This document shows positions 1-64,000 of a DNA stretch of 64,000 nucleotides, piece by piece. This stretch comes from a bacterium UBP13_UBA5359. Its GTDB lineage: Bacteria > UBP13 > UBA5359. The stretch's first letter is position 1, and each line of letters opens with the position of its first letter. The DNA lies in assembly GCA_002410925.1 (NCBI GenBank), contig DHPR01000012.1, forward strand, positions 146,643 through 210,642, written 5' to 3'. Under the pieces are notes generated by a model. The model saw only the letters and a program-made list of their open reading frames with translations. It was not told the origin of the DNA and did not search any database. The position numbers and the translations under genes were made by a program.

Positions 1-1243
1 TAACCCGATGATCAAAGACCATGCTCAGATACATCATGAAGCGCGGAACGATCTGTCCATCGACCACTGCCGGCTTCTCCTTGATAGCACCGACTCCCAG
101 GATTCCGGTTTGGGGCGGATTAATGACAGGCGTAAAGGCCTCCACACCAAAAGCACCGAGATTGGTTACGGTAAAGGTGCCGCCGTTCATCTCGGCTGCA
201 CCGAGCTTGCCCTGTCGGGCTTTCTCTACCAGACCCTTGATGGAAGCCGATATGGCTGCCAGACCCAGTGCATCAGCCTCTCTGATAACCGGAACAACCA
301 GACCCTGTTCCAGAGCCACTGCCACCCCCAGATTGACATCTCTGTGCAGTGTTATTTCTTCTCCGTCAAAGGTGGAATTAATCAACGGCATTTCCGATAG
401 CGCCATGGCTGTAGCCTTGACGATAATATCGGTGAATGTCAGACGCACACCAGCGGCCTTTTCCACCGCAGGCAATAGCCGTCCTCTCACAGCTACTGCA
501 GATGTCATATCCACTTCGCTGGTCAGAGTAACCTGCACAGCGGTATGAGCGCTCTGCGATAACCTGTCGGCAATGATCTTTCTCATACCGGCCAGCTTAA
601 TGACCTCGCCCGCAGCGGATGCCGATACTCCCGCCGGGATATCCCGGCTGTAAATCTTACCTCCGGGCCCGCTACCGATTATACCGGACAGGTCTGCACC
701 CTCAACAGCAGCTATCCTGGCAGCCAAAGGAGTAGCCGAAGGTTCTTCCAGCAGATAGGCTTCTACATCCCTTTCTACTATACGTCCGCCTGGGCCACTG
801 CCTCTGCCGGCTAATGCCTCTGCTGATACTCCGCGATCATTGGCCAGCCTTCTGGCCCGTGGTGATATCTTTATTCGCGTTTGATCAGTCGCCATTGTCT
901 CCGCGGCTTCCGGCAAGGTCACAGGGGCCTGTTCTTTCAGCGTTCTCTTCGGCTCCGCCGTTTCCTGGGCCTTGCTGCCGGTGTCTAATTTCGGAAGCTT
1001 CTCTCCGGCTTCACCGATAACGGCTATGGGTTCATAAACCGGCACGGTAGTTCCCTCTGAAGCTACTATCTTTAGCATGACGCCGGAAGCAACAGCCACA
1101 ACCTCCATGTTGGCTTTATCCGTTTCTACTTCTACAACAGGATCGCCCCTCTTGACTGTATCACCCTCTTTGACCATCCATCTGGCTATAGTGCCCTCAT
1201 CCATAGTCTCAGCCAGCAAGGGCATTATCATAATATGAGCCAT
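1..1243 (-). CDS. Dihydrolipoamide acyltransferase (E2) of an acetoin/2-oxoacid dehydrogenase complex; 3' end runs off the window
   Basis: Absent from the ORF track; translated by hand from ATG 1243 (RBS GAGGAGG). Lipoyl domain MAHIMIMPLLAETMDEGTIARWMVKEGD...EVETDKANME; two E3-binding repeats (ISPRARRLA...GSGPGGRI; ATPLAARIA...GSGPGGKI); catalytic FDHRV at the window edge. Confidence 0.93.
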   Translation of the reverse strand, partial: MAHIMIMPLLAETMDEGTIARWMVKEGDTVKRGDPVVEVETDKANMEVVAVASGVMLKIVASEGTTVPVYEPIAVIGEAGEKLPKLDTGSKAQETAEPKRTLKEQAPVTLPEAAETMATDQTRIKISPRARRLANDRGVSAEALAGRGSGPGGRIVERDVEAYLLEEPSATPLAARIAAVEGADLSGIIGSGPGGKIYSRDIPAGVSASAAGEVIKLAGMRKIIADRLSQSAHTAVQVTLTSEVDMTSAVAVRGRLLPAVEKAAGVRLTFTDIIVKATAMALSEMPLINSTFDGEEITLHRDVNLGVAVALEQGLVVPVIREADALGLAAISASIKGLVEKARQGKLGAAEMNGGTFTVTNLGAFGVEAFTPVINPPQTGILGVGAIKEKPAVVDGQIVPRFMMYLSMVFDHRV

Positions 1244-1258
1244 TATTCAGCGTCCTCC

Positions 1259-2230
1259 TCAGATTATTTCTTTTACAGCCCCTATTATATCGCTGATCTG
1301 AGGCACAGCGGCCTCTTCCAAAACGGGACTGCAAGGCATAGGACAATTCTTGCCGGACAACCGCTTCACGGGAGCATCCAGGTAATCAAAGGCCTCTTCC
1401 ATAATACGGGTGGCTATCTCAGCCCCGGGGCCGCTGCGTTCCACCGATTCATGAACTACAATAACCCGCCCGGTCTTTTTGACGGAATTGCAAATGCTCT
1501 CCATGTCCAGCGGCACCAGGCTGCGAGGATCTATAACCTCCACCTCGATACCCTCTGCGGCCAATTCTTCGGCTGCTTTGAGAGCCCTCTGCACCATAGT
1601 GGAGATAGCAATTACGGTTACGTCCCCACCCGCGCGCTTGACATCAGCCTGCCCCAGCGGAATCAAATACTCTTCTTCCGGCACCTGACCTTTCATCTTA
1701 TATGACATCTTATGTTCAATGAACATAACCGGGTTATCATCTCTGATGCAAGTCTTAAGAAGGCCCTTGGCATCATATGGATTTGAAGGCATGACTACGT
1801 AAAGCCCCGGCACATGCATAAACCAGGCCTCCAGGCACTGAGAGTGCTGAGCAGCAAAGGAACGTCCGCTGCCGCAACTGGTACGTATCACCAGCGGCAC
1901 CCTGGCCTTGCCGCCGAACATATAACGAACCTTGGCCGCCTGATTGGCAATCTGATCCATGGCAATACCAGTAAAATCGATATACATTATTTCCGCTATG
2001 GGGCGCATGCCCGTCAGCGCGGCGCCTACTCCGGCGCCCACAATAGCTGCCTCTGAAATGGCTGTATCTCTGATGCGCTCCGGCCCGAACTCATCAAAAA
2101 GACCTTTGCTGGCGCCGTAAGCGCCACCGTAAAGCCCTACATCCTCGCCCATCAGAAAAACTCTCTCATCGCGAAGCATCTCTTCGCGCATAGCCTCAAT
2201 CAAAGCCTGTTGAAAAGTTATCTCTCTCAT
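1259..2230 (-). CDS. TPP-dependent dehydrogenase E1 beta subunit (AcoB/PdhB-like)
   Basis: GEDVG, DTAISE, EIMYIDF, QHSQ, IDPRSLVPLD motifs; lies between E1 alpha and E2. Confidence 0.93.
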   Translation of the reverse strand: MREITFQQALIEAMREEMLRDERVFLMGEDVGLYGGAYGASKGLFDEFGPERIRDTAISEAAIVGAGVGAALTGMRPIAEIMYIDFTGIAMDQIANQAAKVRYMFGGKARVPLVIRTSCGSGRSFAAQHSQCLEAWFMHVPGLYVVMPSNPYDAKGLLKTCIRDDNPVMFIEHKMSYKMKGQVPEEEYLIPLGQADVKRAGGDVTVIAISTMVQRALKAAEELAAEGIEVEVIDPRSLVPLDMESICNSVKKTGRVIVVHESVERSGPGAEIATRIMEEAFDYLDAPVKRLSGKNCPMPCSPVLEEAAVPQISDIIGAVKEII

Positions 2231-2327
2231 AATCTAAAGCTCCTTTAATTTAACTTTAGCTCAACCGCTCAAGCATTAGAGAATTCAGCAATCATAATTC
2301 CGATCTCTGTTGTGAGAGCGATTATCT

Positions 2328-3311
2328 TTAATCTACATAAACATCCTCAAGAAGTTCCGAGACGTCGGGATACGGGCTCTCTTCGGCAAAACGAGCGGAC
2401 GCTTCGATATATTCATAAGCTTCATTATCGATGCGCTCTGCCTCTTTCTCGGTTAAAACACCCTTTCCCACCAGCCTTTTGCGGAAGCTGGCAATAGCAT
2501 CTCTTGCCTGCCATTCCGCCTCTTCCTCCCGCGTACGATAAGCCCTGGGATCACTCTTGGAATGACCTTTATAACGATAAGTCTTGCACTCTATCAGCGT
2601 AGGCCCGCTTCCCTTTCTGGCTCTGTCCGCTGCCTTCTTTACGGCTTCATATACAGCCAGAACATCCATACCGTCCGCCACCTGACCAGGCATACCGTAG
2701 GAAGCAGCCCTGATGGCGATATCCGGCTGAGCTGCACAGGCCTTGGCGGCAGGAACGGACATACCGTAAAGATTATTTTCACAGATATAGACCACCGGCA
2801 GCTTCCAAACACCGCCCATGTTAAGCGATTCATGAAAAGATCCGGTGTTGCTGGCTCCATCCCCAAAGAAGCAGAGAACAACCTGCTTGCTCTTTCTCAT
2901 CTGAATAGAGAGCCCTGCCCCGGTAGCTATAGGAATACCACCGCCGACTATGCCGTTGGCTCCCAGGTTATTTGAACCGAGATCGGCAATATGCAGCGAT
3001 CCTCCTTTGCCCTTGCAATAACCGGTTTTCTTGCCCCAGAGCTCAGCCATCATCAGCTTTGGGTCTCCACCCTTGCCGACACAGTGCCCGTGTCCTCTGT
3101 GAGTGCTAGTAATATAATCATCGGGCTTGATAGCTGCGCAGGCTCCAATGGCCACCGCTTCCTCTCCTGCATAAAGGTGAGTGCCGCCCTTGATCTTGCC
3201 CAAACCATATAGTTCATCCACCTTCTCTTCAAAGTAGCGTACCAGCAGCATTCTGCGGTACATCTCCACCATGTCCTTTTTACTCAATGCCACTTGCTGT
3301 TCCCCCTCCAA
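2328..3311 (-). CDS. TPP-dependent dehydrogenase E1 alpha subunit (AcoA/PdhA-like)
   Basis: HLYAGEEA, STHRGHGH, GDGA...ENN TPP motif, TYRYKGHS. Confidence 0.93.
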   Translation of the reverse strand: MEGEQQVALSKKDMVEMYRRMLLVRYFEEKVDELYGLGKIKGGTHLYAGEEAVAIGACAAIKPDDYITSTHRGHGHCVGKGGDPKLMMAELWGKKTGYCKGKGGSLHIADLGSNNLGANGIVGGGIPIATGAGLSIQMRKSKQVVLCFFGDGASNTGSFHESLNMGGVWKLPVVYICENNLYGMSVPAAKACAAQPDIAIRAASYGMPGQVADGMDVLAVYEAVKKAADRARKGSGPTLIECKTYRYKGHSKSDPRAYRTREEEAEWQARDAIASFRKRLVGKGVLTEKEAERIDNEAYEYIEASARFAEESPYPDVSELLEDVYVD

Positions 3312-3326
3312 TTAGCTTTTCGAGCT

Positions 3327-4283
3327 CTAGGCTGACTTGGAGCTACGCTCCAGCACTCTTTCGGCAGTCAGCTCATCTGTCACCAGAATATTGATGAATC
3401 CGCCTCGCAAAGCACCGATTATGGCCTCTATCTTATCAGCCCCTCCAGCCATCCCTATCACTGTGTCGATATTACGCAGCGCCTGCGGTGATATACCTAC
3501 CACCCTATCATGCAGCGAAGTGCGGCAAACCCGCCCTTCGATATCGAAGAAGCAGGAGCAGACATCACCTACTGCGCCGAAGCTAGCCAGTTCCTTTCCT
3601 TCTTCATCAGACAGATAACCGGTTTTCTTAAGAATGGAATCCGTCAGGCAGCCTATACCCACAAGAGCCGTATTTATGCGATGAAAGTTATCAAATATCT
3701 CTGCCAGACGCTTCTCCGCCAGCAAAGCATCACGCACCTGGCTGCTGGAGACCACCACCGGAGCCGGCAACGGATACCAGCGTCCTCCAAAGGCTTCGGC
3801 AATACGGCGAGCCAGTTCATTGGCATGACAATCTACCTCCGCCTGGCCGACACCGCCCAGCATCTGAAAAACCGTTAGATCGGGGCATCTTCCATCCGGA
3901 TGAAGAGAATTCACCATCTCCTGCAGTGTCGTCCCCCAGGATACACCCAGGATATTGCCGGCACAAACATTCCTCTCCAGATAGGCTGCAGCGGCCTCTC
4001 CAATAGCTCTCTTGAAATCACGGCCTCCGCCGCAGGGTGCCACCACCGTTTCCTTCAGGTTGAACCTTCGGCAGAGCTCTTCCTCCAGTGCCGAAGTTTC
4101 GCCCAGCGGATTGATTATCCTGATCTGGACTATGCCCCCCTCCTCGGCAGCCTTGAGCAATCGTGATATCTTGGGGCGGGAAAGCCCTAACGCAGATGCA
4201 ATCTGCTGCTGCGTCAATTTCTCCTGATAATACATCTCAGACACCCTGACAAGCAGGCGCAATCCGTTCTTTGCAGCGGACAT
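3327..4283 (-). CDS. SorC/DeoR/LsrR-family sugar-binding transcriptional regulator
   Basis: N-terminal YYQEKLTQQQIASALGLSRPKISRLL HTH; GVSWGTT, GAVGDV and LVTDE sugar-binding domain motifs. Confidence 0.92.
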   Translation of the reverse strand: MSAAKNGLRLLVRVSEMYYQEKLTQQQIASALGLSRPKISRLLKAAEEGGIVQIRIINPLGETSALEEELCRRFNLKETVVAPCGGGRDFKRAIGEAAAAYLERNVCAGNILGVSWGTTLQEMVNSLHPDGRCPDLTVFQMLGGVGQAEVDCHANELARRIAEAFGGRWYPLPAPVVVSSSQVRDALLAEKRLAEIFDNFHRINTALVGIGCLTDSILKKTGYLSDEEGKELASFGAVGDVCSCFFDIEGRVCRTSLHDRVVGISPQALRNIDTVIGMAGGADKIEAIIGALRGGFINILVTDELTAERVLERSSKSA

Positions 4284-4309
4284 CGATATCCTCCCGGTTC
4301 AGCGCTGTT

Positions 4310-4342
4310 TGCACAAATGTTCAAATATAGAAAATTTGTTCA
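4310..4342. promoter_or_regulatory. Putative SorC-family operator, TGCACA-N21-TGTTCA
   Basis: TGCACAAATGTTCA-aatat-AGAAAATTTGTTCA directly upstream of the regulator; geometry resembles the LsrR box (TGAACA-N21-TGTTCA). Confidence 0.6.
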
Positions 4343-4351
4343 CTATTACTT

Positions 4352-4378
4352 CTTCTACACCGGAATAAAGATTCCTGC
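4352..4378 (-). promoter_or_regulatory. SigH-like promoter
   Basis: Minus strand GCAGGAATC-N11-GTAGAAG, similar to Bacillus sigma-H RNAGGAWWW-N11/12-RNNGAAT. Confidence 0.5.
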
Positions 4379-4522
4379 AAAAAGAAAGGAATATATACCA
4401 AAACAGAATTCGTGTTTAGACAGCTATAAATTGTGGTAAAATTAGATCAAGCAGGCTGTCACTATCTCGGACAACGGAAATGCTACAGGAAATGCTATAT
4501 AATAATTATGGAGGTGATCAGA

Positions 4523-5422
4523 GTGTTTGCTTGCAAAGCTAGGAAAACAATAATAGCAGTGGTCTGTCTGTTTTTCATGATTCTAGCTATTGGTTCAATT
4601 GCCAGCGCAGAGGATTTTGCCTTTATGATCATCGCTGATCCCCATATAGACGGGACGGCGGCACACGCCACCAGACTCCAATCATGTATCAATTGGATAA
4701 ATGCCAATAAAACAACCAAAAAGATCGAACTGGTATTCGTAGTAGGCGATATCGGATGGGGAGGTCACCTGCCTGAGGCCAAGACCTTGCTGGATGGGCT
4801 GACCGTGCCTTATATTCCTCTCATGGGGGATAACGAGTTCCAGGCCGGCTCCGAAGTGGAATTCAACAATGTGTTTTCCCCGCAATACGTATACCTGGCC
4901 GGCATTTTAACTAATTGGCAAAAAGCGCCCGCACCGATTTGGAACCCACAAATAAGTGCGGAGAGTTATTTGCAAAACTTCTCCTTTGACCACCTTGCCT
5001 GCCACTTCATTTGCGCTGATTTTGCCGCCAGATACACGGGGACGGAAACTGCAGAATTACACGATTTCACTGGCGGCACCTGGCCATGGTTCAAAAATGA
5101 TGTAATTAATTGTCAAAAACCTAAAAGCGAGAATATCGTATCTCTTTCGCACCACGGCATGTTTATCAACCCTTACCTTTTCAACAGCTCGCAGATGAGT
5201 ACTATAACGGCCTTCACCAGCGGATATAAAAGCTATCTCCATGCCAACTACTCCGGCCATGTTCATCTTAACTGGACGCAAGGTGTTCCTCTGCTTTTCT
5301 CTCATTACACGGGCATAACGACGGACGCCACTTTCGAAGATGATAATACTATGCGGAGAGTAGCTGTTACGATCGGTTCCCGTGCGGTTTCATATGCACA
5401 AGAGCTTGTTGTCATTCCGTAA
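4523..5422 (+). CDS. Secreted calcineurin-like metallophosphoesterase
   Basis: DPH, GD, GDNE, HH and GHVH motifs; N-terminal signal peptide; GTG 4523 behind GGAGGTGA is preferred over the track start at 4433. Confidence 0.8.
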   Translation: MFACKARKTIIAVVCLFFMILAIGSIASAEDFAFMIIADPHIDGTAAHATRLQSCINWINANKTTKKIELVFVVGDIGWGGHLPEAKTLLDGLTVPYIPLMGDNEFQAGSEVEFNNVFSPQYVYLAGILTNWQKAPAPIWNPQISAESYLQNFSFDHLACHFICADFAARYTGTETAELHDFTGGTWPWFKNDVINCQKPKSENIVSLSHHGMFINPYLFNSSQMSTITAFTSGYKSYLHANYSGHVHLNWTQGVPLLFSHYTGITTDATFEDDNTMRRVAVTIGSRAVSYAQELVVIP

Positions 5423-5437
5423 AAACCGATATGGTGC

Positions 5438-5478
5438 ATAACTGCTGCCGGGGTGTACCTTACCCCGGCAGCAGTTAT
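5438..5478. terminator. Hairpin between convergent genes (probable bidirectional terminator)
   Basis: 17-bp perfect inverted repeat ATAACTGCTGCCGGGGT / ACCCCGGCAGCAGTTAT. Confidence 0.75.
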
Positions 5479-5511
5479 TTATAGCCCTTCGTCAAAGAGT
5501 TCTCCGCATCC

Positions 5512-5781
5512 TCACTCTTCTGCTTTGCCGCAGCGACCTCTTAAATCGGATACTCTTATATCTTTAGGGGTAAAAAGATATATCATCCTGTCCAGGCGGT
5601 CGAATCTGCCTTCAATGCCCAGAACTGCGCCACGGAGAAAATCGAATATTCTTATCGCGTTCTCTTCATCATACGGCAGCCTGACAAAGACGGCTATGCC
5701 GTCCTTGAGGCAATCCGTAATAAGGCAGGCATCATCCATATTCTTCGGATCCTCCACAAGGAGTTCGGCTAACATAAGCAT
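5512..5781 (-). CDS. SepF-like protein (core domain only)
   Basis: P..MDDA..I.D.LK....V.V.L......A.RI.DFL.GAV....G.......IYLFTP matches the SepF core pattern. Confidence 0.7.
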   Translation of the reverse strand: MLMLAELLVEDPKNMDDACLITDCLKDGIAVFVRLPYDEENAIRIFDFLRGAVLGIEGRFDRLDRMIYLFTPKDIRVSDLRGRCGKAEE

Positions 5782-5863
5782 TTCCCCCCTCAGCTTACCG
5801 ATAAACGGTCATCTCTTTGTTAAATTCATTTTACACAATATCCGCATCGGCGACAACGGGTGC

Positions 5864-5892
5864 TTGACACTGCAGTCGGCGGCAGGTAATAT
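5864..5892 (+). promoter_or_regulatory. Sigma-70/SigA promoter of the ilvBN leader
   Basis: TTGACA-17 nt-TAATAT. Confidence 0.75.
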
Positions 5893-5934
5893 ACGGTTAA
5901 AGCAATTTATAATTTATTTGAGGTTCGATCTCTT

Positions 5935-6036
5935 ATGAACCGTTATGCGGACAATATATATACCCTTTCGGTAACCCGCCTCGTAGTGGTAAAGATGGGC
6001 GTAGTAGTACGCACAGTAGATACCAATGCGCCATAG
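5935..6036 (+). CDS. ivbL: Val-rich attenuator leader peptide (IvbL-like), MNRYADNIYTLSVTRLVVVKMGVVVRTVDTNAP
   Basis: 33-codon ORF with 8 Val codons including two VVV runs; GAGG upstream; ends in NAP-stop as E. coli IvbL does; followed by a terminator just before ilvB. Confidence 0.85.
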   Translation: MNRYADNIYTLSVTRLVVVKMGVVVRTVDTNAP

Positions 6037-6066
6037 CGGGATAAACTGAAAGCAAAAGAGAGACCT

Positions 6067-6103
6067 TAAGCCCCGTCGGCGCCCCGGCGGGGCTTATTTT
6101 TTT
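6067..6103 (+). terminator. Attenuator terminator of ilvBN
   Basis: 13-bp stem TAAGCCCCGTCGG / CCGGCGGGGCTTA followed by T7. Confidence 0.88.
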
Positions 6104-6106
6104 GAG

Positions 6107-7780
6107 GTGATGATAATGAAGATAACCGGAGCTCAGTTGACAATCCTTCTGCTGGAAAGACAGGGAGTAAGGCTCATTGCCGGCATTCCTGGTGGAGCCA
6201 ACCTGCCGCTCTACGACGCTCTCTCTCAAAGCAACAAGATCCGTCATATATTGGCGCGGCATGAGCAAGGAGCCGCCTTCATTGCTCAGGGCATGGCGCG
6301 TGTCAGCGGCCGGCCGGCTGTATGCTTTGCCACCTCCGGCCCCGGCGCCGTTAACACGCTGACAGCCATAGCTGATGCCAGGATGGATTCTATCCCTATA
6401 ATCTGTATCACCGGCCAGGTCTCCGGCGGAATGATAGGAACAGATGCTTTCCAGGAGACAGATACTTACGGCATGAGCATTCCTATCACAAAACACAATT
6501 TTCTGGTGCGCTCGGCAGAGGAGTTATTAGAAGTGATACCAAAAGCCTTCCGCATTGCTGCCTCTGGAAGGCCTGGTCCGGTGTTGATCGATATCCCCAG
6601 AGATGTTCAAAGCGGATTTCTGGAATTCAAAAAATGGCCTGAGCCAGGCCGGCCGGACCCACTGCCGCAATTTGAAATGCATAATATCAAAGAAGCGGCA
6701 AAAATGATCAATCATGCCCGGCAGCCTGCTCTATATCTCGGCGGCGGCATCATTCACGCCGAAGCCGGAAATACTGTGCTTCGGCTGATGGAGAAGGCCT
6801 CTCTGCCGGCCGTCGCCACCTTGATGGGCCTGGGTGCCGTACCGAGCGATCATCCGCTCTTTATGGGCATGCTGGGCATGCACGCAGCCCGCTATACCAA
6901 CCTGGCCATTGAGGAATGCGACCTGCTGATAGCCGTCGGCGTCCGCTTTGATGACCGGGCCACCGGCAGAGTGGAGCGCTTTTGCTCCAAAGCAGCAGTT
7001 ATCCATATCGATATCGATCCTGCCGAAATCAGCAAACTCAAATTAGCTCATACCGGCATTGCCGGCGATGCCGGACAGGTATTGAAAGCCTTGTTGCCGC
7101 TGATAGATAGTAATCCCCGCCGGGAATGGCTCGGTCATATTGAAGAGTTAAAGAGGAAGCACCCTCTGCAAATGCCGGGCAAAGGCGATCCGAGCACGCC
7201 TTACGGTCTGATAGCTCAAGTGGCCGCTTTCTTGGATGATAATGCCGTCATCACCACCGACGTCGGGCAGCATCAGATGTGGACAGCTCAGGCATATCCG
7301 TTCAACCATCCGCGCTGCTGGCTTACCTCCGGCGGCCTGGGAACTATGGGCTTCGGTCTGCCGGCAGCCATAGGCGCAGCCCTTGCCCTGCCCGATCGGA
7401 CAGTAGTTTGCTTCAGCGGCGACGGCAGCCTGATGATGAACATTCAGGAACTGGCCACCGCCGTGGAAGAGGATATCAACGTGAAAATCGTTCTGCTGGA
7501 CAACAATGCCCTGGGGCTGGTACGCCAGCAACAGGACCTCTTTTTTGGCAAGCGCTTCTTCGCCTCAGATTATCGCTATCGGCCGGATTTTGTCAGAATA
7601 GCCGAAGGCTTCGGCATGAGAGCTGTCAGCCTGGGAAGTGCTCTTGATCCGGCAGCAACTCTGGCCGATGCTCTAAGCACACCGGGGCCGTATCTTATCC
7701 ATGCTCCGATAAGTGCAGATGAGAGAGTCTACCCCATGGTGCCGCCCGGAGGCGCCAACATAGATATGATTGGAGGTTAA
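6107..7780 (+). CDS. ilvB: Acetolactate synthase large subunit (AHAS I type)
   Basis: GIPGG, RHEQ, TDAFQE, TDVGQHQMW, GTMGFG, GDGS...NN and YPMVPPG motifs. Confidence 0.96.
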   Translation: MMIMKITGAQLTILLLERQGVRLIAGIPGGANLPLYDALSQSNKIRHILARHEQGAAFIAQGMARVSGRPAVCFATSGPGAVNTLTAIADARMDSIPIICITGQVSGGMIGTDAFQETDTYGMSIPITKHNFLVRSAEELLEVIPKAFRIAASGRPGPVLIDIPRDVQSGFLEFKKWPEPGRPDPLPQFEMHNIKEAAKMINHARQPALYLGGGIIHAEAGNTVLRLMEKASLPAVATLMGLGAVPSDHPLFMGMLGMHAARYTNLAIEECDLLIAVGVRFDDRATGRVERFCSKAAVIHIDIDPAEISKLKLAHTGIAGDAGQVLKALLPLIDSNPRREWLGHIEELKRKHPLQMPGKGDPSTPYGLIAQVAAFLDDNAVITTDVGQHQMWTAQAYPFNHPRCWLTSGGLGTMGFGLPAAIGAALALPDRTVVCFSGDGSLMMNIQELATAVEEDINVKIVLLDNNALGLVRQQQDLFFGKRFFASDYRYRPDFVRIAEGFGMRAVSLGSALDPAATLADALSTPGPYLIHAPISADERVYPMVPPGGANIDMIGG

Positions 7781-7784
7781 AACT

Positions 7785-8108
7785 ATGATTGAAGCAACTT
7801 GCGAACGCCCGGATACCTTGCTCAGCCGAGACCGCCATACCGTCCTGGAGTTGATAGTAAATAATCATCCCGGAGTTATGTCGCATATCTGCGGACTCTT
7901 CGCTCGCCGAGCTTATAATATGAACGGCATATTCTGCCTGCCTTTCGGCAACGGCAGCCGGAGCCGTATCTGGCTGCTGGTGGATAAAGATCAACGGCTG
8001 GAGCAAATGATTAAACAGATGCTGAAGCTTGAAGATGTGCTCGATGTACAGCAGCATGACGGCAATCATGAGGTCTTCATACAGCTGGAGAGCTTTTTTT
8101 ACTCCTGA
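7785..8108 (+). CDS. ilvN: Acetolactate synthase I small subunit
   Basis: LELIVNNHPGVMSHICGLFARRAYN ACT domain, close to E. coli IlvN; ATG 7785 follows GGAGG. Confidence 0.92.
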   Translation: MIEATCERPDTLLSRDRHTVLELIVNNHPGVMSHICGLFARRAYNMNGIFCLPFGNGSRSRIWLLVDKDQRLEQMIKQMLKLEDVLDVQQHDGNHEVFIQLESFFYS

Positions 8109-8971
8109 ACCTCCTTTATCAGGGAGATCATTCTGCGGCCGTACTCTACATAATTGGCGTATCTTACCTCCTCTGAGGAGTGCATGGAGGTATCGTGATA
8201 GACCACCGCCAGATGAGGCTCTATGGAGATGCCGCCGTTATAGCCTCCGACCAGCAGGTCTTTGATGATTCTCTTCACGTCTCCGTCGCCGTCTCCGGGG
8301 AAGGTATACTCCATTTTGCCTGCCGCCGCATCCCATCTGCCGTCTTTGACATGGATATAGGCTATATGCTCTTTGACATGATTGTAGAATTCCCAGGAGG
8401 ACTGTTTTGGGTATGGCGCAGTTTTGGTCCTGTCCTCGGTAAAAACAGGATTACCGGTATCGAATACCAGCTTCAAACCGGGCACATTCTCTATCAGCCG
8501 CAGGGTATATGTCCAACCCATGCCCCCGTAGTTCATACAATTTTCATGCACCGCTTCTATTCCGGCATCGGCAAACATACGATGCAGCATCCTTACCCGC
8601 CTGAACCGCTCCTCCTCCATCTGGTCTTCCGGCCCTCTATCTGATAGAACGGCAAAGCTCATGATACGAATAAGCTTCGTTCCCAACCGCTGCATTCTGG
8701 GGATAGCTCGTCCGACTTCCTCCAGGGATATATCAAAGTGCTTATCTATTCCCTTGCTCCAGTTGGCTATGGTAGAGCCAAAACAGTTTATTTTTACTCC
8801 GGCCTCTTCCAGCTTCAGACATACCTCTTCGAATCTATCCTCGGGCAGATCATGGATGTTGACTCCATCCACATTCCTGGCTTCTATATTCTCCCATCCC
8901 AACTCCTTGGTGGCTCTTATCTGCTGTTCAATCCCTGCTGCCGCCTCATCGGCAAATCCTGTCAAATACAT
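8099..8971 (-). CDS. Sugar phosphate isomerase/epimerase-family TIM barrel (AP_endonuc_2)
   Basis: GFADE, HEN, FDTGN, HVKD and SIEPH metal ligands. Confidence 0.85.
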   Translation of the reverse strand: MYLTGFADEAAAGIEQQIRATKELGWENIEARNVDGVNIHDLPEDRFEEVCLKLEEAGVKINCFGSTIANWSKGIDKHFDISLEEVGRAIPRMQRLGTKLIRIMSFAVLSDRGPEDQMEEERFRRVRMLHRMFADAGIEAVHENCMNYGGMGWTYTLRLIENVPGLKLVFDTGNPVFTEDRTKTAPYPKQSSWEFYNHVKEHIAYIHVKDGRWDAAAGKMEYTFPGDGDGDVKRIIKDLLVGGYNGGISIEPHLAVVYHDTSMHSSEEVRYANYVEYGRRMISLIKEVQE

Positions 8972-8990
8972 CCTTACGCTCCTTTACATC

Positions 8991-10136
8991 TCAAAAAGAT
9001 TTATCCATATTTTCATCCAGCTTTTTCACGGCCCTCTTCTGATAAGACGATTCGGCTATCAGCCTTTGCAGTTCCTTCTCATACGCTCTCCCATCCAGAG
9101 GTAGCTCTACTATTTTGGATTTCAATGATGAGTAGAGAATGGCATTGGCCAATTCTACGGATTTGATGCCTTCCTCAGCAGGTGCTATCAAAGAAGCGCC
9201 CTCCAGAACGGTATCAACGAAATTCTGCATAATCTCCGTATGCCGGCCGGCTGTTCCTTCTATCGGTATCTCTATATTCCATACTTCAGGCTTAGCAAAA
9301 CCGGAGGCAAAATTACGACTGTGCTCAACAGAGGATTCCTCATTGCGAACGAAGGTCAGTCTATCGTTCTCCATCACCATCTTGCCCATCTCTCCGGCTA
9401 TCTCCAGACGATTGGTGCCGGGCGCCTCCCCGGTGGTAGTCATGAAGACGCCGGTGGCGCCATTAGAATACTCCATATAAGCGGTCACCTGATCCTCTAC
9501 CTCTATATCATGCCATCTGCCCAGGCCACAGAACCCTTGCACCCTTGCCGGCATTCCGCACAGCCACTGCAACAGATCCAATTGATGGGGGCACTGATTG
9601 AGCAGCACGCCGCCACCCTCTCCCTTCCAGGTAGCGCGCCAGGCACCGTCGGCGTAGTAGGCTTCCGTTCGATACCAATCCGTCACTATCCAGCTGATCC
9701 TGGATATCTTTCCTAATTCACCCTTTTCTATGAATTGCTTTAGCTTCTTATAGTATGAATTCGTCCGCTGCTGAAACATAGCAGCGAAGACCTGGTTTTT
9801 ATTCCTATGGGCTGCTATCAATCTCTCGGCATCAGCCTTGTGCACAGAGATAGGCTTTTCTACCAGTACATGCAGCCCGCTCTCCAGCGCATCTATGCCG
9901 ATAGTAGTATGAGAGTAGTGCGGAGTAGCTATAAGGATGGCGTCCACCTCTCCGGAAATAATCAGTTCATGGCTATCCGTGAAACATCTCAATTCTTTGA
10001 ACTTCCCCAACGAACTTTCGTCAATATCGCAAACCGCCGTTAATTTACACCCTCTTACATCACCTGCAATTATCTTCTCAGCATGGTTCCGTCCCATATT
10101 TCCAAGCCCTATTATACCTATCCTCAGCTCATTCAC
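8991..10136 (-). CDS. Gfo/Idh/MocA-family oxidoreductase
   Basis: GIIGLGNMG, ATPH, VEKP, GGGVLLNQCPH; GTG 10136 follows GGAGGAG. Confidence 0.92.
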   Translation of the reverse strand: MNELRIGIIGLGNMGRNHAEKIIAGDVRGCKLTAVCDIDESSLGKFKELRCFTDSHELIISGEVDAILIATPHYSHTTIGIDALESGLHVLVEKPISVHKADAERLIAAHRNKNQVFAAMFQQRTNSYYKKLKQFIEKGELGKISRISWIVTDWYRTEAYYADGAWRATWKGEGGGVLLNQCPHQLDLLQWLCGMPARVQGFCGLGRWHDIEVEDQVTAYMEYSNGATGVFMTTTGEAPGTNRLEIAGEMGKMVMENDRLTFVRNEESSVEHSRNFASGFAKPEVWNIEIPIEGTAGRHTEIMQNFVDTVLEGASLIAPAEEGIKSVELANAILYSSLKSKIVELPLDGRAYEKELQRLIAESSYQKRAVKKLDENMDKSF

Positions 10137-10366
10137 GGCTCTCCTCCATTTGCTGTAATCCGTCCTCAAAATCTATACGCTTGATCTTTTCATAAATCAA
10201 TGGATTGCATTGCTCCTTTACAACTATATTACACCTGTCGAGAGCTATTTATAAGCACATATATTGCTGAAAAAGTATTATTATACAAATATTGCCCTCT
10301 TTTACAGGCTGATGCTATAATGTTATAAGTTAGAATATTCGGTATTAATTGCCGTAGGAGGATATT

Positions 10367-11245
10367 TTGCCTAAAATACCCCCTGATGAAAAGGAAATGC
10401 CTCTTATTAGCGTCAGCCGGCAGGCTATGCCCAAGGGCTATAATTCTACCTTCAAAGGGCACCGTCACGAATCTTATGAGCTCTTTTATGTAATCCATGG
10501 GCGGGTAAATGCATTTATCAACAACAAAACATACCTTGTCAGCGACGGATGCATGGTTATACTGGGTTCTCATATACCTCATGCACATATTTACCCGCAT
10601 GATATGGAAGTGGAAAGGATCTGTATAAGCTTCGACAGAGAGTTCACTAGAAAGATAGCCGGTTGTGCGGTAGACATTGATATTCTGGAAGCTTTTCATT
10701 CCACTATCAATGTCATAAGTTGTCCGGTAAATCTTCGTAAATTTATCGAGGATACCGCCGATAAATTGCTGACAGAGATAGAAAATGAAAATCAGGGGGC
10801 CATCAGCATAGCCGCTGCTTTACTGATGCACCTGCTTGTAATTGTCAATAGGAATTTTAAGGATCTTGAACTGAAGCAGCAAGTGCTGAATACTCTGGCA
10901 TCTTCCAGAGTTACTGAGACGATAGAATATATAAGATCCAATTATAACAATGATATCTCTCTGGACAGCATATCGAGAAAGTTTAATATAAGCCGCTATT
11001 ATATAATCAGGATTTTCAAAAAGCATACCGGCTTTACACCCATAGAGTATGTGAATAATGTCAGAGTTCTGAAGGCTATCGAGTTGCTTATGGGAGCAGA
11101 ACGAAAAACGGTGAGCGATATAGGCGAGCTTGCTGGCTTTAACAGTATTACGCATTTCGGCAGGGTCTTTAAAAAGATTACCGGCGTATCACCGCAAAAG
11201 TACCGTGCCGCCAAAAAAACCCCTGCATTTTTGCAACGCACCTAA
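10367..11245 (+). CDS. AraC-family transcriptional regulator (cupin + HTH)
   Basis: HRHESYE cupin and C-terminal GFNSITHFGRVFKKITGVSP; divergent from the Gfo operon. Confidence 0.93.
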   Translation: MPKIPPDEKEMPLISVSRQAMPKGYNSTFKGHRHESYELFYVIHGRVNAFINNKTYLVSDGCMVILGSHIPHAHIYPHDMEVERICISFDREFTRKIAGCAVDIDILEAFHSTINVISCPVNLRKFIEDTADKLLTEIENENQGAISIAAALLMHLLVIVNRNFKDLELKQQVLNTLASSRVTETIEYIRSNYNNDISLDSISRKFNISRYYIIRIFKKHTGFTPIEYVNNVRVLKAIELLMGAERKTVSDIGELAGFNSITHFGRVFKKITGVSPQKYRAAKKTPAFLQRT

Positions 11246-11246
11246 C

Positions 11247-11274
11247 GGGAGGAGCCTCTTTCCAGGCTCCTCTC
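11247..11274. terminator. Hairpin between convergent araC and serC
   Basis: GGGAGGAGCCT / AGGCTCCTCTC inverted repeat. Confidence 0.55.
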
Positions 11275-11327
11275 TTCACATCACCGTCTGCAATCTGCAT
11301 CCGGCAGTTGATTTGCTCCAGCTTGTA

Positions 11328-12416
11328 TCAGCCATTACGCCTCTCGAAATCCTTCATAAAGCCTATCAAAGCCTGCACAGCCTCCATGGTCACGGCATTG
11401 TAGATGCTGGCCCTGATGCCGCCTACAGAGCGGTGACCCTTTAAGCCTATCAAACCGGCCTTTTTAGATTCAGCTACAAACTTCTCTTCCAGCTCCTCAG
11501 ATGGCAGGCGCCAGACTACATTCATGATGGAGCGGCTTTTCTTATCGGCTACGGTGCGCCAGAAATCACTGCTGTCCAGGGTACCATAAAGCAGGGCGGC
11601 CTTCTCCTCATTAATTCTTTGTACAGCCGGTATACCTCCGCCGGCAAGCAACCTATCCGTAACCAGCTTTAAAACGTAGATACCCCAGGTGTTGGGAGTA
11701 TTATACAGACTCTTCTCCTTGGCATGAGTGGCATACCGTAGAAATATCGGCACGGCATCCGTGACGCGTTCGATCAGATCCTTCCTAACGATAACCAGCG
11801 CCATTCCTGAAGGGCCGATGTTCTTCTGGGCGCCACCGTAGATCATACCGAAACGGTTTACATCCACCACTCTTGACATGATCTCGCTGGACATATCTGC
11901 TACCAGAGGTACATCGGTAATGGGAAACTCGGCAAAGCGTATACCGCCGATGGTCTCATTTGAGCAGATATGAAGGTACTCCGCTTCAGCAGAAACCCTA
12001 AGCTCTTCCTGTTGCGGCGCTCTGGTGTAATTGCATTCAGCCCCATCCCAGATCACCTCCGCATCACCGGTTATCTTGGCCTCCTTAATAGCCTTGCCCG
12101 CCCAGCTGCCGGTATTCACAAAGGCGGCACTCCTACCGGGGCGACGCAAATTGAGGGGAATCATAGCAAACTGCAGACTAGCTCCGCCCTGTAAGAAGAG
12201 AACCGCGTAATCGCCGCTCACACCCATCAGCTTTCTGACATTGGCCTCCGCAGTATCATTTACGGCCTGAAACTCCTTGGAACGATGGCTGATCTCTATA
12301 ACGGACATGCCGCCGCCGGCATAATCCAGCATCTCTTCACGAGCCTTCTCCAATACTTCCACCGGCAGGGCAGCCGGCCCTGCATTGAAATTATAAATTC
12401 TGCTCATTTGTATCAC
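11328..12416 (-). CDS. serC: Phosphoserine aminotransferase
   Basis: NFNAGPA, SHRS, GGAQKNIGP (PLP lysine), GHRSVGGIRASIYNA. Confidence 0.97.
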   Translation of the reverse strand: MIQMSRIYNFNAGPAALPVEVLEKAREEMLDYAGGGMSVIEISHRSKEFQAVNDTAEANVRKLMGVSGDYAVLFLQGGASLQFAMIPLNLRRPGRSAAFVNTGSWAGKAIKEAKITGDAEVIWDGAECNYTRAPQQEELRVSAEAEYLHICSNETIGGIRFAEFPITDVPLVADMSSEIMSRVVDVNRFGMIYGGAQKNIGPSGMALVIVRKDLIERVTDAVPIFLRYATHAKEKSLYNTPNTWGIYVLKLVTDRLLAGGGIPAVQRINEEKAALLYGTLDSSDFWRTVADKKSRSIMNVVWRLPSEELEEKFVAESKKAGLIGLKGHRSVGGIRASIYNAVTMEAVQALIGFMKDFERRNG

Positions 12417-12625
12417 TCTCGCTTGCTCTTAATTTCTTAGAAAGTTTAACACAGGATGAGTTATTCTGCCAGAGGAACGATGCAACTGCATCATGGGTTA
12501 TCCAGCAATCACTAGAAAGCCGCTGCTCTCCGTTGCTCGTTATCTTTGGTAGCTACATGAAAAAGTCGCCTCATATCATGCAACCGGAAATTGAACCGCC
12601 CTTGAAAAATCCTCAGGTAAAATCG

Positions 12626-12650
12626 GTTTCAATTTCGCTAGATTGGGAAA
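12626..12650 (+). promoter_or_regulatory. SigB-like promoter
   Basis: GTTTCA-N13-GGGAAA, 24 nt upstream of the DUF1540 start. Confidence 0.5.
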
Positions 12651-12674
12651 GTTATCATAAAACCTATAAAGGAG

Positions 12675-12995
12675 ATGATGAGAATGCCCCGCCTGCCGAG
12701 GATCAAAGAATGCGATGTCATTGATTGCTTCTATAACACTGATAACTTATGTCACGCACCAGCCATAACCGTAGGTTCGCCCTGCCCGAAATGCGATACT
12801 TATTTATCATCTTCGGAACACGGGAAACCGGCAGACATGGGACAGGTCGGCGCCTGCCATGAAGATGATTGCCGCTTCAACCATGAGCTTACCTGCCATG
12901 CCCAGGAAATAGTGGTCGGACATCATCAGAGGCATGCCGATTGTTTTACCTACAGTTCTGAAGAGGGTAAGGGAGAACTATCTGGGTTGGCATAA
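12675..12995 (+). CDS. DUF1540-like Cys-rich protein (two repeats)
   Basis: Duplicated C-x4-C-x2-N-x4-C-x-A-x2-I-x-V...C-x-T-Y unit. Confidence 0.75.
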   Translation: MMRMPRLPRIKECDVIDCFYNTDNLCHAPAITVGSPCPKCDTYLSSSEHGKPADMGQVGACHEDDCRFNHELTCHAQEIVVGHHQRHADCFTYSSEEGKGELSGLA

Positions 12996-13915
12996 AATAT
13001 ATTTTCAGATTTACCAAATGCAGACCTGACCCCTTGCAACGCTTCGGCTATGGCAGCTATGTGCTTCGGGGTAGTACCGCAGCAGCCTCCAATAATACCG
13101 GCACCCGCTGCAATTAGTTCAGCTACATATCCTGCCATTGCTTCCGGAGTCTCCTTGAAGACTGTTCGGCCATCTTCAAAGATCGGCATCCCGGCGTTGG
13201 CATGGATGAGAATAGGCATATCCGGCGCCGCTGCACGCATCGCTTTAGTAATTTCAATCATGCCGGCAATACCGTTGCCGCAATTAGCACCAATGATATC
13301 CGCACCGGCGGCTACGGCTTCCCGAGCTGCACGAGAGGGATCAACGCCCATCATGGTGCGAAAGCCTCTGGCACCCAGCTCAAAGGTGAAGGTACAGATT
13401 ACCGGTAAGGCGGTGTTTTCTTTAGCTGCCCTGATCGCCTGAGATGCTTCGATAACGGAGGACATGGTCTCAATACATAATGCATCAGCTCCACCCTGTT
13501 CCAATGCAATTACCTGGTCATTGAAGGCCTTGTAGAGCTCCTGCTCACTTGCCGTACCACCCTCGTTCACCACTATTTGACCGGTGGGGCCTACCGCTGC
13601 CGCTACAAAGCTCTTGCCCTCCGCAACCTCTTTAGCCAGCCTGGCCGCAGCTCTGTTGAACTCGGCTACTTTATCACCCAGACCAAACTCCTTCAACTTA
13701 TACCAGGTGCCGCCAAAGGAGTTGGTTTCCACTATATCACTGCCGACATTTATGTAAGCTTCTGCAATCTCCCTCACCACGTCCGGATGTGAAATACACC
13801 AGGATTCAGGGCATTCTCCTTGTTGCAATCCTTTAGCCTGGAGAAAGGTTCCCATCGCTCCATCGGACACCAATATTTCCCCCCCGGCTATCCTTTTCAG
13901 TAATTCGCTCACCAT
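12950..13915 (-). CDS. Stand-alone homocysteine S-methyltransferase domain (split MetH N-terminal module)
   Basis: DGAMGT, ETNSFG, GANC and GGCCGT zinc ligands; ATG 13915 follows AGGAGG. Confidence 0.9.
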   Translation of the reverse strand: MVSELLKRIAGGEILVSDGAMGTFLQAKGLQQGECPESWCISHPDVVREIAEAYINVGSDIVETNSFGGTWYKLKEFGLGDKVAEFNRAAARLAKEVAEGKSFVAAAVGPTGQIVVNEGGTASEQELYKAFNDQVIALEQGGADALCIETMSSVIEASQAIRAAKENTALPVICTFTFELGARGFRTMMGVDPSRAAREAVAAGADIIGANCGNGIAGMIEITKAMRAAAPDMPILIHANAGMPIFEDGRTVFKETPEAMAGYVAELIAAGAGIIGGCCGTTPKHIAAIAEALQGVRSAFGKSENIFYANPDSSPLPSSEL

Positions 13916-14204
13916 ATCCTCCTGCTTCCCCAAACAGGCTGAACCTATTTTTATCGTTCTTTTTATTCCGCTTGCTTATAGCTATACCGCTCTCTGACCT
14001 GCTCTTCTCATCTCATCAATCTTACCATGGCTAGATTATACTACCTGTACATCATTAATTGCAAAAAATAGATCTGCAGCCTCAACGCTTGCAGTACATA
14101 GAACAGCCGGCAAAGAATCCTCCGATTGATATGCCGGCGTACAAATGCTTCAGTGCTTTAGCAACGGAGCGCTTTTTGCCATGCCGATTATCAAATATTC
14201 GCTC

Positions 14205-14921
14205 TCATTTTTTTAATATAGTGCTCATCACTTCCTCTTTATCAATTTTTTTGGTACAGAAGAACCAATCATAGCAGGTCATATCCTGCTTTTCTTCCAT
14301 GCGTTCTCTGGCTGCTTCAGATGAACCAGCCGCCGGAATGATTACTTCATCCCCTGGCTGCCAATTTGCCGGCGTGGCGACAGAAAAGGCATCGCCTGTC
14401 TGGAGTGCAATAATTACCCGATATAATTCATCTAAGTTTCTACCCAGACTGAGAGGATAATAGATAATCGCCCGGATAATCCCCTCCGGATCAATGACAA
14501 ATACAGCCCTGACAGCCTTGGTTGAGCTCTCGCTCGGCTGAATCATGCCGTATTTACCGGCAATTTCCATAGTGATATCTTCGATTAACGGAAACTTTAT
14601 TTCAACATTCTTCATTCCCTTATATTCGATTTTTTCTTTGATATTACGCAGCCAGGCTATATGGCTGTAAAGACCATCCACCGAAAGCCCGACCAATTTG
14701 CAGTTTATCTCCGCAAACCGCTCTGCCATAGAGGCAAAGGTTATAAACTCCGAGGTACATACCGGAGTGAAATCAGCCGGATGACTGAAGAGGATAACCC
14801 AGCTTCCCGAATACTGCTCCGGAAAATTTATCTCTCCCTGTGTCGTGATCGCCCTGAATGACGAAGCTTTATCTCCTATACGCGGCTTTGATTCTGTTTC
14901 GGCCATATTTTGAGTATCCAT
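14205..14921 (-). CDS. Peroxiredoxin (Prx6/archaeal-type)
   Basis: FSHPADFTPVCTSE active site; C-terminal CYDWFFC. Confidence 0.93.
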   Translation of the reverse strand: MDTQNMAETESKPRIGDKASSFRAITTQGEINFPEQYSGSWVILFSHPADFTPVCTSEFITFASMAERFAEINCKLVGLSVDGLYSHIAWLRNIKEKIEYKGMKNVEIKFPLIEDITMEIAGKYGMIQPSESSTKAVRAVFVIDPEGIIRAIIYYPLSLGRNLDELYRVIIALQTGDAFSVATPANWQPGDEVIIPAAGSSEAARERMEEKQDMTCYDWFFCTKKIDKEEVMSTILKK

Positions 14922-14981
14922 AATAGCTCCCTCCTCTTGAATTATGCTTCCTGATAACGATCAGATTGGATATACCTAAAT

Positions 14982-15005
14982 ATACCCAAAAACAAGATCG
15001 TAAAC
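14982..15005 (-). promoter_or_regulatory. SigB-like promoter of the peroxiredoxin
   Basis: Minus strand GTTTAC-N12-GGGTAT. Confidence 0.55.
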
Positions 15006-15023
15006 TCCGGCGATAATATAACT

Positions 15024-15797
15024 TTAAAGCGTCTCCACCAGCAGCGCTCCGCTATAGTGACTGTGCCCCACCACTGCCCGAATGCCGAAAGCCCGATAGA
15101 TATTATCAGGCGTCAGCACCTCTTCCGGCGTGCCCCAGGCCAGAGCATGGCCATCATGCAGCAACAGCAGCCTGTCACAGATGCGGGCGGCCAGGTTAAG
15201 ATCATGGAAGACGCCCAGCACAGCTATGGTTTTCTCTGCCGCCAAATGCCGTAACAGGCGGGCTGTCTCAACCTGATGACGGATGTCCAGATGCGAAGTA
15301 GGTTCGTCCAGCAGCAGCAGCTCGGCCTGCTGCGCCAGCGCCCTGGCCAGCAGGACTCTCTGCCTTTCGCCACCACTGATGGTGGTCACAGGACGATCGG
15401 CTAAATGCAAGGTATCGGTCTCCGCCATGGCTCGCTCCGTTATTTCTTTATCAGAAGGTCCCTCGCGCTGCACTCGGCCAAGAAAGGGATGACGGCCCAT
15501 AGCTACTATCTCTCCAACGGTGAACTCGAACTCGATATGAATATCCTGGGCCAGTACAGCCAGGCAGCAGGCCAGAGCCCGCGGGGTATAGCCGCACAAT
15601 CGGCGACCGCCCAGGTATATCTCTCCGCTGTTTAAGCTCAGCAATCCGGAAACGGCTTTGATCAGCGTGGACTTGCCGGAACCGTTGGGGCCGATTACGC
15701 CGGTCAGCAATCCCCGGTCAGCGGCAAGAGATAGATCGTTAAGCACCGGTTTACCGCCGTATCCGCAAATGATGCCTTTCACTTCCAGTAGACTCAT
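15024..15797 (-). CDS. Cobalamin/Fe-siderophore ABC transporter ATPase (BtuD-like)
   Basis: GPNGSGKS, ISGGERQR, LLLDEPTSHLD, HDLNLA. Confidence 0.93.
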   Translation of the reverse strand: MSLLEVKGIICGYGGKPVLNDLSLAADRGLLTGVIGPNGSGKSTLIKAVSGLLSLNSGEIYLGGRRLCGYTPRALACCLAVLAQDIHIEFEFTVGEIVAMGRHPFLGRVQREGPSDKEITERAMAETDTLHLADRPVTTISGGERQRVLLARALAQQAELLLLDEPTSHLDIRHQVETARLLRHLAAEKTIAVLGVFHDLNLAARICDRLLLLHDGHALAWGTPEEVLTPDNIYRAFGIRAVVGHSHYSGALLVETL

Positions 15798-16789
15798 CTT
15801 CCCCTCCTATAAAGAAGATAGATAAAGAAGGGAGCTCCCAGCATAGCGGTTATAAGACCGACAGGTATCTCAGACGGTGCCAGCAATGTCCGGGCCAGGA
15901 CATCGGAGATGATCATAACCAGCGCGCCCAGCAAGAGAGAACCCCAAAGCAAGCGCCTATGATCCGGTCCTATCAGCAACCTGGCGGCATGCGGTACGAT
16001 CAGGCCCACAAAGCCTATAATACCGCTCACCGAAACGGCTGCCGCCGTCAACAGCGAGGTTATAGCCAGCAGGATACGCTTGGTCTTCTCCACATCCAGA
16101 CCCAGGTGTTGTGCCTCTTCATCGCCCATCAGCATAACATTGAGATCCCGACAGTAAGACCATATCAAAATTATGCCGGCGACCGCATAAGGTGCTATCA
16201 ACAGTACCTGCTTCCAGTTGGCCGAGTAAAAGCCGCCCATGATCCAAAAGAAGATCGCCTGCAGATCACGCCGTCCCATAATCATAATGAAGGAGGTCAG
16301 AGCGGATATCAGAGCGCTGACGGCCACTCCGGCCAGCAGCAAAGTATAGATAGAGACCCTGCCGTCTTTGCAGGAGAGCATATATACTGTCCAGGCTGCA
16401 CCCAGAGCCCCGATAAAAGCAGCCAAGGGTAATGGGTCCAGTCCCAGAATCGGCCCGGACAAGCCGAGGACAAGGATAAGCGCTGCTCCCAGAGAGGCTC
16501 CGGAGGATATGCCTACGATATAAGGATCGGCCAAAGGATTGCGGAAGATGGCCTGTAACACCATGCCCGCTGCTCCCAGAGAAGCTCCCACCAGCAGCGC
16601 TAAGACGATACGAGGCAGGCGCAGCCCCCAGATGATAGCGGCATTGCCGCTATCACCGGTCCAGCCTGACAGAATGCGCAGAATCTCGCTCGGAGATATA
16701 CGGACAGCTCCCAGTGATACGGCCATGACAATCGCTGCAGCCAGAGCTATCAGCAATATAAAGATAAACGTTCTGTAGGGAAAACGCAT
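15794..16789 (-). CDS. FecCD/BtuC-family ABC permease
   Basis: LRLPR, RNPLADP, GFVGLIVPH, EIPVG. Confidence 0.93.
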   Translation of the reverse strand: MRFPYRTFIFILLIALAAAIVMAVSLGAVRISPSEILRILSGWTGDSGNAAIIWGLRLPRIVLALLVGASLGAAGMVLQAIFRNPLADPYIVGISSGASLGAALILVLGLSGPILGLDPLPLAAFIGALGAAWTVYMLSCKDGRVSIYTLLLAGVAVSALISALTSFIMIMGRRDLQAIFFWIMGGFYSANWKQVLLIAPYAVAGIILIWSYCRDLNVMLMGDEEAQHLGLDVEKTKRILLAITSLLTAAAVSVSGIIGFVGLIVPHAARLLIGPDHRRLLWGSLLLGALVMIISDVLARTLLAPSEIPVGLITAMLGAPFFIYLLYRRGR

Positions 16790-17739
16790 TACCTTGCCTT
16801 TCTGTCATGATCGGGGTGAATAAGCGAAGCTACTTCCTCCAGGCTGTCAAGCAGTCTGGGACCGGGCCTGGATATTATATCCTCATTCAAAGGATATATA
16901 CAGCCGCTACGCACCGCTTTGAGGCGGCGCCATACTCTATCCCGCTTCATTTTCTCATAAAGCTTTATTTTATCAGAGTAAAGAATGATATCAGGGTCTT
17001 TAGCTAAGAGTTGCTCCCGGCTGAACTGCACATAGCCTTTGATACCGGCGGCGATGTTACGCCCCCCGGCGGCGATGATGATATCGTTGATGAAGGTGCC
17101 GCTTCCAGCAGTAAATAGCGGCTCATCCCAGATAACATAAAAAACTGATGGATGAGGTGCTTCGGCAACCATGTCGGATACAGCCTGCCGGCGTTTCTGC
17201 AGCGAAATACATAGCGTTGCTGCCTCCACCCTGTTGCCGGTGATGTACCCTATATCCTTTATCATATTATAAAGCCCTTCCAGATCCGTGGGATGAAGAG
17301 TAACTACTGCCAACCCTGCTCTCTCTATCTGCCCCACCATACTCTTGGATATGCCATGCATAGCCAAAACAAGATCCGGCTTCAAGGAGCAAAGCCTCTC
17401 CAGATTGGGATTGGTATAGCCGCCTACGCGAGTTACCCCTGCCGCCTGCAATGGATAATTGCAATAATCCGTTACTCCTACTATACGTTCTTCAAGGTTA
17501 AGAGCGTAAAGAATCTCGGTCACGGCAGGAGCCAGGGATACTATTCTTTCAGGATGATCCGGCAAAGGGACATTGCGTTCCAAGGCATCGGTAAAGACCC
17601 TGCCGGGAATATTGGAAACAGCCATCCTGCCGCAGCCTGTCAGAAAGAGAGAGATATAGAGCAGAAGAAAGAGCGTTCTAAAATACTTTGCACCTCTACG
17701 CCTCTGTGCCTTTATGCCTTCTTTCAAATGGGTATTCAT
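16789..17739 (-). CDS. Cobalamin-binding lipoprotein (BtuF-like)
   Basis: Lipobox LTGC; RIVSLAPAVTE, VGVTDYCNYP, SRPGPR; lies under a B12 riboswitch. Confidence 0.88.
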   Translation of the reverse strand: MNTHLKEGIKAQRRRGAKYFRTLFLLLYISLFLTGCGRMAVSNIPGRVFTDALERNVPLPDHPERIVSLAPAVTEILYALNLEERIVGVTDYCNYPLQAAGVTRVGGYTNPNLERLCSLKPDLVLAMHGISKSMVGQIERAGLAVVTLHPTDLEGLYNMIKDIGYITGNRVEAATLCISLQKRRQAVSDMVAEAPHPSVFYVIWDEPLFTAGSGTFINDIIIAAGGRNIAAGIKGYVQFSREQLLAKDPDIILYSDKIKLYEKMKRDRVWRRLKAVRSGCIYPLNEDIISRPGPRLLDSLEEVASLIHPDHDRKAR

Positions 17740-18587
17740 CTCTTATCTCTCACCTGCAAGTCAAACTTGAAATTAACGACGATGACATCGGATATGTTAT
17801 CATTGCCATGTCGGGCAGGATCAAAGCGCCAACACCGGGCAGCTTGCAAAGCGGCCCTATCCAGCGAAGCATGGCCGGAAGAGCGTAATATCTCCGCAGC
17901 CGCCACCCGGCCGGAATCGGAAATTCTTATACGAACCTTGACATTCCCCTCCAACCCCTGACGGCGTGCCTCCGGCGGATATACCGGCTCAACCCTGGAG
18001 CTGACCGAGGCTTTTACCAGAGAAGGAAGTCTGAATTCAGGTGATTCCATCTCATCAGAAGCGACCTTGCCGCCGTTATTTCGCCGAGAGTCATCTCTTT
18101 CATCCCTCTGCCCGCCTGCCATCGGTTTGCCGATATAAGCATCTTCAGCTTCACCGGCTGGCAGTTTTAGCCCCGTCACTTCGGAACCGGCTACGGGCGC
18201 CTGCAAGTCGGTTCTCTGTGATTGAAAGCCGGCTATCACAGGAACAGCTATGCCTGTCCTGATACCGACATTTATATCCCTGCCGCTGTCGGACCCCGAT
18301 TTGCACCCTGAAGCAGAAGAGATCCTTCTTTCAGGCACAGGCCGATCTGTCATCCGACTCACGGAAGCCGGCAGTAATACCGACCTCGAAGTCAAAACCG
18401 GTGTTTCGGCAGTTTTATTTACAGGCTCAGGCAATAGTTTCGGCCGGCTTATATCCAGCTGAAAAGTGATAACATCAGGCACTGACCGCTCCCGCTCCTG
18501 TGAAGATATTCTGAAGCCGGCTAATAATAATATATGCAACGTCAATGAGACCATCAGAAACAGATTTATATGCCGCCCGTCTCTCAT
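17736..18587 (-). CDS. tonB: Energy transducer TonB-family protein
   Basis: N-terminal TM with S-x3-H (SLTLH); low-complexity linker; C-terminal PVYPPEARRQGLEG.V...SSG...LDRAAL...WRF.PA. Confidence 0.85.
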   Translation of the reverse strand: MRDGRHINLFLMVSLTLHILLLAGFRISSQERERSVPDVITFQLDISRPKLLPEPVNKTAETPVLTSRSVLLPASVSRMTDRPVPERRISSASGCKSGSDSGRDINVGIRTGIAVPVIAGFQSQRTDLQAPVAGSEVTGLKLPAGEAEDAYIGKPMAGGQRDERDDSRRNNGGKVASDEMESPEFRLPSLVKASVSSRVEPVYPPEARRQGLEGNVKVRIRISDSGRVAAAEILRSSGHASLDRAALQAARCWRFDPARHGNDNISDVIVVNFKFDLQVRDKR

Positions 18588-18719
18588 TTATGTGCTCCGA
18601 TAGCAACAAGAATCAGCATTCAAGGAAATATTGGAATTGAGACCGGAAGCAACGGCCGCATGACCGATCTTCCCGGCAAAATTATCCCCACACAAGAAAA
18701 GCCTCCCCTGGCGGGCAAC

Positions 18720-18752
18720 AAAAAAAGCACCCGCTTCCACCCGAAGTGATGT
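18720..18752 (-). terminator. Putative expression-platform terminator of the riboswitch
   Basis: Minus strand imperfect hairpin ACATCACTTC-gggtg-GAAGCGGGTGC followed by a T-run. Confidence 0.55.
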
Positions 18753-18759
18753 CTCTGCA

Positions 18760-18900
18760 ACTCAGACAGGTCTCCTGGCTTCCGGATCACCCTACCAGCC
18801 GCGCCTTCCTCGATAGAGTGGCTTGCTTGCGGTTCTCGTTCCCGGTTACAGTAGCGGGGGCTGCAGCGGCTTTACACCGCTTTCCCTGACATCCGAGTTT
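18760..18900 (-). ncRNA. Cobalamin (AdoCbl) riboswitch
   Basis: Minus strand AGGGAA-GCGGTGTAAAGCCGC-TGCAGCCCCCGCTACTGTAA...GCCACT...GGAAGG...GAAGCCAGGAGACCTG (B12 box), upstream of the btu-like operon. Confidence 0.93.
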
Positions 18901-19108
18901 TATAAAATCGTTTATATCATAACATACAATCACCTCTGCTGCCATACATTCGGTGACCACGTACATATCCTCTCCAGGAGCGTATCTGCCATTCTTTAGA
19001 AACATTTAAGAAAGAATTGACCTCTTCATCTTAAGATAGCGACCGGATATTAAAATTTAAGATATTAAAACATTATCGAAAAGAAATTTAACCTATTTAT
19101 GGAAAGCA

Positions 19109-19765
19109 TCAATGCCTCTTAAGAACGGCCACTATCTCATTCAGCTTTTTATCTTCCGCCGCGCGCAGAGGTGTTTCCCCAAGAATATTTCTGGCGTTCA
19201 CATCGGCACCCTTGCTCAGAAGAAGCTCCACAGTCTCCTTGTAACCGAATCTGGCTGCAGCATGAAGCGGAGTTTCGCCACTCTTACTCTTACAATTTAT
19301 ATTTGCGCCTCTATTTAACAGAAGCATTACCGTTTCTTTCCGCCCCAAGCAAGCAGCCCAGTAAAGCGACGTCTCGCCATAATTGTTATAGGCTTTGACA
19401 TATGCTCCCTTATCTATAAGCATTTCACAAATATGCTCATGTCCTACCTGCGCAGCCATATGCAGAGGAGTCCATCCGTCTTTAGTCTGTGCATTAACAT
19501 TGGCGCCTGCCTCTATCAGCATAGCAACGATCTTTCTATCGCCATTGGCGGCTGCAAAATGGAGAGGTGTTTCCCCCTCCCCGTTTCTAGCATAAACCAG
19601 CTCTTTATCAGCGCGCAATAATCTGGCGACTCTCGATCTGCCGGTATGTTTGACAGCGTCGAATAATCCCTCGGCGGTAGGAGGTTCCGGCGGCTTGCCG
19701 CAACCGGTAAAACACATCACCAACAGGCACAATAACAGAAAAGAAGAAATCCTTCGTCCAAACAA
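19109..19765 (-). CDS. Ankyrin-repeat lipoprotein
   Basis: Lipobox FTGC; about five G.TPLH.AA..G repeats. Confidence 0.88.
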   Translation of the reverse strand: MFGRRISSFLLLCLLVMCFTGCGKPPEPPTAEGLFDAVKHTGRSRVARLLRADKELVYARNGEGETPLHFAAANGDRKIVAMLIEAGANVNAQTKDGWTPLHMAAQVGHEHICEMLIDKGAYVKAYNNYGETSLYWAACLGRKETVMLLLNRGANINCKSKSGETPLHAAARFGYKETVELLLSKGADVNARNILGETPLRAAEDKKLNEIVAVLKRH

Positions 19766-19845
19766 GACGAACCCTCCCTCCTAATGCGCTCGCACAATAT
19801 TATATCTCATAATAAGCATTCTTTATACTCTGCTAAAACCGCTCT

Positions 19846-21075
19846 CTATGGAGTAACCGTCATCACTTTCCTGGCTATTTCAGGGTATTTGGCAATGAAG
19901 CGCAGTTCCGAGTCCGTCAGCGGCTTCTGCGTATGGACATTGGCATAGCGAGCCAACTCCAGGATATTAGCAGCTTCTTCATCATTCCGAAATTCTATCT
20001 CCAGCTTCTCATAGACGTTACGGAAACCCTTAATGCCACCATATTCACCCACGGTAATCATACGGCCGGTCTCTATTATCTCCGGTTCTCCCCGTCCCAA
20101 TTCCTCAAAATCAAAGAGCTCGTAATTACGGCGGTCCTTCAATGCACCATCAGCGTGAATGCCCGATTCATGGGCAAAGGCGTTAGCTCCTACAGCTACC
20201 TGATTTATTGGAATCGGCACGCCAAAAGCATAGGAAGCATATTTAGCGATCTTCCAGGCATGTGAGAGATCTATTCTGGAATCCATCTCGTATTTATCCT
20301 TGCAATAGTTACCGTACTTCAGGGCAACAATAACAGCTACCAGATCTGCATTACCAGCCCTCTCTCCCATACCGTTGACCGTAGTATTGATATAAGCATC
20401 CACTCCGGCATCAATAGCTCCCTTGGCTCCGGCAACAGAGCAGGCTACCCCCATACCCAGGTCATTATGGCAATGCAATTCGATGGGTATCTGCACCTCC
20501 TGCGCCAGGAGCTTTATCTTATCGTAAATGCTGAAAGGCGAATCGCACCCCAGCGTATCGCAGTAGCGGATACGATCTGCTCCAGCCTCACGAGCAGCCA
20601 GAGCAAACCGAATCAGAAATTCGTCATCTGTACGGGAAGCATCCTCCGCATTGACGCCGATACTCTTAGCCCCTTTAGCTCGAGCGACCTGAACCGCAGC
20701 AACCATCTTATCTATAACATCCTGCCTGGTCATACGCCCTTGGAACTTGCCTACAGTCATCTGTTCCGAAGTGGAGATAGAGAGATTGAGATGCTCTATA
20801 TCCGTACGACGAAACGCTTCTTCTACATCCGGCACTATAGCCCGTACCCAGCCCTCCAGCCTGATTGGCGCTAATGCGCCTTTGCGAGCCAATTCCAAAT
20901 TGGCATTTATATAATTAGTCTCATGATTGGTAGTAGGAAATCCAAACTCACTCTGAAATATTCCCATATCGTTAAGATACATATTCAATAATGTTTTCTG
21001 CAGCTTGGCCAACCCCAGACGAGATGTCTGAACACCATCCCTGTTGGTTACATCAATAAAATAAATCTTCGGCAT
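19846..21075 (-). CDS. DRE-TIM metallolyase (homocitrate synthase / Re-citrate synthase-like)
   Basis: DVTNRDGVQ, EDASR, HCHNDLG, NGMGERAGNA, AFAHESGIH; no LeuA regulatory domain. Confidence 0.85.
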   Translation of the reverse strand: MPKIYFIDVTNRDGVQTSRLGLAKLQKTLLNMYLNDMGIFQSEFGFPTTNHETNYINANLELARKGALAPIRLEGWVRAIVPDVEEAFRRTDIEHLNLSISTSEQMTVGKFQGRMTRQDVIDKMVAAVQVARAKGAKSIGVNAEDASRTDDEFLIRFALAAREAGADRIRYCDTLGCDSPFSIYDKIKLLAQEVQIPIELHCHNDLGMGVACSVAGAKGAIDAGVDAYINTTVNGMGERAGNADLVAVIVALKYGNYCKDKYEMDSRIDLSHAWKIAKYASYAFGVPIPINQVAVGANAFAHESGIHADGALKDRRNYELFDFEELGRGEPEIIETGRMITVGEYGGIKGFRNVYEKLEIEFRNDEEAANILELARYANVHTQKPLTDSELRFIAKYPEIARKVMTVTP

Positions 21076-21160
21076 ATCTATAGTCCTCCTGTAATTAGCT
21101 ATTCGGGCAGATTGCTTTCTTTGCCTTTATGTTCTTTCGTTCCCCTAAATAGCTAAGCTC

Positions 21161-22354
21161 CTAAACCCTTAGCCGCTTAATTGCCCCGGCTATCCGTCTT
21201 AATCCTTCCTCGATATTATCCATGGAGGTTGCATAGGAGAGCCTGATGCCATTATCGGCTCCGAAAGCTGAGCCGGGCACAACCGCTACGCCGGCATTCT
21301 CCAATAAATACTCAGCCAGGTCCGAAGAAGATTTTATCGTTCTGTCGCCATAGCCTTTTCCAAATAATCCGGATATATTCGGAAAGACATAAAAGGCACC
21401 GGCCGGCTTAAGGCATTCTATCCCTTCAATAGAATTCAATGCATCCACTATATAATTTCTTCTGCATCGAAAGCTCTCTATCATTCTAGTACTGGGCTCT
21501 TCAGCCAAAGCCGCCAGGCCGGCCATCTGCGAGATAGAGGAGGGATTGGACGTCGTCTGGCTCTGCAAATCAGCCATGGCAACGGCTATTTCCGTTTCGG
21601 CAGCAGCATAGCCTATACGCCAGCCTGTCATGCTGTAGCTTTTGGACAAACCGTTGATAACAATAGTCAAGCGTTTGATCGCCGTGCCTAAAGAGGCGAT
21701 GCTGATATGTTCCCCATCATAAATGAGCTTCTCATAAATTTCATCGGAAATGCAGAGTATATCACGCCGCACTATGACCTCAGCCAGAGCCTCAAGCTCC
21801 AAGGAATCATAGACTGCCCCCGTCGGATTCGCAGGGCTGTTTATGATCACCGCTTTGGTCCTGGAGCTTATTGCGGCGTCAAGTTGTTTCGGCGATATTT
21901 TAAACTCCTGCGAAGCATCCGTATTCACTATTACCGGTACTCCGCCACATAGCTTTATCTGTTCGCCGTAACTGACCCAGTAAGGAGCGGGAACAATAAC
22001 CTCGTCGCCATCATCGATCAGCACTTGCATAGCATTATAGAGAGAATGTTTGGCTCCGTTGGATACCACTATCTGTGATGGTTCATACTCCAGGCCATCA
22101 TCCTTCTGCAGCTTCTTGCAGATACTCTTTCGTAAATCCAGGGTTCCGGCAGCAGGCGTATATTTGGTAAAGCCTTCCTCTATGGCTTTGATGCCTGCGT
22201 GTTTAATATGTTGAGGCGTATCGAAGTCAGGTTCGCCGGCACCAAAACCAATAATATCTATGCCGTCGGCTTTCATCTGTTTAGCTTTAGCATCTATAAT
22301 CATAGTCGGTGATGGGCTTAAATTTACGGCCCGTTGCGATAAAAACATTTCCAT
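21161..22354 (-). CDS. aspC: Class I PLP-dependent (aspartate) aminotransferase
   Basis: GEPDF, NPTG, DEIY, SKSYSMTGWRIG, RLSYA. Confidence 0.88.
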   Translation of the reverse strand: MEMFLSQRAVNLSPSPTMIIDAKAKQMKADGIDIIGFGAGEPDFDTPQHIKHAGIKAIEEGFTKYTPAAGTLDLRKSICKKLQKDDGLEYEPSQIVVSNGAKHSLYNAMQVLIDDGDEVIVPAPYWVSYGEQIKLCGGVPVIVNTDASQEFKISPKQLDAAISSRTKAVIINSPANPTGAVYDSLELEALAEVIVRRDILCISDEIYEKLIYDGEHISIASLGTAIKRLTIVINGLSKSYSMTGWRIGYAAAETEIAVAMADLQSQTTSNPSSISQMAGLAALAEEPSTRMIESFRCRRNYIVDALNSIEGIECLKPAGAFYVFPNISGLFGKGYGDRTIKSSSDLAEYLLENAGVAVVPGSAFGADNGIRLSYATSMDNIEEGLRRIAGAIKRLRV

Positions 22355-22404
22355 ACAAGCCTCTCCTATCTCGAATTCAAAATATAAAACTACATTTATT
22401 GCTA

Positions 22405-22938
22405 TTATACAGGCTCAAGCAAGATCAGCGGCTGCCCGCTCTTTACCAATTCCCCATTGTCAACAATTACCTGCACTACTCTTGCTCGAACATCGGCCGT
22501 CAACTCATTAAATATCTTCATAGCCTCCAGCAAACAGACAGTATCGCCCGGATTAACTATATCTTCAGGCATGATAAATGGAGGCTCTTCAGGCGATGGA
22601 GCAGAGTAGAAAACACCGGTCATGGGAGCGGTGATCTCCAATAAATTCTCTTCCATATGTTCGGTAGGCTCAACCTTTTCGCCAGCAGCCGAACGTATTA
22701 CCGGCTTTCCCTCTGCAGGTGGACGATTCATCATTCCAGGATAGAGAACCGCTCTGCGCCGGGCAAGGCGTATGATCCTGTTATCCTGTTTAAGCTCGAT
22801 CTCGGACAGATCACTCTCGGCCAGCAACTCAGCCAATTGACTGACCTGCTCCCAGGTCTTCACTGCCGGTAAATCTGATGCAGACCGGCTTTCATCCAGC
22901 AAACGCTCTTCGTTCCGATGTTCATTTATATCGTTCAC
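22405..22938 (-). CDS. accB: Biotin carboxyl carrier protein
   Basis: APMTGVFY...EAMKIFNE biotinylation motif; GTG 22938 follows GGAGGGG. Confidence 0.88.
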   Translation of the reverse strand: MNDINEHRNEERLLDESRSASDLPAVKTWEQVSQLAELLAESDLSEIELKQDNRIIRLARRRAVLYPGMMNRPPAEGKPVIRSAAGEKVEPTEHMEENLLEITAPMTGVFYSAPSPEEPPFIMPEDIVNPGDTVCLLEAMKIFNELTADVRARVVQVIVDNGELVKSGQPLILLEPV

Positions 22939-22973
22939 AATCCCCTCCAACAACCCAAATAGCCGTTGAATAT

Positions 22974-23010
22974 AAAAAAACCTTCATCCGCAGTCGGCAG
23001 GGATGAAGGT
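22974..23010 (-). terminator. Intrinsic terminator after the FmdB-like gene
   Basis: 10-bp stem ACCTTCATCC / GGATGAAGGT with a T-run on the minus strand. Confidence 0.75.
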
Positions 23011-23036
23011 CCAGCAGTCATTGCGGCAGACAATGA

Positions 23037-23309
23037 CTACTGGTTCCCGTTTTTAGCTTTACAGCAACCATCACACGCAGGGCCGGAGCCTCCGCCCGGG
23101 CAGGCAGCTTCCAAAGAGCCTTTTTTTTCGCTCTTACGGTTATCTGTAACATAAAAACCTGATCCCTTAAAAACTACGCCCACAGGAAAGAACTTACGCT
23201 GAATCGGCCCGGAACAGATTTCGCACGTCTTCAGTGGTTCATCGGTCATCTTCTGAAAAACCTCAAATTCGTGACCGCATTCGCTGCATCGGTAGCCGTA
23301 CGTCGGCAT
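23037..23309 (-). CDS. FmdB-family zinc-ribbon protein
   Basis: MPTYGYRCSECG...CEICSG...FKGSGFYVTD. Confidence 0.9.
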   Translation of the reverse strand: MPTYGYRCSECGHEFEVFQKMTDEPLKTCEICSGPIQRKFFPVGVVFKGSGFYVTDNRKSEKKGSLEAACPGGGSGPACDGCCKAKNGNQ

Positions 23310-23358
23310 CGATGATCCCTCCTCGTGTACTTTTCATACTTATTATTATATGTAAGGT

Positions 23359-23387
23359 ATTATATGTAGAGGCCTCTCTCCTGTCAA
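23359..23387 (-). promoter_or_regulatory. Perfect-consensus SigA promoter
   Basis: Minus strand TTGACA-17 nt-TATAAT. Confidence 0.85.
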
Positions 23388-23443
23388 GCTGCGGTCTTAA
23401 CACCCCTTCTTAACATCTGAATTACCTAACTTTAATAAAGGTA

Positions 23444-23472
23444 TTGACAACATGCTTGCGATTGCCTATTAT
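23444..23472 (+). promoter_or_regulatory. SigA promoter of groESL
   Basis: TTGACA-17 nt-TATTAT. Confidence 0.85.
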
Positions 23473-23480
23473 ATGATTTG

Positions 23481-23507
23481 TTAGCACTCCTAACGTGTGA
23501 GTGCTAA
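23481..23507 (+). promoter_or_regulatory. CIRCE element (HrcA operator)
   Basis: Perfect TTAGCACTC-N9-GAGTGCTAA. Confidence 0.97.
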
Positions 23508-23558
23508 ACATTCAAAATATCAATATTGACTAAAGAAAGTGAGAGGAGGGATTAAGTA

Positions 23559-23843
23559 ATGTTAAAGCCTTTAGGAGATCGTGTAGTCGTAAAGGTGGCC
23601 AGCGAAGAGGAAAAGACCGCCGGTGGTATTTATCTGCCGGATACGGCTAAGGAGAAGCCCCAGAAGGGCGAGATTATAGCCGTAGGCCCTGGCAAGATGC
23701 TGGAAAACGGACAGCGAGCAGCCATGCAGGTCAAGCAAGGTGATAAGGTCGTTTTTTCCAAGTATGGCGGCACCGAGGTCAAAGTGGGCGGCGAGGAGTT
23801 TATGCTCCTTCGCGAAGATGATATCTACGCCATTGAGGAGTAG
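23559..23843 (+). CDS. groES: Co-chaperonin GroES
   Basis: [32 protein letters not shown]. Confidence 0.98.
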
Positions 23844-23853
23844 ATAAAACTGA

Positions 23854-25500
<1,647 letters not shown>

Positions 25501-25522
25501 GAGTAATAAAGCACTAAAGAAG

Positions 25523-25560
25523 AAATAACGAGAGGAGGCATTGGCCTCCTCTCGTTATTT
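25523..25560. terminator. Bidirectional terminator after groEL
   Basis: 17-bp perfect inverted repeat AAATAACGAGAGGAGGC / GCCTCCTCTCGTTATTT. Confidence 0.85.
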
Positions 25561-26393
25561 CAATAAGATGTCTCTTTTATCTTCCTCACCAGTTGCATAT
25601 TCGGCTTGAAGGGTGACGCCACCTGCTCAACAACCTCCGGCAGGTCATTGATTCCGGCAAAAGGAGTCTCCCGCAAACTGAGATTATAAGCCTTGACCAT
25701 TAGCTTCTCGAGATTGAGCACATCTTCAATATTATAGGCCAGCAAGGTTTCCAAAGCTTCCGGGCAATGATTACAACAATATTCACGCCACAGAAGCACA
25801 GCAAAATATCCATCGATGCCGTCCAGGTTCCCTCGATCGATACCCATTTGCCTCTCACAGCCTTTAAGGCCGCCTTTGTATCCCAGCCCTCGCAAAAGAT
25901 AACGTAAATCTATATGCGGCTGCTGTAGAGAAACTCCCAATGTACGCTCTATGAAAGGGAAATCGAAGCTCTTACCATTGTAGGTTATCAGTAAATCGTA
26001 ATCAGTTATATCATCTTTAAATTTATCCAGATTTATACCGTGAATATAAAACTTGATCCGGCCCCCGCCATAGAGGGCTATGGTCGTGATGTGGTCACCC
26101 GGCTCTCCCAACCCGGTGGTTTCGATATCCAGATATACAGCCTTATGTCTGAACTCAGGAAAAAAACGCCAGTACAGCCGCGAAGAAAGTGCAGAGGCAA
26201 ACGGCCTTATATCTCCGGCATCCAGATACCTTCTGGAATCGCTTAAAGCCTCTTCGAGTCGAGATAATGGCAGCGGAACCTTTTCTGCCTCTGCTGCCGT
26301 TACATCTTCCCAGGCAAGGAGGCCGTGCTGCCAGAGACGGCGCTCGCCGGCCTCCCCTATCCCCGGTATATGTATGAAAGTACTGGTCAGCAT
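25560..26393 (-). CDS. RNase H-like (YprB/RNase_H_2) exonuclease with N-terminal HhH
   Basis: HIPGIG, YLDIETTG, TYNGKSFD, HIDL, YNIEDV (DEDDy pattern). Confidence 0.85.
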   Translation of the reverse strand: MLTSTFIHIPGIGEAGERRLWQHGLLAWEDVTAAEAEKVPLPLSRLEEALSDSRRYLDAGDIRPFASALSSRLYWRFFPEFRHKAVYLDIETTGLGEPGDHITTIALYGGGRIKFYIHGINLDKFKDDITDYDLLITYNGKSFDFPFIERTLGVSLQQPHIDLRYLLRGLGYKGGLKGCERQMGIDRGNLDGIDGYFAVLLWREYCCNHCPEALETLLAYNIEDVLNLEKLMVKAYNLSLRETPFAGINDLPEVVEQVASPFKPNMQLVRKIKETSY

Positions 26394-26451
26394 AGAGGCA
26401 GTATATCAAAAGGCATCTCGGATGGCCAGAGTATTTCCTTGCTCAAATGGC

Positions 26452-27657
26452 CTATATCCAGCCCCGCTCACGCATAGAGCAGATCAATTCCTCTACTGCA
26501 ATAATCTGCGCAGCCGTCCGATTATCTACTTTAAAGCGCTCGCTGCACTCACGCATCTGATTGAAAGCCAAGCCTATGCGGTCATCTATAGTATGATACG
26601 TTTCCGCAGCCTCCGTAATGCTACCGCTTTTGGCCTTGCGCCATTCAACGTAAGAAGCCACCACACCGCCGCTGTTGGCCAGAATATCCGGTATTATCAC
26701 TACCCCATTTTCATTAAGGATATCATCAGCCTCTGCCGTGGTCGGGCCGTTGGCTCCTTCCACGATCATTTTAGCTTTGATATCGGCAGCATTACCGACA
26801 TGAATCACATTTTCCAATGCACAGGGGCAGAGAAGATCGACATCAAGCAGAAGCAAGTCTTCATTGGTAATGGCTTCCCCTTTGCCATATCCGGCCAAAC
26901 TGCCGTTCAAACGAGCATACTCGAACATCTCGGCGACATCCAAACCCTTTTCATTATAAAATCCTCCAGTAACATCCGAAACAGCTTGTACCCTGCAACC
27001 ATATTTCTGGAGAAAGAGAGCTGTGTAACTGCCTACATTGCCAAAACCCTGCACGGCAACCGTTGTTCTCTCAGGTACCTGGCGTAAAATTTCCTGCAAT
27101 CCCATGATGGATACAAAGGCTATGCCATGCCCTGTAGCCTCACGGCGACCTGGCAATCCCCCTACCCGCGGCGGCTTGCCGGTAATACTCTCCGGCATGC
27201 GCGTTTCGCCATAAATAACAGCCATATCAAAGGGTGTCGTACCCATATCCGGTGCCGGTACATAAGCGCCGCTACGCAACTCCCACTCTATCATACGCAC
27301 GAATTCCTTGAGTACCGCCGTCTTTTGGAAACGTGTGAGCTTTGTCGGATCCAGGCATATACCGCTCTTGCCCCCGCCGAAGGGTATCCCTGCTAAGGCT
27401 GTCTTCCAGACCATTCTTTCCGCTAAATCTCTAGTTTCATCAAGTGTCACCTGCGGAGAGAAGCGGATCCCCCCTTTGGCCGGGCCACGAGCAGTGTTAT
27501 GGTAAACGACATAACAGTCTCCCTCAATTACCGTATTTTCATCCAGCACAATGGTCAGATTGAAGCAGATCTCCTTTTCCCTCGTTGCCAAAAGTCTTTC
27601 GGCTGTTTCAGGTATCTTGATACAGTGCCTGAGCTTCTCAAAATCTATACTGGACAT
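26452..27657 (-). CDS. Glu/Leu/Phe/Val dehydrogenase (glutamate dehydrogenase-like)
   Basis: GPAKGGIRF, GGGKSG, PAPDMGT, QGFGNVG, EGANGP. Confidence 0.92.
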   Translation of the reverse strand: MSSIDFEKLRHCIKIPETAERLLATREKEICFNLTIVLDENTVIEGDCYVVYHNTARGPAKGGIRFSPQVTLDETRDLAERMVWKTALAGIPFGGGKSGICLDPTKLTRFQKTAVLKEFVRMIEWELRSGAYVPAPDMGTTPFDMAVIYGETRMPESITGKPPRVGGLPGRREATGHGIAFVSIMGLQEILRQVPERTTVAVQGFGNVGSYTALFLQKYGCRVQAVSDVTGGFYNEKGLDVAEMFEYARLNGSLAGYGKGEAITNEDLLLLDVDLLCPCALENVIHVGNAADIKAKMIVEGANGPTTAEADDILNENGVVIIPDILANSGGVVASYVEWRKAKSGSITEAAETYHTIDDRIGLAFNQMRECSERFKVDNRTAAQIIAVEELICSMRERGWI

Positions 27658-27756
27658 CTCTGTCTCCCTCCCTTGTATTATTTTATGCCCGTAGTATTAT
27701 AGCACAACATTAATATCTCTTCCTAGTTTTTTTATGATATTCGTAAAAGCATATAG

Positions 27757-27788
27757 AAAGGGCTCCTGCGTTGCCGCGGAAGCCCTTT
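27757..27788 (-). terminator. Probable terminator after the ABC permeases
   Basis: AAAGGGCT...AGCCCTTT imperfect hairpin. Confidence 0.55.
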
Positions 27789-27835
27789 GATAAGCACTCA
27801 TAATCGGTACATAATCAATCGATAAGCTATGTTTC

Positions 27836-28762
27836 TCAGCCCTTGACGGCGCCGAGTTGTATACCTTTGACGAAGAAGCGCTGGTTGAAGATGAAGACTA
27901 TCAACACCGGCAGCAGAACAATAATTGATCCGGCCATAAGCAGCGTCCAGTCTGTGGTATAAAGCCCCTGGAAAGATGCCAGGCCAACGGGCAACGTTTT
28001 CAACTCCATGGAGTTGATAACAATTAACGGCCACATAAAGCTGTTCCATGATCCCATAAAGGTGAAAGTAGTCAACGTAGCCAGAGCCGGCAAGGATAGA
28101 GGCAGAATCACTCGATAGTATATTCCAAAGAGACTGCAGCCGTCTATCTTGGCCGCATCCTCCAGATCCCTGGGCAAGCCCATGAAAAACTGCCGCAGCA
28201 TGAAGGTGCCGTAAGCGCTGAATATGCCCGGCACTATCAGAGCCCAGTAGGTATCTATCCAGCCGATGGTTTTAAGTAGAATAAATACCGGTATCATGGT
28301 TACGGAACCGGGAATCATCATCGTGGCCAGATAGCAAAGAAAGAGCTTGTCACGGCCGGGGAAATGCAACCTGGCGAAAGAATAAGCTGCCAGAGAGCTG
28401 GTAAAGACCTGGCCAAAGGTTACGCATACAGCCACAAAAATACTGTTGAGATAGAACCGCCCAAAGGGAACGGCCTTCCAAGCTCTGGCGTAGTTCTCCC
28501 ACATCATCGGCTTGGGTATCCACTGCGGCGGAAAGGTAAACACTGCCCCCGGCTCTTTAAGCGAGGTGGATAACATCCATAGGAAGGGAATAATCATGGA
28601 TACGCCACCGATTATTAGAACCAGATGAGTAATAGTCTTTAAAAATCTTTCCCTGGCAAGCTTTCGCTTGCGGGAGCGTATATAAGCATCGCTATTAGCC
28701 CTTACCGGCGCTCTGTTTATAACCTGTGCCTCATTGTTTTGCATACTGCTCATATTCTTCAC
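27836..28762 (-). CDS. Carbohydrate ABC transporter permease (MalG-like)
   Basis: TM helices; LEDAAKIDG EAA motif. Confidence 0.93.
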   Translation of the reverse strand: MKNMSSMQNNEAQVINRAPVRANSDAYIRSRKRKLARERFLKTITHLVLIIGGVSMIIPFLWMLSTSLKEPGAVFTFPPQWIPKPMMWENYARAWKAVPFGRFYLNSIFVAVCVTFGQVFTSSLAAYSFARLHFPGRDKLFLCYLATMMIPGSVTMIPVFILLKTIGWIDTYWALIVPGIFSAYGTFMLRQFFMGLPRDLEDAAKIDGCSLFGIYYRVILPLSLPALATLTTFTFMGSWNSFMWPLIVINSMELKTLPVGLASFQGLYTTDWTLLMAGSIIVLLPVLIVFIFNQRFFVKGIQLGAVKG

Positions 28763-28791
28763 CCTTTAATATATAAGCTTTAATAAGACGA

Positions 28792-29685
28792 TCAATTATA
28801 CTGCACCAGCTTACCGCCAAAGCGCCAATTGAACAAAGTGATCAACAGGACCACTATGAACAGCACCCAGGCTATAGAAGCTGCATAGCCCATCTTGAAC
28901 CATTGGTAAGCATTATTATATATATAGTACTCTATAGTAGTCGTGGAACCGGCCGGACCGCCGCCGGTCATGATGAAAGCAGACATAAAGCCGCCCTGAA
29001 AGCCGCTGATTACCGCCATAATGCCGATAAAGAAGGTCGTGGGCGATAGATACGGTAAGGTAATAGCTTTGAACTTCTGCCAGGCATTGGCCCCATCTAT
29101 CTCCGCCGCTTCATAGAGCTCCGGCGGCACACCCTGCAGAGCTGCCAAATAAAGAATCATATTCATGCCGCCGACAGCGCCCCATAGCCCCATTAACATC
29201 AAAGCAGGCTTGGCCCAGGCGGTGCTGGAAAGCCAATCCGGCCCCTGTATGCCGACCTGAGACAGCATCGTATTGATAAGACCAAAATCAGGGTTGTAGA
29301 GCCAGCGCCATAACAAACAGATGGCAACACCGGAGCAGACGCTGGGAAGAAAGTAGATGGTACGATAAATAACTATGCCGCGCAGCTTCTGGTTCATCAG
29401 CAAGGCTACCAGCAAGGCACCTATCATGCAGAGCGGAATATTGGCCATCAGATAGACTGTGTTGCCGACATATTGCCAGAAGAGCTTGTCGTGAAAAAGG
29501 TTGATGAAGTTGGTTATTCCGACAAATTTGGGCGGAGTCAGAATATCCCAATCCATAAAACTCAACACCAGCGATGCCAGAACAGGCAACGATGTGAAGA
29601 GCAGAAAGCCCAAAAAGTTGGGCAGAAGGAATACATACCCTGCTACCGATTCGTTGGAAGCCAACCTGCTGAAGAAACGCTTCAT
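28792..29685 (-). CDS. Carbohydrate ABC transporter permease (MalF-like)
   Basis: LYEAAEIDGA motif, TGGGP; ATG 29685 follows GAGGA. Confidence 0.93.
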   Translation of the reverse strand: MKRFFSRLASNESVAGYVFLLPNFLGFLLFTSLPVLASLVLSFMDWDILTPPKFVGITNFINLFHDKLFWQYVGNTVYLMANIPLCMIGALLVALLMNQKLRGIVIYRTIYFLPSVCSGVAICLLWRWLYNPDFGLINTMLSQVGIQGPDWLSSTAWAKPALMLMGLWGAVGGMNMILYLAALQGVPPELYEAAEIDGANAWQKFKAITLPYLSPTTFFIGIMAVISGFQGGFMSAFIMTGGGPAGSTTTIEYYIYNNAYQWFKMGYAASIAWVLFIVVLLITLFNWRFGGKLVQYN

Positions 29686-29755
29686 AAGACAGATCCTCGC
29701 CTTCAAAGAAAAGAATTCAAGCAAAAAACGCCGCAAAGCGGTTAACCTTAAAAGT

Positions 29756-29783
29756 ATTCTCTCTCAACGGCCAAAAATCCTGC
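29756..29783 (-). promoter_or_regulatory. SigH-like promoter of the permease pair
   Basis: Minus strand GCAGGATTT-N12-AGAGAAT. Confidence 0.55.
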
Positions 29784-29821
29784 TTGTTACCCGAATTTCA
29801 TTCATATAAAAATGCACAGTA

Positions 29822-31291
29822 TCAATCTATACTGTATAGAACAAACCGATTCGCCCCCGAAACAAACTCTCTTACATAGCTGGCCGGCAATCCTGCCGGT
29901 AATTGCTGCAGCGGTAAGAGCAGAAAAAAATCCCCTTGCCGTACTCCGTTTTGCAGCAGATAACGCAGAGGTTCTTCATCTGAAGAGATGTTAACATAAT
30001 TGCTCACTCCTTTACGGGAATAAAGCTCTGAACGCCAAGATTGGTAATAAATAGTATGTCCCTTTACGGCTTCGCTATCTGTAAACCGCATAACCATATC
30101 CAGACCGGATACGTAGGATCCGATTACAGCAACTGTTGTGCGAGAAGCTGCAAAGCTCTGCCTGAAAGTGAACCCCAGCAACAGAACCAGTAAGAAGTAC
30201 TTTGTCTTGCGTACATTACCAAGAGCAGTTACATACCCGGCCAGCCCTGCTATAGCCGTGCCGGCTATGCCGGCCAGCGGCAAAGAGAGCACCGCCTGAT
30301 AGCGCCACTCAGACAGAGGCGCCAGAGCGGTCAACGGCAGGACAAAGACCAGCCATATCACCATAAAATGCAGAGTAGAGGCTATACGCTTATCGTATTC
30401 ATTACAACCCGGCAGATACCGACGAACCTTGTTCCAGGCCGGCAGCAATGCTGCCATAATAACCACCGCCAGCGGCAAAGTAATTCCGGTCAACATGCGG
30501 AAGGCAAATCTGGCTGCCCTATCCAGGCTGGCAATTTTGAAAAGCTCCAAGCCGCCGGCGCCAAAAAGGTTAGGCCATACCGAGATCGGTACCAAAAGCA
30601 GAAGAAGCCTGCGGCGGTGCAGTAAGCTGCCTCGCCCTTCAAAAGCTATAAAAAAGGCCGCCACCAACAGAGGATATATACGGGCTGTCTCCTTTATAAG
30701 ACAGGCTGCCATTGCAGATAGGAATATCCCCGCCAGCCACCCTTTACTTCCGCTTCGGCTGTAAAAAGCCAGTCCTATCAGGGAGAGAATTACCAAAGTT
30801 TCGGCAAGCAATTCAAAATCACTGAAATACATGGCGCTTTGCAATGTGGACGGAGAGATAATCAACACTAGCGAAGATATGGCCGCAGCCATCCTGCTGC
30901 CAGATAAGAGCCGGATCAGGATATACAGTGCTATGACCAAAGACGCAACAACCACGGCTTTGAAAAGACGATAACCCAGGGGATTGGAGCCGAAAAAAGC
31001 ATAAAGACCGGAAAAAAGAACCGTTTCCAATGGTCTATAGAAAAATCCTTTCCCGATGCTAAAAACAGCTTTCCAATCAACACCCCGCTCCAAAGCTATA
31101 AGATAATCGTAATCATGCCAGTAAAACGGCAGATGATGGGTAAAGTACAGAAAATAGCAGAAAGCCAGTAAGGCCAGCAAAGGCAGCTCCCAGCAAATAT
31201 TTATCCGGGAGGCTATACCCGATAAGGTGCACCTCTGCCAGTATGCCGGCAGCATCATACCTATCCGTGGCTTTTTACGGCTAATGCTCAT
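29822..31291 (-). CDS. Polytopic membrane protein, GT-C (PMT/ArnT-like) glycosyltransferase candidate
   Basis: About 11 hydrophobic segments; WHDYD after TM1, FYRPL, and a late RY motif. Confidence 0.55.
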   Translation of the reverse strand: MSISRKKPRIGMMLPAYWQRCTLSGIASRINICWELPLLALLAFCYFLYFTHHLPFYWHDYDYLIALERGVDWKAVFSIGKGFFYRPLETVLFSGLYAFFGSNPLGYRLFKAVVVASLVIALYILIRLLSGSRMAAAISSLVLIISPSTLQSAMYFSDFELLAETLVILSLIGLAFYSRSGSKGWLAGIFLSAMAACLIKETARIYPLLVAAFFIAFEGRGSLLHRRRLLLLLVPISVWPNLFGAGGLELFKIASLDRAARFAFRMLTGITLPLAVVIMAALLPAWNKVRRYLPGCNEYDKRIASTLHFMVIWLVFVLPLTALAPLSEWRYQAVLSLPLAGIAGTAIAGLAGYVTALGNVRKTKYFLLVLLLGFTFRQSFAASRTTVAVIGSYVSGLDMVMRFTDSEAVKGHTIYYQSWRSELYSRKGVSNYVNISSDEEPLRYLLQNGVRQGDFFLLLPLQQLPAGLPASYVREFVSGANRFVLYSID

Positions 31292-32577
31292 AGCAACTTA
31301 TTGATTACTAAACCGGTTATGAGCTTGGGATAGAAATAGGTGGTCTTGCGCGGCATTCTCTCTCCGGCCAGAGCCAGGCCTTTAATCTGCTCCACTCTGG
31401 CAGGATTGAGCAACACCGCTATGTCGGCTTCACTACTTCGAACCGCCTCTAGGGCTCTATCCGCCTCTATTACAAAGGAGATGGTCCCCGGGTCTGTATC
31501 ATCCACATCCATGAGATCCCTGAGCAGAAGCTCATGTAGAATGGTAACATCCAGTCCGGCCAGAGGACCGGTAATATTCCCCACTCTGCCTGAAGCGGCT
31601 ATCTCCTGACGAAGCGTGAGCAGCTGCATGCCCTCATCCTTTGTGTACAGGATAAAGGACGGTCCCTTCCGGCCGGCCTCCGCCAGAGATGCCAGGGCCG
31701 TATCATGACAGCAGCTGCACACCGGATGTATCTCGAAGAAGCTTTCCAGCCGCTCCTTGGGCGGAAGCTTGCCCTTAATCACCAATCGATGAGTAGGCAG
31801 GATGGTCAGACCGGGATCGGACATCTCTACCATGACCATCATAACATAATCAAAGTCATAAGTGCCCTCTTCCCCAAGACCGCGCAAACGGCGCTGTTCA
31901 CGGCTATAGTTCAGAGCAGTTTCATAGCGATGATGCCCATCGGCTATAAAGAGCTGCTTATCGGCCAAGGCAGAGATTACGGCAGCCTGCATATCGGAAT
32001 CCGTCAAAGCCCATAGACGGTGCTCCTCAGTGTCCAAAGCAGCAACAGCCAACGGCTTGTCTGCCGTCACACGGTTGAAGGTCTCGGCAATGTGTCCCTC
32101 CGGTTCACTGTAAAGCCCGAACACGGGACTGAAGTTGGCGCCACAGGCCTGCATCAGGCGCAACCGGTCCTCCTTATGCTTGGAGAAGGTCTGCTCATGC
32201 GGTAATATGATACCTTGGCTGAAATCCACCAGGCGCACGGCACCGATAATGCCGCGCCGGGTAAGGTGCCCCCCTCCGGGCAGGACGTATTCCTGCTCAT
32301 AAAGATAGAGCGTGGGTTGTTCGTCCCGGCTCAGTACACCCTTTTCCTGCCAGCTATTGAAGCGATCGGCCGCTCTGGTATAGCGATTATTAGTATCATT
32401 ATCCCCCGAGCGTTCTTCATCCAGAATAAGTCTGACCACGTTATACGGATCTCTATCGCAAAGCTTATGCTGCTGATCGGAATCGATGACATCATAAGGA
32501 GGGGCCAACACAGCAGATAGAAACGCTCCTTCTCTGCCGGAATATCTTATGCCTTTGAATGCTCTTACCTCTGCCAT
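31288..32577 (-). CDS. DUF1015-family protein
   Basis: APPYDVI, ILPHEQT, IADGHHRYETA, PTHR, KTTYFYPK. Confidence 0.9.
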   Translation of the reverse strand: MAEVRAFKGIRYSGREGAFLSAVLAPPYDVIDSDQQHKLCDRDPYNVVRLILDEERSGDNDTNNRYTRAADRFNSWQEKGVLSRDEQPTLYLYEQEYVLPGGGHLTRRGIIGAVRLVDFSQGIILPHEQTFSKHKEDRLRLMQACGANFSPVFGLYSEPEGHIAETFNRVTADKPLAVAALDTEEHRLWALTDSDMQAAVISALADKQLFIADGHHRYETALNYSREQRRLRGLGEEGTYDFDYVMMVMVEMSDPGLTILPTHRLVIKGKLPPKERLESFFEIHPVCSCCHDTALASLAEAGRKGPSFILYTKDEGMQLLTLRQEIAASGRVGNITGPLAGLDVTILHELLLRDLMDVDDTDPGTISFVIEADRALEAVRSSEADIAVLLNPARVEQIKGLALAGERMPRKTTYFYPKLITGLVINKLL

Positions 32578-32687
32578 ATCTGCCTCCCCCGGCCGAATCT
32601 GTCCGAAACAAATACCAGCCTGATGAAAATTCTTTCGTTTTTGCCGCTCGGCCTGTCAGCCAAAGCAGCACATATTATAATATATCA

Positions 32688-32845
32688 CAGGAAGGCCTGG
32701 ATTTCATCTTAACCGTGCGCGTCAAACCCGGAAGCGAACGCAGCGACGCAGCCGGAGAAGCGAAACTGGCTTACCGGCAGCCTCTGTTTCCACCTCAGAG
32801 ACACAAAATTCTATTCTGCGCAGGGTAACTTGAATCCGGGGGATA
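32688..32845 (+). ncRNA. Putative structured small RNA (rod with central bubble; 6S-like architecture)
   Basis: CTGTCA-17-TATAAT upstream; long-range pairing 32696-32721 with 32817-32840; apical stem 32730-32791. Confidence 0.35.
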
Positions 32846-32982
32846 GGGAAGACCAAAGAAAGCTGAAATTGGCCTGCCAATCGCTTTTCAGGATGCCCGG
32901 GAAGCTTTCTGCTACCGCCATCCCTGACCACTTCTTCCATACAGGCACCCTGGTAAACCAGCTGATCCCAATATCATACATT

Positions 32983-34005
32983 TCACCGATTACGCAAGCG
33001 CCAGCCCTCGTCAAGCATAGTCAGATATTTCTCTATGGGAATATATGAGGCTATGCTGTTGCCGGAGCCCAGCGCGTATCCGCCCTCTGCGCCCACCTCT
33101 GTGACCAGCATCCCGGTATATGCCCGTATCTCTTCCTCCGTACTCCGGCAAAGCCTGTCCACATCGTAGCCACCCAGGATAGCGATCCTCTCTCCGTACA
33201 GCTTCCATGCCTCCGTAACGGGAAGGATAGAGTCCTCGTAGGAATGCTTGGCATCTATCTTCACCTCCTCGATGATCTCCTCCATCACCGGGGCAAGTTG
33301 TCCGCAGGAGTGCAGAATCACCGGCTTACCGGCGGCATGCCCTATCTCCGCCAGCTTCTTGTGCACGGGAAGTATATACTTCCTGAGATCGTCAGGTCTT
33401 AGCAACGGCTGGGTCTTGAAGCCCAGATCATCATGAACGACCACCGCCCCCACAATGTCGATCGAGGCCATATTGCGATACATGGCGGTGAATATATCCT
33501 CCAAACGGCTGCATACCGCCTGCACCAGATCCGGATCATCGATCAGCATAAAACAGAGCGGCTCAAAACCGATCAGGGATTGCAGACATTCAAAGAAACC
33601 GCTTAATCCGCTGTTGCAGGTGGCCATCATGCCTTCCGGCAATACCCGGGACACCTGATCGAATTCCGCGTATGAAACGGCATCCGTTGCCGGCCAGGGA
33701 TACTCCTCGAAGCTCTTCCTGTCACTTATCGGATATGGGTGAGAGCGATCAACGAGACTTCCCCGCGGCATATCCACCCTGCTCCACACAGGCAAACAAT
33801 CATACCCCGCTTTGTAATAGAACTCCACCGTATCAGCCGCATGTTCAATCCGCTTTCCCAGCACGCGTTCCTGGACGGGAATATCCACCAGCAGTTCATA
33901 GAACGGGATAAAATCCGGCCTGCCGTCACGCAGGAGAACACGTCTGAGTTGGTCAAAATCCGGTGCCGGTTTGATACATGTTTCCTCTAAAGATTGCAAG
34001 GGCAT
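32983..34005 (-). CDS. Uroporphyrinogen decarboxylase/MtaA-CmuA-like TIM-barrel protein
   Basis: PFYE, HDDLG, LHSCG, KHSYED, GYALGSGNSI; ATG 34005 follows GGAGGTG. Confidence 0.82.
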   Translation of the reverse strand: MPLQSLEETCIKPAPDFDQLRRVLLRDGRPDFIPFYELLVDIPVQERVLGKRIEHAADTVEFYYKAGYDCLPVWSRVDMPRGSLVDRSHPYPISDRKSFEEYPWPATDAVSYAEFDQVSRVLPEGMMATCNSGLSGFFECLQSLIGFEPLCFMLIDDPDLVQAVCSRLEDIFTAMYRNMASIDIVGAVVVHDDLGFKTQPLLRPDDLRKYILPVHKKLAEIGHAAGKPVILHSCGQLAPVMEEIIEEVKIDAKHSYEDSILPVTEAWKLYGERIAILGGYDVDRLCRSTEEEIRAYTGMLVTEVGAEGGYALGSGNSIASYIPIEKYLTMLDEGWRLRNR

Positions 34006-34022
34006 TCGATCACACCTCCACA

Positions 34023-35333
34023 TCAGGCAGCCCGACGCAGACTATAAGCGCCGGCATCGGCCGAAGGCTTACTGGCCTTCAGAGCTTCAAACATCATTTT
34101 GAAGATATCGGTATTATCCAAAACTTTGACCTTACCTCGTTCGAAATCGCTGATCTCCCTGGCGAGCTTCTCCACTATCTTGCTGCCGCTCCCCTGGCAG
34201 TATAGGTCCACCAGGCGATTGGTGTGACTAAACCATTTTCCGTCAGTACCCCAGCTTACCACCGGCAGCGTCCCCGCCGGGCCGGGCTTGACATCATGCA
34301 TATAGCCCGTATCATGATCTGCAGTAATGATCAATAGGTTCTCTTGCCAGCCGCCATGCTTTCCGATCCACTCCAGCACCGTGGCTACCGCTTCGTCGAA
34401 GCCCAAAGTTTCGCCTATGGACTGATTCAGATTATTAGCGTGGTTGGCAAAATCTATGGCTCCTCCTTCTACCAGCAGAACAAAACCTTTCTTCTGCTCC
34501 AATACGGATAACGCTCCCTGGACCATCTCTGCCAGCGCCGGCTGATCCGGGGAAACTTCGGATCCATCAGACAGGCGGTATTTCAGAAACTCTCCCTTAA
34601 ACAGCCCGAATACCTTAGTATGTTTAGCTTCTCCGATCAACGCTTTAAAATCTTCCCGGCTTTCAGCTAGTTTATAAGGAGTGGAACCGGACTTGAGCAA
34701 TACCCAGTCATCCTGAGACAGATAGGTATACTCCCGTCCCTTTCTAAACGCTTCCGGATGGCCGCCTCCCATGATAACATCGAGCTTTGATTCAAACAGC
34801 ATCTGCCCGGCAATGGCGGTATACCTGCCACGGCTGTCGACATGAGCACCGAAAGCTGCCGGGGTAGCATGGCAGAATGGAACGGTAGTAACAACGCCGG
34901 TTTTTAATCCCTTCTCTTGGGCTATCTCCATAATATTGACCAGCGGATTCTTCTGAAAATCGACTCCGATGGCGCCATCAAACGTCTTTACTCCCGTTGC
35001 CAGAGCCGTGGCCGCGGCTGCCGAATCCGTGGGCCTCCTTTTGGGATACTCTTTGTTGCCGCCATTCCAGCCGGGATCATAGCTCCCCTCGACGGAAAAG
35101 GTAGTGACATAGAGATGCTTCTTCACTCTTTCCATGGCCAGATAGCTTTGGCCGCCGAAAGCATGATATTCAGAGCCGAACTTGTAAGCTCCGGCAGCCT
35201 TTACCACATCCGGCCCCATGCCGTCTCCAATCATCAGGATGATATTCCTGGATGCGGCCAAACAGGGTGATATCGCTAACACTATGAACATAATCAACAA
35301 TGCGAACGTTGTTGCGTTTCTCTTAGCAAACAC
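34023..35333 (-). CDS. Secreted alkaline phosphatase (PhoA type)
   Basis: IGDGMG, TDSAAAATA, HATPA, EGGAIDFANH, TADHDTG; signal peptide. Confidence 0.93.
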   Translation of the reverse strand: MFAKRNATTFALLIMFIVLAISPCLAASRNIILMIGDGMGPDVVKAAGAYKFGSEYHAFGGQSYLAMERVKKHLYVTTFSVEGSYDPGWNGGNKEYPKRRPTDSAAAATALATGVKTFDGAIGVDFQKNPLVNIMEIAQEKGLKTGVVTTVPFCHATPAAFGAHVDSRGRYTAIAGQMLFESKLDVIMGGGHPEAFRKGREYTYLSQDDWVLLKSGSTPYKLAESREDFKALIGEAKHTKVFGLFKGEFLKYRLSDGSEVSPDQPALAEMVQGALSVLEQKKGFVLLVEGGAIDFANHANNLNQSIGETLGFDEAVATVLEWIGKHGGWQENLLIITADHDTGYMHDVKPGPAGTLPVVSWGTDGKWFSHTNRLVDLYCQGSGSKIVEKLAREISDFERGKVKVLDNTDIFKMMFEALKASKPSADAGAYSLRRAA

Positions 35334-35366
35334 TCTTATCCTTCCTCCTTCTCAACATTTCCGCAT

Positions 35367-38231
35367 TCACCATTTTCTGGGATTATCCTTTAATCCCTGG
35401 TAGATCCGTTCCGCTTCATCCACCTCTTTCAAATAGGGTGAGCAGAGGCTTTCCGGCCATTTCTCTTTCTGAGCTAGGCCAGTAATAGCCTTTCTCAGGC
35501 TGCTTATCCAGGTAAGTATATATTCGATATCCTCATCCGTAGGCTTGATGCTTTTTTTACCGACCTGAATATAGACGGGCGCGGTATGTGCCCAGTTGCC
35601 GAAGAACTCTCCTTGCCGGCCGTAGCATCTGACGGCCAGCCAGCCGGTGCCGTCAACTTGTTGGGTATAGCTAGTTCTAAATATTTTATCTTTGCTGCCA
35701 GGCGTAATTCTCTTTATCACTCTGCCGTTCATAATCACTTCTATCTTCTCCACCCCATAGAGATGGCCGGCTTCTATCTCGCATCGAACGCTGCCTCCGA
35801 CCTCAGGCAGATCAACGATGCTGCCCATATCTTGCCCATTAACATTGACAATAACAAACGGCCCGGTGGTCACAAATAGTCGCTGTGCCTTATATGCGTT
35901 GATTACTTTCTGCCAAGAAAGCTCTTTAAGCTTTGTATATGCCCGATAACCTCCCGGCGTAACTACGGTGGCCGGATTGTTAATGTATGTGTCCGTAGCT
36001 GCCGTTGCCGCCATCTTGAAACCGGCATTCAGGAAGCGATATCCGATCGGATTCTCTCCCTTGAAAGCGTATCTCCACAAATTAACCTTGCCGAGCGCCA
36101 CGGCTACCGGTAAACCCCGACAGGATTCTACAAAAACGGGTTTCTCAATGGGATATTGAATATCTTCGGCAAAAGTGGCCGCGCCCCCCTTGGCTTGAAG
36201 TGCGCTCAGAGCATCGATCTGCGCAAAGTATCCGGCTTTACCTGTATCGGCGTTAAGGCAGATAACATCCCCCAAGACTCTGCTGCCTACTTCCTGCCCG
36301 CTGCCGGCCAGGGTCTCATCGTCCAGCCGGACAGCCTTTTCGCTCATACCATCCACGATGTTAAACCAGTTCAGCCCTTCTGCCTGAAAGATTTTGAAGG
36401 CGTTGCCGATATTGTCGCCTGTCAGCAACATATCATAGCGTTTCTCTGTATGACCTATCGTTTGCAGTTCTTCATCCCCGCCATACCAGCCCATATCCGG
36501 CAGGTTAACCCATCTTTTCAGCTTGACGTCAAGTCTCTTTTTCTCTCCGTCACCTAATGTTAACTCTATCTTCTGAGGCTCGTATTCAAAGCCGCGCAGC
36601 AGAACTATATTATATTTTCCAGGCGGAAGCTTCATCTCAAAGTTACCGAAGGCATAGAACTGACCTCGTTTTTCATGGCCGTATGAAAAGCTATCTTCCG
36701 GGAAGAAATAAACGCCGCTGTCGTTATGAAGCATAGCTTTGACATTTATGGCTTTGCCTGTGCCGGCATCCGCAACGCTGCACTTAAGACCGGATGTGCA
36801 TCCCTGTAAGTATTTTTCATGCTCCGTCAATAGTTTAAGCTTGGCTATGGCGATATTGTCCTCATAATCCCGGCTGATCTCCGCCGGCGAAAGGGCATAA
36901 TTATAGAGCTTTACCTCTCTGATAAAGCCGGAAAACTGGTAATGTATGTCGGGAAAGGTAGCCAGCCCGCTGATCACCAAGGGCAAAGCGGCATAGTTAT
37001 AATCGCCCAGGGAGGGAGTATAGCTGATTTTACCGGTTACGTCCGCCTCTTTTACACCCTTGCCGTTAAGATAGAGCCTGGCTTTTCCCTGCCGGCCATC
37101 GAAAGAGAAACCGAGGTGATACCACTTCCCCTTCTCTATCAACGGGGCGGAGTATATCCGGCAGGGCTTTCTTATCCCTTTGTCCTCCAAATATAGTTCA
37201 AGGACCAGTTGCTTGTTGATGACGGAAAAGTTATAGCCGCTGTAAGTCGCCCTGCCTTTGCTGATGACCCCATTCGCTCCCAGAGGACTGGCCAGGTTCA
37301 CCCAGGCGACAAGGCTCATCCGGTCATCGAAATTGAGATAATCCTGATGCGGTATCTCTACTCTGGTCCGCTTGCCGTCGAACTCCAAACCGGCTGCGCC
37401 GTCGGCCTTGCTCCACAAACCGTTGACTATGCTGCCGTCGATACGCAGGGAAGACCTGTCGCGAGCTATATTCCCCTGGCCTTCATCAAGGGGAAAATAG
37501 GCGACAAGCTCTCTAGCGGATGGAGCCTTCTTGGCCATATTAACCGGAGAACTCTCACTCTTTATCTCTTCCTGGCTCAATGCACGCCCATATATCTTTA
37601 CCTCGTCGATAGCGCCGCGAAACGATCGTTTCTTTAAGCCGCCGCCGATCCTCAAGGGATCCTTATTTAAATCCATACTGCCTGAAACGCTCTTCTTACC
37701 GACGTTCTTCCCGTCTATGTAACCGTATAAGTCACTGCCGTCGTAGACCAGGGCCAGATGGTGCCAGTTATAAGGGGATACCTTACCGCTTATCTGGAAG
37801 GATTCCTTGCCGGCTGATATCATAAAGATAACCGCTGTCCCGTCCTTGTTGCTGAAAATGCCGTATGAGCCCAGATAGTTTGTGCCGGGCTTGCCTAAGA
37901 TATTTCTCCCGGCCAAGCCCGCTTCGACAGGCTCCGGCTTGACAAAGAGAGAGATGCTGAAAGCTCCGGCAGGATTGAGAGCATCGGCATCCGCTATTTC
38001 CAGATAATTGTCGATGCCGTTGCAGCCCAGCGCACTTCCCTTTATCCCCTCAACCTGTGCAGCTCCGTAAACCTTGCCGTTACTCTTGCTGGCAGAATTA
38101 TCAGGGCAAATGCCGTCCTTGCACTCATCAAAGCTCCAGTACCCCAGCGGGGCAAGGTTGTCTGCGTAGGCCATAGGCATAGATAGCAGCAACAGCATAA
38201 AGACCAGGATCGCCGATATCTTCTTGCTCAT
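35367..38231 (-). CDS. Secreted protein: two LamG-like domains plus a CehA/McbA (PHP-like) metallohydrolase-like domain
   Basis: Two WHH/WYH...YIDG/YLNG...F.G.I.EVK.Y..ALS repeats; RGFEYEP, GWYGGD, RLFVTTGP, AHTAPVY. Confidence 0.7.
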   Translation of the reverse strand: MSKKISAILVFMLLLLSMPMAYADNLAPLGYWSFDECKDGICPDNSASKSNGKVYGAAQVEGIKGSALGCNGIDNYLEIADADALNPAGAFSISLFVKPEPVEAGLAGRNILGKPGTNYLGSYGIFSNKDGTAVIFMISAGKESFQISGKVSPYNWHHLALVYDGSDLYGYIDGKNVGKKSVSGSMDLNKDPLRIGGGLKKRSFRGAIDEVKIYGRALSQEEIKSESSPVNMAKKAPSARELVAYFPLDEGQGNIARDRSSLRIDGSIVNGLWSKADGAAGLEFDGKRTRVEIPHQDYLNFDDRMSLVAWVNLASPLGANGVISKGRATYSGYNFSVINKQLVLELYLEDKGIRKPCRIYSAPLIEKGKWYHLGFSFDGRQGKARLYLNGKGVKEADVTGKISYTPSLGDYNYAALPLVISGLATFPDIHYQFSGFIREVKLYNYALSPAEISRDYEDNIAIAKLKLLTEHEKYLQGCTSGLKCSVADAGTGKAINVKAMLHNDSGVYFFPEDSFSYGHEKRGQFYAFGNFEMKLPPGKYNIVLLRGFEYEPQKIELTLGDGEKKRLDVKLKRWVNLPDMGWYGGDEELQTIGHTEKRYDMLLTGDNIGNAFKIFQAEGLNWFNIVDGMSEKAVRLDDETLAGSGQEVGSRVLGDVICLNADTGKAGYFAQIDALSALQAKGGAATFAEDIQYPIEKPVFVESCRGLPVAVALGKVNLWRYAFKGENPIGYRFLNAGFKMAATAATDTYINNPATVVTPGGYRAYTKLKELSWQKVINAYKAQRLFVTTGPFVIVNVNGQDMGSIVDLPEVGGSVRCEIEAGHLYGVEKIEVIMNGRVIKRITPGSKDKIFRTSYTQQVDGTGWLAVRCYGRQGEFFGNWAHTAPVYIQVGKKSIKPTDEDIEYILTWISSLRKAITGLAQKEKWPESLCSPYLKEVDEAERIYQGLKDNPRKW

Positions 38232-38304
38232 ATATATCCCTCACTTCATAATATAGATATCAGAAGCTTGATTGCTTGATAAGTATCTCCCCGCCAATAT
38301 ACCG

Positions 38305-39585
38305 TCATTCCCTTCCCGCAAACTTCTGTCCTTTAACCGATAAATTGTGTACAGTGCTCTCTATATCCTGCTTTCCCAGAAGAAACAGCTCTGTTTCCGG
38401 TGAGAAAACGGTGCTGCTGAACTCATCGGCCCAGGTTACTTTAAGTATCGGCCGGGCATAGTATATGGAATCGATATAGACGCTGATATGCTCAGGGGGT
38501 GGTGTGCAGAACGTCTTCTTGGCCACCTCGAGGATAGGCGGTATGCAATTCCTCCCCTTGCCCATAATAGCGGTCCCCTCCGGTCCGCAGGCGAATTTCA
38601 GGAATTTGAAGGCTGCCTCTTTCACCTTGCTCTGGCTGGATATATGCAGCGTGCCGGTAGAGAAGGCGCTGACTCTCTTCCTGCCGGCCGCTGTCGGCAT
38701 GGGTGCCACATCCCAGGAGAAGGCTTTCACATCCTGCAAGGAGGACAGCATAAACGAGGGGGCGATAAACATCCCGATACGTCCGGTCATAAACATCTGT
38801 AACCCGTTCTTCAGCTTGTCCGCCTCTCCTCCGAGCTGTGCCAATGAGGGGACTGATTTGTCTACATTCTGCAACGTAAGTATGTATCGCAACCCCTCCC
38901 GCATCTCCCGGCTGTCGACCAGACAACGTTTTCCTTCCGGATCAAAGAGCTTCCCTCCAAGGCTCTCAACCACATCCATGGAGCCAGGCAGAAGCGCCCC
39001 ATACTGTACCAGCTTGCCTTCTTTCCTGACTGTGAGCTTCCTGGCGGTTGCCCGGAAATCATCCCAGGTCCAATTGCCGTCAGGATAGGGCAGATGGGCG
39101 GCATCAAAGATAGCTTTATTATATACTAATGCGTTGGTGCCGTAATAAATCGGCAAGCCGTAAATACCTCCGTTATAACGCAAGCCGTCCAGCAAGGCCG
39201 GGAAGTACTGTCCCAGGTCCACACCCTCCCTCTCAATGAACGGGCGCAGATCTATGACGGAGCTCTTCTTGACCAGCGGAGGCAGAATAGTGTCGCACCA
39301 GAAGAAAACATCCGGAGCCGTGCCGCCGGCTATCTCGACCTTTATTTTGTTAGGGCCGCCTTGCGTAGGCTCCAATTTTACGTGGACTTCATTTTGACTC
39401 TGATTAAAGGCATCCACCACTTGCTGATGCAGCTTCAACTGGGCGGGATAAACTTCCCAATTTTCATAACGGACCGTCACTCTCTTGCTTGCCTGACCGG
39501 AGCCTGAGCCGAGGTGTTTGCTGCAGCCTGCTGCCAACAGGACGCTAAAGATAGACCATATAATCAATATACGACGGATCGCCAT
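38305..39585 (-). CDS. Sugar ABC transporter substrate-binding lipoprotein
   Basis: Lipobox LAAGC; GTAPDVF, YGLP, YNKAIFD, WTWDDF. Confidence 0.92.
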   Translation of the reverse strand: MAIRRILIIWSIFSVLLAAGCSKHLGSGSGQASKRVTVRYENWEVYPAQLKLHQQVVDAFNQSQNEVHVKLEPTQGGPNKIKVEIAGGTAPDVFFWCDTILPPLVKKSSVIDLRPFIEREGVDLGQYFPALLDGLRYNGGIYGLPIYYGTNALVYNKAIFDAAHLPYPDGNWTWDDFRATARKLTVRKEGKLVQYGALLPGSMDVVESLGGKLFDPEGKRCLVDSREMREGLRYILTLQNVDKSVPSLAQLGGEADKLKNGLQMFMTGRIGMFIAPSFMLSSLQDVKAFSWDVAPMPTAAGRKRVSAFSTGTLHISSQSKVKEAAFKFLKFACGPEGTAIMGKGRNCIPPILEVAKKTFCTPPPEHISVYIDSIYYARPILKVTWADEFSSTVFSPETELFLLGKQDIESTVHNLSVKGQKFAGRE

Positions 39586-39636
39586 ACCGGGTTTCCTCCC
39601 ACTATACTTCTACTTTATCCAAACAATAACACCGGT

Positions 39637-42411
39637 CTATTGCTTCTCGCCCAGACTTATGCCGTCCCATTCCGTAACCGAGCCCAATCCCTCTATCTCT
39701 ATCATCTTCAGGCTTTTGGGAATGGAGACGGCTGACAGTATATTTGTCAAATCCAACGAGACGTTAACCCATTCATTGTATGGTATAACCTCCTGCTGAA
39801 AGATTCGATTTCTCCAGACTATGCCGCTGATGTCTTCCCATGTCAGCCACACCACAAAGTCAGCGGCGCCACGCCGGACCTCGCCGACTTGCCTGAAAGT
39901 AAAGGTCAGCAGAGGATGCTTCAAAGGCTGAACATTCAATTCAGTTCCGTAAACTACCGCTCCTCCTTGGCAGGAGAGCGTGGCTGTCTTACCATCGCTG
40001 ACAAGATCTCCGCCTGAATAGTGCGTTCTCTTCCAATCACTGACATCGGAAAAATCTTCCTGCCAAAGCTCTCTTTTGAATTCCGCTCTCTTGTTCAAAT
40101 CTATTATGTCGGAGGCTGCTATCGCTTTCCGTTGAGGAAAAGCCTTCTCTTTGACGGTTATATTCTCTATGGCCGCTGCTACGGCACTGACCGTGGATGC
40201 ACTTGAGTAGATATCGTCTTTGAGCGACAGTAAAGGGGTCTCCAGCCAATTCCCCTCTATTCTCCTGTAACCGTCTACCAGCGCGCGGTCATCGACCGTT
40301 TTCCCCGTTGTCAAAGATACTTCCATCGTCCGCAAATAGAGATCCACACGCGGCCGGTAATAGTACTTTACCAACTCCAGGATATCTTTGCTGGGATAAT
40401 CTATCAGCCACTCTTTGCCGGCAAAGGTCAGCATGGAGTCTTTAATGGCTCTCTCATGGGAGGCGAAATCATGCCCACGCTGCAACTTCACCAATTCCCC
40501 CTTGAGCTGATAAGGCGGATAGGTGGCCAGAATATCCTCCAGGCTGTCCATAAGGAATTGAAGATGCGCTGCCTCTCGCTTGAAACCGGGCAGGTCTTTA
40601 GCCGCGTAACGAAGATTCAACTCCTGGAAATGACGATTGAAAAGAGAGGTGATGTACTGCCTGCTTATGTCCACCAGATCTCTGACATAGTAAGGATTGC
40701 CGGCCAGCCGGCCTCTCTCGGACAGGGCAAAAGTCAGGGCTTCTTTTAAGGCCCCCGTCTGGGCCGGCAGGAAGGAGTTCACCTGCTTGGCCATGTTGGT
40801 AAGGTAGATAGCTAGGAAGCCAGAACTGCTCAAGCGATGCTGATATAAGGCTTCAGAGCCGTTCATATCGCCATGGACAGCTTTGACCTGGTGATCCAGC
40901 GCCTTTTTCATCTTGGGATAGCTCTCTTTCCCGTACCGTTTTACGGCATACTCCTTGAAATATTCGCCCGTATCGACGGATAACGGATTCCAGGAAAGCC
41001 TGGCCAGCAGATCGAAATAGAGGGGGTTGTAATGGATTATCTCCGGACATATGTATATCCCCTGACAATTCCCGGCCTCACGATCGGCGGCGATACTCTT
41101 GATATCCCGGACGAGTGCCTTGATATTGCCCCCCAGATAATCATCTCCACCGTAAAGGCTGATAATGGAGAGTATCCAGTTCCTCCCTTCAAAGCCGTTG
41201 AACCTCTTATAATGGTAATCCCCCGGTATTTCCGGCTGGCTGGAATCGCAAACAATGGCACCCTCCAGCGGAACCCGCTGCAAAAACCGTTTCACATCGT
41301 CCTGCGGCCAGGGGGGACTGATAAACGGCCAGGTCCAGAACATCCAAACGCCGTCGGGATCTTCCGCGCGGATCATCTTCCATACGGACTCGGCAAACTT
41401 CAGCCTCAGCTCAGTAATCTTCTCTTCCGGCAAATCCATTATCTGCTGCTCGCCGTAAGGCGAAAGGAAGTATATGTTGCCGCTCCCGTACTTGCGCACC
41501 AGACCCTTGATGATTTCCCGGCCCCGTGTCATAAAGAGGGGGTCGCCCGGATGGAGAGCATGGTAAGGAGGATCGCCGCGCCAGCGCATTCTGACATAAT
41601 CGTGCTCTGGGTTTTTGGCCATGAAATCCTGGGTGACAAGGTCAAAACGGGCCACTTCACCCAGGAGCACCGGCTTTATGCCGCGCTTTTTAACCTCTTT
41701 AACTATCTCGTCCCTGGAGACGCGAAAGTTCCAGTTATCCTCGGGCACCATCAAAGCGTTCAGCTTCTTTTTAGCGGCCCAATCTATCTCTTTGATCCAA
41801 TCGTTTATATCCCAGGTCCTGGTGCTGTAACCGAACGGGCACTCCTGCATATAGACCCGGCTGCCGAAACGCGGCCTCTCGGCCACGGCTATCCGGGTAA
41901 CGGCCAGACTATCCCCCCCGGCCGGGACTCTGTCTCCCTCCCAGAAGAACCCTACCCCTGCATACTTCTCCAGAAAATGGTACACGGCATAGAGCGTGCC
42001 TCTGTCCTCTGAGCCGCCGATAACCAGGAAGTTCTTCCCGTCCGCAGAAACCGTTTGGATAATAAAGCCGTCCAGCCCCGGATAATCGGATGACAGCCTG
42101 ATCAGGCCTTTGTCAACAAGGCCGGCGATCTTTGGGTTGGTTTCCCGGCGCCCTATGAGAATAACCTCGGTTTTCTTCACCGCCTCCGACTTTTTCACCA
42201 CTTCAAGCTCTGCTCCGCTGAGCATTTTCACGTATTTGGACAATTCGGCCGCCGCATGTTCTTCAACCGAGGTGGCGTTAGCCCCCAACAGAATCGTTGC
42301 TTCAGGGTCGCCATGCCTGGCCAAGGAGAAACAGAAGCCGCTTTGCGCATAGAATAACACCATTGCATAGCTGGCTATAAGGCAGAACAATCTCTTTTTC
42401 ATCCGATTCAT
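39637..42411 (-). CDS. Divergent GH89-like (alpha-N-acetylglucosaminidase-like) secreted protein
   Basis: Signal peptide; GH67/20-like N-domain (RGTLYAVYHFLE); C.FGYS..W...DW.KEIDW; PYGE and CPE acidic motifs; DLVDISRQ; YYRPR. Confidence 0.65.
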   Translation of the reverse strand: MNRMKKRLFCLIASYAMVLFYAQSGFCFSLARHGDPEATILLGANATSVEEHAAAELSKYVKMLSGAELEVVKKSEAVKKTEVILIGRRETNPKIAGLVDKGLIRLSSDYPGLDGFIIQTVSADGKNFLVIGGSEDRGTLYAVYHFLEKYAGVGFFWEGDRVPAGGDSLAVTRIAVAERPRFGSRVYMQECPFGYSTRTWDINDWIKEIDWAAKKKLNALMVPEDNWNFRVSRDEIVKEVKKRGIKPVLLGEVARFDLVTQDFMAKNPEHDYVRMRWRGDPPYHALHPGDPLFMTRGREIIKGLVRKYGSGNIYFLSPYGEQQIMDLPEEKITELRLKFAESVWKMIRAEDPDGVWMFWTWPFISPPWPQDDVKRFLQRVPLEGAIVCDSSQPEIPGDYHYKRFNGFEGRNWILSIISLYGGDDYLGGNIKALVRDIKSIAADREAGNCQGIYICPEIIHYNPLYFDLLARLSWNPLSVDTGEYFKEYAVKRYGKESYPKMKKALDHQVKAVHGDMNGSEALYQHRLSSSGFLAIYLTNMAKQVNSFLPAQTGALKEALTFALSERGRLAGNPYYVRDLVDISRQYITSLFNRHFQELNLRYAAKDLPGFKREAAHLQFLMDSLEDILATYPPYQLKGELVKLQRGHDFASHERAIKDSMLTFAGKEWLIDYPSKDILELVKYYYRPRVDLYLRTMEVSLTTGKTVDDRALVDGYRRIEGNWLETPLLSLKDDIYSSASTVSAVAAAIENITVKEKAFPQRKAIAASDIIDLNKRAEFKRELWQEDFSDVSDWKRTHYSGGDLVSDGKTATLSCQGGAVVYGTELNVQPLKHPLLTFTFRQVGEVRRGAADFVVWLTWEDISGIVWRNRIFQQEVIPYNEWVNVSLDLTNILSAVSIPKSLKMIEIEGLGSVTEWDGISLGEKQ

Positions 42412-42445
42412 CCCTCTCCTATCCCTCTCACAATACCAAAACTGA

Positions 42446-44746
42446 TCATAGCTTTCCTGTCAGCTGGAGTATCAAAGATATGCACTCTTCCCGTATGCTT
42501 TGCGCCCTGTCGTTAGTAAATATCGGATATAAGGCATTATCACTGTTTATGCCGCCCTGTCCCCAATAGTAGAACTCAGTTGACGCCATTATCGTTGCCA
42601 GGCGCTTCTCGATCTTTTCAGCCAGAAGCTTTGATTTATCGTTCCTTTTCGCCTCTGCGATCAATGTTTCCAAAGTATAGACATACTTGTAGTCATCTAT
42701 CCCCTCTCTGATCCCTTCCCATTGCAAGGTGGACACCGGACCGTCAGCGGACGGATAAACGATCATCCCGTCCTTAGGCTCAGGATAACCTTCACCGTCG
42801 AAATCATCGTACGGGTCTCCGGTTACGCCCGTTCTGGTATATATAAAACTGACCTGGCCTTTGGCACCCGTCTTGTAAAACAAAAATCCGCAAAGATAAC
42901 GGTTGGGCATCATTCCACCCTCCTGGCCGTCATAAACACCGCTGCCGTACCACCAATACTCTTGCCCCCGGAGCTTCCTCAAACGGTTTGCGCCTTCAGA
43001 TTCAGGGGCACCGGCCCAGCACATGCCGGTTACATAGGGAGAGAGCTTCTCCGCCAATTCACCTTCACTGGTGGTTACCAGGGATTGCACCCCGGCCTCT
43101 CTGGCCAGAGCGTGTTCGTATAGCGATCTATTACCGCCTCCGGACCAGATCTGCGGTTCATCCCAGCCCAGATAATACCAATCTCCGTAACCCTCTCCAC
43201 CGGTCTCCTTGATAAAGCGATCTACAGCCCGGAACGCTTTTTTGACCACCTCCCGCATCTCAGGGGCATCCGGGTCCACCTGGTCGATCTTCTTTCCGAT
43301 CAAGCTCAGGGCCCGTGTCTCCAGTTCGCCGGCCCAGTAGAGGAGCAAAGGAGCGTCCAGCTTTAACTCCCGGCGTAACGCCTGAATCTCCGCCAGCTTG
43401 GGCGAGGAGAAAAGGATCTGCCCGTCTTTCTGCCTAAAGCGAATATCCCCAAGGCCGGGCGCAAAGAAGAGAACGCTGTTTATCCCGTGCTCTTTCATAT
43501 CCGCCAGCTCTCTTCTTAATTCCTCCCGGCTCATCTGGTCGTATCCGTGGTCACTGGTCCACATAGCCCAATATCTGTCCGGCGGTGACTTAAGTTTAAA
43601 AGGAAGGACCGATAACTTCAGCGGCAGGACGGTGTTTCCGCCCCCTGCCACGCTTATCAGAAGACGCGTCGAGTATTCCCCGGGAGCTGCCGCGGCCGGC
43701 ACCTTCAGCGTCAACCAAAATGTCTGCGTCTTCCCTTTGGCTATAGCTTCAATGCCGCTTTTCCCCTCTAAGAGTTCCGGGATGATATAATACGACTTGG
43801 AAGTCCAACTCGTTCTCTGGGGCCAGCATTTCACCCTTCTCAGATCGATGTTCTGCTTGCTGATCGCGATTTTGCCGCCTTTCAGGCGCAGATCATCCAT
43901 TATTGTCAGCTTGACGTCTTTCAGATCTTTCAAGGCATGAAGAGAGAGCCATGCCGGCTCATATTCCCCGGAAGCAGCCTTGATTTGCAAACCGGTTATC
44001 ACCTCTATTCTGGTGGGAATACTGTCGGGATAAACGTCCCGCGGCTCTGCCCGGCGGAAGACGATATAGCCTTTTTTATTCTCATTAGACGCAACGCTTG
44101 CAAGAGGCTTATCCGGATTTGGGCGCCTGGAGATATAATTGAACACCGCCTGCTTCCTAATTATTGCTTTACCGTCCAACTCCTGTATTGAAGCTTTCCG
44201 AAGCCCCAGATCATCGAACCATACCTGTCCCGCACCGGCCAGGATCAAGGCAATCTCAAGAGAGTCCGCCTGCGCTATAAAATAGATCTCATACTCCTTC
44301 CAATCATTCGTTCTCGTAGCTATCTCATAGGCATCAAAGGCTCTATTATTCGGCCAATGAAGGTGTACGGCAGAGACTACCCCTCTTGCTTGGCTCGTCC
44401 TGACATATAGAGACAGCCTGTATAATTCGCCTCTTTCAACAGGAATACCCTTTTTGCTTACCCAGGCATAGTCCCCCCTGTCCTTGGATATGCTCTTGAG
44501 AGAGAGCGCCTGGGAGTCACCGTGAAACACGTCTTTATCGATATAGGCCTCAAAGCTATTTTGGCCTGTGCCTGTTTGCAGCTTTTCCCAGCCCTTTAGA
44601 CCATCTTCAAAGCCGCAAATAGGTGTAAGATTTTCTGCAATCGCAAAAGACGGAGCCCGGTTGCCCAGGACCAGGGCCAAGCATGTGAGCGTGGCAAGGA
44701 TAATCGATGTCGACCCGATTATCCTTTGCATCCTGCCGATTGTCAC
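42446..44746 (-). CDS. GH123/DUF4091-like secreted hydrolase with an N-terminal CBM4/9-like domain
   Basis: GEYEP Ig-like domain; WDEP acidic pair; STLQWEGIREGIDDYKY C-terminal motif; VWFDDL CBM end. Confidence 0.65.
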   Translation of the reverse strand: MTIGRMQRIIGSTSIILATLTCLALVLGNRAPSFAIAENLTPICGFEDGLKGWEKLQTGTGQNSFEAYIDKDVFHGDSQALSLKSISKDRGDYAWVSKKGIPVERGELYRLSLYVRTSQARGVVSAVHLHWPNNRAFDAYEIATRTNDWKEYEIYFIAQADSLEIALILAGAGQVWFDDLGLRKASIQELDGKAIIRKQAVFNYISRRPNPDKPLASVASNENKKGYIVFRRAEPRDVYPDSIPTRIEVITGLQIKAASGEYEPAWLSLHALKDLKDVKLTIMDDLRLKGGKIAISKQNIDLRRVKCWPQRTSWTSKSYYIIPELLEGKSGIEAIAKGKTQTFWLTLKVPAAAAPGEYSTRLLISVAGGGNTVLPLKLSVLPFKLKSPPDRYWAMWTSDHGYDQMSREELRRELADMKEHGINSVLFFAPGLGDIRFRQKDGQILFSSPKLAEIQALRRELKLDAPLLLYWAGELETRALSLIGKKIDQVDPDAPEMREVVKKAFRAVDRFIKETGGEGYGDWYYLGWDEPQIWSGGGNRSLYEHALAREAGVQSLVTTSEGELAEKLSPYVTGMCWAGAPESEGANRLRKLRGQEYWWYGSGVYDGQEGGMMPNRYLCGFLFYKTGAKGQVSFIYTRTGVTGDPYDDFDGEGYPEPKDGMIVYPSADGPVSTLQWEGIREGIDDYKYVYTLETLIAEAKRNDKSKLLAEKIEKRLATIMASTEFYYWGQGGINSDNALYPIFTNDRAQSIREECISLILQLTGKL

Positions 44747-44788
44747 CTTACGCTACCCCCTGTAATCTATTATGAACGATATGCCTAT

Positions 44789-44827
44789 AGGCTCGCCTCT
44801 CGGCATAGAACGCCGAGAGGCGAGCCT
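44789..44827. repeat. 16-bp perfect intergenic hairpin downstream of the pilin-like gene
   Basis: AGGCTCGCCTCTCGGC-N7-GCCGAGAGGCGAGCCT; no U-tract in the direction of transcription. Confidence 0.85.
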
Positions 44828-44845
44828 GTTAACTTATGCTGCAAA

Positions 44846-45505
44846 TCAGAGCTGGTAATAACTGTCGGGAACAGGTTTCTTTTGCCACTTCACATGCCCA
44901 TCGCAGAAGAGAATATTGAGGCCCTCCGTATGTCTGTAACTGACCCCGCCGCTTGCCTGATTTTTTATCGTCAATATTGTGCCGGACACACCCCATGACG
45001 CCTTATAATAGCCGTCGGTCACCATCAATGAAGAGGCGGGATTCACTATATCCACCAGAGCGTACGGGACATAAAGCGAGGTGGTTGATCGGGCGTTGTC
45101 TTTCAAATGCATCCCCATTGAATAGACCGGTCCTTGATTACCGCTCACACCGGCCTCGACATAGCTCTCTGACGGACACCGGTAGATAGCGGCATTGGCG
45201 CCGTAATAATCCGAGGTTTTGGTAAGTTTACTTACATAGGGCGAGACTACTTCCCACCAGTTACTGCCGAAGTTACCCCAGATAAGCGGCAGATACTCAT
45301 CATAATCCTGCGCATACATTTGTATGGCTATCCCCATCTGCTTTAAATTGCTTTGGCAGGTAGCCTGCCTGGCCTTCTCTCTGGCCTTACCGAAGACGGG
45401 GAAGAGTATGCCTGCCAACAGAGCAATGATAGCTATAACCACCAGCAACTCAATCAACGTAAACCCCCTTGACGATTTCATGTCTACCCCTCGCGCGCTT
45501 AGCAT
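44846..45505 (-). CDS. DUF1559 / prepilin-type N-terminal cleavage-methylation protein with H-X9-DG C-terminus
   Basis: [15 protein letters not shown] class III signal; [31 protein letters not shown]; alternative start at 45481. Confidence 0.92.
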
Positions 45506-45548
45506 ATTACCCCCTCCTGCCTCTTCTGTAATATTTATATTCTATTTT

Positions 45549-46676
45549 TCATAATGCCGGTGCGCTTGTTTTTGCCCTACCGCTGGATTCTCTGGCAATA
45601 AGTTCTGTCTTCAGAACAATATTCAGCGGCGGCTTTACCTCTCCTCTTGCAAGTTCTATCGCCTTTTCCACGCCTATCTTGCCCAGCTCCCAGATGGATC
45701 GCGCTACGGTAGTCAACCTGGGGCTCATATGCGAAGCCAGATAAAAATCGTCAAAGGCCACCAGAGAGATATCCTCCGGAATGGACATTCCCGCAGCCTC
45801 TATAGCCTCCTTTGCTCCCATAGCCAGGCTTGAACCCGGGGCAAAGACAGCCGTTGGCTTGCCCCTCTTCAAAATCTCCGCCGTTTTATCTGCCGCCGCT
45901 CTTTGCCAGCAAGTATTATCAGGTTCCTCTATAATTCTGACCAGATCCTCGTCAAAAGGAATATGTTTGTTTTTGAGTGCCCGGCAGTATCCGTCGTATC
46001 GCTCCTGGGAATCAAAGCCCTGTGCGGTTACTACCAACCCGATCCGCCGGTGTCCCAGGGAGAAGAGATGCTCCATGGCCTGTATGGAACCTTGAACATT
46101 ATCAGTAGCAATATAATTGAAGTTCTTGCCCACGGCCGCTGAAATAGAGAAACAAGGGGTTTTCATCTTCTCTATTTCACAAATAAGAGAAATATCATCC
46201 TTCCTCGGTATCAAAAAGAGCACGACATCCAGGTTCTCTCCGCCGGAAAAATGATTGTTGCTCCCCCACTCCTGCACATTGGGCAGAAAGAGAAGCGTCG
46301 CTCCCTTTCTCAACGCACCCTCGCGGATACCGCTGACAAGCTCTGCCTGGAAGAAGTCGGGAAAGGAACTGTTTTGAATCGAAAACAGAGGCGATAGCAC
46401 ACCTACCCTGGCGCTCACAATCGGCTTCTCCAACGTGAGAAATGACCCGCGCTTGGGCCGCCTGCTAACCAAACCTTCTCTGGCTAACTCGGATAAGGCC
46501 ATTCGTACTGTTCCCCGGCTTAAGTTGCAAATCCTGGCCAGTTCGGTTTCCGGAGGCAGCCTGTCACCATCCTTCAGTTCTCCCTTATCGATCAGTTGAA
46601 GGATGTTCTGCTTTACCTGCAGGTAAAGCGGGGCTGACCGGCTGATATCGATATTCAAGCTTTTGTCTATTATCAT
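45549..46676 (-). CDS. GntR-wHTH + LacI-sensor (AraR-like) regulator
   Basis: PLYLQVK...RLPPETELA...VRMAL..L...G; GHRRIG, IPEDISLVAFDD, LTTV. Confidence 0.9.
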   Translation of the reverse strand: MIIDKSLNIDISRSAPLYLQVKQNILQLIDKGELKDGDRLPPETELARICNLSRGTVRMALSELAREGLVSRRPKRGSFLTLEKPIVSARVGVLSPLFSIQNSSFPDFFQAELVSGIREGALRKGATLLFLPNVQEWGSNNHFSGGENLDVVLFLIPRKDDISLICEIEKMKTPCFSISAAVGKNFNYIATDNVQGSIQAMEHLFSLGHRRIGLVVTAQGFDSQERYDGYCRALKNKHIPFDEDLVRIIEEPDNTCWQRAAADKTAEILKRGKPTAVFAPGSSLAMGAKEAIEAAGMSIPEDISLVAFDDFYLASHMSPRLTTVARSIWELGKIGVEKAIELARGEVKPPLNIVLKTELIARESSGRAKTSAPAL

Positions 46677-46683
46677 ATTGTAT

Positions 46684-46712
46684 ATATTAATACTTATAAA
46701 ACAACCTGTCAA
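46684..46712 (-). promoter_or_regulatory. SigA promoter giving a probably leaderless mRNA
   Basis: TTGACA-17-TAATAT-7 nt-ATG (46676); no Shine-Dalgarno sequence. Confidence 0.7.
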
Positions 46713-46753
46713 GCATTTTTTAAACCGTTACCGGGCACTGCGACAAAGCCTTC

Positions 46754-48586
46754 TCAGCACATATCCAGAGAGACCAGAGTTACAACTCTGCTGCCCCAGG
46801 TTTCCGTAAACACTAATTTTATTCGGTCGGTATACAGCGCTGGCGAAAACTCCTCCACACATCTGCGCTGGATATTCTTATCAACAATTCTTACCGTCTG
46901 CCATTTCCCGTCTATAAAAACCTGTACCTTGAAGGCCTTCACCAGGCGTTCTGGTATCCGGGTTATAACGTGCTTCTCTTGGTAGAAAAAGCTCTCCTGA
47001 GTCAGAAAGAGTCGCTCTTCAAGATGACTATCGAATACCAGTTGCAGCTTTTCTATCCGCCGCTTCTCCGGCCAGCTTATCTCCAGCCAGGTATCTTCAC
47101 CTGCCGGGCTGCTGCTTTTCCAGCAGTGTGAACTCTCTCCCTGCGGGCGATTAATGCCGCCCAGCAAATTAGTTGCCTCAAATCCTGCGACAGAGGATGA
47201 AGCTTTCAAGCTGCCCTGCAGGGCCAGATTACCGCGGCCGGTACCTCTATGTCCCAGCAGGTAGATATCATCTTTAAGCAATTTCTCCTGTATAGCCTCT
47301 ATCTTGTCTGCTGCTGCCTGCCTTGGAGTCAGCCTTTCCCGGCTACAGAAGGCTGCAGCAGTGCCGGCTGCCTGCCCCATCAGAGCGCAGGTAGCCATGA
47401 CTCTGGTGCTGGCAAAGGCTATATGGCTGGCACTGGCATTGCGCCCGGCCATGAAGAGGTTCTCTATATTGCGGCTGTAAAGACTGCGCAGAGGAATGGA
47501 ATAGAGAGGCACGGTGGTGTGTGTGCAAGGCCGGCTGGGATTGCCTATTCCCTCTATGGGATGAATATCTATGGGCCATCCTCCATAGGCTACTTCATCT
47601 TCAAAAATGTGCCCCTCTTCCAGATCAGATTGCCTCAGCACATAATCTCCCATAAATCTTCTGCTCTCTCGCTTGCCGGGAACCATACCCACCCATTCCA
47701 GCGCCCAGTTCTCCGCTCCATGACGACCATGATTCTTGATGTGATCCCAAACACCGTAGAGTATCTTCAACAGTTCATCTTTGATGGCTTCATTATCCTT
47801 GATGGTGTCAATCTGGCCGCCCCACTCTATCCACCAGTAGCCATAGCGATAATATCCATGCTCGCGATGCTGCAGGGATTCATCGCTGGGATAACTGTAA
47901 GCCCAATCGGGCTTGATAAATGGCATGGGACGGCCCATGTCACGGGCCATGAACATCAGAGAGCTTCCTAAGGTGTAACGATCCTCTGTTTGGTTGGCCA
48001 GGCTTTCACCGTAAACGACAGCGCTCTCTCTGCCAATAACAAAATCTGCTCCAGCCTGAGCTGCTATCTGACCGTCACCACTGCAATCGGCAAAGAGGTC
48101 TGCCTGCAGAATAAATTCCCGCTCGCTGGCCATCTGCCGGGTTCTTACGGCTTTGATGCGGCTGCCGTTTTCCATTATGGGTTCCAGAGCCAGCGTATTG
48201 AGATAAAGATCCAGCAACGGCTCAGCCTTGACCTTCTTGTAAAGCAGCATATCCCACATACTGGGAGAATGCTGAGGGTTGTGGGCTAAATCCTCCAGGC
48301 GCAGCTCCTCGATGATGCCCGTCTCCCGGCGGGCGGTGCCGTCATATCTGTAATCGGCCCCGCAGATATGCATCCTAATCTCGCTGGAGGAGTTGCCTCC
48401 CAGCACCGGCCTATCCTGTACCAGAGCGGTGCGGCAGCCGTGCCTGGCAGCGGATATGGCGGCGCAGACTCCGGCCATACCACCGCCGATAACCACCAGA
48501 CCGTATCTTGCCGGTATCTCCGGCTTCAGCAAAATCTTATTCTCTCTCGCTTGATCGATATCAGACATCGGTATCTCATCCTTCAT
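46754..48586 (-). CDS. FAD-dependent oxidoreductase (FAD_oxidored family) with a C-terminal galactose-binding-like domain
   Basis: GGGMAG, LGGNSSSE, DCSGDG, RESRR, GWPIDIH, STRVMATC. Confidence 0.85.
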   Translation of the reverse strand: MKDEIPMSDIDQARENKILLKPEIPARYGLVVIGGGMAGVCAAISAARHGCRTALVQDRPVLGGNSSSEIRMHICGADYRYDGTARRETGIIEELRLEDLAHNPQHSPSMWDMLLYKKVKAEPLLDLYLNTLALEPIMENGSRIKAVRTRQMASEREFILQADLFADCSGDGQIAAQAGADFVIGRESAVVYGESLANQTEDRYTLGSSLMFMARDMGRPMPFIKPDWAYSYPSDESLQHREHGYYRYGYWWIEWGGQIDTIKDNEAIKDELLKILYGVWDHIKNHGRHGAENWALEWVGMVPGKRESRRFMGDYVLRQSDLEEGHIFEDEVAYGGWPIDIHPIEGIGNPSRPCTHTTVPLYSIPLRSLYSRNIENLFMAGRNASASHIAFASTRVMATCALMGQAAGTAAAFCSRERLTPRQAAADKIEAIQEKLLKDDIYLLGHRGTGRGNLALQGSLKASSSVAGFEATNLLGGINRPQGESSHCWKSSSPAGEDTWLEISWPEKRRIEKLQLVFDSHLEERLFLTQESFFYQEKHVITRIPERLVKAFKVQVFIDGKWQTVRIVDKNIQRRCVEEFSPALYTDRIKLVFTETWGSRVVTLVSLDMC

Positions 48587-49635
48587 TACCGGAGAAGTAT
48601 TTTTGTTGACTCTCTGATCATTAGCTTGGGCTTTACCAATATTCTTTTCTTTTTTTTGCCTTCATCGCGTTCCAGCAACAGCTTCATTCCGGTACATCCC
48701 ACCTCTTCCAGCTGTTGCTTGACAACCGTGAGCGGAACGGACATCTGTTCCGCCAGATCTACCTCATCAAAACCGATAAAGGAGACATCTTCAGGGTAGG
48801 CTATATTATTTTTTTGCAATATCTTCAGGGTTGCAATTGTAGCGTCATAGCCATCCGTCAACAGCGCCGTAAAACGAGGTCCGTTAAGGCGCTCTTCAAG
48901 ATCACTTACAAGCGTAGTATAGCCCTCGGTCTCAATACCATATCTTTGGGCTGTTTTTAAAAAAGCGGAATATCTCTCTTTGCCGGAAAAGCTTATAGCC
49001 TTTGAAAAATCCGAATGAACATACAGTATCTGCCTGTGCCCCTGTTTCAGCAGATACTTCACAGCCGTAAAGATGCCATGCTCGTTATCACTGCACACTG
49101 ATTGTAATCCAAGCCATTTGTGATGCGCATCTATTACAACCACAGGTATGCCCAATTTCTTCACTTTTTCGGCGGCCTCCCTGCTGGGCATCACCAGCAG
49201 AAAACCGGATAGCGAGGGATCCACAACCATTGTATCGAAACTGGAATAAACCAGCAGATCTACCTGGCAGCCATTCTCACTGGCTACCGACATTACGCCT
49301 TCAACCATCTCTCTCATAAAGAAAGAGGAGGAAAAATCGGCATTGAAATGCACCAGCATGGCAAAACGATGTTTTTTATTTATCCTTGCAAGCTTATCAA
49401 CATCTATCTGTCCGGCAACAAAGGTTCCGTGGCGGGGACGCCGGGCAAGCAACCCTTCACGAACAAGCGCTTTCATAGTCAGTTGAACCGTTTTGTGACA
49501 CACCGAATACTTTTCCGCAAGCTGCATTGTTGACGGCAGCTTGCTTCCTGCGCGTATCCTGCCTGAAATTATATCGCTCTTTATCTTTTCCTTAAGCTGA
49601 ACATAAAGAGGCTGTCGCTTGTTCCTATCCAGCAA
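48586..49635 (-). CDS. GntR-wHTH + LacI-sensor regulator
   Basis: PLYVQLK...KLPST.QLA; GHRQI, PEDVSFIGFD, PLTVV, IRES. Confidence 0.9.
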   Translation of the reverse strand: MLDRNKRQPLYVQLKEKIKSDIISGRIRAGSKLPSTMQLAEKYSVCHKTVQLTMKALVREGLLARRPRHGTFVAGQIDVDKLARINKKHRFAMLVHFNADFSSSFFMREMVEGVMSVASENGCQVDLLVYSSFDTMVVDPSLSGFLLVMPSREAAEKVKKLGIPVVVIDAHHKWLGLQSVCSDNEHGIFTAVKYLLKQGHRQILYVHSDFSKAISFSGKERYSAFLKTAQRYGIETEGYTTLVSDLEERLNGPRFTALLTDGYDATIATLKILQKNNIAYPEDVSFIGFDEVDLAEQMSVPLTVVKQQLEEVGCTGMKLLLERDEGKKKKRILVKPKLMIRESTKILLR

Positions 49636-49691
49636 ATTCCTACCTCACAAAATAAGATAGCGCTTGCCCGCAAGGTCAGGCACTATACATA

Positions 49692-49720
49692 GTTATACCT
49701 TCTATAGACAGAAAGTGCAA
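49692..49720 (-). promoter_or_regulatory. SigA promoter of the regulator-oxidoreductase pair
   Basis: TTGCAC-17-TATAAC. Confidence 0.6.
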
Positions 49721-49758
49721 TTTTCAACCGCTCTGTTATCAACGCCGGAATCGAGAGC

Positions 49759-52482
49759 TTACTTCCCATGTCTTTCCGTAACCTTACCAGCGAAAGGAGC
49801 CGTCTCTATTTGAATTAATTTCACCGCCTGTCCGGGAATGGTGAGCCTTGCCTCTGCCTTGCCGAAGATACTCTCTTCGTTGGCCGTAAGATCTATAAAT
49901 CTACATTTCAAATGGCGATTCTTCAGGCTGAGAAGAATGCTCTTATCCGTGCTTCCCAGATTGGAAAGTACAACCAGATAATTGCTGCTCCGACCGTATA
50001 CACTAGCCTTGACTTCGCTCGCTCTTTCGCCGGAGAGCAGCACCGGATTATTCTTATCCCAGTAGGCAAACCATTCCGAATGCCCGACGCCAAACTTATC
50101 CAGAATACTCCAGATCTGGCTGATCTTGCCGAGATCATAGGCATTCCACCACATTTCAGGCCTGATAAGAGTATCGTGAAGCAATGTTAACGGCAGAACC
50201 GTATCAAACACCCATCCCGGCGGCTTTTTATAGAGAAGCATTTCAGCGGGCACTCCCCAGTTCTTGCCGGCAAACTCAGCGCAGAAGGCATCGCAAGGCA
50301 GGATATCCGATACCTTGTCCTCTGCCGGCCTGTTGGCGCCCCAGATCAGATCCCATGCCTCGCCATCCCAGTAAGAATCGGCATAAGCCGTTACGGGAGT
50401 AAGCGCAGCTCCCCAGGCAACATTGGCGTTTATATATCCTCCCCTTGATTTCACCACCTGATAAATCCTCTGTGCCATACGACGTGCAGCCAGTATGGGG
50501 TAAGTTCCCTTGATACTGCTGCCGTCGGGAGCCCAGTGCTTTCCGGGCGTCCAATAGCCACAGCCGTGCAAATAGTTGGTGCAGGGCGGATAAGGAACAT
50601 AAACAGCATCAAGATATACTCCGTCCACTCCGTATCTATCCATGGTCTCGGCAATGCCGGTGACTATTCTATCCTGCCATTCGCTCTTGCTGCAGTAACG
50701 GTAAGCATACTGCTCTAGCTGGTAACGGCTTCCCCAGCGAGCCTTGCCGGCCGGTCCGAAAGGTTGACCGGGAGGCTTGTTGAGAACTCGCTCTGCCATT
50801 TCTTCCCATTCAGGCGCCTTATCTGACATTTCAAAACCGAAATAAACTAGGATTTTAATGTTGCGCTTATGCGCTTCCCTTACCAGATTATCAAGAAGCT
50901 CCGGCTTTGAAGCACGGGGATAGCTTTGAATATCTGCCCAGTTCTGGTGGAAGATAATGGTATCAACACCCATTTCCGCCGCTCTGTCGAGAACACTGAC
51001 CTCAACATCCGTTTGGTACAAACGTACACCAGTTCCTACGGAAGTGTTCACAAAGGCTCCCCCCTGGCTGAGAAGCCCGCCTGCAGCCGTTTTACCGGTA
51101 CCATCTGCTCGAATGCTGAAATTATCTTCCAGCAACGCTTTGCCGTTCCCGGAATGCAGCGCCAGATGTGTGACGGTAAAACCACCGTTGCAGTAGGAAG
51201 ACATAAAATCAAAGGGATGAGTCCCCAGCATTATTCGCCCGTTCTCAAGGGATATTTCGGAACCGAAGAGTCCCCTGAACCCGTTCCTCTCTCCGGCAGG
51301 ACTGCCGTCAATCCGAATTTCAAGCTTCTCTCCCCAGGAAAGCTTTATTTCATGATACCGCTTCCCCTCCAGCTTTTTTCTGCCGTTGATAACAAGAATC
51401 GGCGCTCCATTTCTATATACTTCATACCGCAGCCCCCGGTCATCTACATTCCAGTATAATCTGGCCACATCCCCATTATGCAGAACTACGGCGAAAAGCT
51501 CTCGGCAGTAAGACCATCTAGGCGTATCCCGATTTATTACAGGATTCAACTCGAATTCAGGTCTGCACTTTATAACCGCTTCGCCCGACATCGGATCGAT
51601 ATTGCCTGCGGCAGGGTAAGTAAGATTCACAGCGGCCGGCATCTTTTCCATGTTGTAGAAGGCACAATGTATCATTTTTTTATACCTGTCTGCAGGTATC
51701 GGCTTGACAGGCGTCGCTTGCAGCCCAAAAGAGTATGTAACCGGCTGATTAGGAGAGAATGCCTGATCTATCATCTTGATTCGGAGAATGGTCTCTTTTT
51801 TACCAGGGATCACTTCTATCGCCCGGCTCTTATTTCTATTGTACCAATGCTGATCAGACTCTGCCATCCAGCTTATGCCGCCCTCTTCCCAGCCTATCCA
51901 GGCCAATCCCGTATATGGAGCGGCTATCCCCTTCTTCGGAATAGCTCTGCCGGCCTTGGGCCAGAAATTGTACAGCCCGGCAATTTCGCTTTTTACCGGT
52001 ATATCAAGTGTGACCTTATCGAGTGTCAGTGCTCTTTTGGGAGAGATGGTAAGCTTTATCCAGATAAGGCCGTCATAATGAATATCAGCCTTACCTGCCA
52101 GCCGTAAAACGCTGGATTGGGATTCCGACGATAACGAAACAGAGGAGGGAGTTTTCTTTGTCATGGTAACTTCTGCCCCGGTTAAGCGTTGGCGCTCTCC
52201 CTCTACCACCACCTGCAGATCTATCGGCCGTGAGAGAATACTGCGGCCGGCCGTAATAATTCGACCAGGGAGCACGCTATCGATAAAACTATACTGTCGC
52301 GCCCAGGCTTTAACATTTATGCCGGCTGAATCTGCATCAGTCTGCAATGCTGTCCAGGGTGGCATGACATCGTTCGTCAAACCGATTTTTGATCCTACCC
52401 ATGTACTCTCTGCAGATACGGAATAGAGCCCCAGCAAAGATATCAGGCAAATTCCCGCCATAACTGTTAAAATTCTGCGCAC
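49759..52482 (-). CDS. DUF6067-like secreted putative glycoside hydrolase with an internal LamG-like insertion
   Basis: PPWT.L, YDG, FGLQATP, YFGFE, DGVYLD, C-x4-HGCGY, WDGE; GTG 52482 follows AGGAGG. Confidence 0.65.
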   Translation of the reverse strand: MRRILTVMAGICLISLLGLYSVSAESTWVGSKIGLTNDVMPPWTALQTDADSAGINVKAWARQYSFIDSVLPGRIITAGRSILSRPIDLQVVVEGERQRLTGAEVTMTKKTPSSVSLSSESQSSVLRLAGKADIHYDGLIWIKLTISPKRALTLDKVTLDIPVKSEIAGLYNFWPKAGRAIPKKGIAAPYTGLAWIGWEEGGISWMAESDQHWYNRNKSRAIEVIPGKKETILRIKMIDQAFSPNQPVTYSFGLQATPVKPIPADRYKKMIHCAFYNMEKMPAAVNLTYPAAGNIDPMSGEAVIKCRPEFELNPVINRDTPRWSYCRELFAVVLHNGDVARLYWNVDDRGLRYEVYRNGAPILVINGRKKLEGKRYHEIKLSWGEKLEIRIDGSPAGERNGFRGLFGSEISLENGRIMLGTHPFDFMSSYCNGGFTVTHLALHSGNGKALLEDNFSIRADGTGKTAAGGLLSQGGAFVNTSVGTGVRLYQTDVEVSVLDRAAEMGVDTIIFHQNWADIQSYPRASKPELLDNLVREAHKRNIKILVYFGFEMSDKAPEWEEMAERVLNKPPGQPFGPAGKARWGSRYQLEQYAYRYCSKSEWQDRIVTGIAETMDRYGVDGVYLDAVYVPYPPCTNYLHGCGYWTPGKHWAPDGSSIKGTYPILAARRMAQRIYQVVKSRGGYINANVAWGAALTPVTAYADSYWDGEAWDLIWGANRPAEDKVSDILPCDAFCAEFAGKNWGVPAEMLLYKKPPGWVFDTVLPLTLLHDTLIRPEMWWNAYDLGKISQIWSILDKFGVGHSEWFAYWDKNNPVLLSGERASEVKASVYGRSSNYLVVLSNLGSTDKSILLSLKNRHLKCRFIDLTANEESIFGKAEARLTIPGQAVKLIQIETAPFAGKVTERHGK

Positions 52483-52492
52483 GTTATACCTC

Positions 52493-55400
52493 CTATTCGA
52501 TAATGAAGAGAGCAAAATCTGCCTCTTCCAGATGGGCTTTAAAACGATTATTATTAAATGCCGTCTTGGCGCCGGTAAGCACATTATGAATGCGCCGAGG
52601 AGCAAATCCATACGCTTTACTCTTCAGCTCCACAGCGATCTCTCCCGGCTTGCCGAAATTGGATAATACCATCAGTACCTTGGAATCCCTTACATAAAGG
52701 CTGGCATAAGCATCCGTACGCTCGATAGAGACGTAATCATCTGCAAGCCAGTATGGAACCCAGCGTGAAGCCTGTGCTCCGAAATCGGCAAAGATCTTCC
52801 ATATAGAACCATACCATTTGGAGCCGACATTCTGAGGCCTGACGGTTACGTCATGCAAAAGAGAGATAGCCATCCCTTCCCTGGCATTATAGGCTATCAG
52901 TTGTGCCGGCAGCCCGATATTCTTTCCCATAAATTCCGCACGAAAAGCCGGCAACGACATTATGTTTTTAAACGGAATCTTGCCCCGCGAATGAAGACGT
53001 CCTGCGATCTGCTCTCCATCCCAGTAAGAGGAGGCAAAGGCCATTACCGGAGTTACAAGACAGCCTGACTGATGCACATCGACAAAGGCCTCATCGGCTC
53101 GAGCCGCTACATTCAAGGCATATATACGCCTCATCATCTCTCTGACAGCAAATATGGGAGCTGTCTGCCGCAACTGTCCTCTGTCATTTACATATCCGCA
53201 GCCGTGAATAAGCTTGTCACAGGGAAAAGGAACCGCCGTGGAATCCAGATAGACACCGTCAATATCATATTTTTCCAAGGCCCTGGATATAGCATCAACC
53301 AAAAAGTTGCTCCATATGGAATTATAACAGGCCTTGTATGCTTTCTGCGGAGGAACACGCCTTGTGTAAACAGTTTCATTCGGACGTATTACCTCATCAC
53401 GATAAGCAGTATATTCCGGAGCCAGGTCTGACAGTTCAAAGCCGAAGTAAAGCATCATCTTCATTTTACGGTCGTGTACAGCCTGTATCAAACTTTTGAG
53501 TCTCTCTTCTTCAGCTGTATCTCTATAGCTTTGTATCTCTGTCCAGCTTTCATGGAATACCAGTGTCTTATAGCCGTTCTTCTCCGCTGCTTCCAGCATA
53601 CTTTCATCTGCCGCTGGTTTGAAGAGAGACCCCGGTTGTGCATAGCCCTTATTCTCCATACCATAGAAGGCATGGTGGCATATCCTGTTTTCAAGCCATC
53701 CGGCAACAGCTGTTTTGCGTAGCGGCGTAGCTTGCAACCCGAATGTAAACACAACAGGGCATTCCAGGGTTATGGAATGATCGATAATGTTGATTCTTAA
53801 TAAAACTCTTTCTTTATCAGGTATGATCTCAATGGCCCGGCCGGTATCAAGAAGCCTAAAAGCCTCATCCGATTCCATAAACCATGTCAAGCCGCGATCT
53901 TCATCACCCAGATGAAGAATCCATTTAAAAGCACTCGTCCAGGCGGACTTCAGTTCACCTGAACCGGATGCTCCCGGCCAGTAATGAAAAAGTCCGGCGT
54001 GCTCTGCCTTAAGAGGAATCTCCAGGCTGAGGTTCTGCAAAGATATTCCTTTGCCGGCAGGGATCAACCTGATATCATAACGGCTCATTCCATCATATTC
54101 CAGAGTAGTCTTTATTTCGCAGGATAATTTGCCGTCGCTATGCTTGCCCAGCTGTATGTAACGCTCCGGTTTTTCCATAACGATAGATCTGGCAAAGGTG
54201 GTATCTGCGGAAGATAAACCGGATATCTTCATCTCTACCGGAGAGAAGAGCAGCTCCTTTCCTGCGGCTTCAATGCTTCTGGGAAGACCGTTGTCCTCAA
54301 AGATATAACTTCTGTTAAGGACCCTTAAAGCTTCACCCTCCCTAATCAAAGGAGTATAAGGCGGGAGAACTTTATCGGTTATGCCCGCTTTGCTTCCGGA
54401 CCAATCATCAGGATTTGCTACGCTTACAGAGAATTTTTCCTGTATCAGCAGGCGATCCTGGTTATCCAGCACCCTGGCCAAAAGATGGTATCGTCCCGGC
54501 GGACAGCCGGCGTTGATTAACCTGCTTGTGCCACGGTATACATCCCCTTTGAGCGTTAAAGGAATTATGCATTTTTCTACCGTTTTATCGGAGTTTACCG
54601 GTAGCAGACTCAGCTCCGCTCCGGATGCCTTTATCGTTGCCGGTATCCATATATCAACGGTCTTCTGAAACTCTTTCTCCTCGCACCGGGCAAGACGAAT
54701 GAATATTCGATTTTCTTTTCTGACAGCCTGTGAATAGTTAAAGATCTCTTGTGTGCCGGCTGTTCCGATTATATGCAGGTTGTATCTGTCGAAATCCGGA
54801 ATATCGCCTGCCGGTATTTTTTTAAAATCACCCGTCTCCAGGTTCACCTTATTTGAAAAGAGTATTTTTCCACCCTTGCTCAGCTTTATATCGAGAGACA
54901 CCGGCGCCAGCGCTTTGCCTGACAGTTCCAGTACACCACCCTGCACATCGCCCAGCGATAATAACTGCATTCCCTCGTTTTGAGTGAATCGCAGGCGATA
55001 AAATGCAGCTGAATCGGGTATGGCATGGCTCTTAACAGCTCCAAGAGAATAGCGTCGTATTTTTCCCTGCGCCTTGGTGCAGTACCGGCCCAGATTGAAG
55101 CTCCATATATCGCCGGGAGTTGCAGAGAGGCCGCCTAATTGATCAAAGGGTATCATATACTCCGCTTCCCAGCCAAAGTCCGTTCTGCGAGCTGCAAAAG
55201 ATACTCTGCCAGACCAACCGCTAGTTCCCCCGGCGGTTATCACCTTGCTGTTGACCATTCCGATAAATCTATATACGGTGCCGTTGGGAACCTGCAAAGC
55301 AACCTCGACGCTATTATCATCATACCAGGGATTTCGAGGCGGCAGATCGATAGCCTCATTATCATAACATCTGAAGGCTATATATATGCCCTGCCGGTCA

Positions 55401-55639
55401 TAGCACAGGAAAGCCACCGTAGCTCGATCAGAAACAGTTCCACCATTTATCTGCGTAAAACCACATATTGCTGCAGCATGGCTCCACTCGTTTTCATCAA
55501 CCGCACCATCAATCACCGGCAGGACATTGACCAAAGGCACTCCTATGATACGCTCATCTGCTGATACAACAGCTGCTACCGCCGATATGATAATCAGGGG
55601 CAACAGAAAAATTACAGCGCAAATCTTTAATCGTTGCAT
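52493..55639 (-). CDS. DUF6067-like secreted putative glycoside hydrolase with an N-terminal CBM9-like domain
   Basis: PVIDG..DENEW...YIAF...W.AE..IPF CBM9-like region; same catalytic-region motifs as the neighbouring gene; ATG 55639. Confidence 0.65.
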   Translation of the reverse strand: MQRLKICAVIFLLPLIIISAVAAVVSADERIIGVPLVNVLPVIDGAVDENEWSHAAAICGFTQINGGTVSDRATVAFLCYDRQGIYIAFRCYDNEAIDLPPRNPWYDDNSVEVALQVPNGTVYRFIGMVNSKVITAGGTSGWSGRVSFAARRTDFGWEAEYMIPFDQLGGLSATPGDIWSFNLGRYCTKAQGKIRRYSLGAVKSHAIPDSAAFYRLRFTQNEGMQLLSLGDVQGGVLELSGKALAPVSLDIKLSKGGKILFSNKVNLETGDFKKIPAGDIPDFDRYNLHIIGTAGTQEIFNYSQAVRKENRIFIRLARCEEKEFQKTVDIWIPATIKASGAELSLLPVNSDKTVEKCIIPLTLKGDVYRGTSRLINAGCPPGRYHLLARVLDNQDRLLIQEKFSVSVANPDDWSGSKAGITDKVLPPYTPLIREGEALRVLNRSYIFEDNGLPRSIEAAGKELLFSPVEMKISGLSSADTTFARSIVMEKPERYIQLGKHSDGKLSCEIKTTLEYDGMSRYDIRLIPAGKGISLQNLSLEIPLKAEHAGLFHYWPGASGSGELKSAWTSAFKWILHLGDEDRGLTWFMESDEAFRLLDTGRAIEIIPDKERVLLRINIIDHSITLECPVVFTFGLQATPLRKTAVAGWLENRICHHAFYGMENKGYAQPGSLFKPAADESMLEAAEKNGYKTLVFHESWTEIQSYRDTAEEERLKSLIQAVHDRKMKMMLYFGFELSDLAPEYTAYRDEVIRPNETVYTRRVPPQKAYKACYNSIWSNFLVDAISRALEKYDIDGVYLDSTAVPFPCDKLIHGCGYVNDRGQLRQTAPIFAVREMMRRIYALNVAARADEAFVDVHQSGCLVTPVMAFASSYWDGEQIAGRLHSRGKIPFKNIMSLPAFRAEFMGKNIGLPAQLIAYNAREGMAISLLHDVTVRPQNVGSKWYGSIWKIFADFGAQASRWVPYWLADDYVSIERTDAYASLYVRDSKVLMVLSNFGKPGEIAVELKSKAYGFAPRRIHNVLTGAKTAFNNNRFKAHLEEADFALFIIE

Positions 55640-55674
55640 AGAATGCCTCACACCCCTCTTGCTACAAAGTAGTC

Positions 55675-56361
55675 CTACAGGCCTGCTCGTCCCGGGCAGT
55701 TCGGATCGGTACACCACATGCCGGTTGGAGCATAGGGACCGGAGCTTCCGGTATAAGGAGTGGCCGTAGTTCTGCGATACTCCATAAACTTGACATGACC
55801 ATCGACAAAGAGATAGTTGGAAGAACTCGTGCCGGCATGCAGAGAAGCACTGGTGCCCATCTTGGACTTACTGTCGGATACGCAATATAGATAGCCGCCG
55901 CCGTTAGATCCTATATGCTGGCTGGAACTTATCCATGATTCCGCCAGAAGGATTGTTGCAGCCGGTAACGGAATATCGGTCATGGCCTTCCCGACAGATC
56001 CAGTATGGCCGATATTGTTGTCCACCATGGCATATGATCTATGGTACCCCACCGTCATGTTGCTGGAAGGACATACCAAAATACCATTATTATTCCCTGT
56101 GTATGAGCTTATCAGCTTGTTCCAGGGAGTAACCGGCACTGAGATCTTGGGAGGAAGAACTTCATCCCAATCCTGCGCATACATGCTGAAAGCCAGCCCA
56201 AGCTGCTTCAGGTTGCTCTGACAGGTAGCCTTTCTGGCATTCTCTCTGGCCCTGCCGAAAACAGGAAAGAGAATAGCCGCAAGGATTGCAATAATCGCAA
56301 TAACTACCAGCAATTCGATAAGCGTGAACCCCTCTCTCTTCACTTTTAAATGCCCCCTCAT
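55675..56361 (-). CDS. DUF1559 / prepilin-type protein with an H-X11-DG variant C-terminus
   Basis: [60 protein letters not shown]. Confidence 0.92.
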
Positions 56362-56446
56362 GTTTAATGACCTCCTTGTTATTGGCAGCTGATCATCAAA
56401 AATAGTGCCATTCTAGGTTTATATTGTTCTTATTCCTCAGGGTATA

Positions 56447-56474
56447 CTTCGACACCATCATAAAAGATTCCTTC
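56447..56474 (-). promoter_or_regulatory. SigH-like promoter of the second pilin operon
   Basis: Minus strand GAAGGAATC-N12-GTCGAAG. Confidence 0.5.
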
Positions 56475-56513
56475 CTAAAACAGCAATCAATTATTGAAAG
56501 ATTAAATCGGCAG

Positions 56514-56542
56514 AAACCAGGAGCTTTTTCAGCTCCTGGTTT
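56514..56542. terminator. Hairpin, probable terminator of the DegT operon
   Basis: 12-bp perfect stem AAACCAGGAGCT / AGCTCCTGGTTT. Confidence 0.65.
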
Positions 56543-56722
56543 TGCTGTATGAATGGACAAAGAGAGCACAAGGCAATCTTGCCGAAGACAGGCAACCGAA
56601 ACCTGAAGAAGTATTCTGGGAAGATACGTTTTTTAGCGTTCAACAGATCGTTGAAAACGCTCCAAAAGCGCTTTTATTAAAGAAGAGAACCTGCTTTTTT
56701 CATGCTATGGCCAAATTGCAAA

Positions 56723-58615
56723 TTAAGCAGCTACGTCCCCTCCGCTCTCGGGGCTTATGGAGAGGATAGCTTCAAAAGCAGGTGCCGCAGTCTCCAGGCG
56801 GACTAAATGATAGCGCGCACTTCGGTTGGCATAAAGACCTTCTTCCATTGTACAAAGCTCTGCCTCGGGCATCTCTGCTTTGAAAACCCAACCGTTGAAT
56901 GTAACAGCCAGCCCTTGTTCCCCAAGCTGAAGCTGCGCCTCTCCGGCTCCATTATCCACCAGACAGGGTATCTCCAAACCCAGGCGATCGTAACAACCGC
57001 TGATAGTCGTGCTTATATACAGTCTCCCTGAGGTAAGCCGGTAAGACTGGGTGACGGCAGAGATGGCATTGGCTTCGGTATAGGCGGAATTGAAGCTCCA
57101 TGTCAGGCTCCACTCAACTTTCTGCGGTGAAACCGTCTTTTCGGTAAAGGTTACATCCTCGATGGCATCGCTCATAGCCGCCAGCGACTGCCACTCGCCT
57201 GACATCAGCCGCCAGCAGGGGCCTATGGCTGCAGCCTGTCCGGTCAGGGCTTCGTAGACATGATAATTCGGTTCAGCGGCTATGCCCATGGATAATGCCA
57301 GATCGAGTGGTGCGCCCCGATGATGCAACCGCCCCAATCCGGTAGCATCGTAACCCTTTTGACAGCGGGTATCCACAACCGCCTGGGTATGGCCGCAGGT
57401 AGCAAAGACTTTATGGAAAGCAGGCCACATATTCAGGAGACAGCCTTGAGAAGCCGATGCTTCTTCGCTTGCTTTTATATTTTCATCAGCCAATAAGGCT
57501 GTTCGGGCAAAAAGAGAGGCGGCCAGTAGCGCATAGACCGCATACTCGCCATAGCCTCTATCCTTGCCATGTCTGGTCGAGGGTTCGAAGGAGTTCTTGA
57601 TATAGCGCAGTGGATCAGCTTTAGCATAGGGAATAACAGCCTGGATCGAGCGCACAGCCGCCTCTCTGAAGCAACCAGCCGCCTCCGGGCGCCCTTCTTT
57701 CATATACTGCAGGGCCTGATACTCACAGATATATGCGAACATGGCTTCATTATGAAGATAAAGATTGGATCGCCCGCCGAAGGGGGCGTAGCCGCAAGGA
57801 GAAAGCATCTGCAGCGTGACCAGGCCTGCCCGCCGCAACAACTCTTGCAAAGAGTCATGCATTGGCCCGTCATAACCGTATTGCAGCAGCTCGCTCAGGT
57901 TATGGCGCACGGCAAAATCGTAAAGGTGAGGATCGCCCGGTTCCCGATACATGCCTAATTCGGTAAAGAAGGGCATCTGCAGGCTGAGCTGATGCTCTAT
58001 CCAGTCGCGCTGATCGGCTAACCCGCAACGAAAACGCAGCCATTCGCAAGTGCAAGCAGAGGGACCGTAATTGTTGGGACGATGGCCGGCAGCACGATCA
58101 GGCGTGACATTGTAAGCGGTATCGGGATTTAGGGCAGCCAAGGCTCTGTGCCATATTTCAGCCTGGTCGTCCTCGACATAACCGCGCAGGATATCATAGG
58201 CAATAACCATCTCCTTGACGACCAGAGCCAGCACTGCCGGACGGAGATCGTCTCCCGTTGCAGCCCGTTTCAGTACGCCTCCTGCCAGTTGCGACAATGC
58301 TCTGGAGGCCGGCTCCAACAGGTCGGTCCGCTTTCTCTCTCTGAGCAAAATGGCGGCCGGGCATACGAAGCGGGCCGCGGTTCCCCCCTGCCAGCGGTTA
58401 TCGTGCCCTTCGACCGGATCAATGATGACACCGTTATCGTCCAACCAGGCCAGAGACCGGTCGATGATTGTTTCCGCCAGATCTAAATAGAGCGCGCGAG
58501 CATCTACAGCTACAGCGGGACCACCCGGTGTCAGCAACTGAGATAGCGCTTCCTCATGAGGAAACGCCGGTAATTCCTGCGGATATGTAATCATAGTCAA
58601 CTCCTCCATTTTCAA
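56723..58615 (-). CDS. Hypothetical cytoplasmic protein (helical N-terminal part, beta-rich C-terminal part)
   Basis: 630-aa ORF translationally coupled to the upstream gene (4-nt overlap); no recognised family. Confidence 0.7.
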   Translation of the reverse strand: MKMEELTMITYPQELPAFPHEEALSQLLTPGGPAVAVDARALYLDLAETIIDRSLAWLDDNGVIIDPVEGHDNRWQGGTAARFVCPAAILLRERKRTDLLEPASRALSQLAGGVLKRAATGDDLRPAVLALVVKEMVIAYDILRGYVEDDQAEIWHRALAALNPDTAYNVTPDRAAGHRPNNYGPSACTCEWLRFRCGLADQRDWIEHQLSLQMPFFTELGMYREPGDPHLYDFAVRHNLSELLQYGYDGPMHDSLQELLRRAGLVTLQMLSPCGYAPFGGRSNLYLHNEAMFAYICEYQALQYMKEGRPEAAGCFREAAVRSIQAVIPYAKADPLRYIKNSFEPSTRHGKDRGYGEYAVYALLAASLFARTALLADENIKASEEASASQGCLLNMWPAFHKVFATCGHTQAVVDTRCQKGYDATGLGRLHHRGAPLDLALSMGIAAEPNYHVYEALTGQAAAIGPCWRLMSGEWQSLAAMSDAIEDVTFTEKTVSPQKVEWSLTWSFNSAYTEANAISAVTQSYRLTSGRLYISTTISGCYDRLGLEIPCLVDNGAGEAQLQLGEQGLAVTFNGWVFKAEMPEAELCTMEEGLYANRSARYHLVRLETAAPAFEAILSISPESGGDVAA

Positions 58616-59742
58616 TCAGACCGATCGCTTAACCATTTATTTAAATGCTCTCTCACAAAAGCATCATCATTCAAATGCGAGTAGGCTTCATAAACCCTGT
58701 CTATCTCTTCCTTCTGTCCCTGGCTCAGCTTTTCCTTCGAATCGAGACACCAGATCCCTTCAAGCAATCCCTGCCGGCGCAATACTTCATGAAGCCCTGC
58801 TATGCAGCCGGCAAATCTGTTAGCAGCATCGAAAAAGGCGGCGTTGGCATCCGTAATTTCAACGCTCCTGCACATCAGTTCCATTGGTACATCTCCTCCG
58901 CCTGATACGATGTTATGACACTCTTCCAGCAACTCCACCGCTCTTTTCGTCCATACCGACCAGTGTCCCAGCAAGCCGCCACTTATTCTCCTCTCTACCG
59001 AAATACCATTAACCATAAACCGGTAAGGAGTAAGCAGATCCATCAAAATATTATCATCGTTGCCGGTATAGAGGGCGATGTCGTTTCGGCCGGCCTCCAC
59101 CACTGCCCTGACCACATCTACGGTCTTATAGCGGTCGAACGGAGCCATCTTTATGGCGACTACATTCTTTATCTCTGCAAATCGTCGCCAGAAGCTGTAG
59201 CCAAGCTCTCTTCCACCCACTGCAGGCTGCAGGTAGAAGCCTACCAGCGGTATCTCTATAGATATGCGCTTGCAATGGTTAATAAGCTCTTCTTCTGTAG
59301 CATCTTTCATAGCGGCCAGGCTAAGAAGACCGGCATTATATCCTAGATTACGAGCCTGCTCCGCCTCTCTTACGGCTTGCCCGGTATCCCCGCAAATACC
59401 GGCTATTCCGACCAGAGGCTCTGCTCTATCCCTATCTGCCCGTGACATCTCTTCGGCGGCAATCTCCAGTACGGGCTGGTATAGCCCTATTTTCGGGTCT
59501 CGTATGGTAAATTGGGTGGTGTGAACCCCTACCGCCAACCCGCCGGAACCGGCAGCAATATAGTATCTGCACAGAGCTCTTTGGCGGCGCTCATCAAGCT
59601 TACGCTCTTTGGTTAAAGCCAGCGGGCTGGCGGGAATGACGACACCTTTTTGCAAGATGCGTTGAATTATGGGATTAATAGTACGCCCTGCGGACGCGCT
59701 TGTCGGTTGCGGATTATTAATTATCGGTTTTAGAGTTTCCAT
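58612..59742 (-). CDS. DapA/NAL-family aldolase/dehydratase-like protein
   Basis: GVHTTQF, FYLQ tyrosine, AIKMAPF Schiff-base lysine, YTGNDD; ATG 59742 follows AGGAG. Confidence 0.85.
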   Translation of the reverse strand: METLKPIINNPQPTSASAGRTINPIIQRILQKGVVIPASPLALTKERKLDERRQRALCRYYIAAGSGGLAVGVHTTQFTIRDPKIGLYQPVLEIAAEEMSRADRDRAEPLVGIAGICGDTGQAVREAEQARNLGYNAGLLSLAAMKDATEEELINHCKRISIEIPLVGFYLQPAVGGRELGYSFWRRFAEIKNVVAIKMAPFDRYKTVDVVRAVVEAGRNDIALYTGNDDNILMDLLTPYRFMVNGISVERRISGGLLGHWSVWTKRAVELLEECHNIVSGGGDVPMELMCRSVEITDANAAFFDAANRFAGCIAGLHEVLRRQGLLEGIWCLDSKEKLSQGQKEEIDRVYEAYSHLNDDAFVREHLNKWLSDRSD

Positions 59743-59811
59743 GCAAGCACTCCTGAGTCTGCTGATCTTTTTCATCTTTGGCAGCAATACCGCCAATTCC
59801 TTGAACAGCTG

Positions 59812-60834
59812 TTAGTATTGGCCATGTCTGGTTTCAAAATGCGTCGGCTTTCTCCATCTGGCTCCATCCTGCATTATCCAGTCTGCCGTCCAGCTTATCA
59901 ATTGATGGATGCTTACCCTGGGATAGCCGAACAGGCTGTGACTGAGCTGGCTGTTGCTCAGAATGCCATCAGGTGCTTCTATTCCGGTGAAAGCGACCTC
60001 TTTATTCATAAGCTGTCCAAATTGCTCGGCCACCCGGCGGATACTTAGCACTTCAGGGCCGGTGATATTGATGATGAAGGGTGGAGATGAAACATAATTA
60101 AACGTCCTCAGAATCATATCGCTGGCATCGCCCTGAAAGATAACGTTGACGTTGCCCATGAAGAGATCAATGGCTTCTCCCTTTATCACCTTTTCGGCTA
60201 TATCTACCAAAACACCATAGCGTAACTCGGCGGCATAATTCAGGCGGTTGATGGCCACGAGTAAGCCTGATGTCCGGCTGAAGTGCTCAAATATTCTCTC
60301 TCGGCCCAGAGCGCTGACAGCGTACTCCCCTATGGGGTTGGGAACATCCCTTTCCACGGCTCCGCCATAGACCAGCGGGGTTAGTCCATAAATATTGCCG
60401 GTGGAGAAGATTACGATGCGGCTGCGATTATATTTTTGACAGACCTCTCCGGGCAAATAGCTATTCAGTGCCCAGGTTAGAGACTGGTTTTCAGCCGAAC
60501 CGAACTTCATCCCGGCCATAAAGATGACATTTGGAGCATCGGGCAGGGCTTCGAGCTCTCTTCTATCCAGAAGATTACAACGAATGGTCTCTATGCCGGC
60601 TGATTGGAGCTTTGCCTTCAGGCTGTCGTCAGTAAACCGGGAAACACCGATTACTCTGCGCTCTTTTCCGGCCGCTTCTGTAGCTCGCTTAGCCATTCGG
60701 GCCAAACTCGGGCCCATCTTGCCGCCGACACCCAAGAGGATGATATCACCTTCCAGTGCGGCCATGGTCTTTATTAAGTCCTCTGAAGGCCGGCTCAACA
60801 GCTCTTCCAGTTCTTCTATATTGGTAATGGGCAT
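59812..60834 (-). CDS. NAD-dependent epimerase/dehydratase (extended SDR-like)
   Basis: GVGGKMG, STGNIY, Y-x-x-S-x-LGRE, RLNYA; ATG 60834 follows AAGGAG (the track's 5' extension is spurious). Confidence 0.85.
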   Translation of the reverse strand: MPITNIEELEELLSRPSEDLIKTMAALEGDIILLGVGGKMGPSLARMAKRATEAAGKERRVIGVSRFTDDSLKAKLQSAGIETIRCNLLDRRELEALPDAPNVIFMAGMKFGSAENQSLTWALNSYLPGEVCQKYNRSRIVIFSTGNIYGLTPLVYGGAVERDVPNPIGEYAVSALGRERIFEHFSRTSGLLVAINRLNYAAELRYGVLVDIAEKVIKGEAIDLFMGNVNVIFQGDASDMILRTFNYVSSPPFIINITGPEVLSIRRVAEQFGQLMNKEVAFTGIEAPDGILSNSQLSHSLFGYPRVSIHQLISWTADWIMQDGARWRKPTHFETRHGQY

Positions 60835-62441
60835 CCTGATAATTCTCCTTCTCTCAATATTTTGGCAAAGTTGCCTCCCAACACCTCTTTCTTCTCTGCC
60901 AAAGAGAGCCGGGTATAGACGCACCAGCCTAGCTGCGGTCTGGGGTCTCGCATAGGCGCATCGCTGCCGAACAACACCCTGCCGGCGCCTATAGTATGGC
61001 AAAGCCATTCTATCAGGCCATTGGGAACGCCTGTATATGTCAGTTCAGCCATGATATTGGAGTGAGCTTGAACTGCCGCTGCCGCCTCCCTGGCAAAGGT
61101 CCAAGACTGTCCGGTATGGGCGATGATGAAGGTAGCCTCAGGATAACGCTCTGCCAGCTCTTTCACTGCCTGGAGGCCGCCGGCAGCAGGGGCCACATGA
61201 AGCAGGCCGTAAAGTCTGTGCCGGTTGCAGAAATCCCAGTAGGGTTCATACAGGGGATCGGCATAGGACAAATTATTGGTATAATACGGCTTCAGACCGC
61301 GAAAGCCTCTCCTTTGATGCAGATGCCGACAGCTTTCTTCTATTTCTGCCGCTGTCTGATGGGTGGGATCGCAACTCGATACGCCGATTATTTCTTCCGG
61401 ATATCTTTGAACGAGCTCTTCGATCAGCATATTCCCATCCACTACATCCATGCTCACGGTTCCATTCCATGACATCATAGCGGCAGCCGTCACTCCCATG
61501 CGGCGATTAAGTTCCAACATATGCTCAGCATCTCCGCCCGGCATGGAATAAGCTACACCGGCGCCGTTCAGCCCGTCGTGGAGAACATGGCTGTGCGCAT
61601 CCAGCACGGCCACGGATAAAGGCCTGCCGCTGCGGGCACACCGAACGATTTCATCCGCCTCTTCGCTAAGCCGGGGTACACCTGACGGCCCTTGACCAAG
61701 CAGGCTTTTCAGGCTGCCGCCGGCAAAGGCGGAGATCTCTTTCTCCGGCAGCAGAGCCCAGTCCACATAACCCCGGGCTGCTCCAGCAGAGCGCTTCAGC
61801 AGGCCGGAGCCGAACAACAGCCGCTTTATACCGTATCTTTGACTGAACCATTCCAGAGCTCTATTGCCCTGAAAATTATGCAGTTCCATGTGAGCATTGG
61901 AACAGGCATCCATAATGGCCGTCATCAGATGCCATTGCGCCCAATGGGACTCGGCGATAAGAACCGGGCAGCGGCTGAATATGCGGCAAAAATCCACCGC
62001 CGACTGATAGTTGGCGCCCAGATCGGTTAAAGTTACTGTTATCAAGCATTGGCAGCGATTCAGCTCCTCTGCCAGCGGCCCGAGCACGTCTGCATGAATA
62101 GGATAAGCGTTTCTGGCCGGCTGAAGATGAACGGCACGAATATCTTCCTGCTTCATCAGATTGATAATACACCGAGGCTCAGGGAAATCACCATATTGGT
62201 GCGGAAGAAGAGTCCAGCATGGGTACAGGCGGTCGCGGTACGGAGCTATCTCTTTCGTTAATCTGTCATTGCAATACATGGCATCGTAATAGATACTCTG
62301 TTCGTGCCGGACCAGTGCCCGGGCTATACCGTAAAACTCCATATCCTCCAGCAGATGGTCCAACCGCCAGCGTTCGGCCTCATCTTTACCGGGGTGAGGA
62401 CCGTAGGATGTCCAGCAATCGAATATCAACGGATCGGGCAT
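60816..62441 (-). CDS. Tandem amidohydrolase-2 fusion protein
   Basis: Two TIM-barrel repeats; the C-terminal copy has DAHSH, LLH, AH and FGSD, while the N-terminal copy has DCWTS and FGSG. Confidence 0.82.
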   Translation of the reverse strand: MPDPLIFDCWTSYGPHPGKDEAERWRLDHLLEDMEFYGIARALVRHEQSIYYDAMYCNDRLTKEIAPYRDRLYPCWTLLPHQYGDFPEPRCIINLMKQEDIRAVHLQPARNAYPIHADVLGPLAEELNRCQCLITVTLTDLGANYQSAVDFCRIFSRCPVLIAESHWAQWHLMTAIMDACSNAHMELHNFQGNRALEWFSQRYGIKRLLFGSGLLKRSAGAARGYVDWALLPEKEISAFAGGSLKSLLGQGPSGVPRLSEEADEIVRCARSGRPLSVAVLDAHSHVLHDGLNGAGVAYSMPGGDAEHMLELNRRMGVTAAAMMSWNGTVSMDVVDGNMLIEELVQRYPEEIIGVSSCDPTHQTAAEIEESCRHLHQRRGFRGLKPYYTNNLSYADPLYEPYWDFCNRHRLYGLLHVAPAAGGLQAVKELAERYPEATFIIAHTGQSWTFAREAAAAVQAHSNIMAELTYTGVPNGLIEWLCHTIGAGRVLFGSDAPMRDPRPQLGWCVYTRLSLAEKKEVLGGNFAKILREGELSGCPLPI

Positions 62442-62502
62442 AAATGGTACCTCCTTCAACATGAAATAGCTGCTTTATCCTACCCTTTGCTGTCTGCACT
62501 AT

Positions 62503-63750
62503 TTACTTGCAGCCGTTCATGAACCATCGGGCAACACGATAGATTGCTTCTGCTGTTTCCTCCAGGTCGATATCGGTAAAGGCTTCGCTGACAGGCAAAA
62601 CCACTCCTGTTTCCAGCACTTCTTCTGCTATCGGACACAACCCGGCATGATAATCGTATCGTTCATAGGGATGCCCGCCCCGCTCAAAGGCACTGTGCCT
62701 GGTGAAGACGAGATACTCATAGACACAGCGCCCTATATAATGAGGTGTGGCTCTTAGACCCTCGGCTTTAAGGGCTGCGGCATACTCATCGGCATCGCAT
62801 CCCAGCACCCTGGGCTTGATACGCAGCATGTAAAACCACCAAGTAGGATCACAACCGGAAGCAGGCTTAGGGAGTGTTATCCCTTCCAAATCCTGCAGCC
62901 TGCTGCTCAGCTCTCTGCCCCACCAACGACGCCGCTCTACTATTCCGGCAAGTTTATCCAGCTGAGCCGATGCCACAGCGGCTTGAAGTTCAGTCATGCG
63001 GTAGTTGTTGGCCAGAAAAGAGGGATCACGAAAAGCAACGCCGGGCTCACGGTCATAACATTTATCCGTAGCCAGCCTCAAACGCCTGGCTATTCCCTCA
63101 TCACTGGTAACAGCCACTCCTCCCTCGCCGCAGGAGATATGTTTGAATTCATTGAGACTGAAGCAGCCGATGTCGCCGACAGAACCGACAAAAGCTCCCT
63201 TGTAAGTACACCCCCATGCTTGAGCACAATCTTCAATAAGGTAGAGGTTATGACGAAGGCATATATCTTTCAAGGCCGTTAAATCGCAGGCGTTGCCCCA
63301 CAGATGAATCGCCAGCACTGCCCGAGTCCTCTCCGTGATATGTTCCTCAACCGACTGCGGCGACAGTGTGTATGAGTGTGGGCAAACATCCGCAAAGACG
63401 GGAACGGCGCCCTGATATAGAATAGGTATCAGTGACCCCATATCGGTAATGGGGGCGGTGATAATTTCATCACCGGGAGAAATTCCCAGCGCTATCATAG
63501 CAGCATGAATACTTGCCGTGCCACTGCTGGCTGCTACAGCGTATTCAGCACCGGTCAATCCGGCAATCCTTCGCTCCATCTCTTTGACTTTATTGCCGGA
63601 AGCATAGAACAACACTCCCTTATCGATTGCTTCCTTCAGTTGCTTTGACTCTTCTTCTCCATAGCGGATCTGCGAACCGTAAGGTACCGTCTTAGCCGGC
63701 TTTCCACCTGCAATAGCAGGTAATTCTTGAGAAGTCTTCTTCACCTTCAT
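62503..63750 (-). CDS. DegT/DnrJ/EryC1/StrS-family PLP aminotransferase
   Basis: SSGTASIH, EDCAQ, FSLNEFKHISCGEGG, NYRMTELQAA. Confidence 0.93.
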   Translation of the reverse strand: MKVKKTSQELPAIAGGKPAKTVPYGSQIRYGEEESKQLKEAIDKGVLFYASGNKVKEMERRIAGLTGAEYAVAASSGTASIHAAMIALGISPGDEIITAPITDMGSLIPILYQGAVPVFADVCPHSYTLSPQSVEEHITERTRAVLAIHLWGNACDLTALKDICLRHNLYLIEDCAQAWGCTYKGAFVGSVGDIGCFSLNEFKHISCGEGGVAVTSDEGIARRLRLATDKCYDREPGVAFRDPSFLANNYRMTELQAAVASAQLDKLAGIVERRRWWGRELSSRLQDLEGITLPKPASGCDPTWWFYMLRIKPRVLGCDADEYAAALKAEGLRATPHYIGRCVYEYLVFTRHSAFERGGHPYERYDYHAGLCPIAEEVLETGVVLPVSEAFTDIDLEETAEAIYRVARWFMNGCK

Positions 63751-63896
63751 ACCTCCGCCACGTTGGTAGATCCCCGGTAAAAAAATAGAAAGAGATCTGT
63801 TTCTTTACCAAGGAAAAACCAAACTAATACTATTACTTACAATTACCTTAACTTTATTATTATGTGATTAAAATGGATAAATTTAAGATCGATGGA

Positions 63897-64000
63897 TTAT
63901 TTTGATATCTGCTTCAACGCATTCCTGTAATGCAAAGGAGAGAGCCCTTCCAGCTTTTTAAAAATACGGCTGAAATAGTAGGTATCCTCAAAACCGACTC
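63897..64000 (-). CDS. C-terminal fragment of an AraC-family regulator (runs off the window)
   Basis: Hand translation VGFEDTYYFSRIFKKLEGLSPLHYRNALKQISK-stop. Confidence 0.88.
   Translation of the reverse strand, partial: VGFEDTYYFSRIFKKLEGLSPLHYRNALKQISK

Follow-up and report, generated by a model that had tools for sequence, protein, structure and literature searches.

Proteins of the DUF1559/H-X9-DG family form one of the largest families without assigned function in the Planctomycetota, Verrucomicrobiota, Lentisphaerota, Armatimonadota and several candidate phyla, and a protein search returned at least 8000 candidate members. The family is counted among the largest of the PVC group (PMC4807772), and P. 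limnophila has 68 paralogues, two of which are essential in the laboratory (PMC10632474); in the accessible parts of both accounts it appears without a function or a genomic context, whereas in the present genome it systematically heads glycanase operons under sugar regulation. A described system that resembles the one considered here is the major pilin CbPilA of the cellulolytic Firmicute Caldicellulosiruptor bescii, which, according to the available part of its description, is induced by xylan, binds xylan and cellulose directly and mediates attachment, and whose type IV pilus (T4P) locus lies beside glycan-degrading genes (bioRxiv 10.1101/614800). That organism is a monoderm with a single pilus locus and a single major pilin, whereas the present bacterium is a diderm with secretins, in which approximately 37 pilin genes are dispersed among different operons away from the assembly genes. 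In the Planctomycetes, a DUF1559-rich phylum, gold-labelled dextran binds to pili-like fibres of the crateriform structures and a polymer uptake free of SusC/D has been proposed; the fibre protein is not named in the part of that account available (PMC5394234), and a link to DUF1559 is our own suggestion.

The SusC/SusD PULs of Bacteroidota likewise combine a co-located regulator, glycan-binding proteins and exported glycoside hydrolases, and occur in many copies with differing enzyme sets, although the loci described here have no SusC-like TonB-dependent receptor or SusD and their regulators are cytoplasmic GntR/LacI types. The major pseudopilin of the type II secretion system (T2SS), GspG, shares the leader and has a comparable N-terminal helix and a small head of alpha-beta type, but our pilins have no T2SSG domain (no PF08334 match at E <= 0.01) and their genes lie outside the gsp operon; a conserved cysteine pair and the H-X9-DG end are peculiar to DUF1559. 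The loci lie within a 64,000-nt stretch of contig DHPR01000012.1 of the bacterium UBP13_UBA5359, here referred to as the window. The host lineage is isolated and stands outside the PVC and Armatimonadota groups where DUF1559 matches fall; crateriform structures are not, to our knowledge, known for it.

Organization of the two gene clusters

The preliminary description of positions 32983..56474 reported two runs of secreted hydrolases, each headed by a prepilin-like gene, and all of its genes were found in their places on the minus strand, as are all the features given below. Both small genes are of the prepilin-type DUF1559/H-X9-DG kind, and each heads a series of genes for exported glycan-active proteins. 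The content listed for the two modules was sound, but it omitted two genes that lie between them: a second regulator of the GntR-PBP type (48586..49635; 349 aa, with GntR-HTH and Peripla_BP_3 matches in Pfam and 349.9 bits against a custom regulator HMM) and an FAD-dependent oxidoreductase (46754..48586; 610 aa, PF12831, 305 bits). A Pfam search agreed with the description that genes for a TonB-dependent receptor, SusD or pilus assembly are absent from 32983..56474.

Module A begins with pilin A (55675..56361; 228 aa), followed by two giant proteins. Giant A1 (52493..55717; 1074 aa as the longest ORF) is a GH123_N-type exported protein with 95 bits against PF19543 (GH123_N, which we take to be the former DUF6067), weak GHL6/DUF6259 matches in Pfam and an N-terminal hydrophobic stretch; its translation probably begins at the ATG near 55639, directly ahead of the signal-peptide-like stretch. 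Giant A2 (49759..52611; 950 aa, start uncertain; PF19543, 107.5 bits) is a paralogous exported protein of GH123_N/GHL6 type, with Pfam matches to GHL6, DUF6259 and GHL10 that are below or near the cut-off. The spacer upstream of pilin A (56362..56722) contains a hairpin resembling a terminator behind the upstream gene, and downstream of it a candidate promoter (−35/−10, TTGCTG-18-TATGAT) and a strong Shine–Dalgarno sequence (AAGGAGG). The pilin and the two giants proposed for this module are borne out, but the promoter is a by-eye match only: a consensus promoter scan found no site in the spacer, and promoter-like sites were no commoner than in shuffled sequence.

Module B starts with regulator B (45549..46712; 387 aa, GntR-HTH and Peripla_BP_3 in Pfam), 43 nt upstream of pilin B (44846..45505; 219 aa). 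There follow an exported CBM_4_9 and GH123-like protein (42446..44746; 766 aa) with Pfam matches near the cut-offs, a signal-peptide-like N-terminus and 4287 relatives at E <= 0.001 in a representative library; a GH89 alpha-N-acetylglucosaminidase-like protein (39637..42411; 924 aa) with NAGLU, NAGLU_C and GH67N domains; a sugar-type solute-binding lipoprotein (38305..39585; 426 aa; SBP_bac_1 and SBP_bac_8, lipobox LLAAGC); a protein with two LamG domains and a CehA/McbA (PHP-type) metallohydrolase domain (35367..38231; 954 aa; Laminin_G_3 150.9 bits, NF038032 91.6 bits against a cut-off of 80); an alkaline phosphatase (34023..35333; 436 aa; PF00245, 206 bits); and a URO-D-like protein (32983..34023; 346 aa; PF01208, 62.9 bits). 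Between pilin B and the GH123-like gene, sequence reading revealed a perfect hairpin of 17–18 bp (44789..44827), for which the 105-nt spacer containing it gave −43.6 kcal/mol in RNAfold. No clear U-run follows the hairpin and there is no second copy in the genome; it is possibly a partial terminator or an mRNA-stabilizing element.

Close relatives comprised two genomes of the same genus, every other relative being related at the level of the domain. Both cassettes are syntenic in one of the two (G001), where the orthologue of pilin A is 92% identical and in the same place, those of giants A1 and A2 are 86% and 87% identical, and that of pilin B is 72% identical.

Family and predicted fold of the pilins

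The products of the two small genes are subunits of the type IV pilin family that belong to DUF1559/H-X9-DG and have a class III signal sequence and a pilin fold. Pilin B and pilin A score 64.2 and 45.9 bits against PF07596/DUF1559 (gathering score 23.3), the matches covering profile positions 2–46 and 2–36, respectively, of 268. They also match PF07963 N_methyl (36.8 and 35.7 bits against 21.2) and TIGR02532 (31.9 and 32.9 bits against 16.3), and both pass the TIGR04294 H-X9-DG model (28.3 and 20.6 bits against 19). The prepilin cleavage/methylation motif G|FTLIE is present in both, with leader segments of 16 residues in pilin A and 19 in pilin B, and by eye the C-terminal motif spans 12 residues in pilin B (X9) and 14 in pilin A (X11). 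Neither gave a full-length match to the GspG model, their TIGR01710 matches (40.8 and 35.4 bits against 88.85) involving N-terminal residues only.

The two pilins had been described as sharing an N-terminus and having unrelated middles. The common N-terminus is evident, with residues 14–72 approximately 85% identical, but the middles, although very diverged, are related: overall identity is 39% (84/213) and the middle retains positions of the family framework, such as CPS. Across 95 homologues Cys50/Cys110, H192, D202, G203 and H204 are invariant. An AlphaFold2 model of pilin B (mean pLDDT 78.4) has a long helix at residues 17–67, four strands and a small beta-sheet head, the confidence of which is middling (pLDDT 51–74 in most 10-residue blocks of residues 91–190, and 91 for 151–160). 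A long N-terminal helix bearing Glu5 and a small beta-sheet head are features of the type IV pilin superfamily, and both are predicted for pilin B. When the model was compared using VIA-align, nearly all of the top 20 rows were type IV pilins or pseudopilins, with modest Z values (<= 5.7); Foldseek returned nothing for it at E <= 0.001. Trp and Tyr together make up 10.2% of pilin heads and 4.6% of the proteome, and the median for the heads (9.9%) exceeds the 95th percentile of small proteins.

Recurrence of the arrangement and the assembly machinery

As in the Planctomycetes, the family has undergone a large paralogous expansion in this organism, to which the two window pilins belong by PF07596, TIGR04294 and TIGR02532. 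We found approximately 41 DUF1559-type ORFs in the 2.25-Mb genome, about 2% of its ORFs, and the repeated architecture noted in the window recurs far more often than expected by chance. Enrichment next to CAZymes and sugar regulators had been set beforehand as a test: a same-strand sugar-type regulator immediately precedes 23/41 DUF1559 loci, compared with 4/115 random genes (p = 1e-12), and a GH/CBM/LamG protein immediately follows 18/38, compared with 6/115 (p = 1.5e-8). Within the first three downstream genes such a protein is encoded at 27/38 loci, and in the remaining 11 no glycan domain occurs there. Seen from the other side, 18 of the 37 LacI/GntR-PBP regulators, regulator B among them, have a DUF1559 gene next (binomial p = 4e-21), and 15/21 LamG ORFs lie at most 10 kb downstream of a DUF1559 gene on the same strand, a space that amounts to 7% of the genome. 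Distances from the pilin to the gene after it are mostly between −59 and +99 nt, and co-transcription with the downstream genes is presumed; by a heuristic, 17 of the 18 glycan-domain proteins directly downstream have a signal-peptide-like N-terminus. In this organism, the family has come to supply the leading structural gene of sugar-regulated operons that encode exported glycan degraders. Dozens of sugar-polymer-degrading clusters each start with a pilin-like gene of their own, a pattern which suggests hair-like fibres with exchangeable subunits that help the cell to catch or process such polymers. No description of such DUF1559 pilin-headed operons was found in the literature. The linkage is, however, the habit of some lineages rather than a property of the whole family, since in a wide sample of 79 DUF1559 loci from other phyla glycan-related genes follow at only 4 to 6/32 and LacI-type genes precede at 2/30, most neighbours being non-glycan genes (for c-di-GMP enzymes, glycosyltransferases and Wzy-like proteins).

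A single pilB/pilC/pilD/secretin set had been anticipated elsewhere in the genome. Prepilin peptidase and assembly machinery are indeed present, but as several sets: profile searches of the genome yielded two Peptidase_A24 ORFs, T2SSE over the cut-off in eight ORFs, T2SSF in four ORFs and four secretins. Contig C1 carries a type IVa pilus (T4aP) cluster in the order pilB-pilT-pilC-pilD, a DUF1559-like pilin gene, two more pilin-like genes, pilM-N-O, a gene of uncertain assignment and pilQ. The pilin adjoining pilD escapes PF07596 and TIGR04294 and was assigned with a custom HMM, by hhalign (probability 99.9% over residues 1–96) and by eye. Contig C13 has a complete gspE-F-G-H-I-J-K-L-M-D cluster with its own GspG-K pseudopilins (GspG, PF08334, 130.6 bits), and there are further a Tad-like set, an orphan PilB/MshE-like ATPase, three extra PilT-like ATPases and an extra secretin. 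DUF1559 genes also occur inside T4P-type clusters of an Omnitrophota MAG (PilT, PilB, PilC, DUF1559, pilin) and a Kiritimatiellia MAG (DUF1559, secretin, PilM). These clusters and the pilD-adjacent gene favour the earlier idea that the pilins plug into a shared T4P machine, although there is more than one machine in the genome, and we know of no precedent for about 37 alternative pilins serving one machine. With half of its sugar regulators preceding a DUF1559 gene and one family member in the pilin slot of a T4aP cluster, this compact genome offers the clearest context so far for the family.

Over 528 paralogue pairs the first 55 mature codons encode 75% identical residues, and the heads, regulators and enzymes have diverged far more than this N-terminal helix. 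Third-codon positions at its identical residues agree in only 44%, which indicates that the helix is conserved by selection and not by recent gene conversion. In 14 complete cassettes, head similarity was not correlated with that of the adjacent enzyme (Spearman r = −0.04, Mantel p = 0.60) or of the regulator (r = 0.05, p = 0.38). At the level of sequence comparison, the absence of head–enzyme covariation counts against a simple head-to-enzyme specificity. For the proposal that substrate-specific heads capture or import glycan in place of SusC/D the support is only indirect: Trp/Tyr-rich heads and a genome with one TonB-dependent receptor and no SusD.

Possible roles of the pilins

We tentatively favour, with slightly less than even confidence, the reading that these are locus-specific, sugar-induced pilins built into fibres by a shared type IV pilus machine. 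A cytoplasmic GntR/LacI-type regulator would sense a breakdown product and the operon would be de-repressed, its pilin being produced alongside the Sec-exported enzymes. The pilins would be cleaved and N-methylated by prepilin peptidase and would enter the shared T4aP machine (PilB, PilC, PilD and PilM-Q of contig C1, with PilT-type retraction ATPases) through the helix that is nearly invariant among the paralogues. The fibres would display the variable, aromatic-rich head, which may bind the cognate glycan or keep the cell and its enzymes on it; retraction could draw the polymer to the envelope to be cut there by the enzymes, and uptake of the products would fall to the lipoprotein binding proteins together with one of two candidate pairs of sugar ABC permeases. 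That the T4aP machine assembles the pilins into fibres is what we infer from the genes, and the same applies to glycan capture or binding by the heads and to any role in uptake.

It is possible but doubtful that this amounts to a third design for glycan utilization in diderms, with one retractile pilus machine whose fibre composition follows the glycans on offer, fibres that capture and perhaps deliver glycan as SusC/D do, and DUF1559 proteins as the building blocks of the fibres to which dextran binds in Planctomycetes. If true, this would account for the 'selfish' uptake of polymers by PVC-like bacteria independently of SusC/D, and the question bears on how polymers become accessible to diderms that lack SusC/D and have few TonB-dependent receptors. 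Should the heads bind glycans, they would moreover form an extensive natural collection of small lectin-like domains.

The function of DUF1559 proteins can now be framed as that of glycan-induced, pilus-borne adhesins or of secretion adaptors. The latter alternative, which we regard as unlikely, is that each operon supplies a GspG-like pseudopilin to the T2SS, or to a T4P-like secretion piston, so that the operon's own large enzymes, exported by Sec, are pushed through the outer membrane, with a variable head that recognizes cargo and not glycan. The N-terminal 55–60 residues do match GspG models (TIGR01710, 40.8 and 35.4 bits), although neither window pilin reaches the cut-off of 88.85 bits or matches Pfam T2SSG, and the structural matches include EpsG (Z 4.9) and PulG (Z 4.0). 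Pilin and cargo genes are adjacent and probably co-transcribed, and the signal-peptide-like polymer degraders encoded next to the pilins would be expected outside the outer membrane and thus to need secretion; however, 11/38 loci lack a recognizable exported glycanase nearby, and enzyme similarity is not tracked by head similarity. The complete gsp cluster could be the real client machine, but it has its own full G-K set, and the DUF1559 genes found in machine clusters accompany PilT, PilM and PilD, the hallmarks of T4P.

Two further explanations set filament-based glycan capture aside. That the cleaved protein remains in the inner membrane, fixed there by its hydrophobic helix, as a periplasmic binding protein, scaffold or chaperone for oligosaccharides or operon enzymes, seems quite improbable. 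The Pfam name of PF07596, SBP_bac_10, hints at solute binding, the heads are aromatic-rich, and the conserved His/Asp/His at the H-X9-DG terminus could bind a metal or a ligand; yet classical binding proteins are already encoded in the loci, family members occupy the pilin slot of T4P clusters, and purifying selection acts on the entire helix, including Glu5 and the amphipathic half, which exceeds what a membrane anchor needs and fits filament packing or machine docking. We consider it very unlikely that the fibres have a general surface role (adhesion, motility, antigenic or phage-receptor variation, DNA uptake) that sugar regulators merely tune to nutritional state. The mostly non-glycan neighbours in the wide sample, the lack of head–enzyme covariation and the two essential P. 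limnophila paralogues (PMC10632474, accessible part) are in keeping with such a role, but the order of regulator, pilin and exported glycanase is too regular in this genome, and too well conserved between species, and the devotion of 2% of the genes of a 2.25-Mb genome to the family argues for a part in the main lifestyle, glycan degradation.

The genome, which is 98% complete, encodes a single TonB-dependent receptor (PF00593, contig C23) and has no match to SusD (PF07980). Orphan SBP_bac_1 lipoproteins occur in the loci together with few permeases, a combination that suits the inner-membrane-anchored alternative and makes periplasmic hand-off steps plausible; import through the inner membrane is probably by way of shared ABC permeases. 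Only three pairs of permease genes (BPD_transp_1) are present in the genome, one of them beside a phosphate-type binding protein, which leaves two candidate sugar permease pairs. One pair lies downstream of module B on the same (minus) strand (27836..29736) and is a likely shared importer for the scattered sugar-binding lipoproteins.

Gene content of the two modules

The segment from 32983 to 56474 is a single minus-strand gene run, and Pfam matches the gene list of the preliminary description almost entry for entry, with two additions between the modules, a second regulator (48586-49635, minus strand) and an FAD oxidoreductase (PF12831; 46754-48586, minus strand). Pilin A (55675-56361, minus strand, 228 aa) heads module A and pilin B (44846-45505, minus strand, 219 aa) heads module B. 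In Pfam both show the N-methylation motif of prepilins together with the beginning of PF07596 (DUF1559), and both are over the NCBIfam cut-offs for TIGR02532 and for TIGR04294, the C-terminal H-X9-DG model. The two are 39 % identical overall and about 85 % identical over residues 14-72, with very diverged middles that still keep framework positions such as CPS. Downstream of pilin A, two giant GH123_N-domain proteins (1074 and 950 aa) are encoded. Pilin B is directly preceded by a GntR-HTH/Peripla_BP_3 regulator and is followed, in order, by genes for a CBM_4_9/GH123-like protein, a GH89 (NAGLU) protein, an SBP_bac_1 lipoprotein with lipobox LLAAGC, a double-LamG protein with a CehA/McbA (PHP-type) domain, an alkaline phosphatase and a URO-D-like protein. 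Both cassettes are retained in the same-genus genome G001, where the orthologues of pilins A and B are 92 % and 72 % identical respectively. We note that in G001 (contig C11, locus L162, 11308-13062) an extra 584-aa gene without a window counterpart is present between the pilin B and GH123-like orthologues.

Across the loci of the genome only a short spacer, mostly of -59 to +99 nt, separates a DUF1559 gene from its downstream neighbour, and the genes of a cassette may well be co-transcribed. The spacer that separates pilin B from the GH123-like gene carries a perfect 17-18 bp hairpin (44789-44827, minus strand), which occurs nowhere else in the genome and lacks a clear U-run; a comparable long stem lies downstream of the pilin at G000:C19:88640 in the source genome, and most other pilin spacers are without one. 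Since only two of about 20 folded spacers have strong stems, the hairpin is not a family rule, and we reject a general attenuator behind the pilin genes. A promoter and terminator consensus scan of 44600-57000 gave no sites above shuffled sequence, and no Rfam family was matched in 32000-57500.

Two further features of these genes deserve mention. URO-D-like and PF12831 FAD-oxidoreductase genes recur within glycan loci (window 32983-34023 and 46754-48586; L025:7516-8616; L024:7352-8746; L101:2019-3269), and an Armatimonadota metagenome-assembled genome (MAG) likewise has a URO-D-like gene after a DUF1559 gene. The N-terminal LamG region (residues 29-224) of the protein at 35367-38231 (minus strand) matches NF052521, 'TafC family fimbrial protein', with 88 bits, far short of the cut-off of 410; this is a possible sign that fimbrial proteins can carry LamG domains of this type.

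DUF1559 genes and their neighbours

The source genome (a 2.25-Mb assembly of 40 contigs, 98 % complete, with the window at G000:C40:146643-210642) has 37 PF07596 matches, and an HMM built from the paralogues and run on all six-frame ORFs gives 41 loci scoring at least 80 bits, including three short fragments, two divergent members and one gene within a pilus cluster. The genes were called by a simple longest-ORF routine (2017 ORFs), and the neighbours of each DUF1559 gene from -2 to +3 were run through Pfam (161 proteins, plus the window genes). The same-strand gene directly upstream is a transcription regulator in 23 of the 41 loci: 14 are of the GntR-HTH plus periplasmic-binding-protein type, four LacI, three AraC, one GntR-UTRA and one DeoR. 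With three loci stopping at contig edges, the gene directly downstream has a GH, CBM or LamG-type domain in 18 of 38 loci; such a gene lies within the first three downstream positions in 27 and is absent from the other 11. By a hydrophobicity heuristic, 17 of these 18 adjacent proteins begin with a basic and then hydrophobic stretch, a pattern typical of Sec signal peptides.

As a control we took 40 random anchor genes together with the genes two and four places beyond each of them, giving 115 proteins of at least 100 aa. Regulators number 4/115 and glycan domains 6/115 (seven counting a sialate esterase), and two of these six genes themselves lie inside DUF1559-led loci. The enrichment of DUF1559 genes beside sugar regulators and CAZymes that the preliminary description had anticipated is thus borne out (Fisher tests: regulators, p = 1e-12; glycan domains, p = 1.5e-8). 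The linkage is also seen from the side of the partners: a DUF1559 gene is the next gene after 18 of the 37 periplasmic-binding-protein-type regulators found by a regulator HMM at 75 bits or more (chance rate 41/2017; p = 4e-21), and 15 of 21 Laminin_G_3 ORFs fall within 10 kb downstream of a same-strand DUF1559 gene, a space that makes up 7.0 % of the genome (p = 2e-13).

Two truncated DUF1559 genes, at G000:C17:1136-1393 and G000:C40:56190-56444, encode 85 and 84 aa with the N-terminal helix only; both adjoin AraC regulators and are possibly decayed cassettes. A phage capsid family gene (G000:C23:87122-88033, locus L035) turned up in the random control sample and points to a prophage or phage remnant on contig C23.

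The lineage is an isolated one. Its only two close genomes, both of the same genus, have 29 and 51 PF07596 matches, and the 28 further relatives all share only the domain with the source genome, the DUF1559 family being present in one of them. Close protein matches are labelled just 'bacterium'. A wider sample of 79 loci from other phyla, with a callable DUF1559 ORF in 64, shows clear glycan domains in four of 32 genes directly downstream (GH92, heparinase II/III, CBM_4_9 and a sub-threshold GH106), with DUF4838 in two more. Directly upstream, two of 30 genes are LacI-type and one encodes an FCD ligand-binding domain of the sort usual in GntR-family regulators, with no HTH matched; another GntR-FCD gene is flanked by two DUF1559 genes. 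Enzymes of c-di-GMP, glycosyltransferases and Wzy-like proteins are also among the neighbours. A cassette universal to the DUF1559 family is rejected by this sample and, because glycan and LacI neighbours are few in it, we regard the cassette as a strong habit of the UBP13_UBA5359 lineage and not a family rule.

The pilin proteins and their variable heads

The DUF1559 family is large, with at least 8000 scored candidates in a protein search; among the matches listed, the names are 'DUF1559' or 'prepilin-type' and the sources Armatimonadota and unclassified bacteria. An alignment of 95 homologues has an invariant 14-residue stretch of helix, an invariant Cys50/Cys110 pair, and H192, N197 and D202-G203-H204 at the C-terminus. 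H192, D202 and H204 may, together with D67 and D69, make up a metal or ligand site. In the AlphaFold2 model of pilin B an N-terminal helix of 50 residues is joined to a small head of four strands, with a mean pLDDT of 78.4 and poorly defined loops. A profile search of solved structures matched the pilins by their N-terminal helix only and found no structure of a DUF1559 head, and Foldseek returned nothing from the PDB at E ≤ 0.001. The top 20 matches of an exhaustive structural alignment are almost exclusively type IV pilins and pseudopilins with modest Z scores, among them Thermus PilA4 (the highest, Z 5.7), ComP, EpsG, PilV, PilE and PulG, and a search of the ESM Atlas with the head gave pilin and DUF1559-type clusters only.

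Over the first 55 mature residues, 528 paralogue pairs have 75 % identity, yet their synonymous third positions in the helix agree at only 44 %; selection, and not recent gene conversion, therefore maintains the helix. The N-terminus has a normalized similarity of 0.74, against 0.09 for the heads, 0.12 for the regulators and 0.02 for the enzymes. The heads contain 10.2 % Trp plus Tyr, against 4.6 % in the proteome, and are rich in Ser, Thr, Asn and Gly and scarce in charged residues. Such compositions are common on glycan-binding surfaces and may here be a weak sign of glycan binding. The GH89/GH123-like neighbours point to GlcNAc/GalNAc-containing glycans as candidate ligands. In Mantel tests on 14 cassettes, head similarity is uncorrelated with either enzyme or regulator similarity, which counts against a simple model of one head for one substrate; regulator and enzyme similarity give r = 0.22 (p = 0.07). 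A complex prediction that paired the head of pilin B (residues 40-219) with the GH123-like protein in its mature form (38-766), with alignments as input for both, scored 0.00 against a mark of 0.32, which counts neither for nor against a contact.

Assembly machines, import and a proposed role

The source genome encodes two prepilin peptidases, four full-length PilB/GspE/CpaF-type ATPases, four PilT-like ATPases, four platform-protein (T2SSF) ORFs and four secretins. The preliminary description had supposed a single assembly set; assembly genes are indeed present, but as several sets with orphans besides. A type IVa pilus (T4aP) cluster at G000:C1:18843-31669 (loci L001 and L169) contains pilB-pilT-pilC-pilD, three pilin-like genes, pilM-N-O, a 299-aa ORF and pilQ. 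Contig C13 carries a canonical type II secretion (T2SS) operon with its own GspG, H, I, J and K, and also a Tad-like set. There are in addition three tandem PilT-like genes, an STN-domain secretin and an orphan PilB/MshE-like ATPase with an MshEN domain (G000:C27:5991-7733, locus L165), which sits beside a LytTR response regulator (8038-8838) with no pilus cluster nearby and is possibly an extra motor for the dispersed pilins.

The pilin gene directly 3′ of pilD in the C1 cluster encodes the family helix, the W...PY...CPN framework and, by eye, an H-X9-DG end. It scores 117.6 bits with our own HMM and aligns by hhalign with 99.9 % probability over residues 1-96, with neither PF07596 nor TIGR04294 detected in it; the second pilin-like gene after pilD has the leader G|LSLLE. 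Among the 79 loci sampled in other phyla, the gene order is PilT-PilB-PilC-DUF1559-pilin in an Omnitrophota MAG and DUF1559-secretin-PilM in a Kiritimatiellia MAG, and three unrelated lineages thus have DUF1559 members in the pilin position of T4P-type machines.

The best-supported reading is that the DUF1559 proteins would be locus-specific type IV pilins, induced by sugar, processed by PilD and assembled into fibres by the shared T4aP machine, in which their variable heads would interact with glycan. The main rival is a role in secretion, with the DUF1559 proteins acting as cargo-linked pseudopilins of a T2SS, and both pilins and pseudopilins are among the structural matches. We prefer the pilus machine mainly because family members hold the T4P pilin slot in three lineages. 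The DUF1559 family and pilus-mediated adhesion to polysaccharide are already known: two reports state that pili-like fibres of Planctomycetes bind dextran (PMC5394234) and that the major pilin of C. bescii is xylan-induced and binds xylan and cellulose (bioRxiv 10.1101/614800). The accessible portions of the DUF1559 literature give no genomic context or function, and titles and abstract openings on prepilin-type cleavage with glycoside hydrolases do not mention the arrangement. Nothing was found on pseudopilins with polysaccharide utilization in Planctomycetes, and nothing related on the H-X9-DG motif. We found no description of a genome-wide design with an own pilin for each glycanase operon in a search confined to the main text of articles outside subscription journals.

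Glycan-binding fibres could also contribute to uptake. The genome has one TonB-dependent receptor (on contig C23), no match to SusD, and only three BPD_transp_1 permease pairs, one of them phosphate-type. Two ABC permease genes (27836-29736, minus strand) form such a pair downstream of module B, with no binding protein or ATPase adjoining. Sugar-binding SBP_bac_1 lipoproteins are scattered over many DUF1559-led loci but have no permeases alongside them and, because permease pairs are so few, the products probably enter through shared permeases, which suggests one importer serving many binding proteins.
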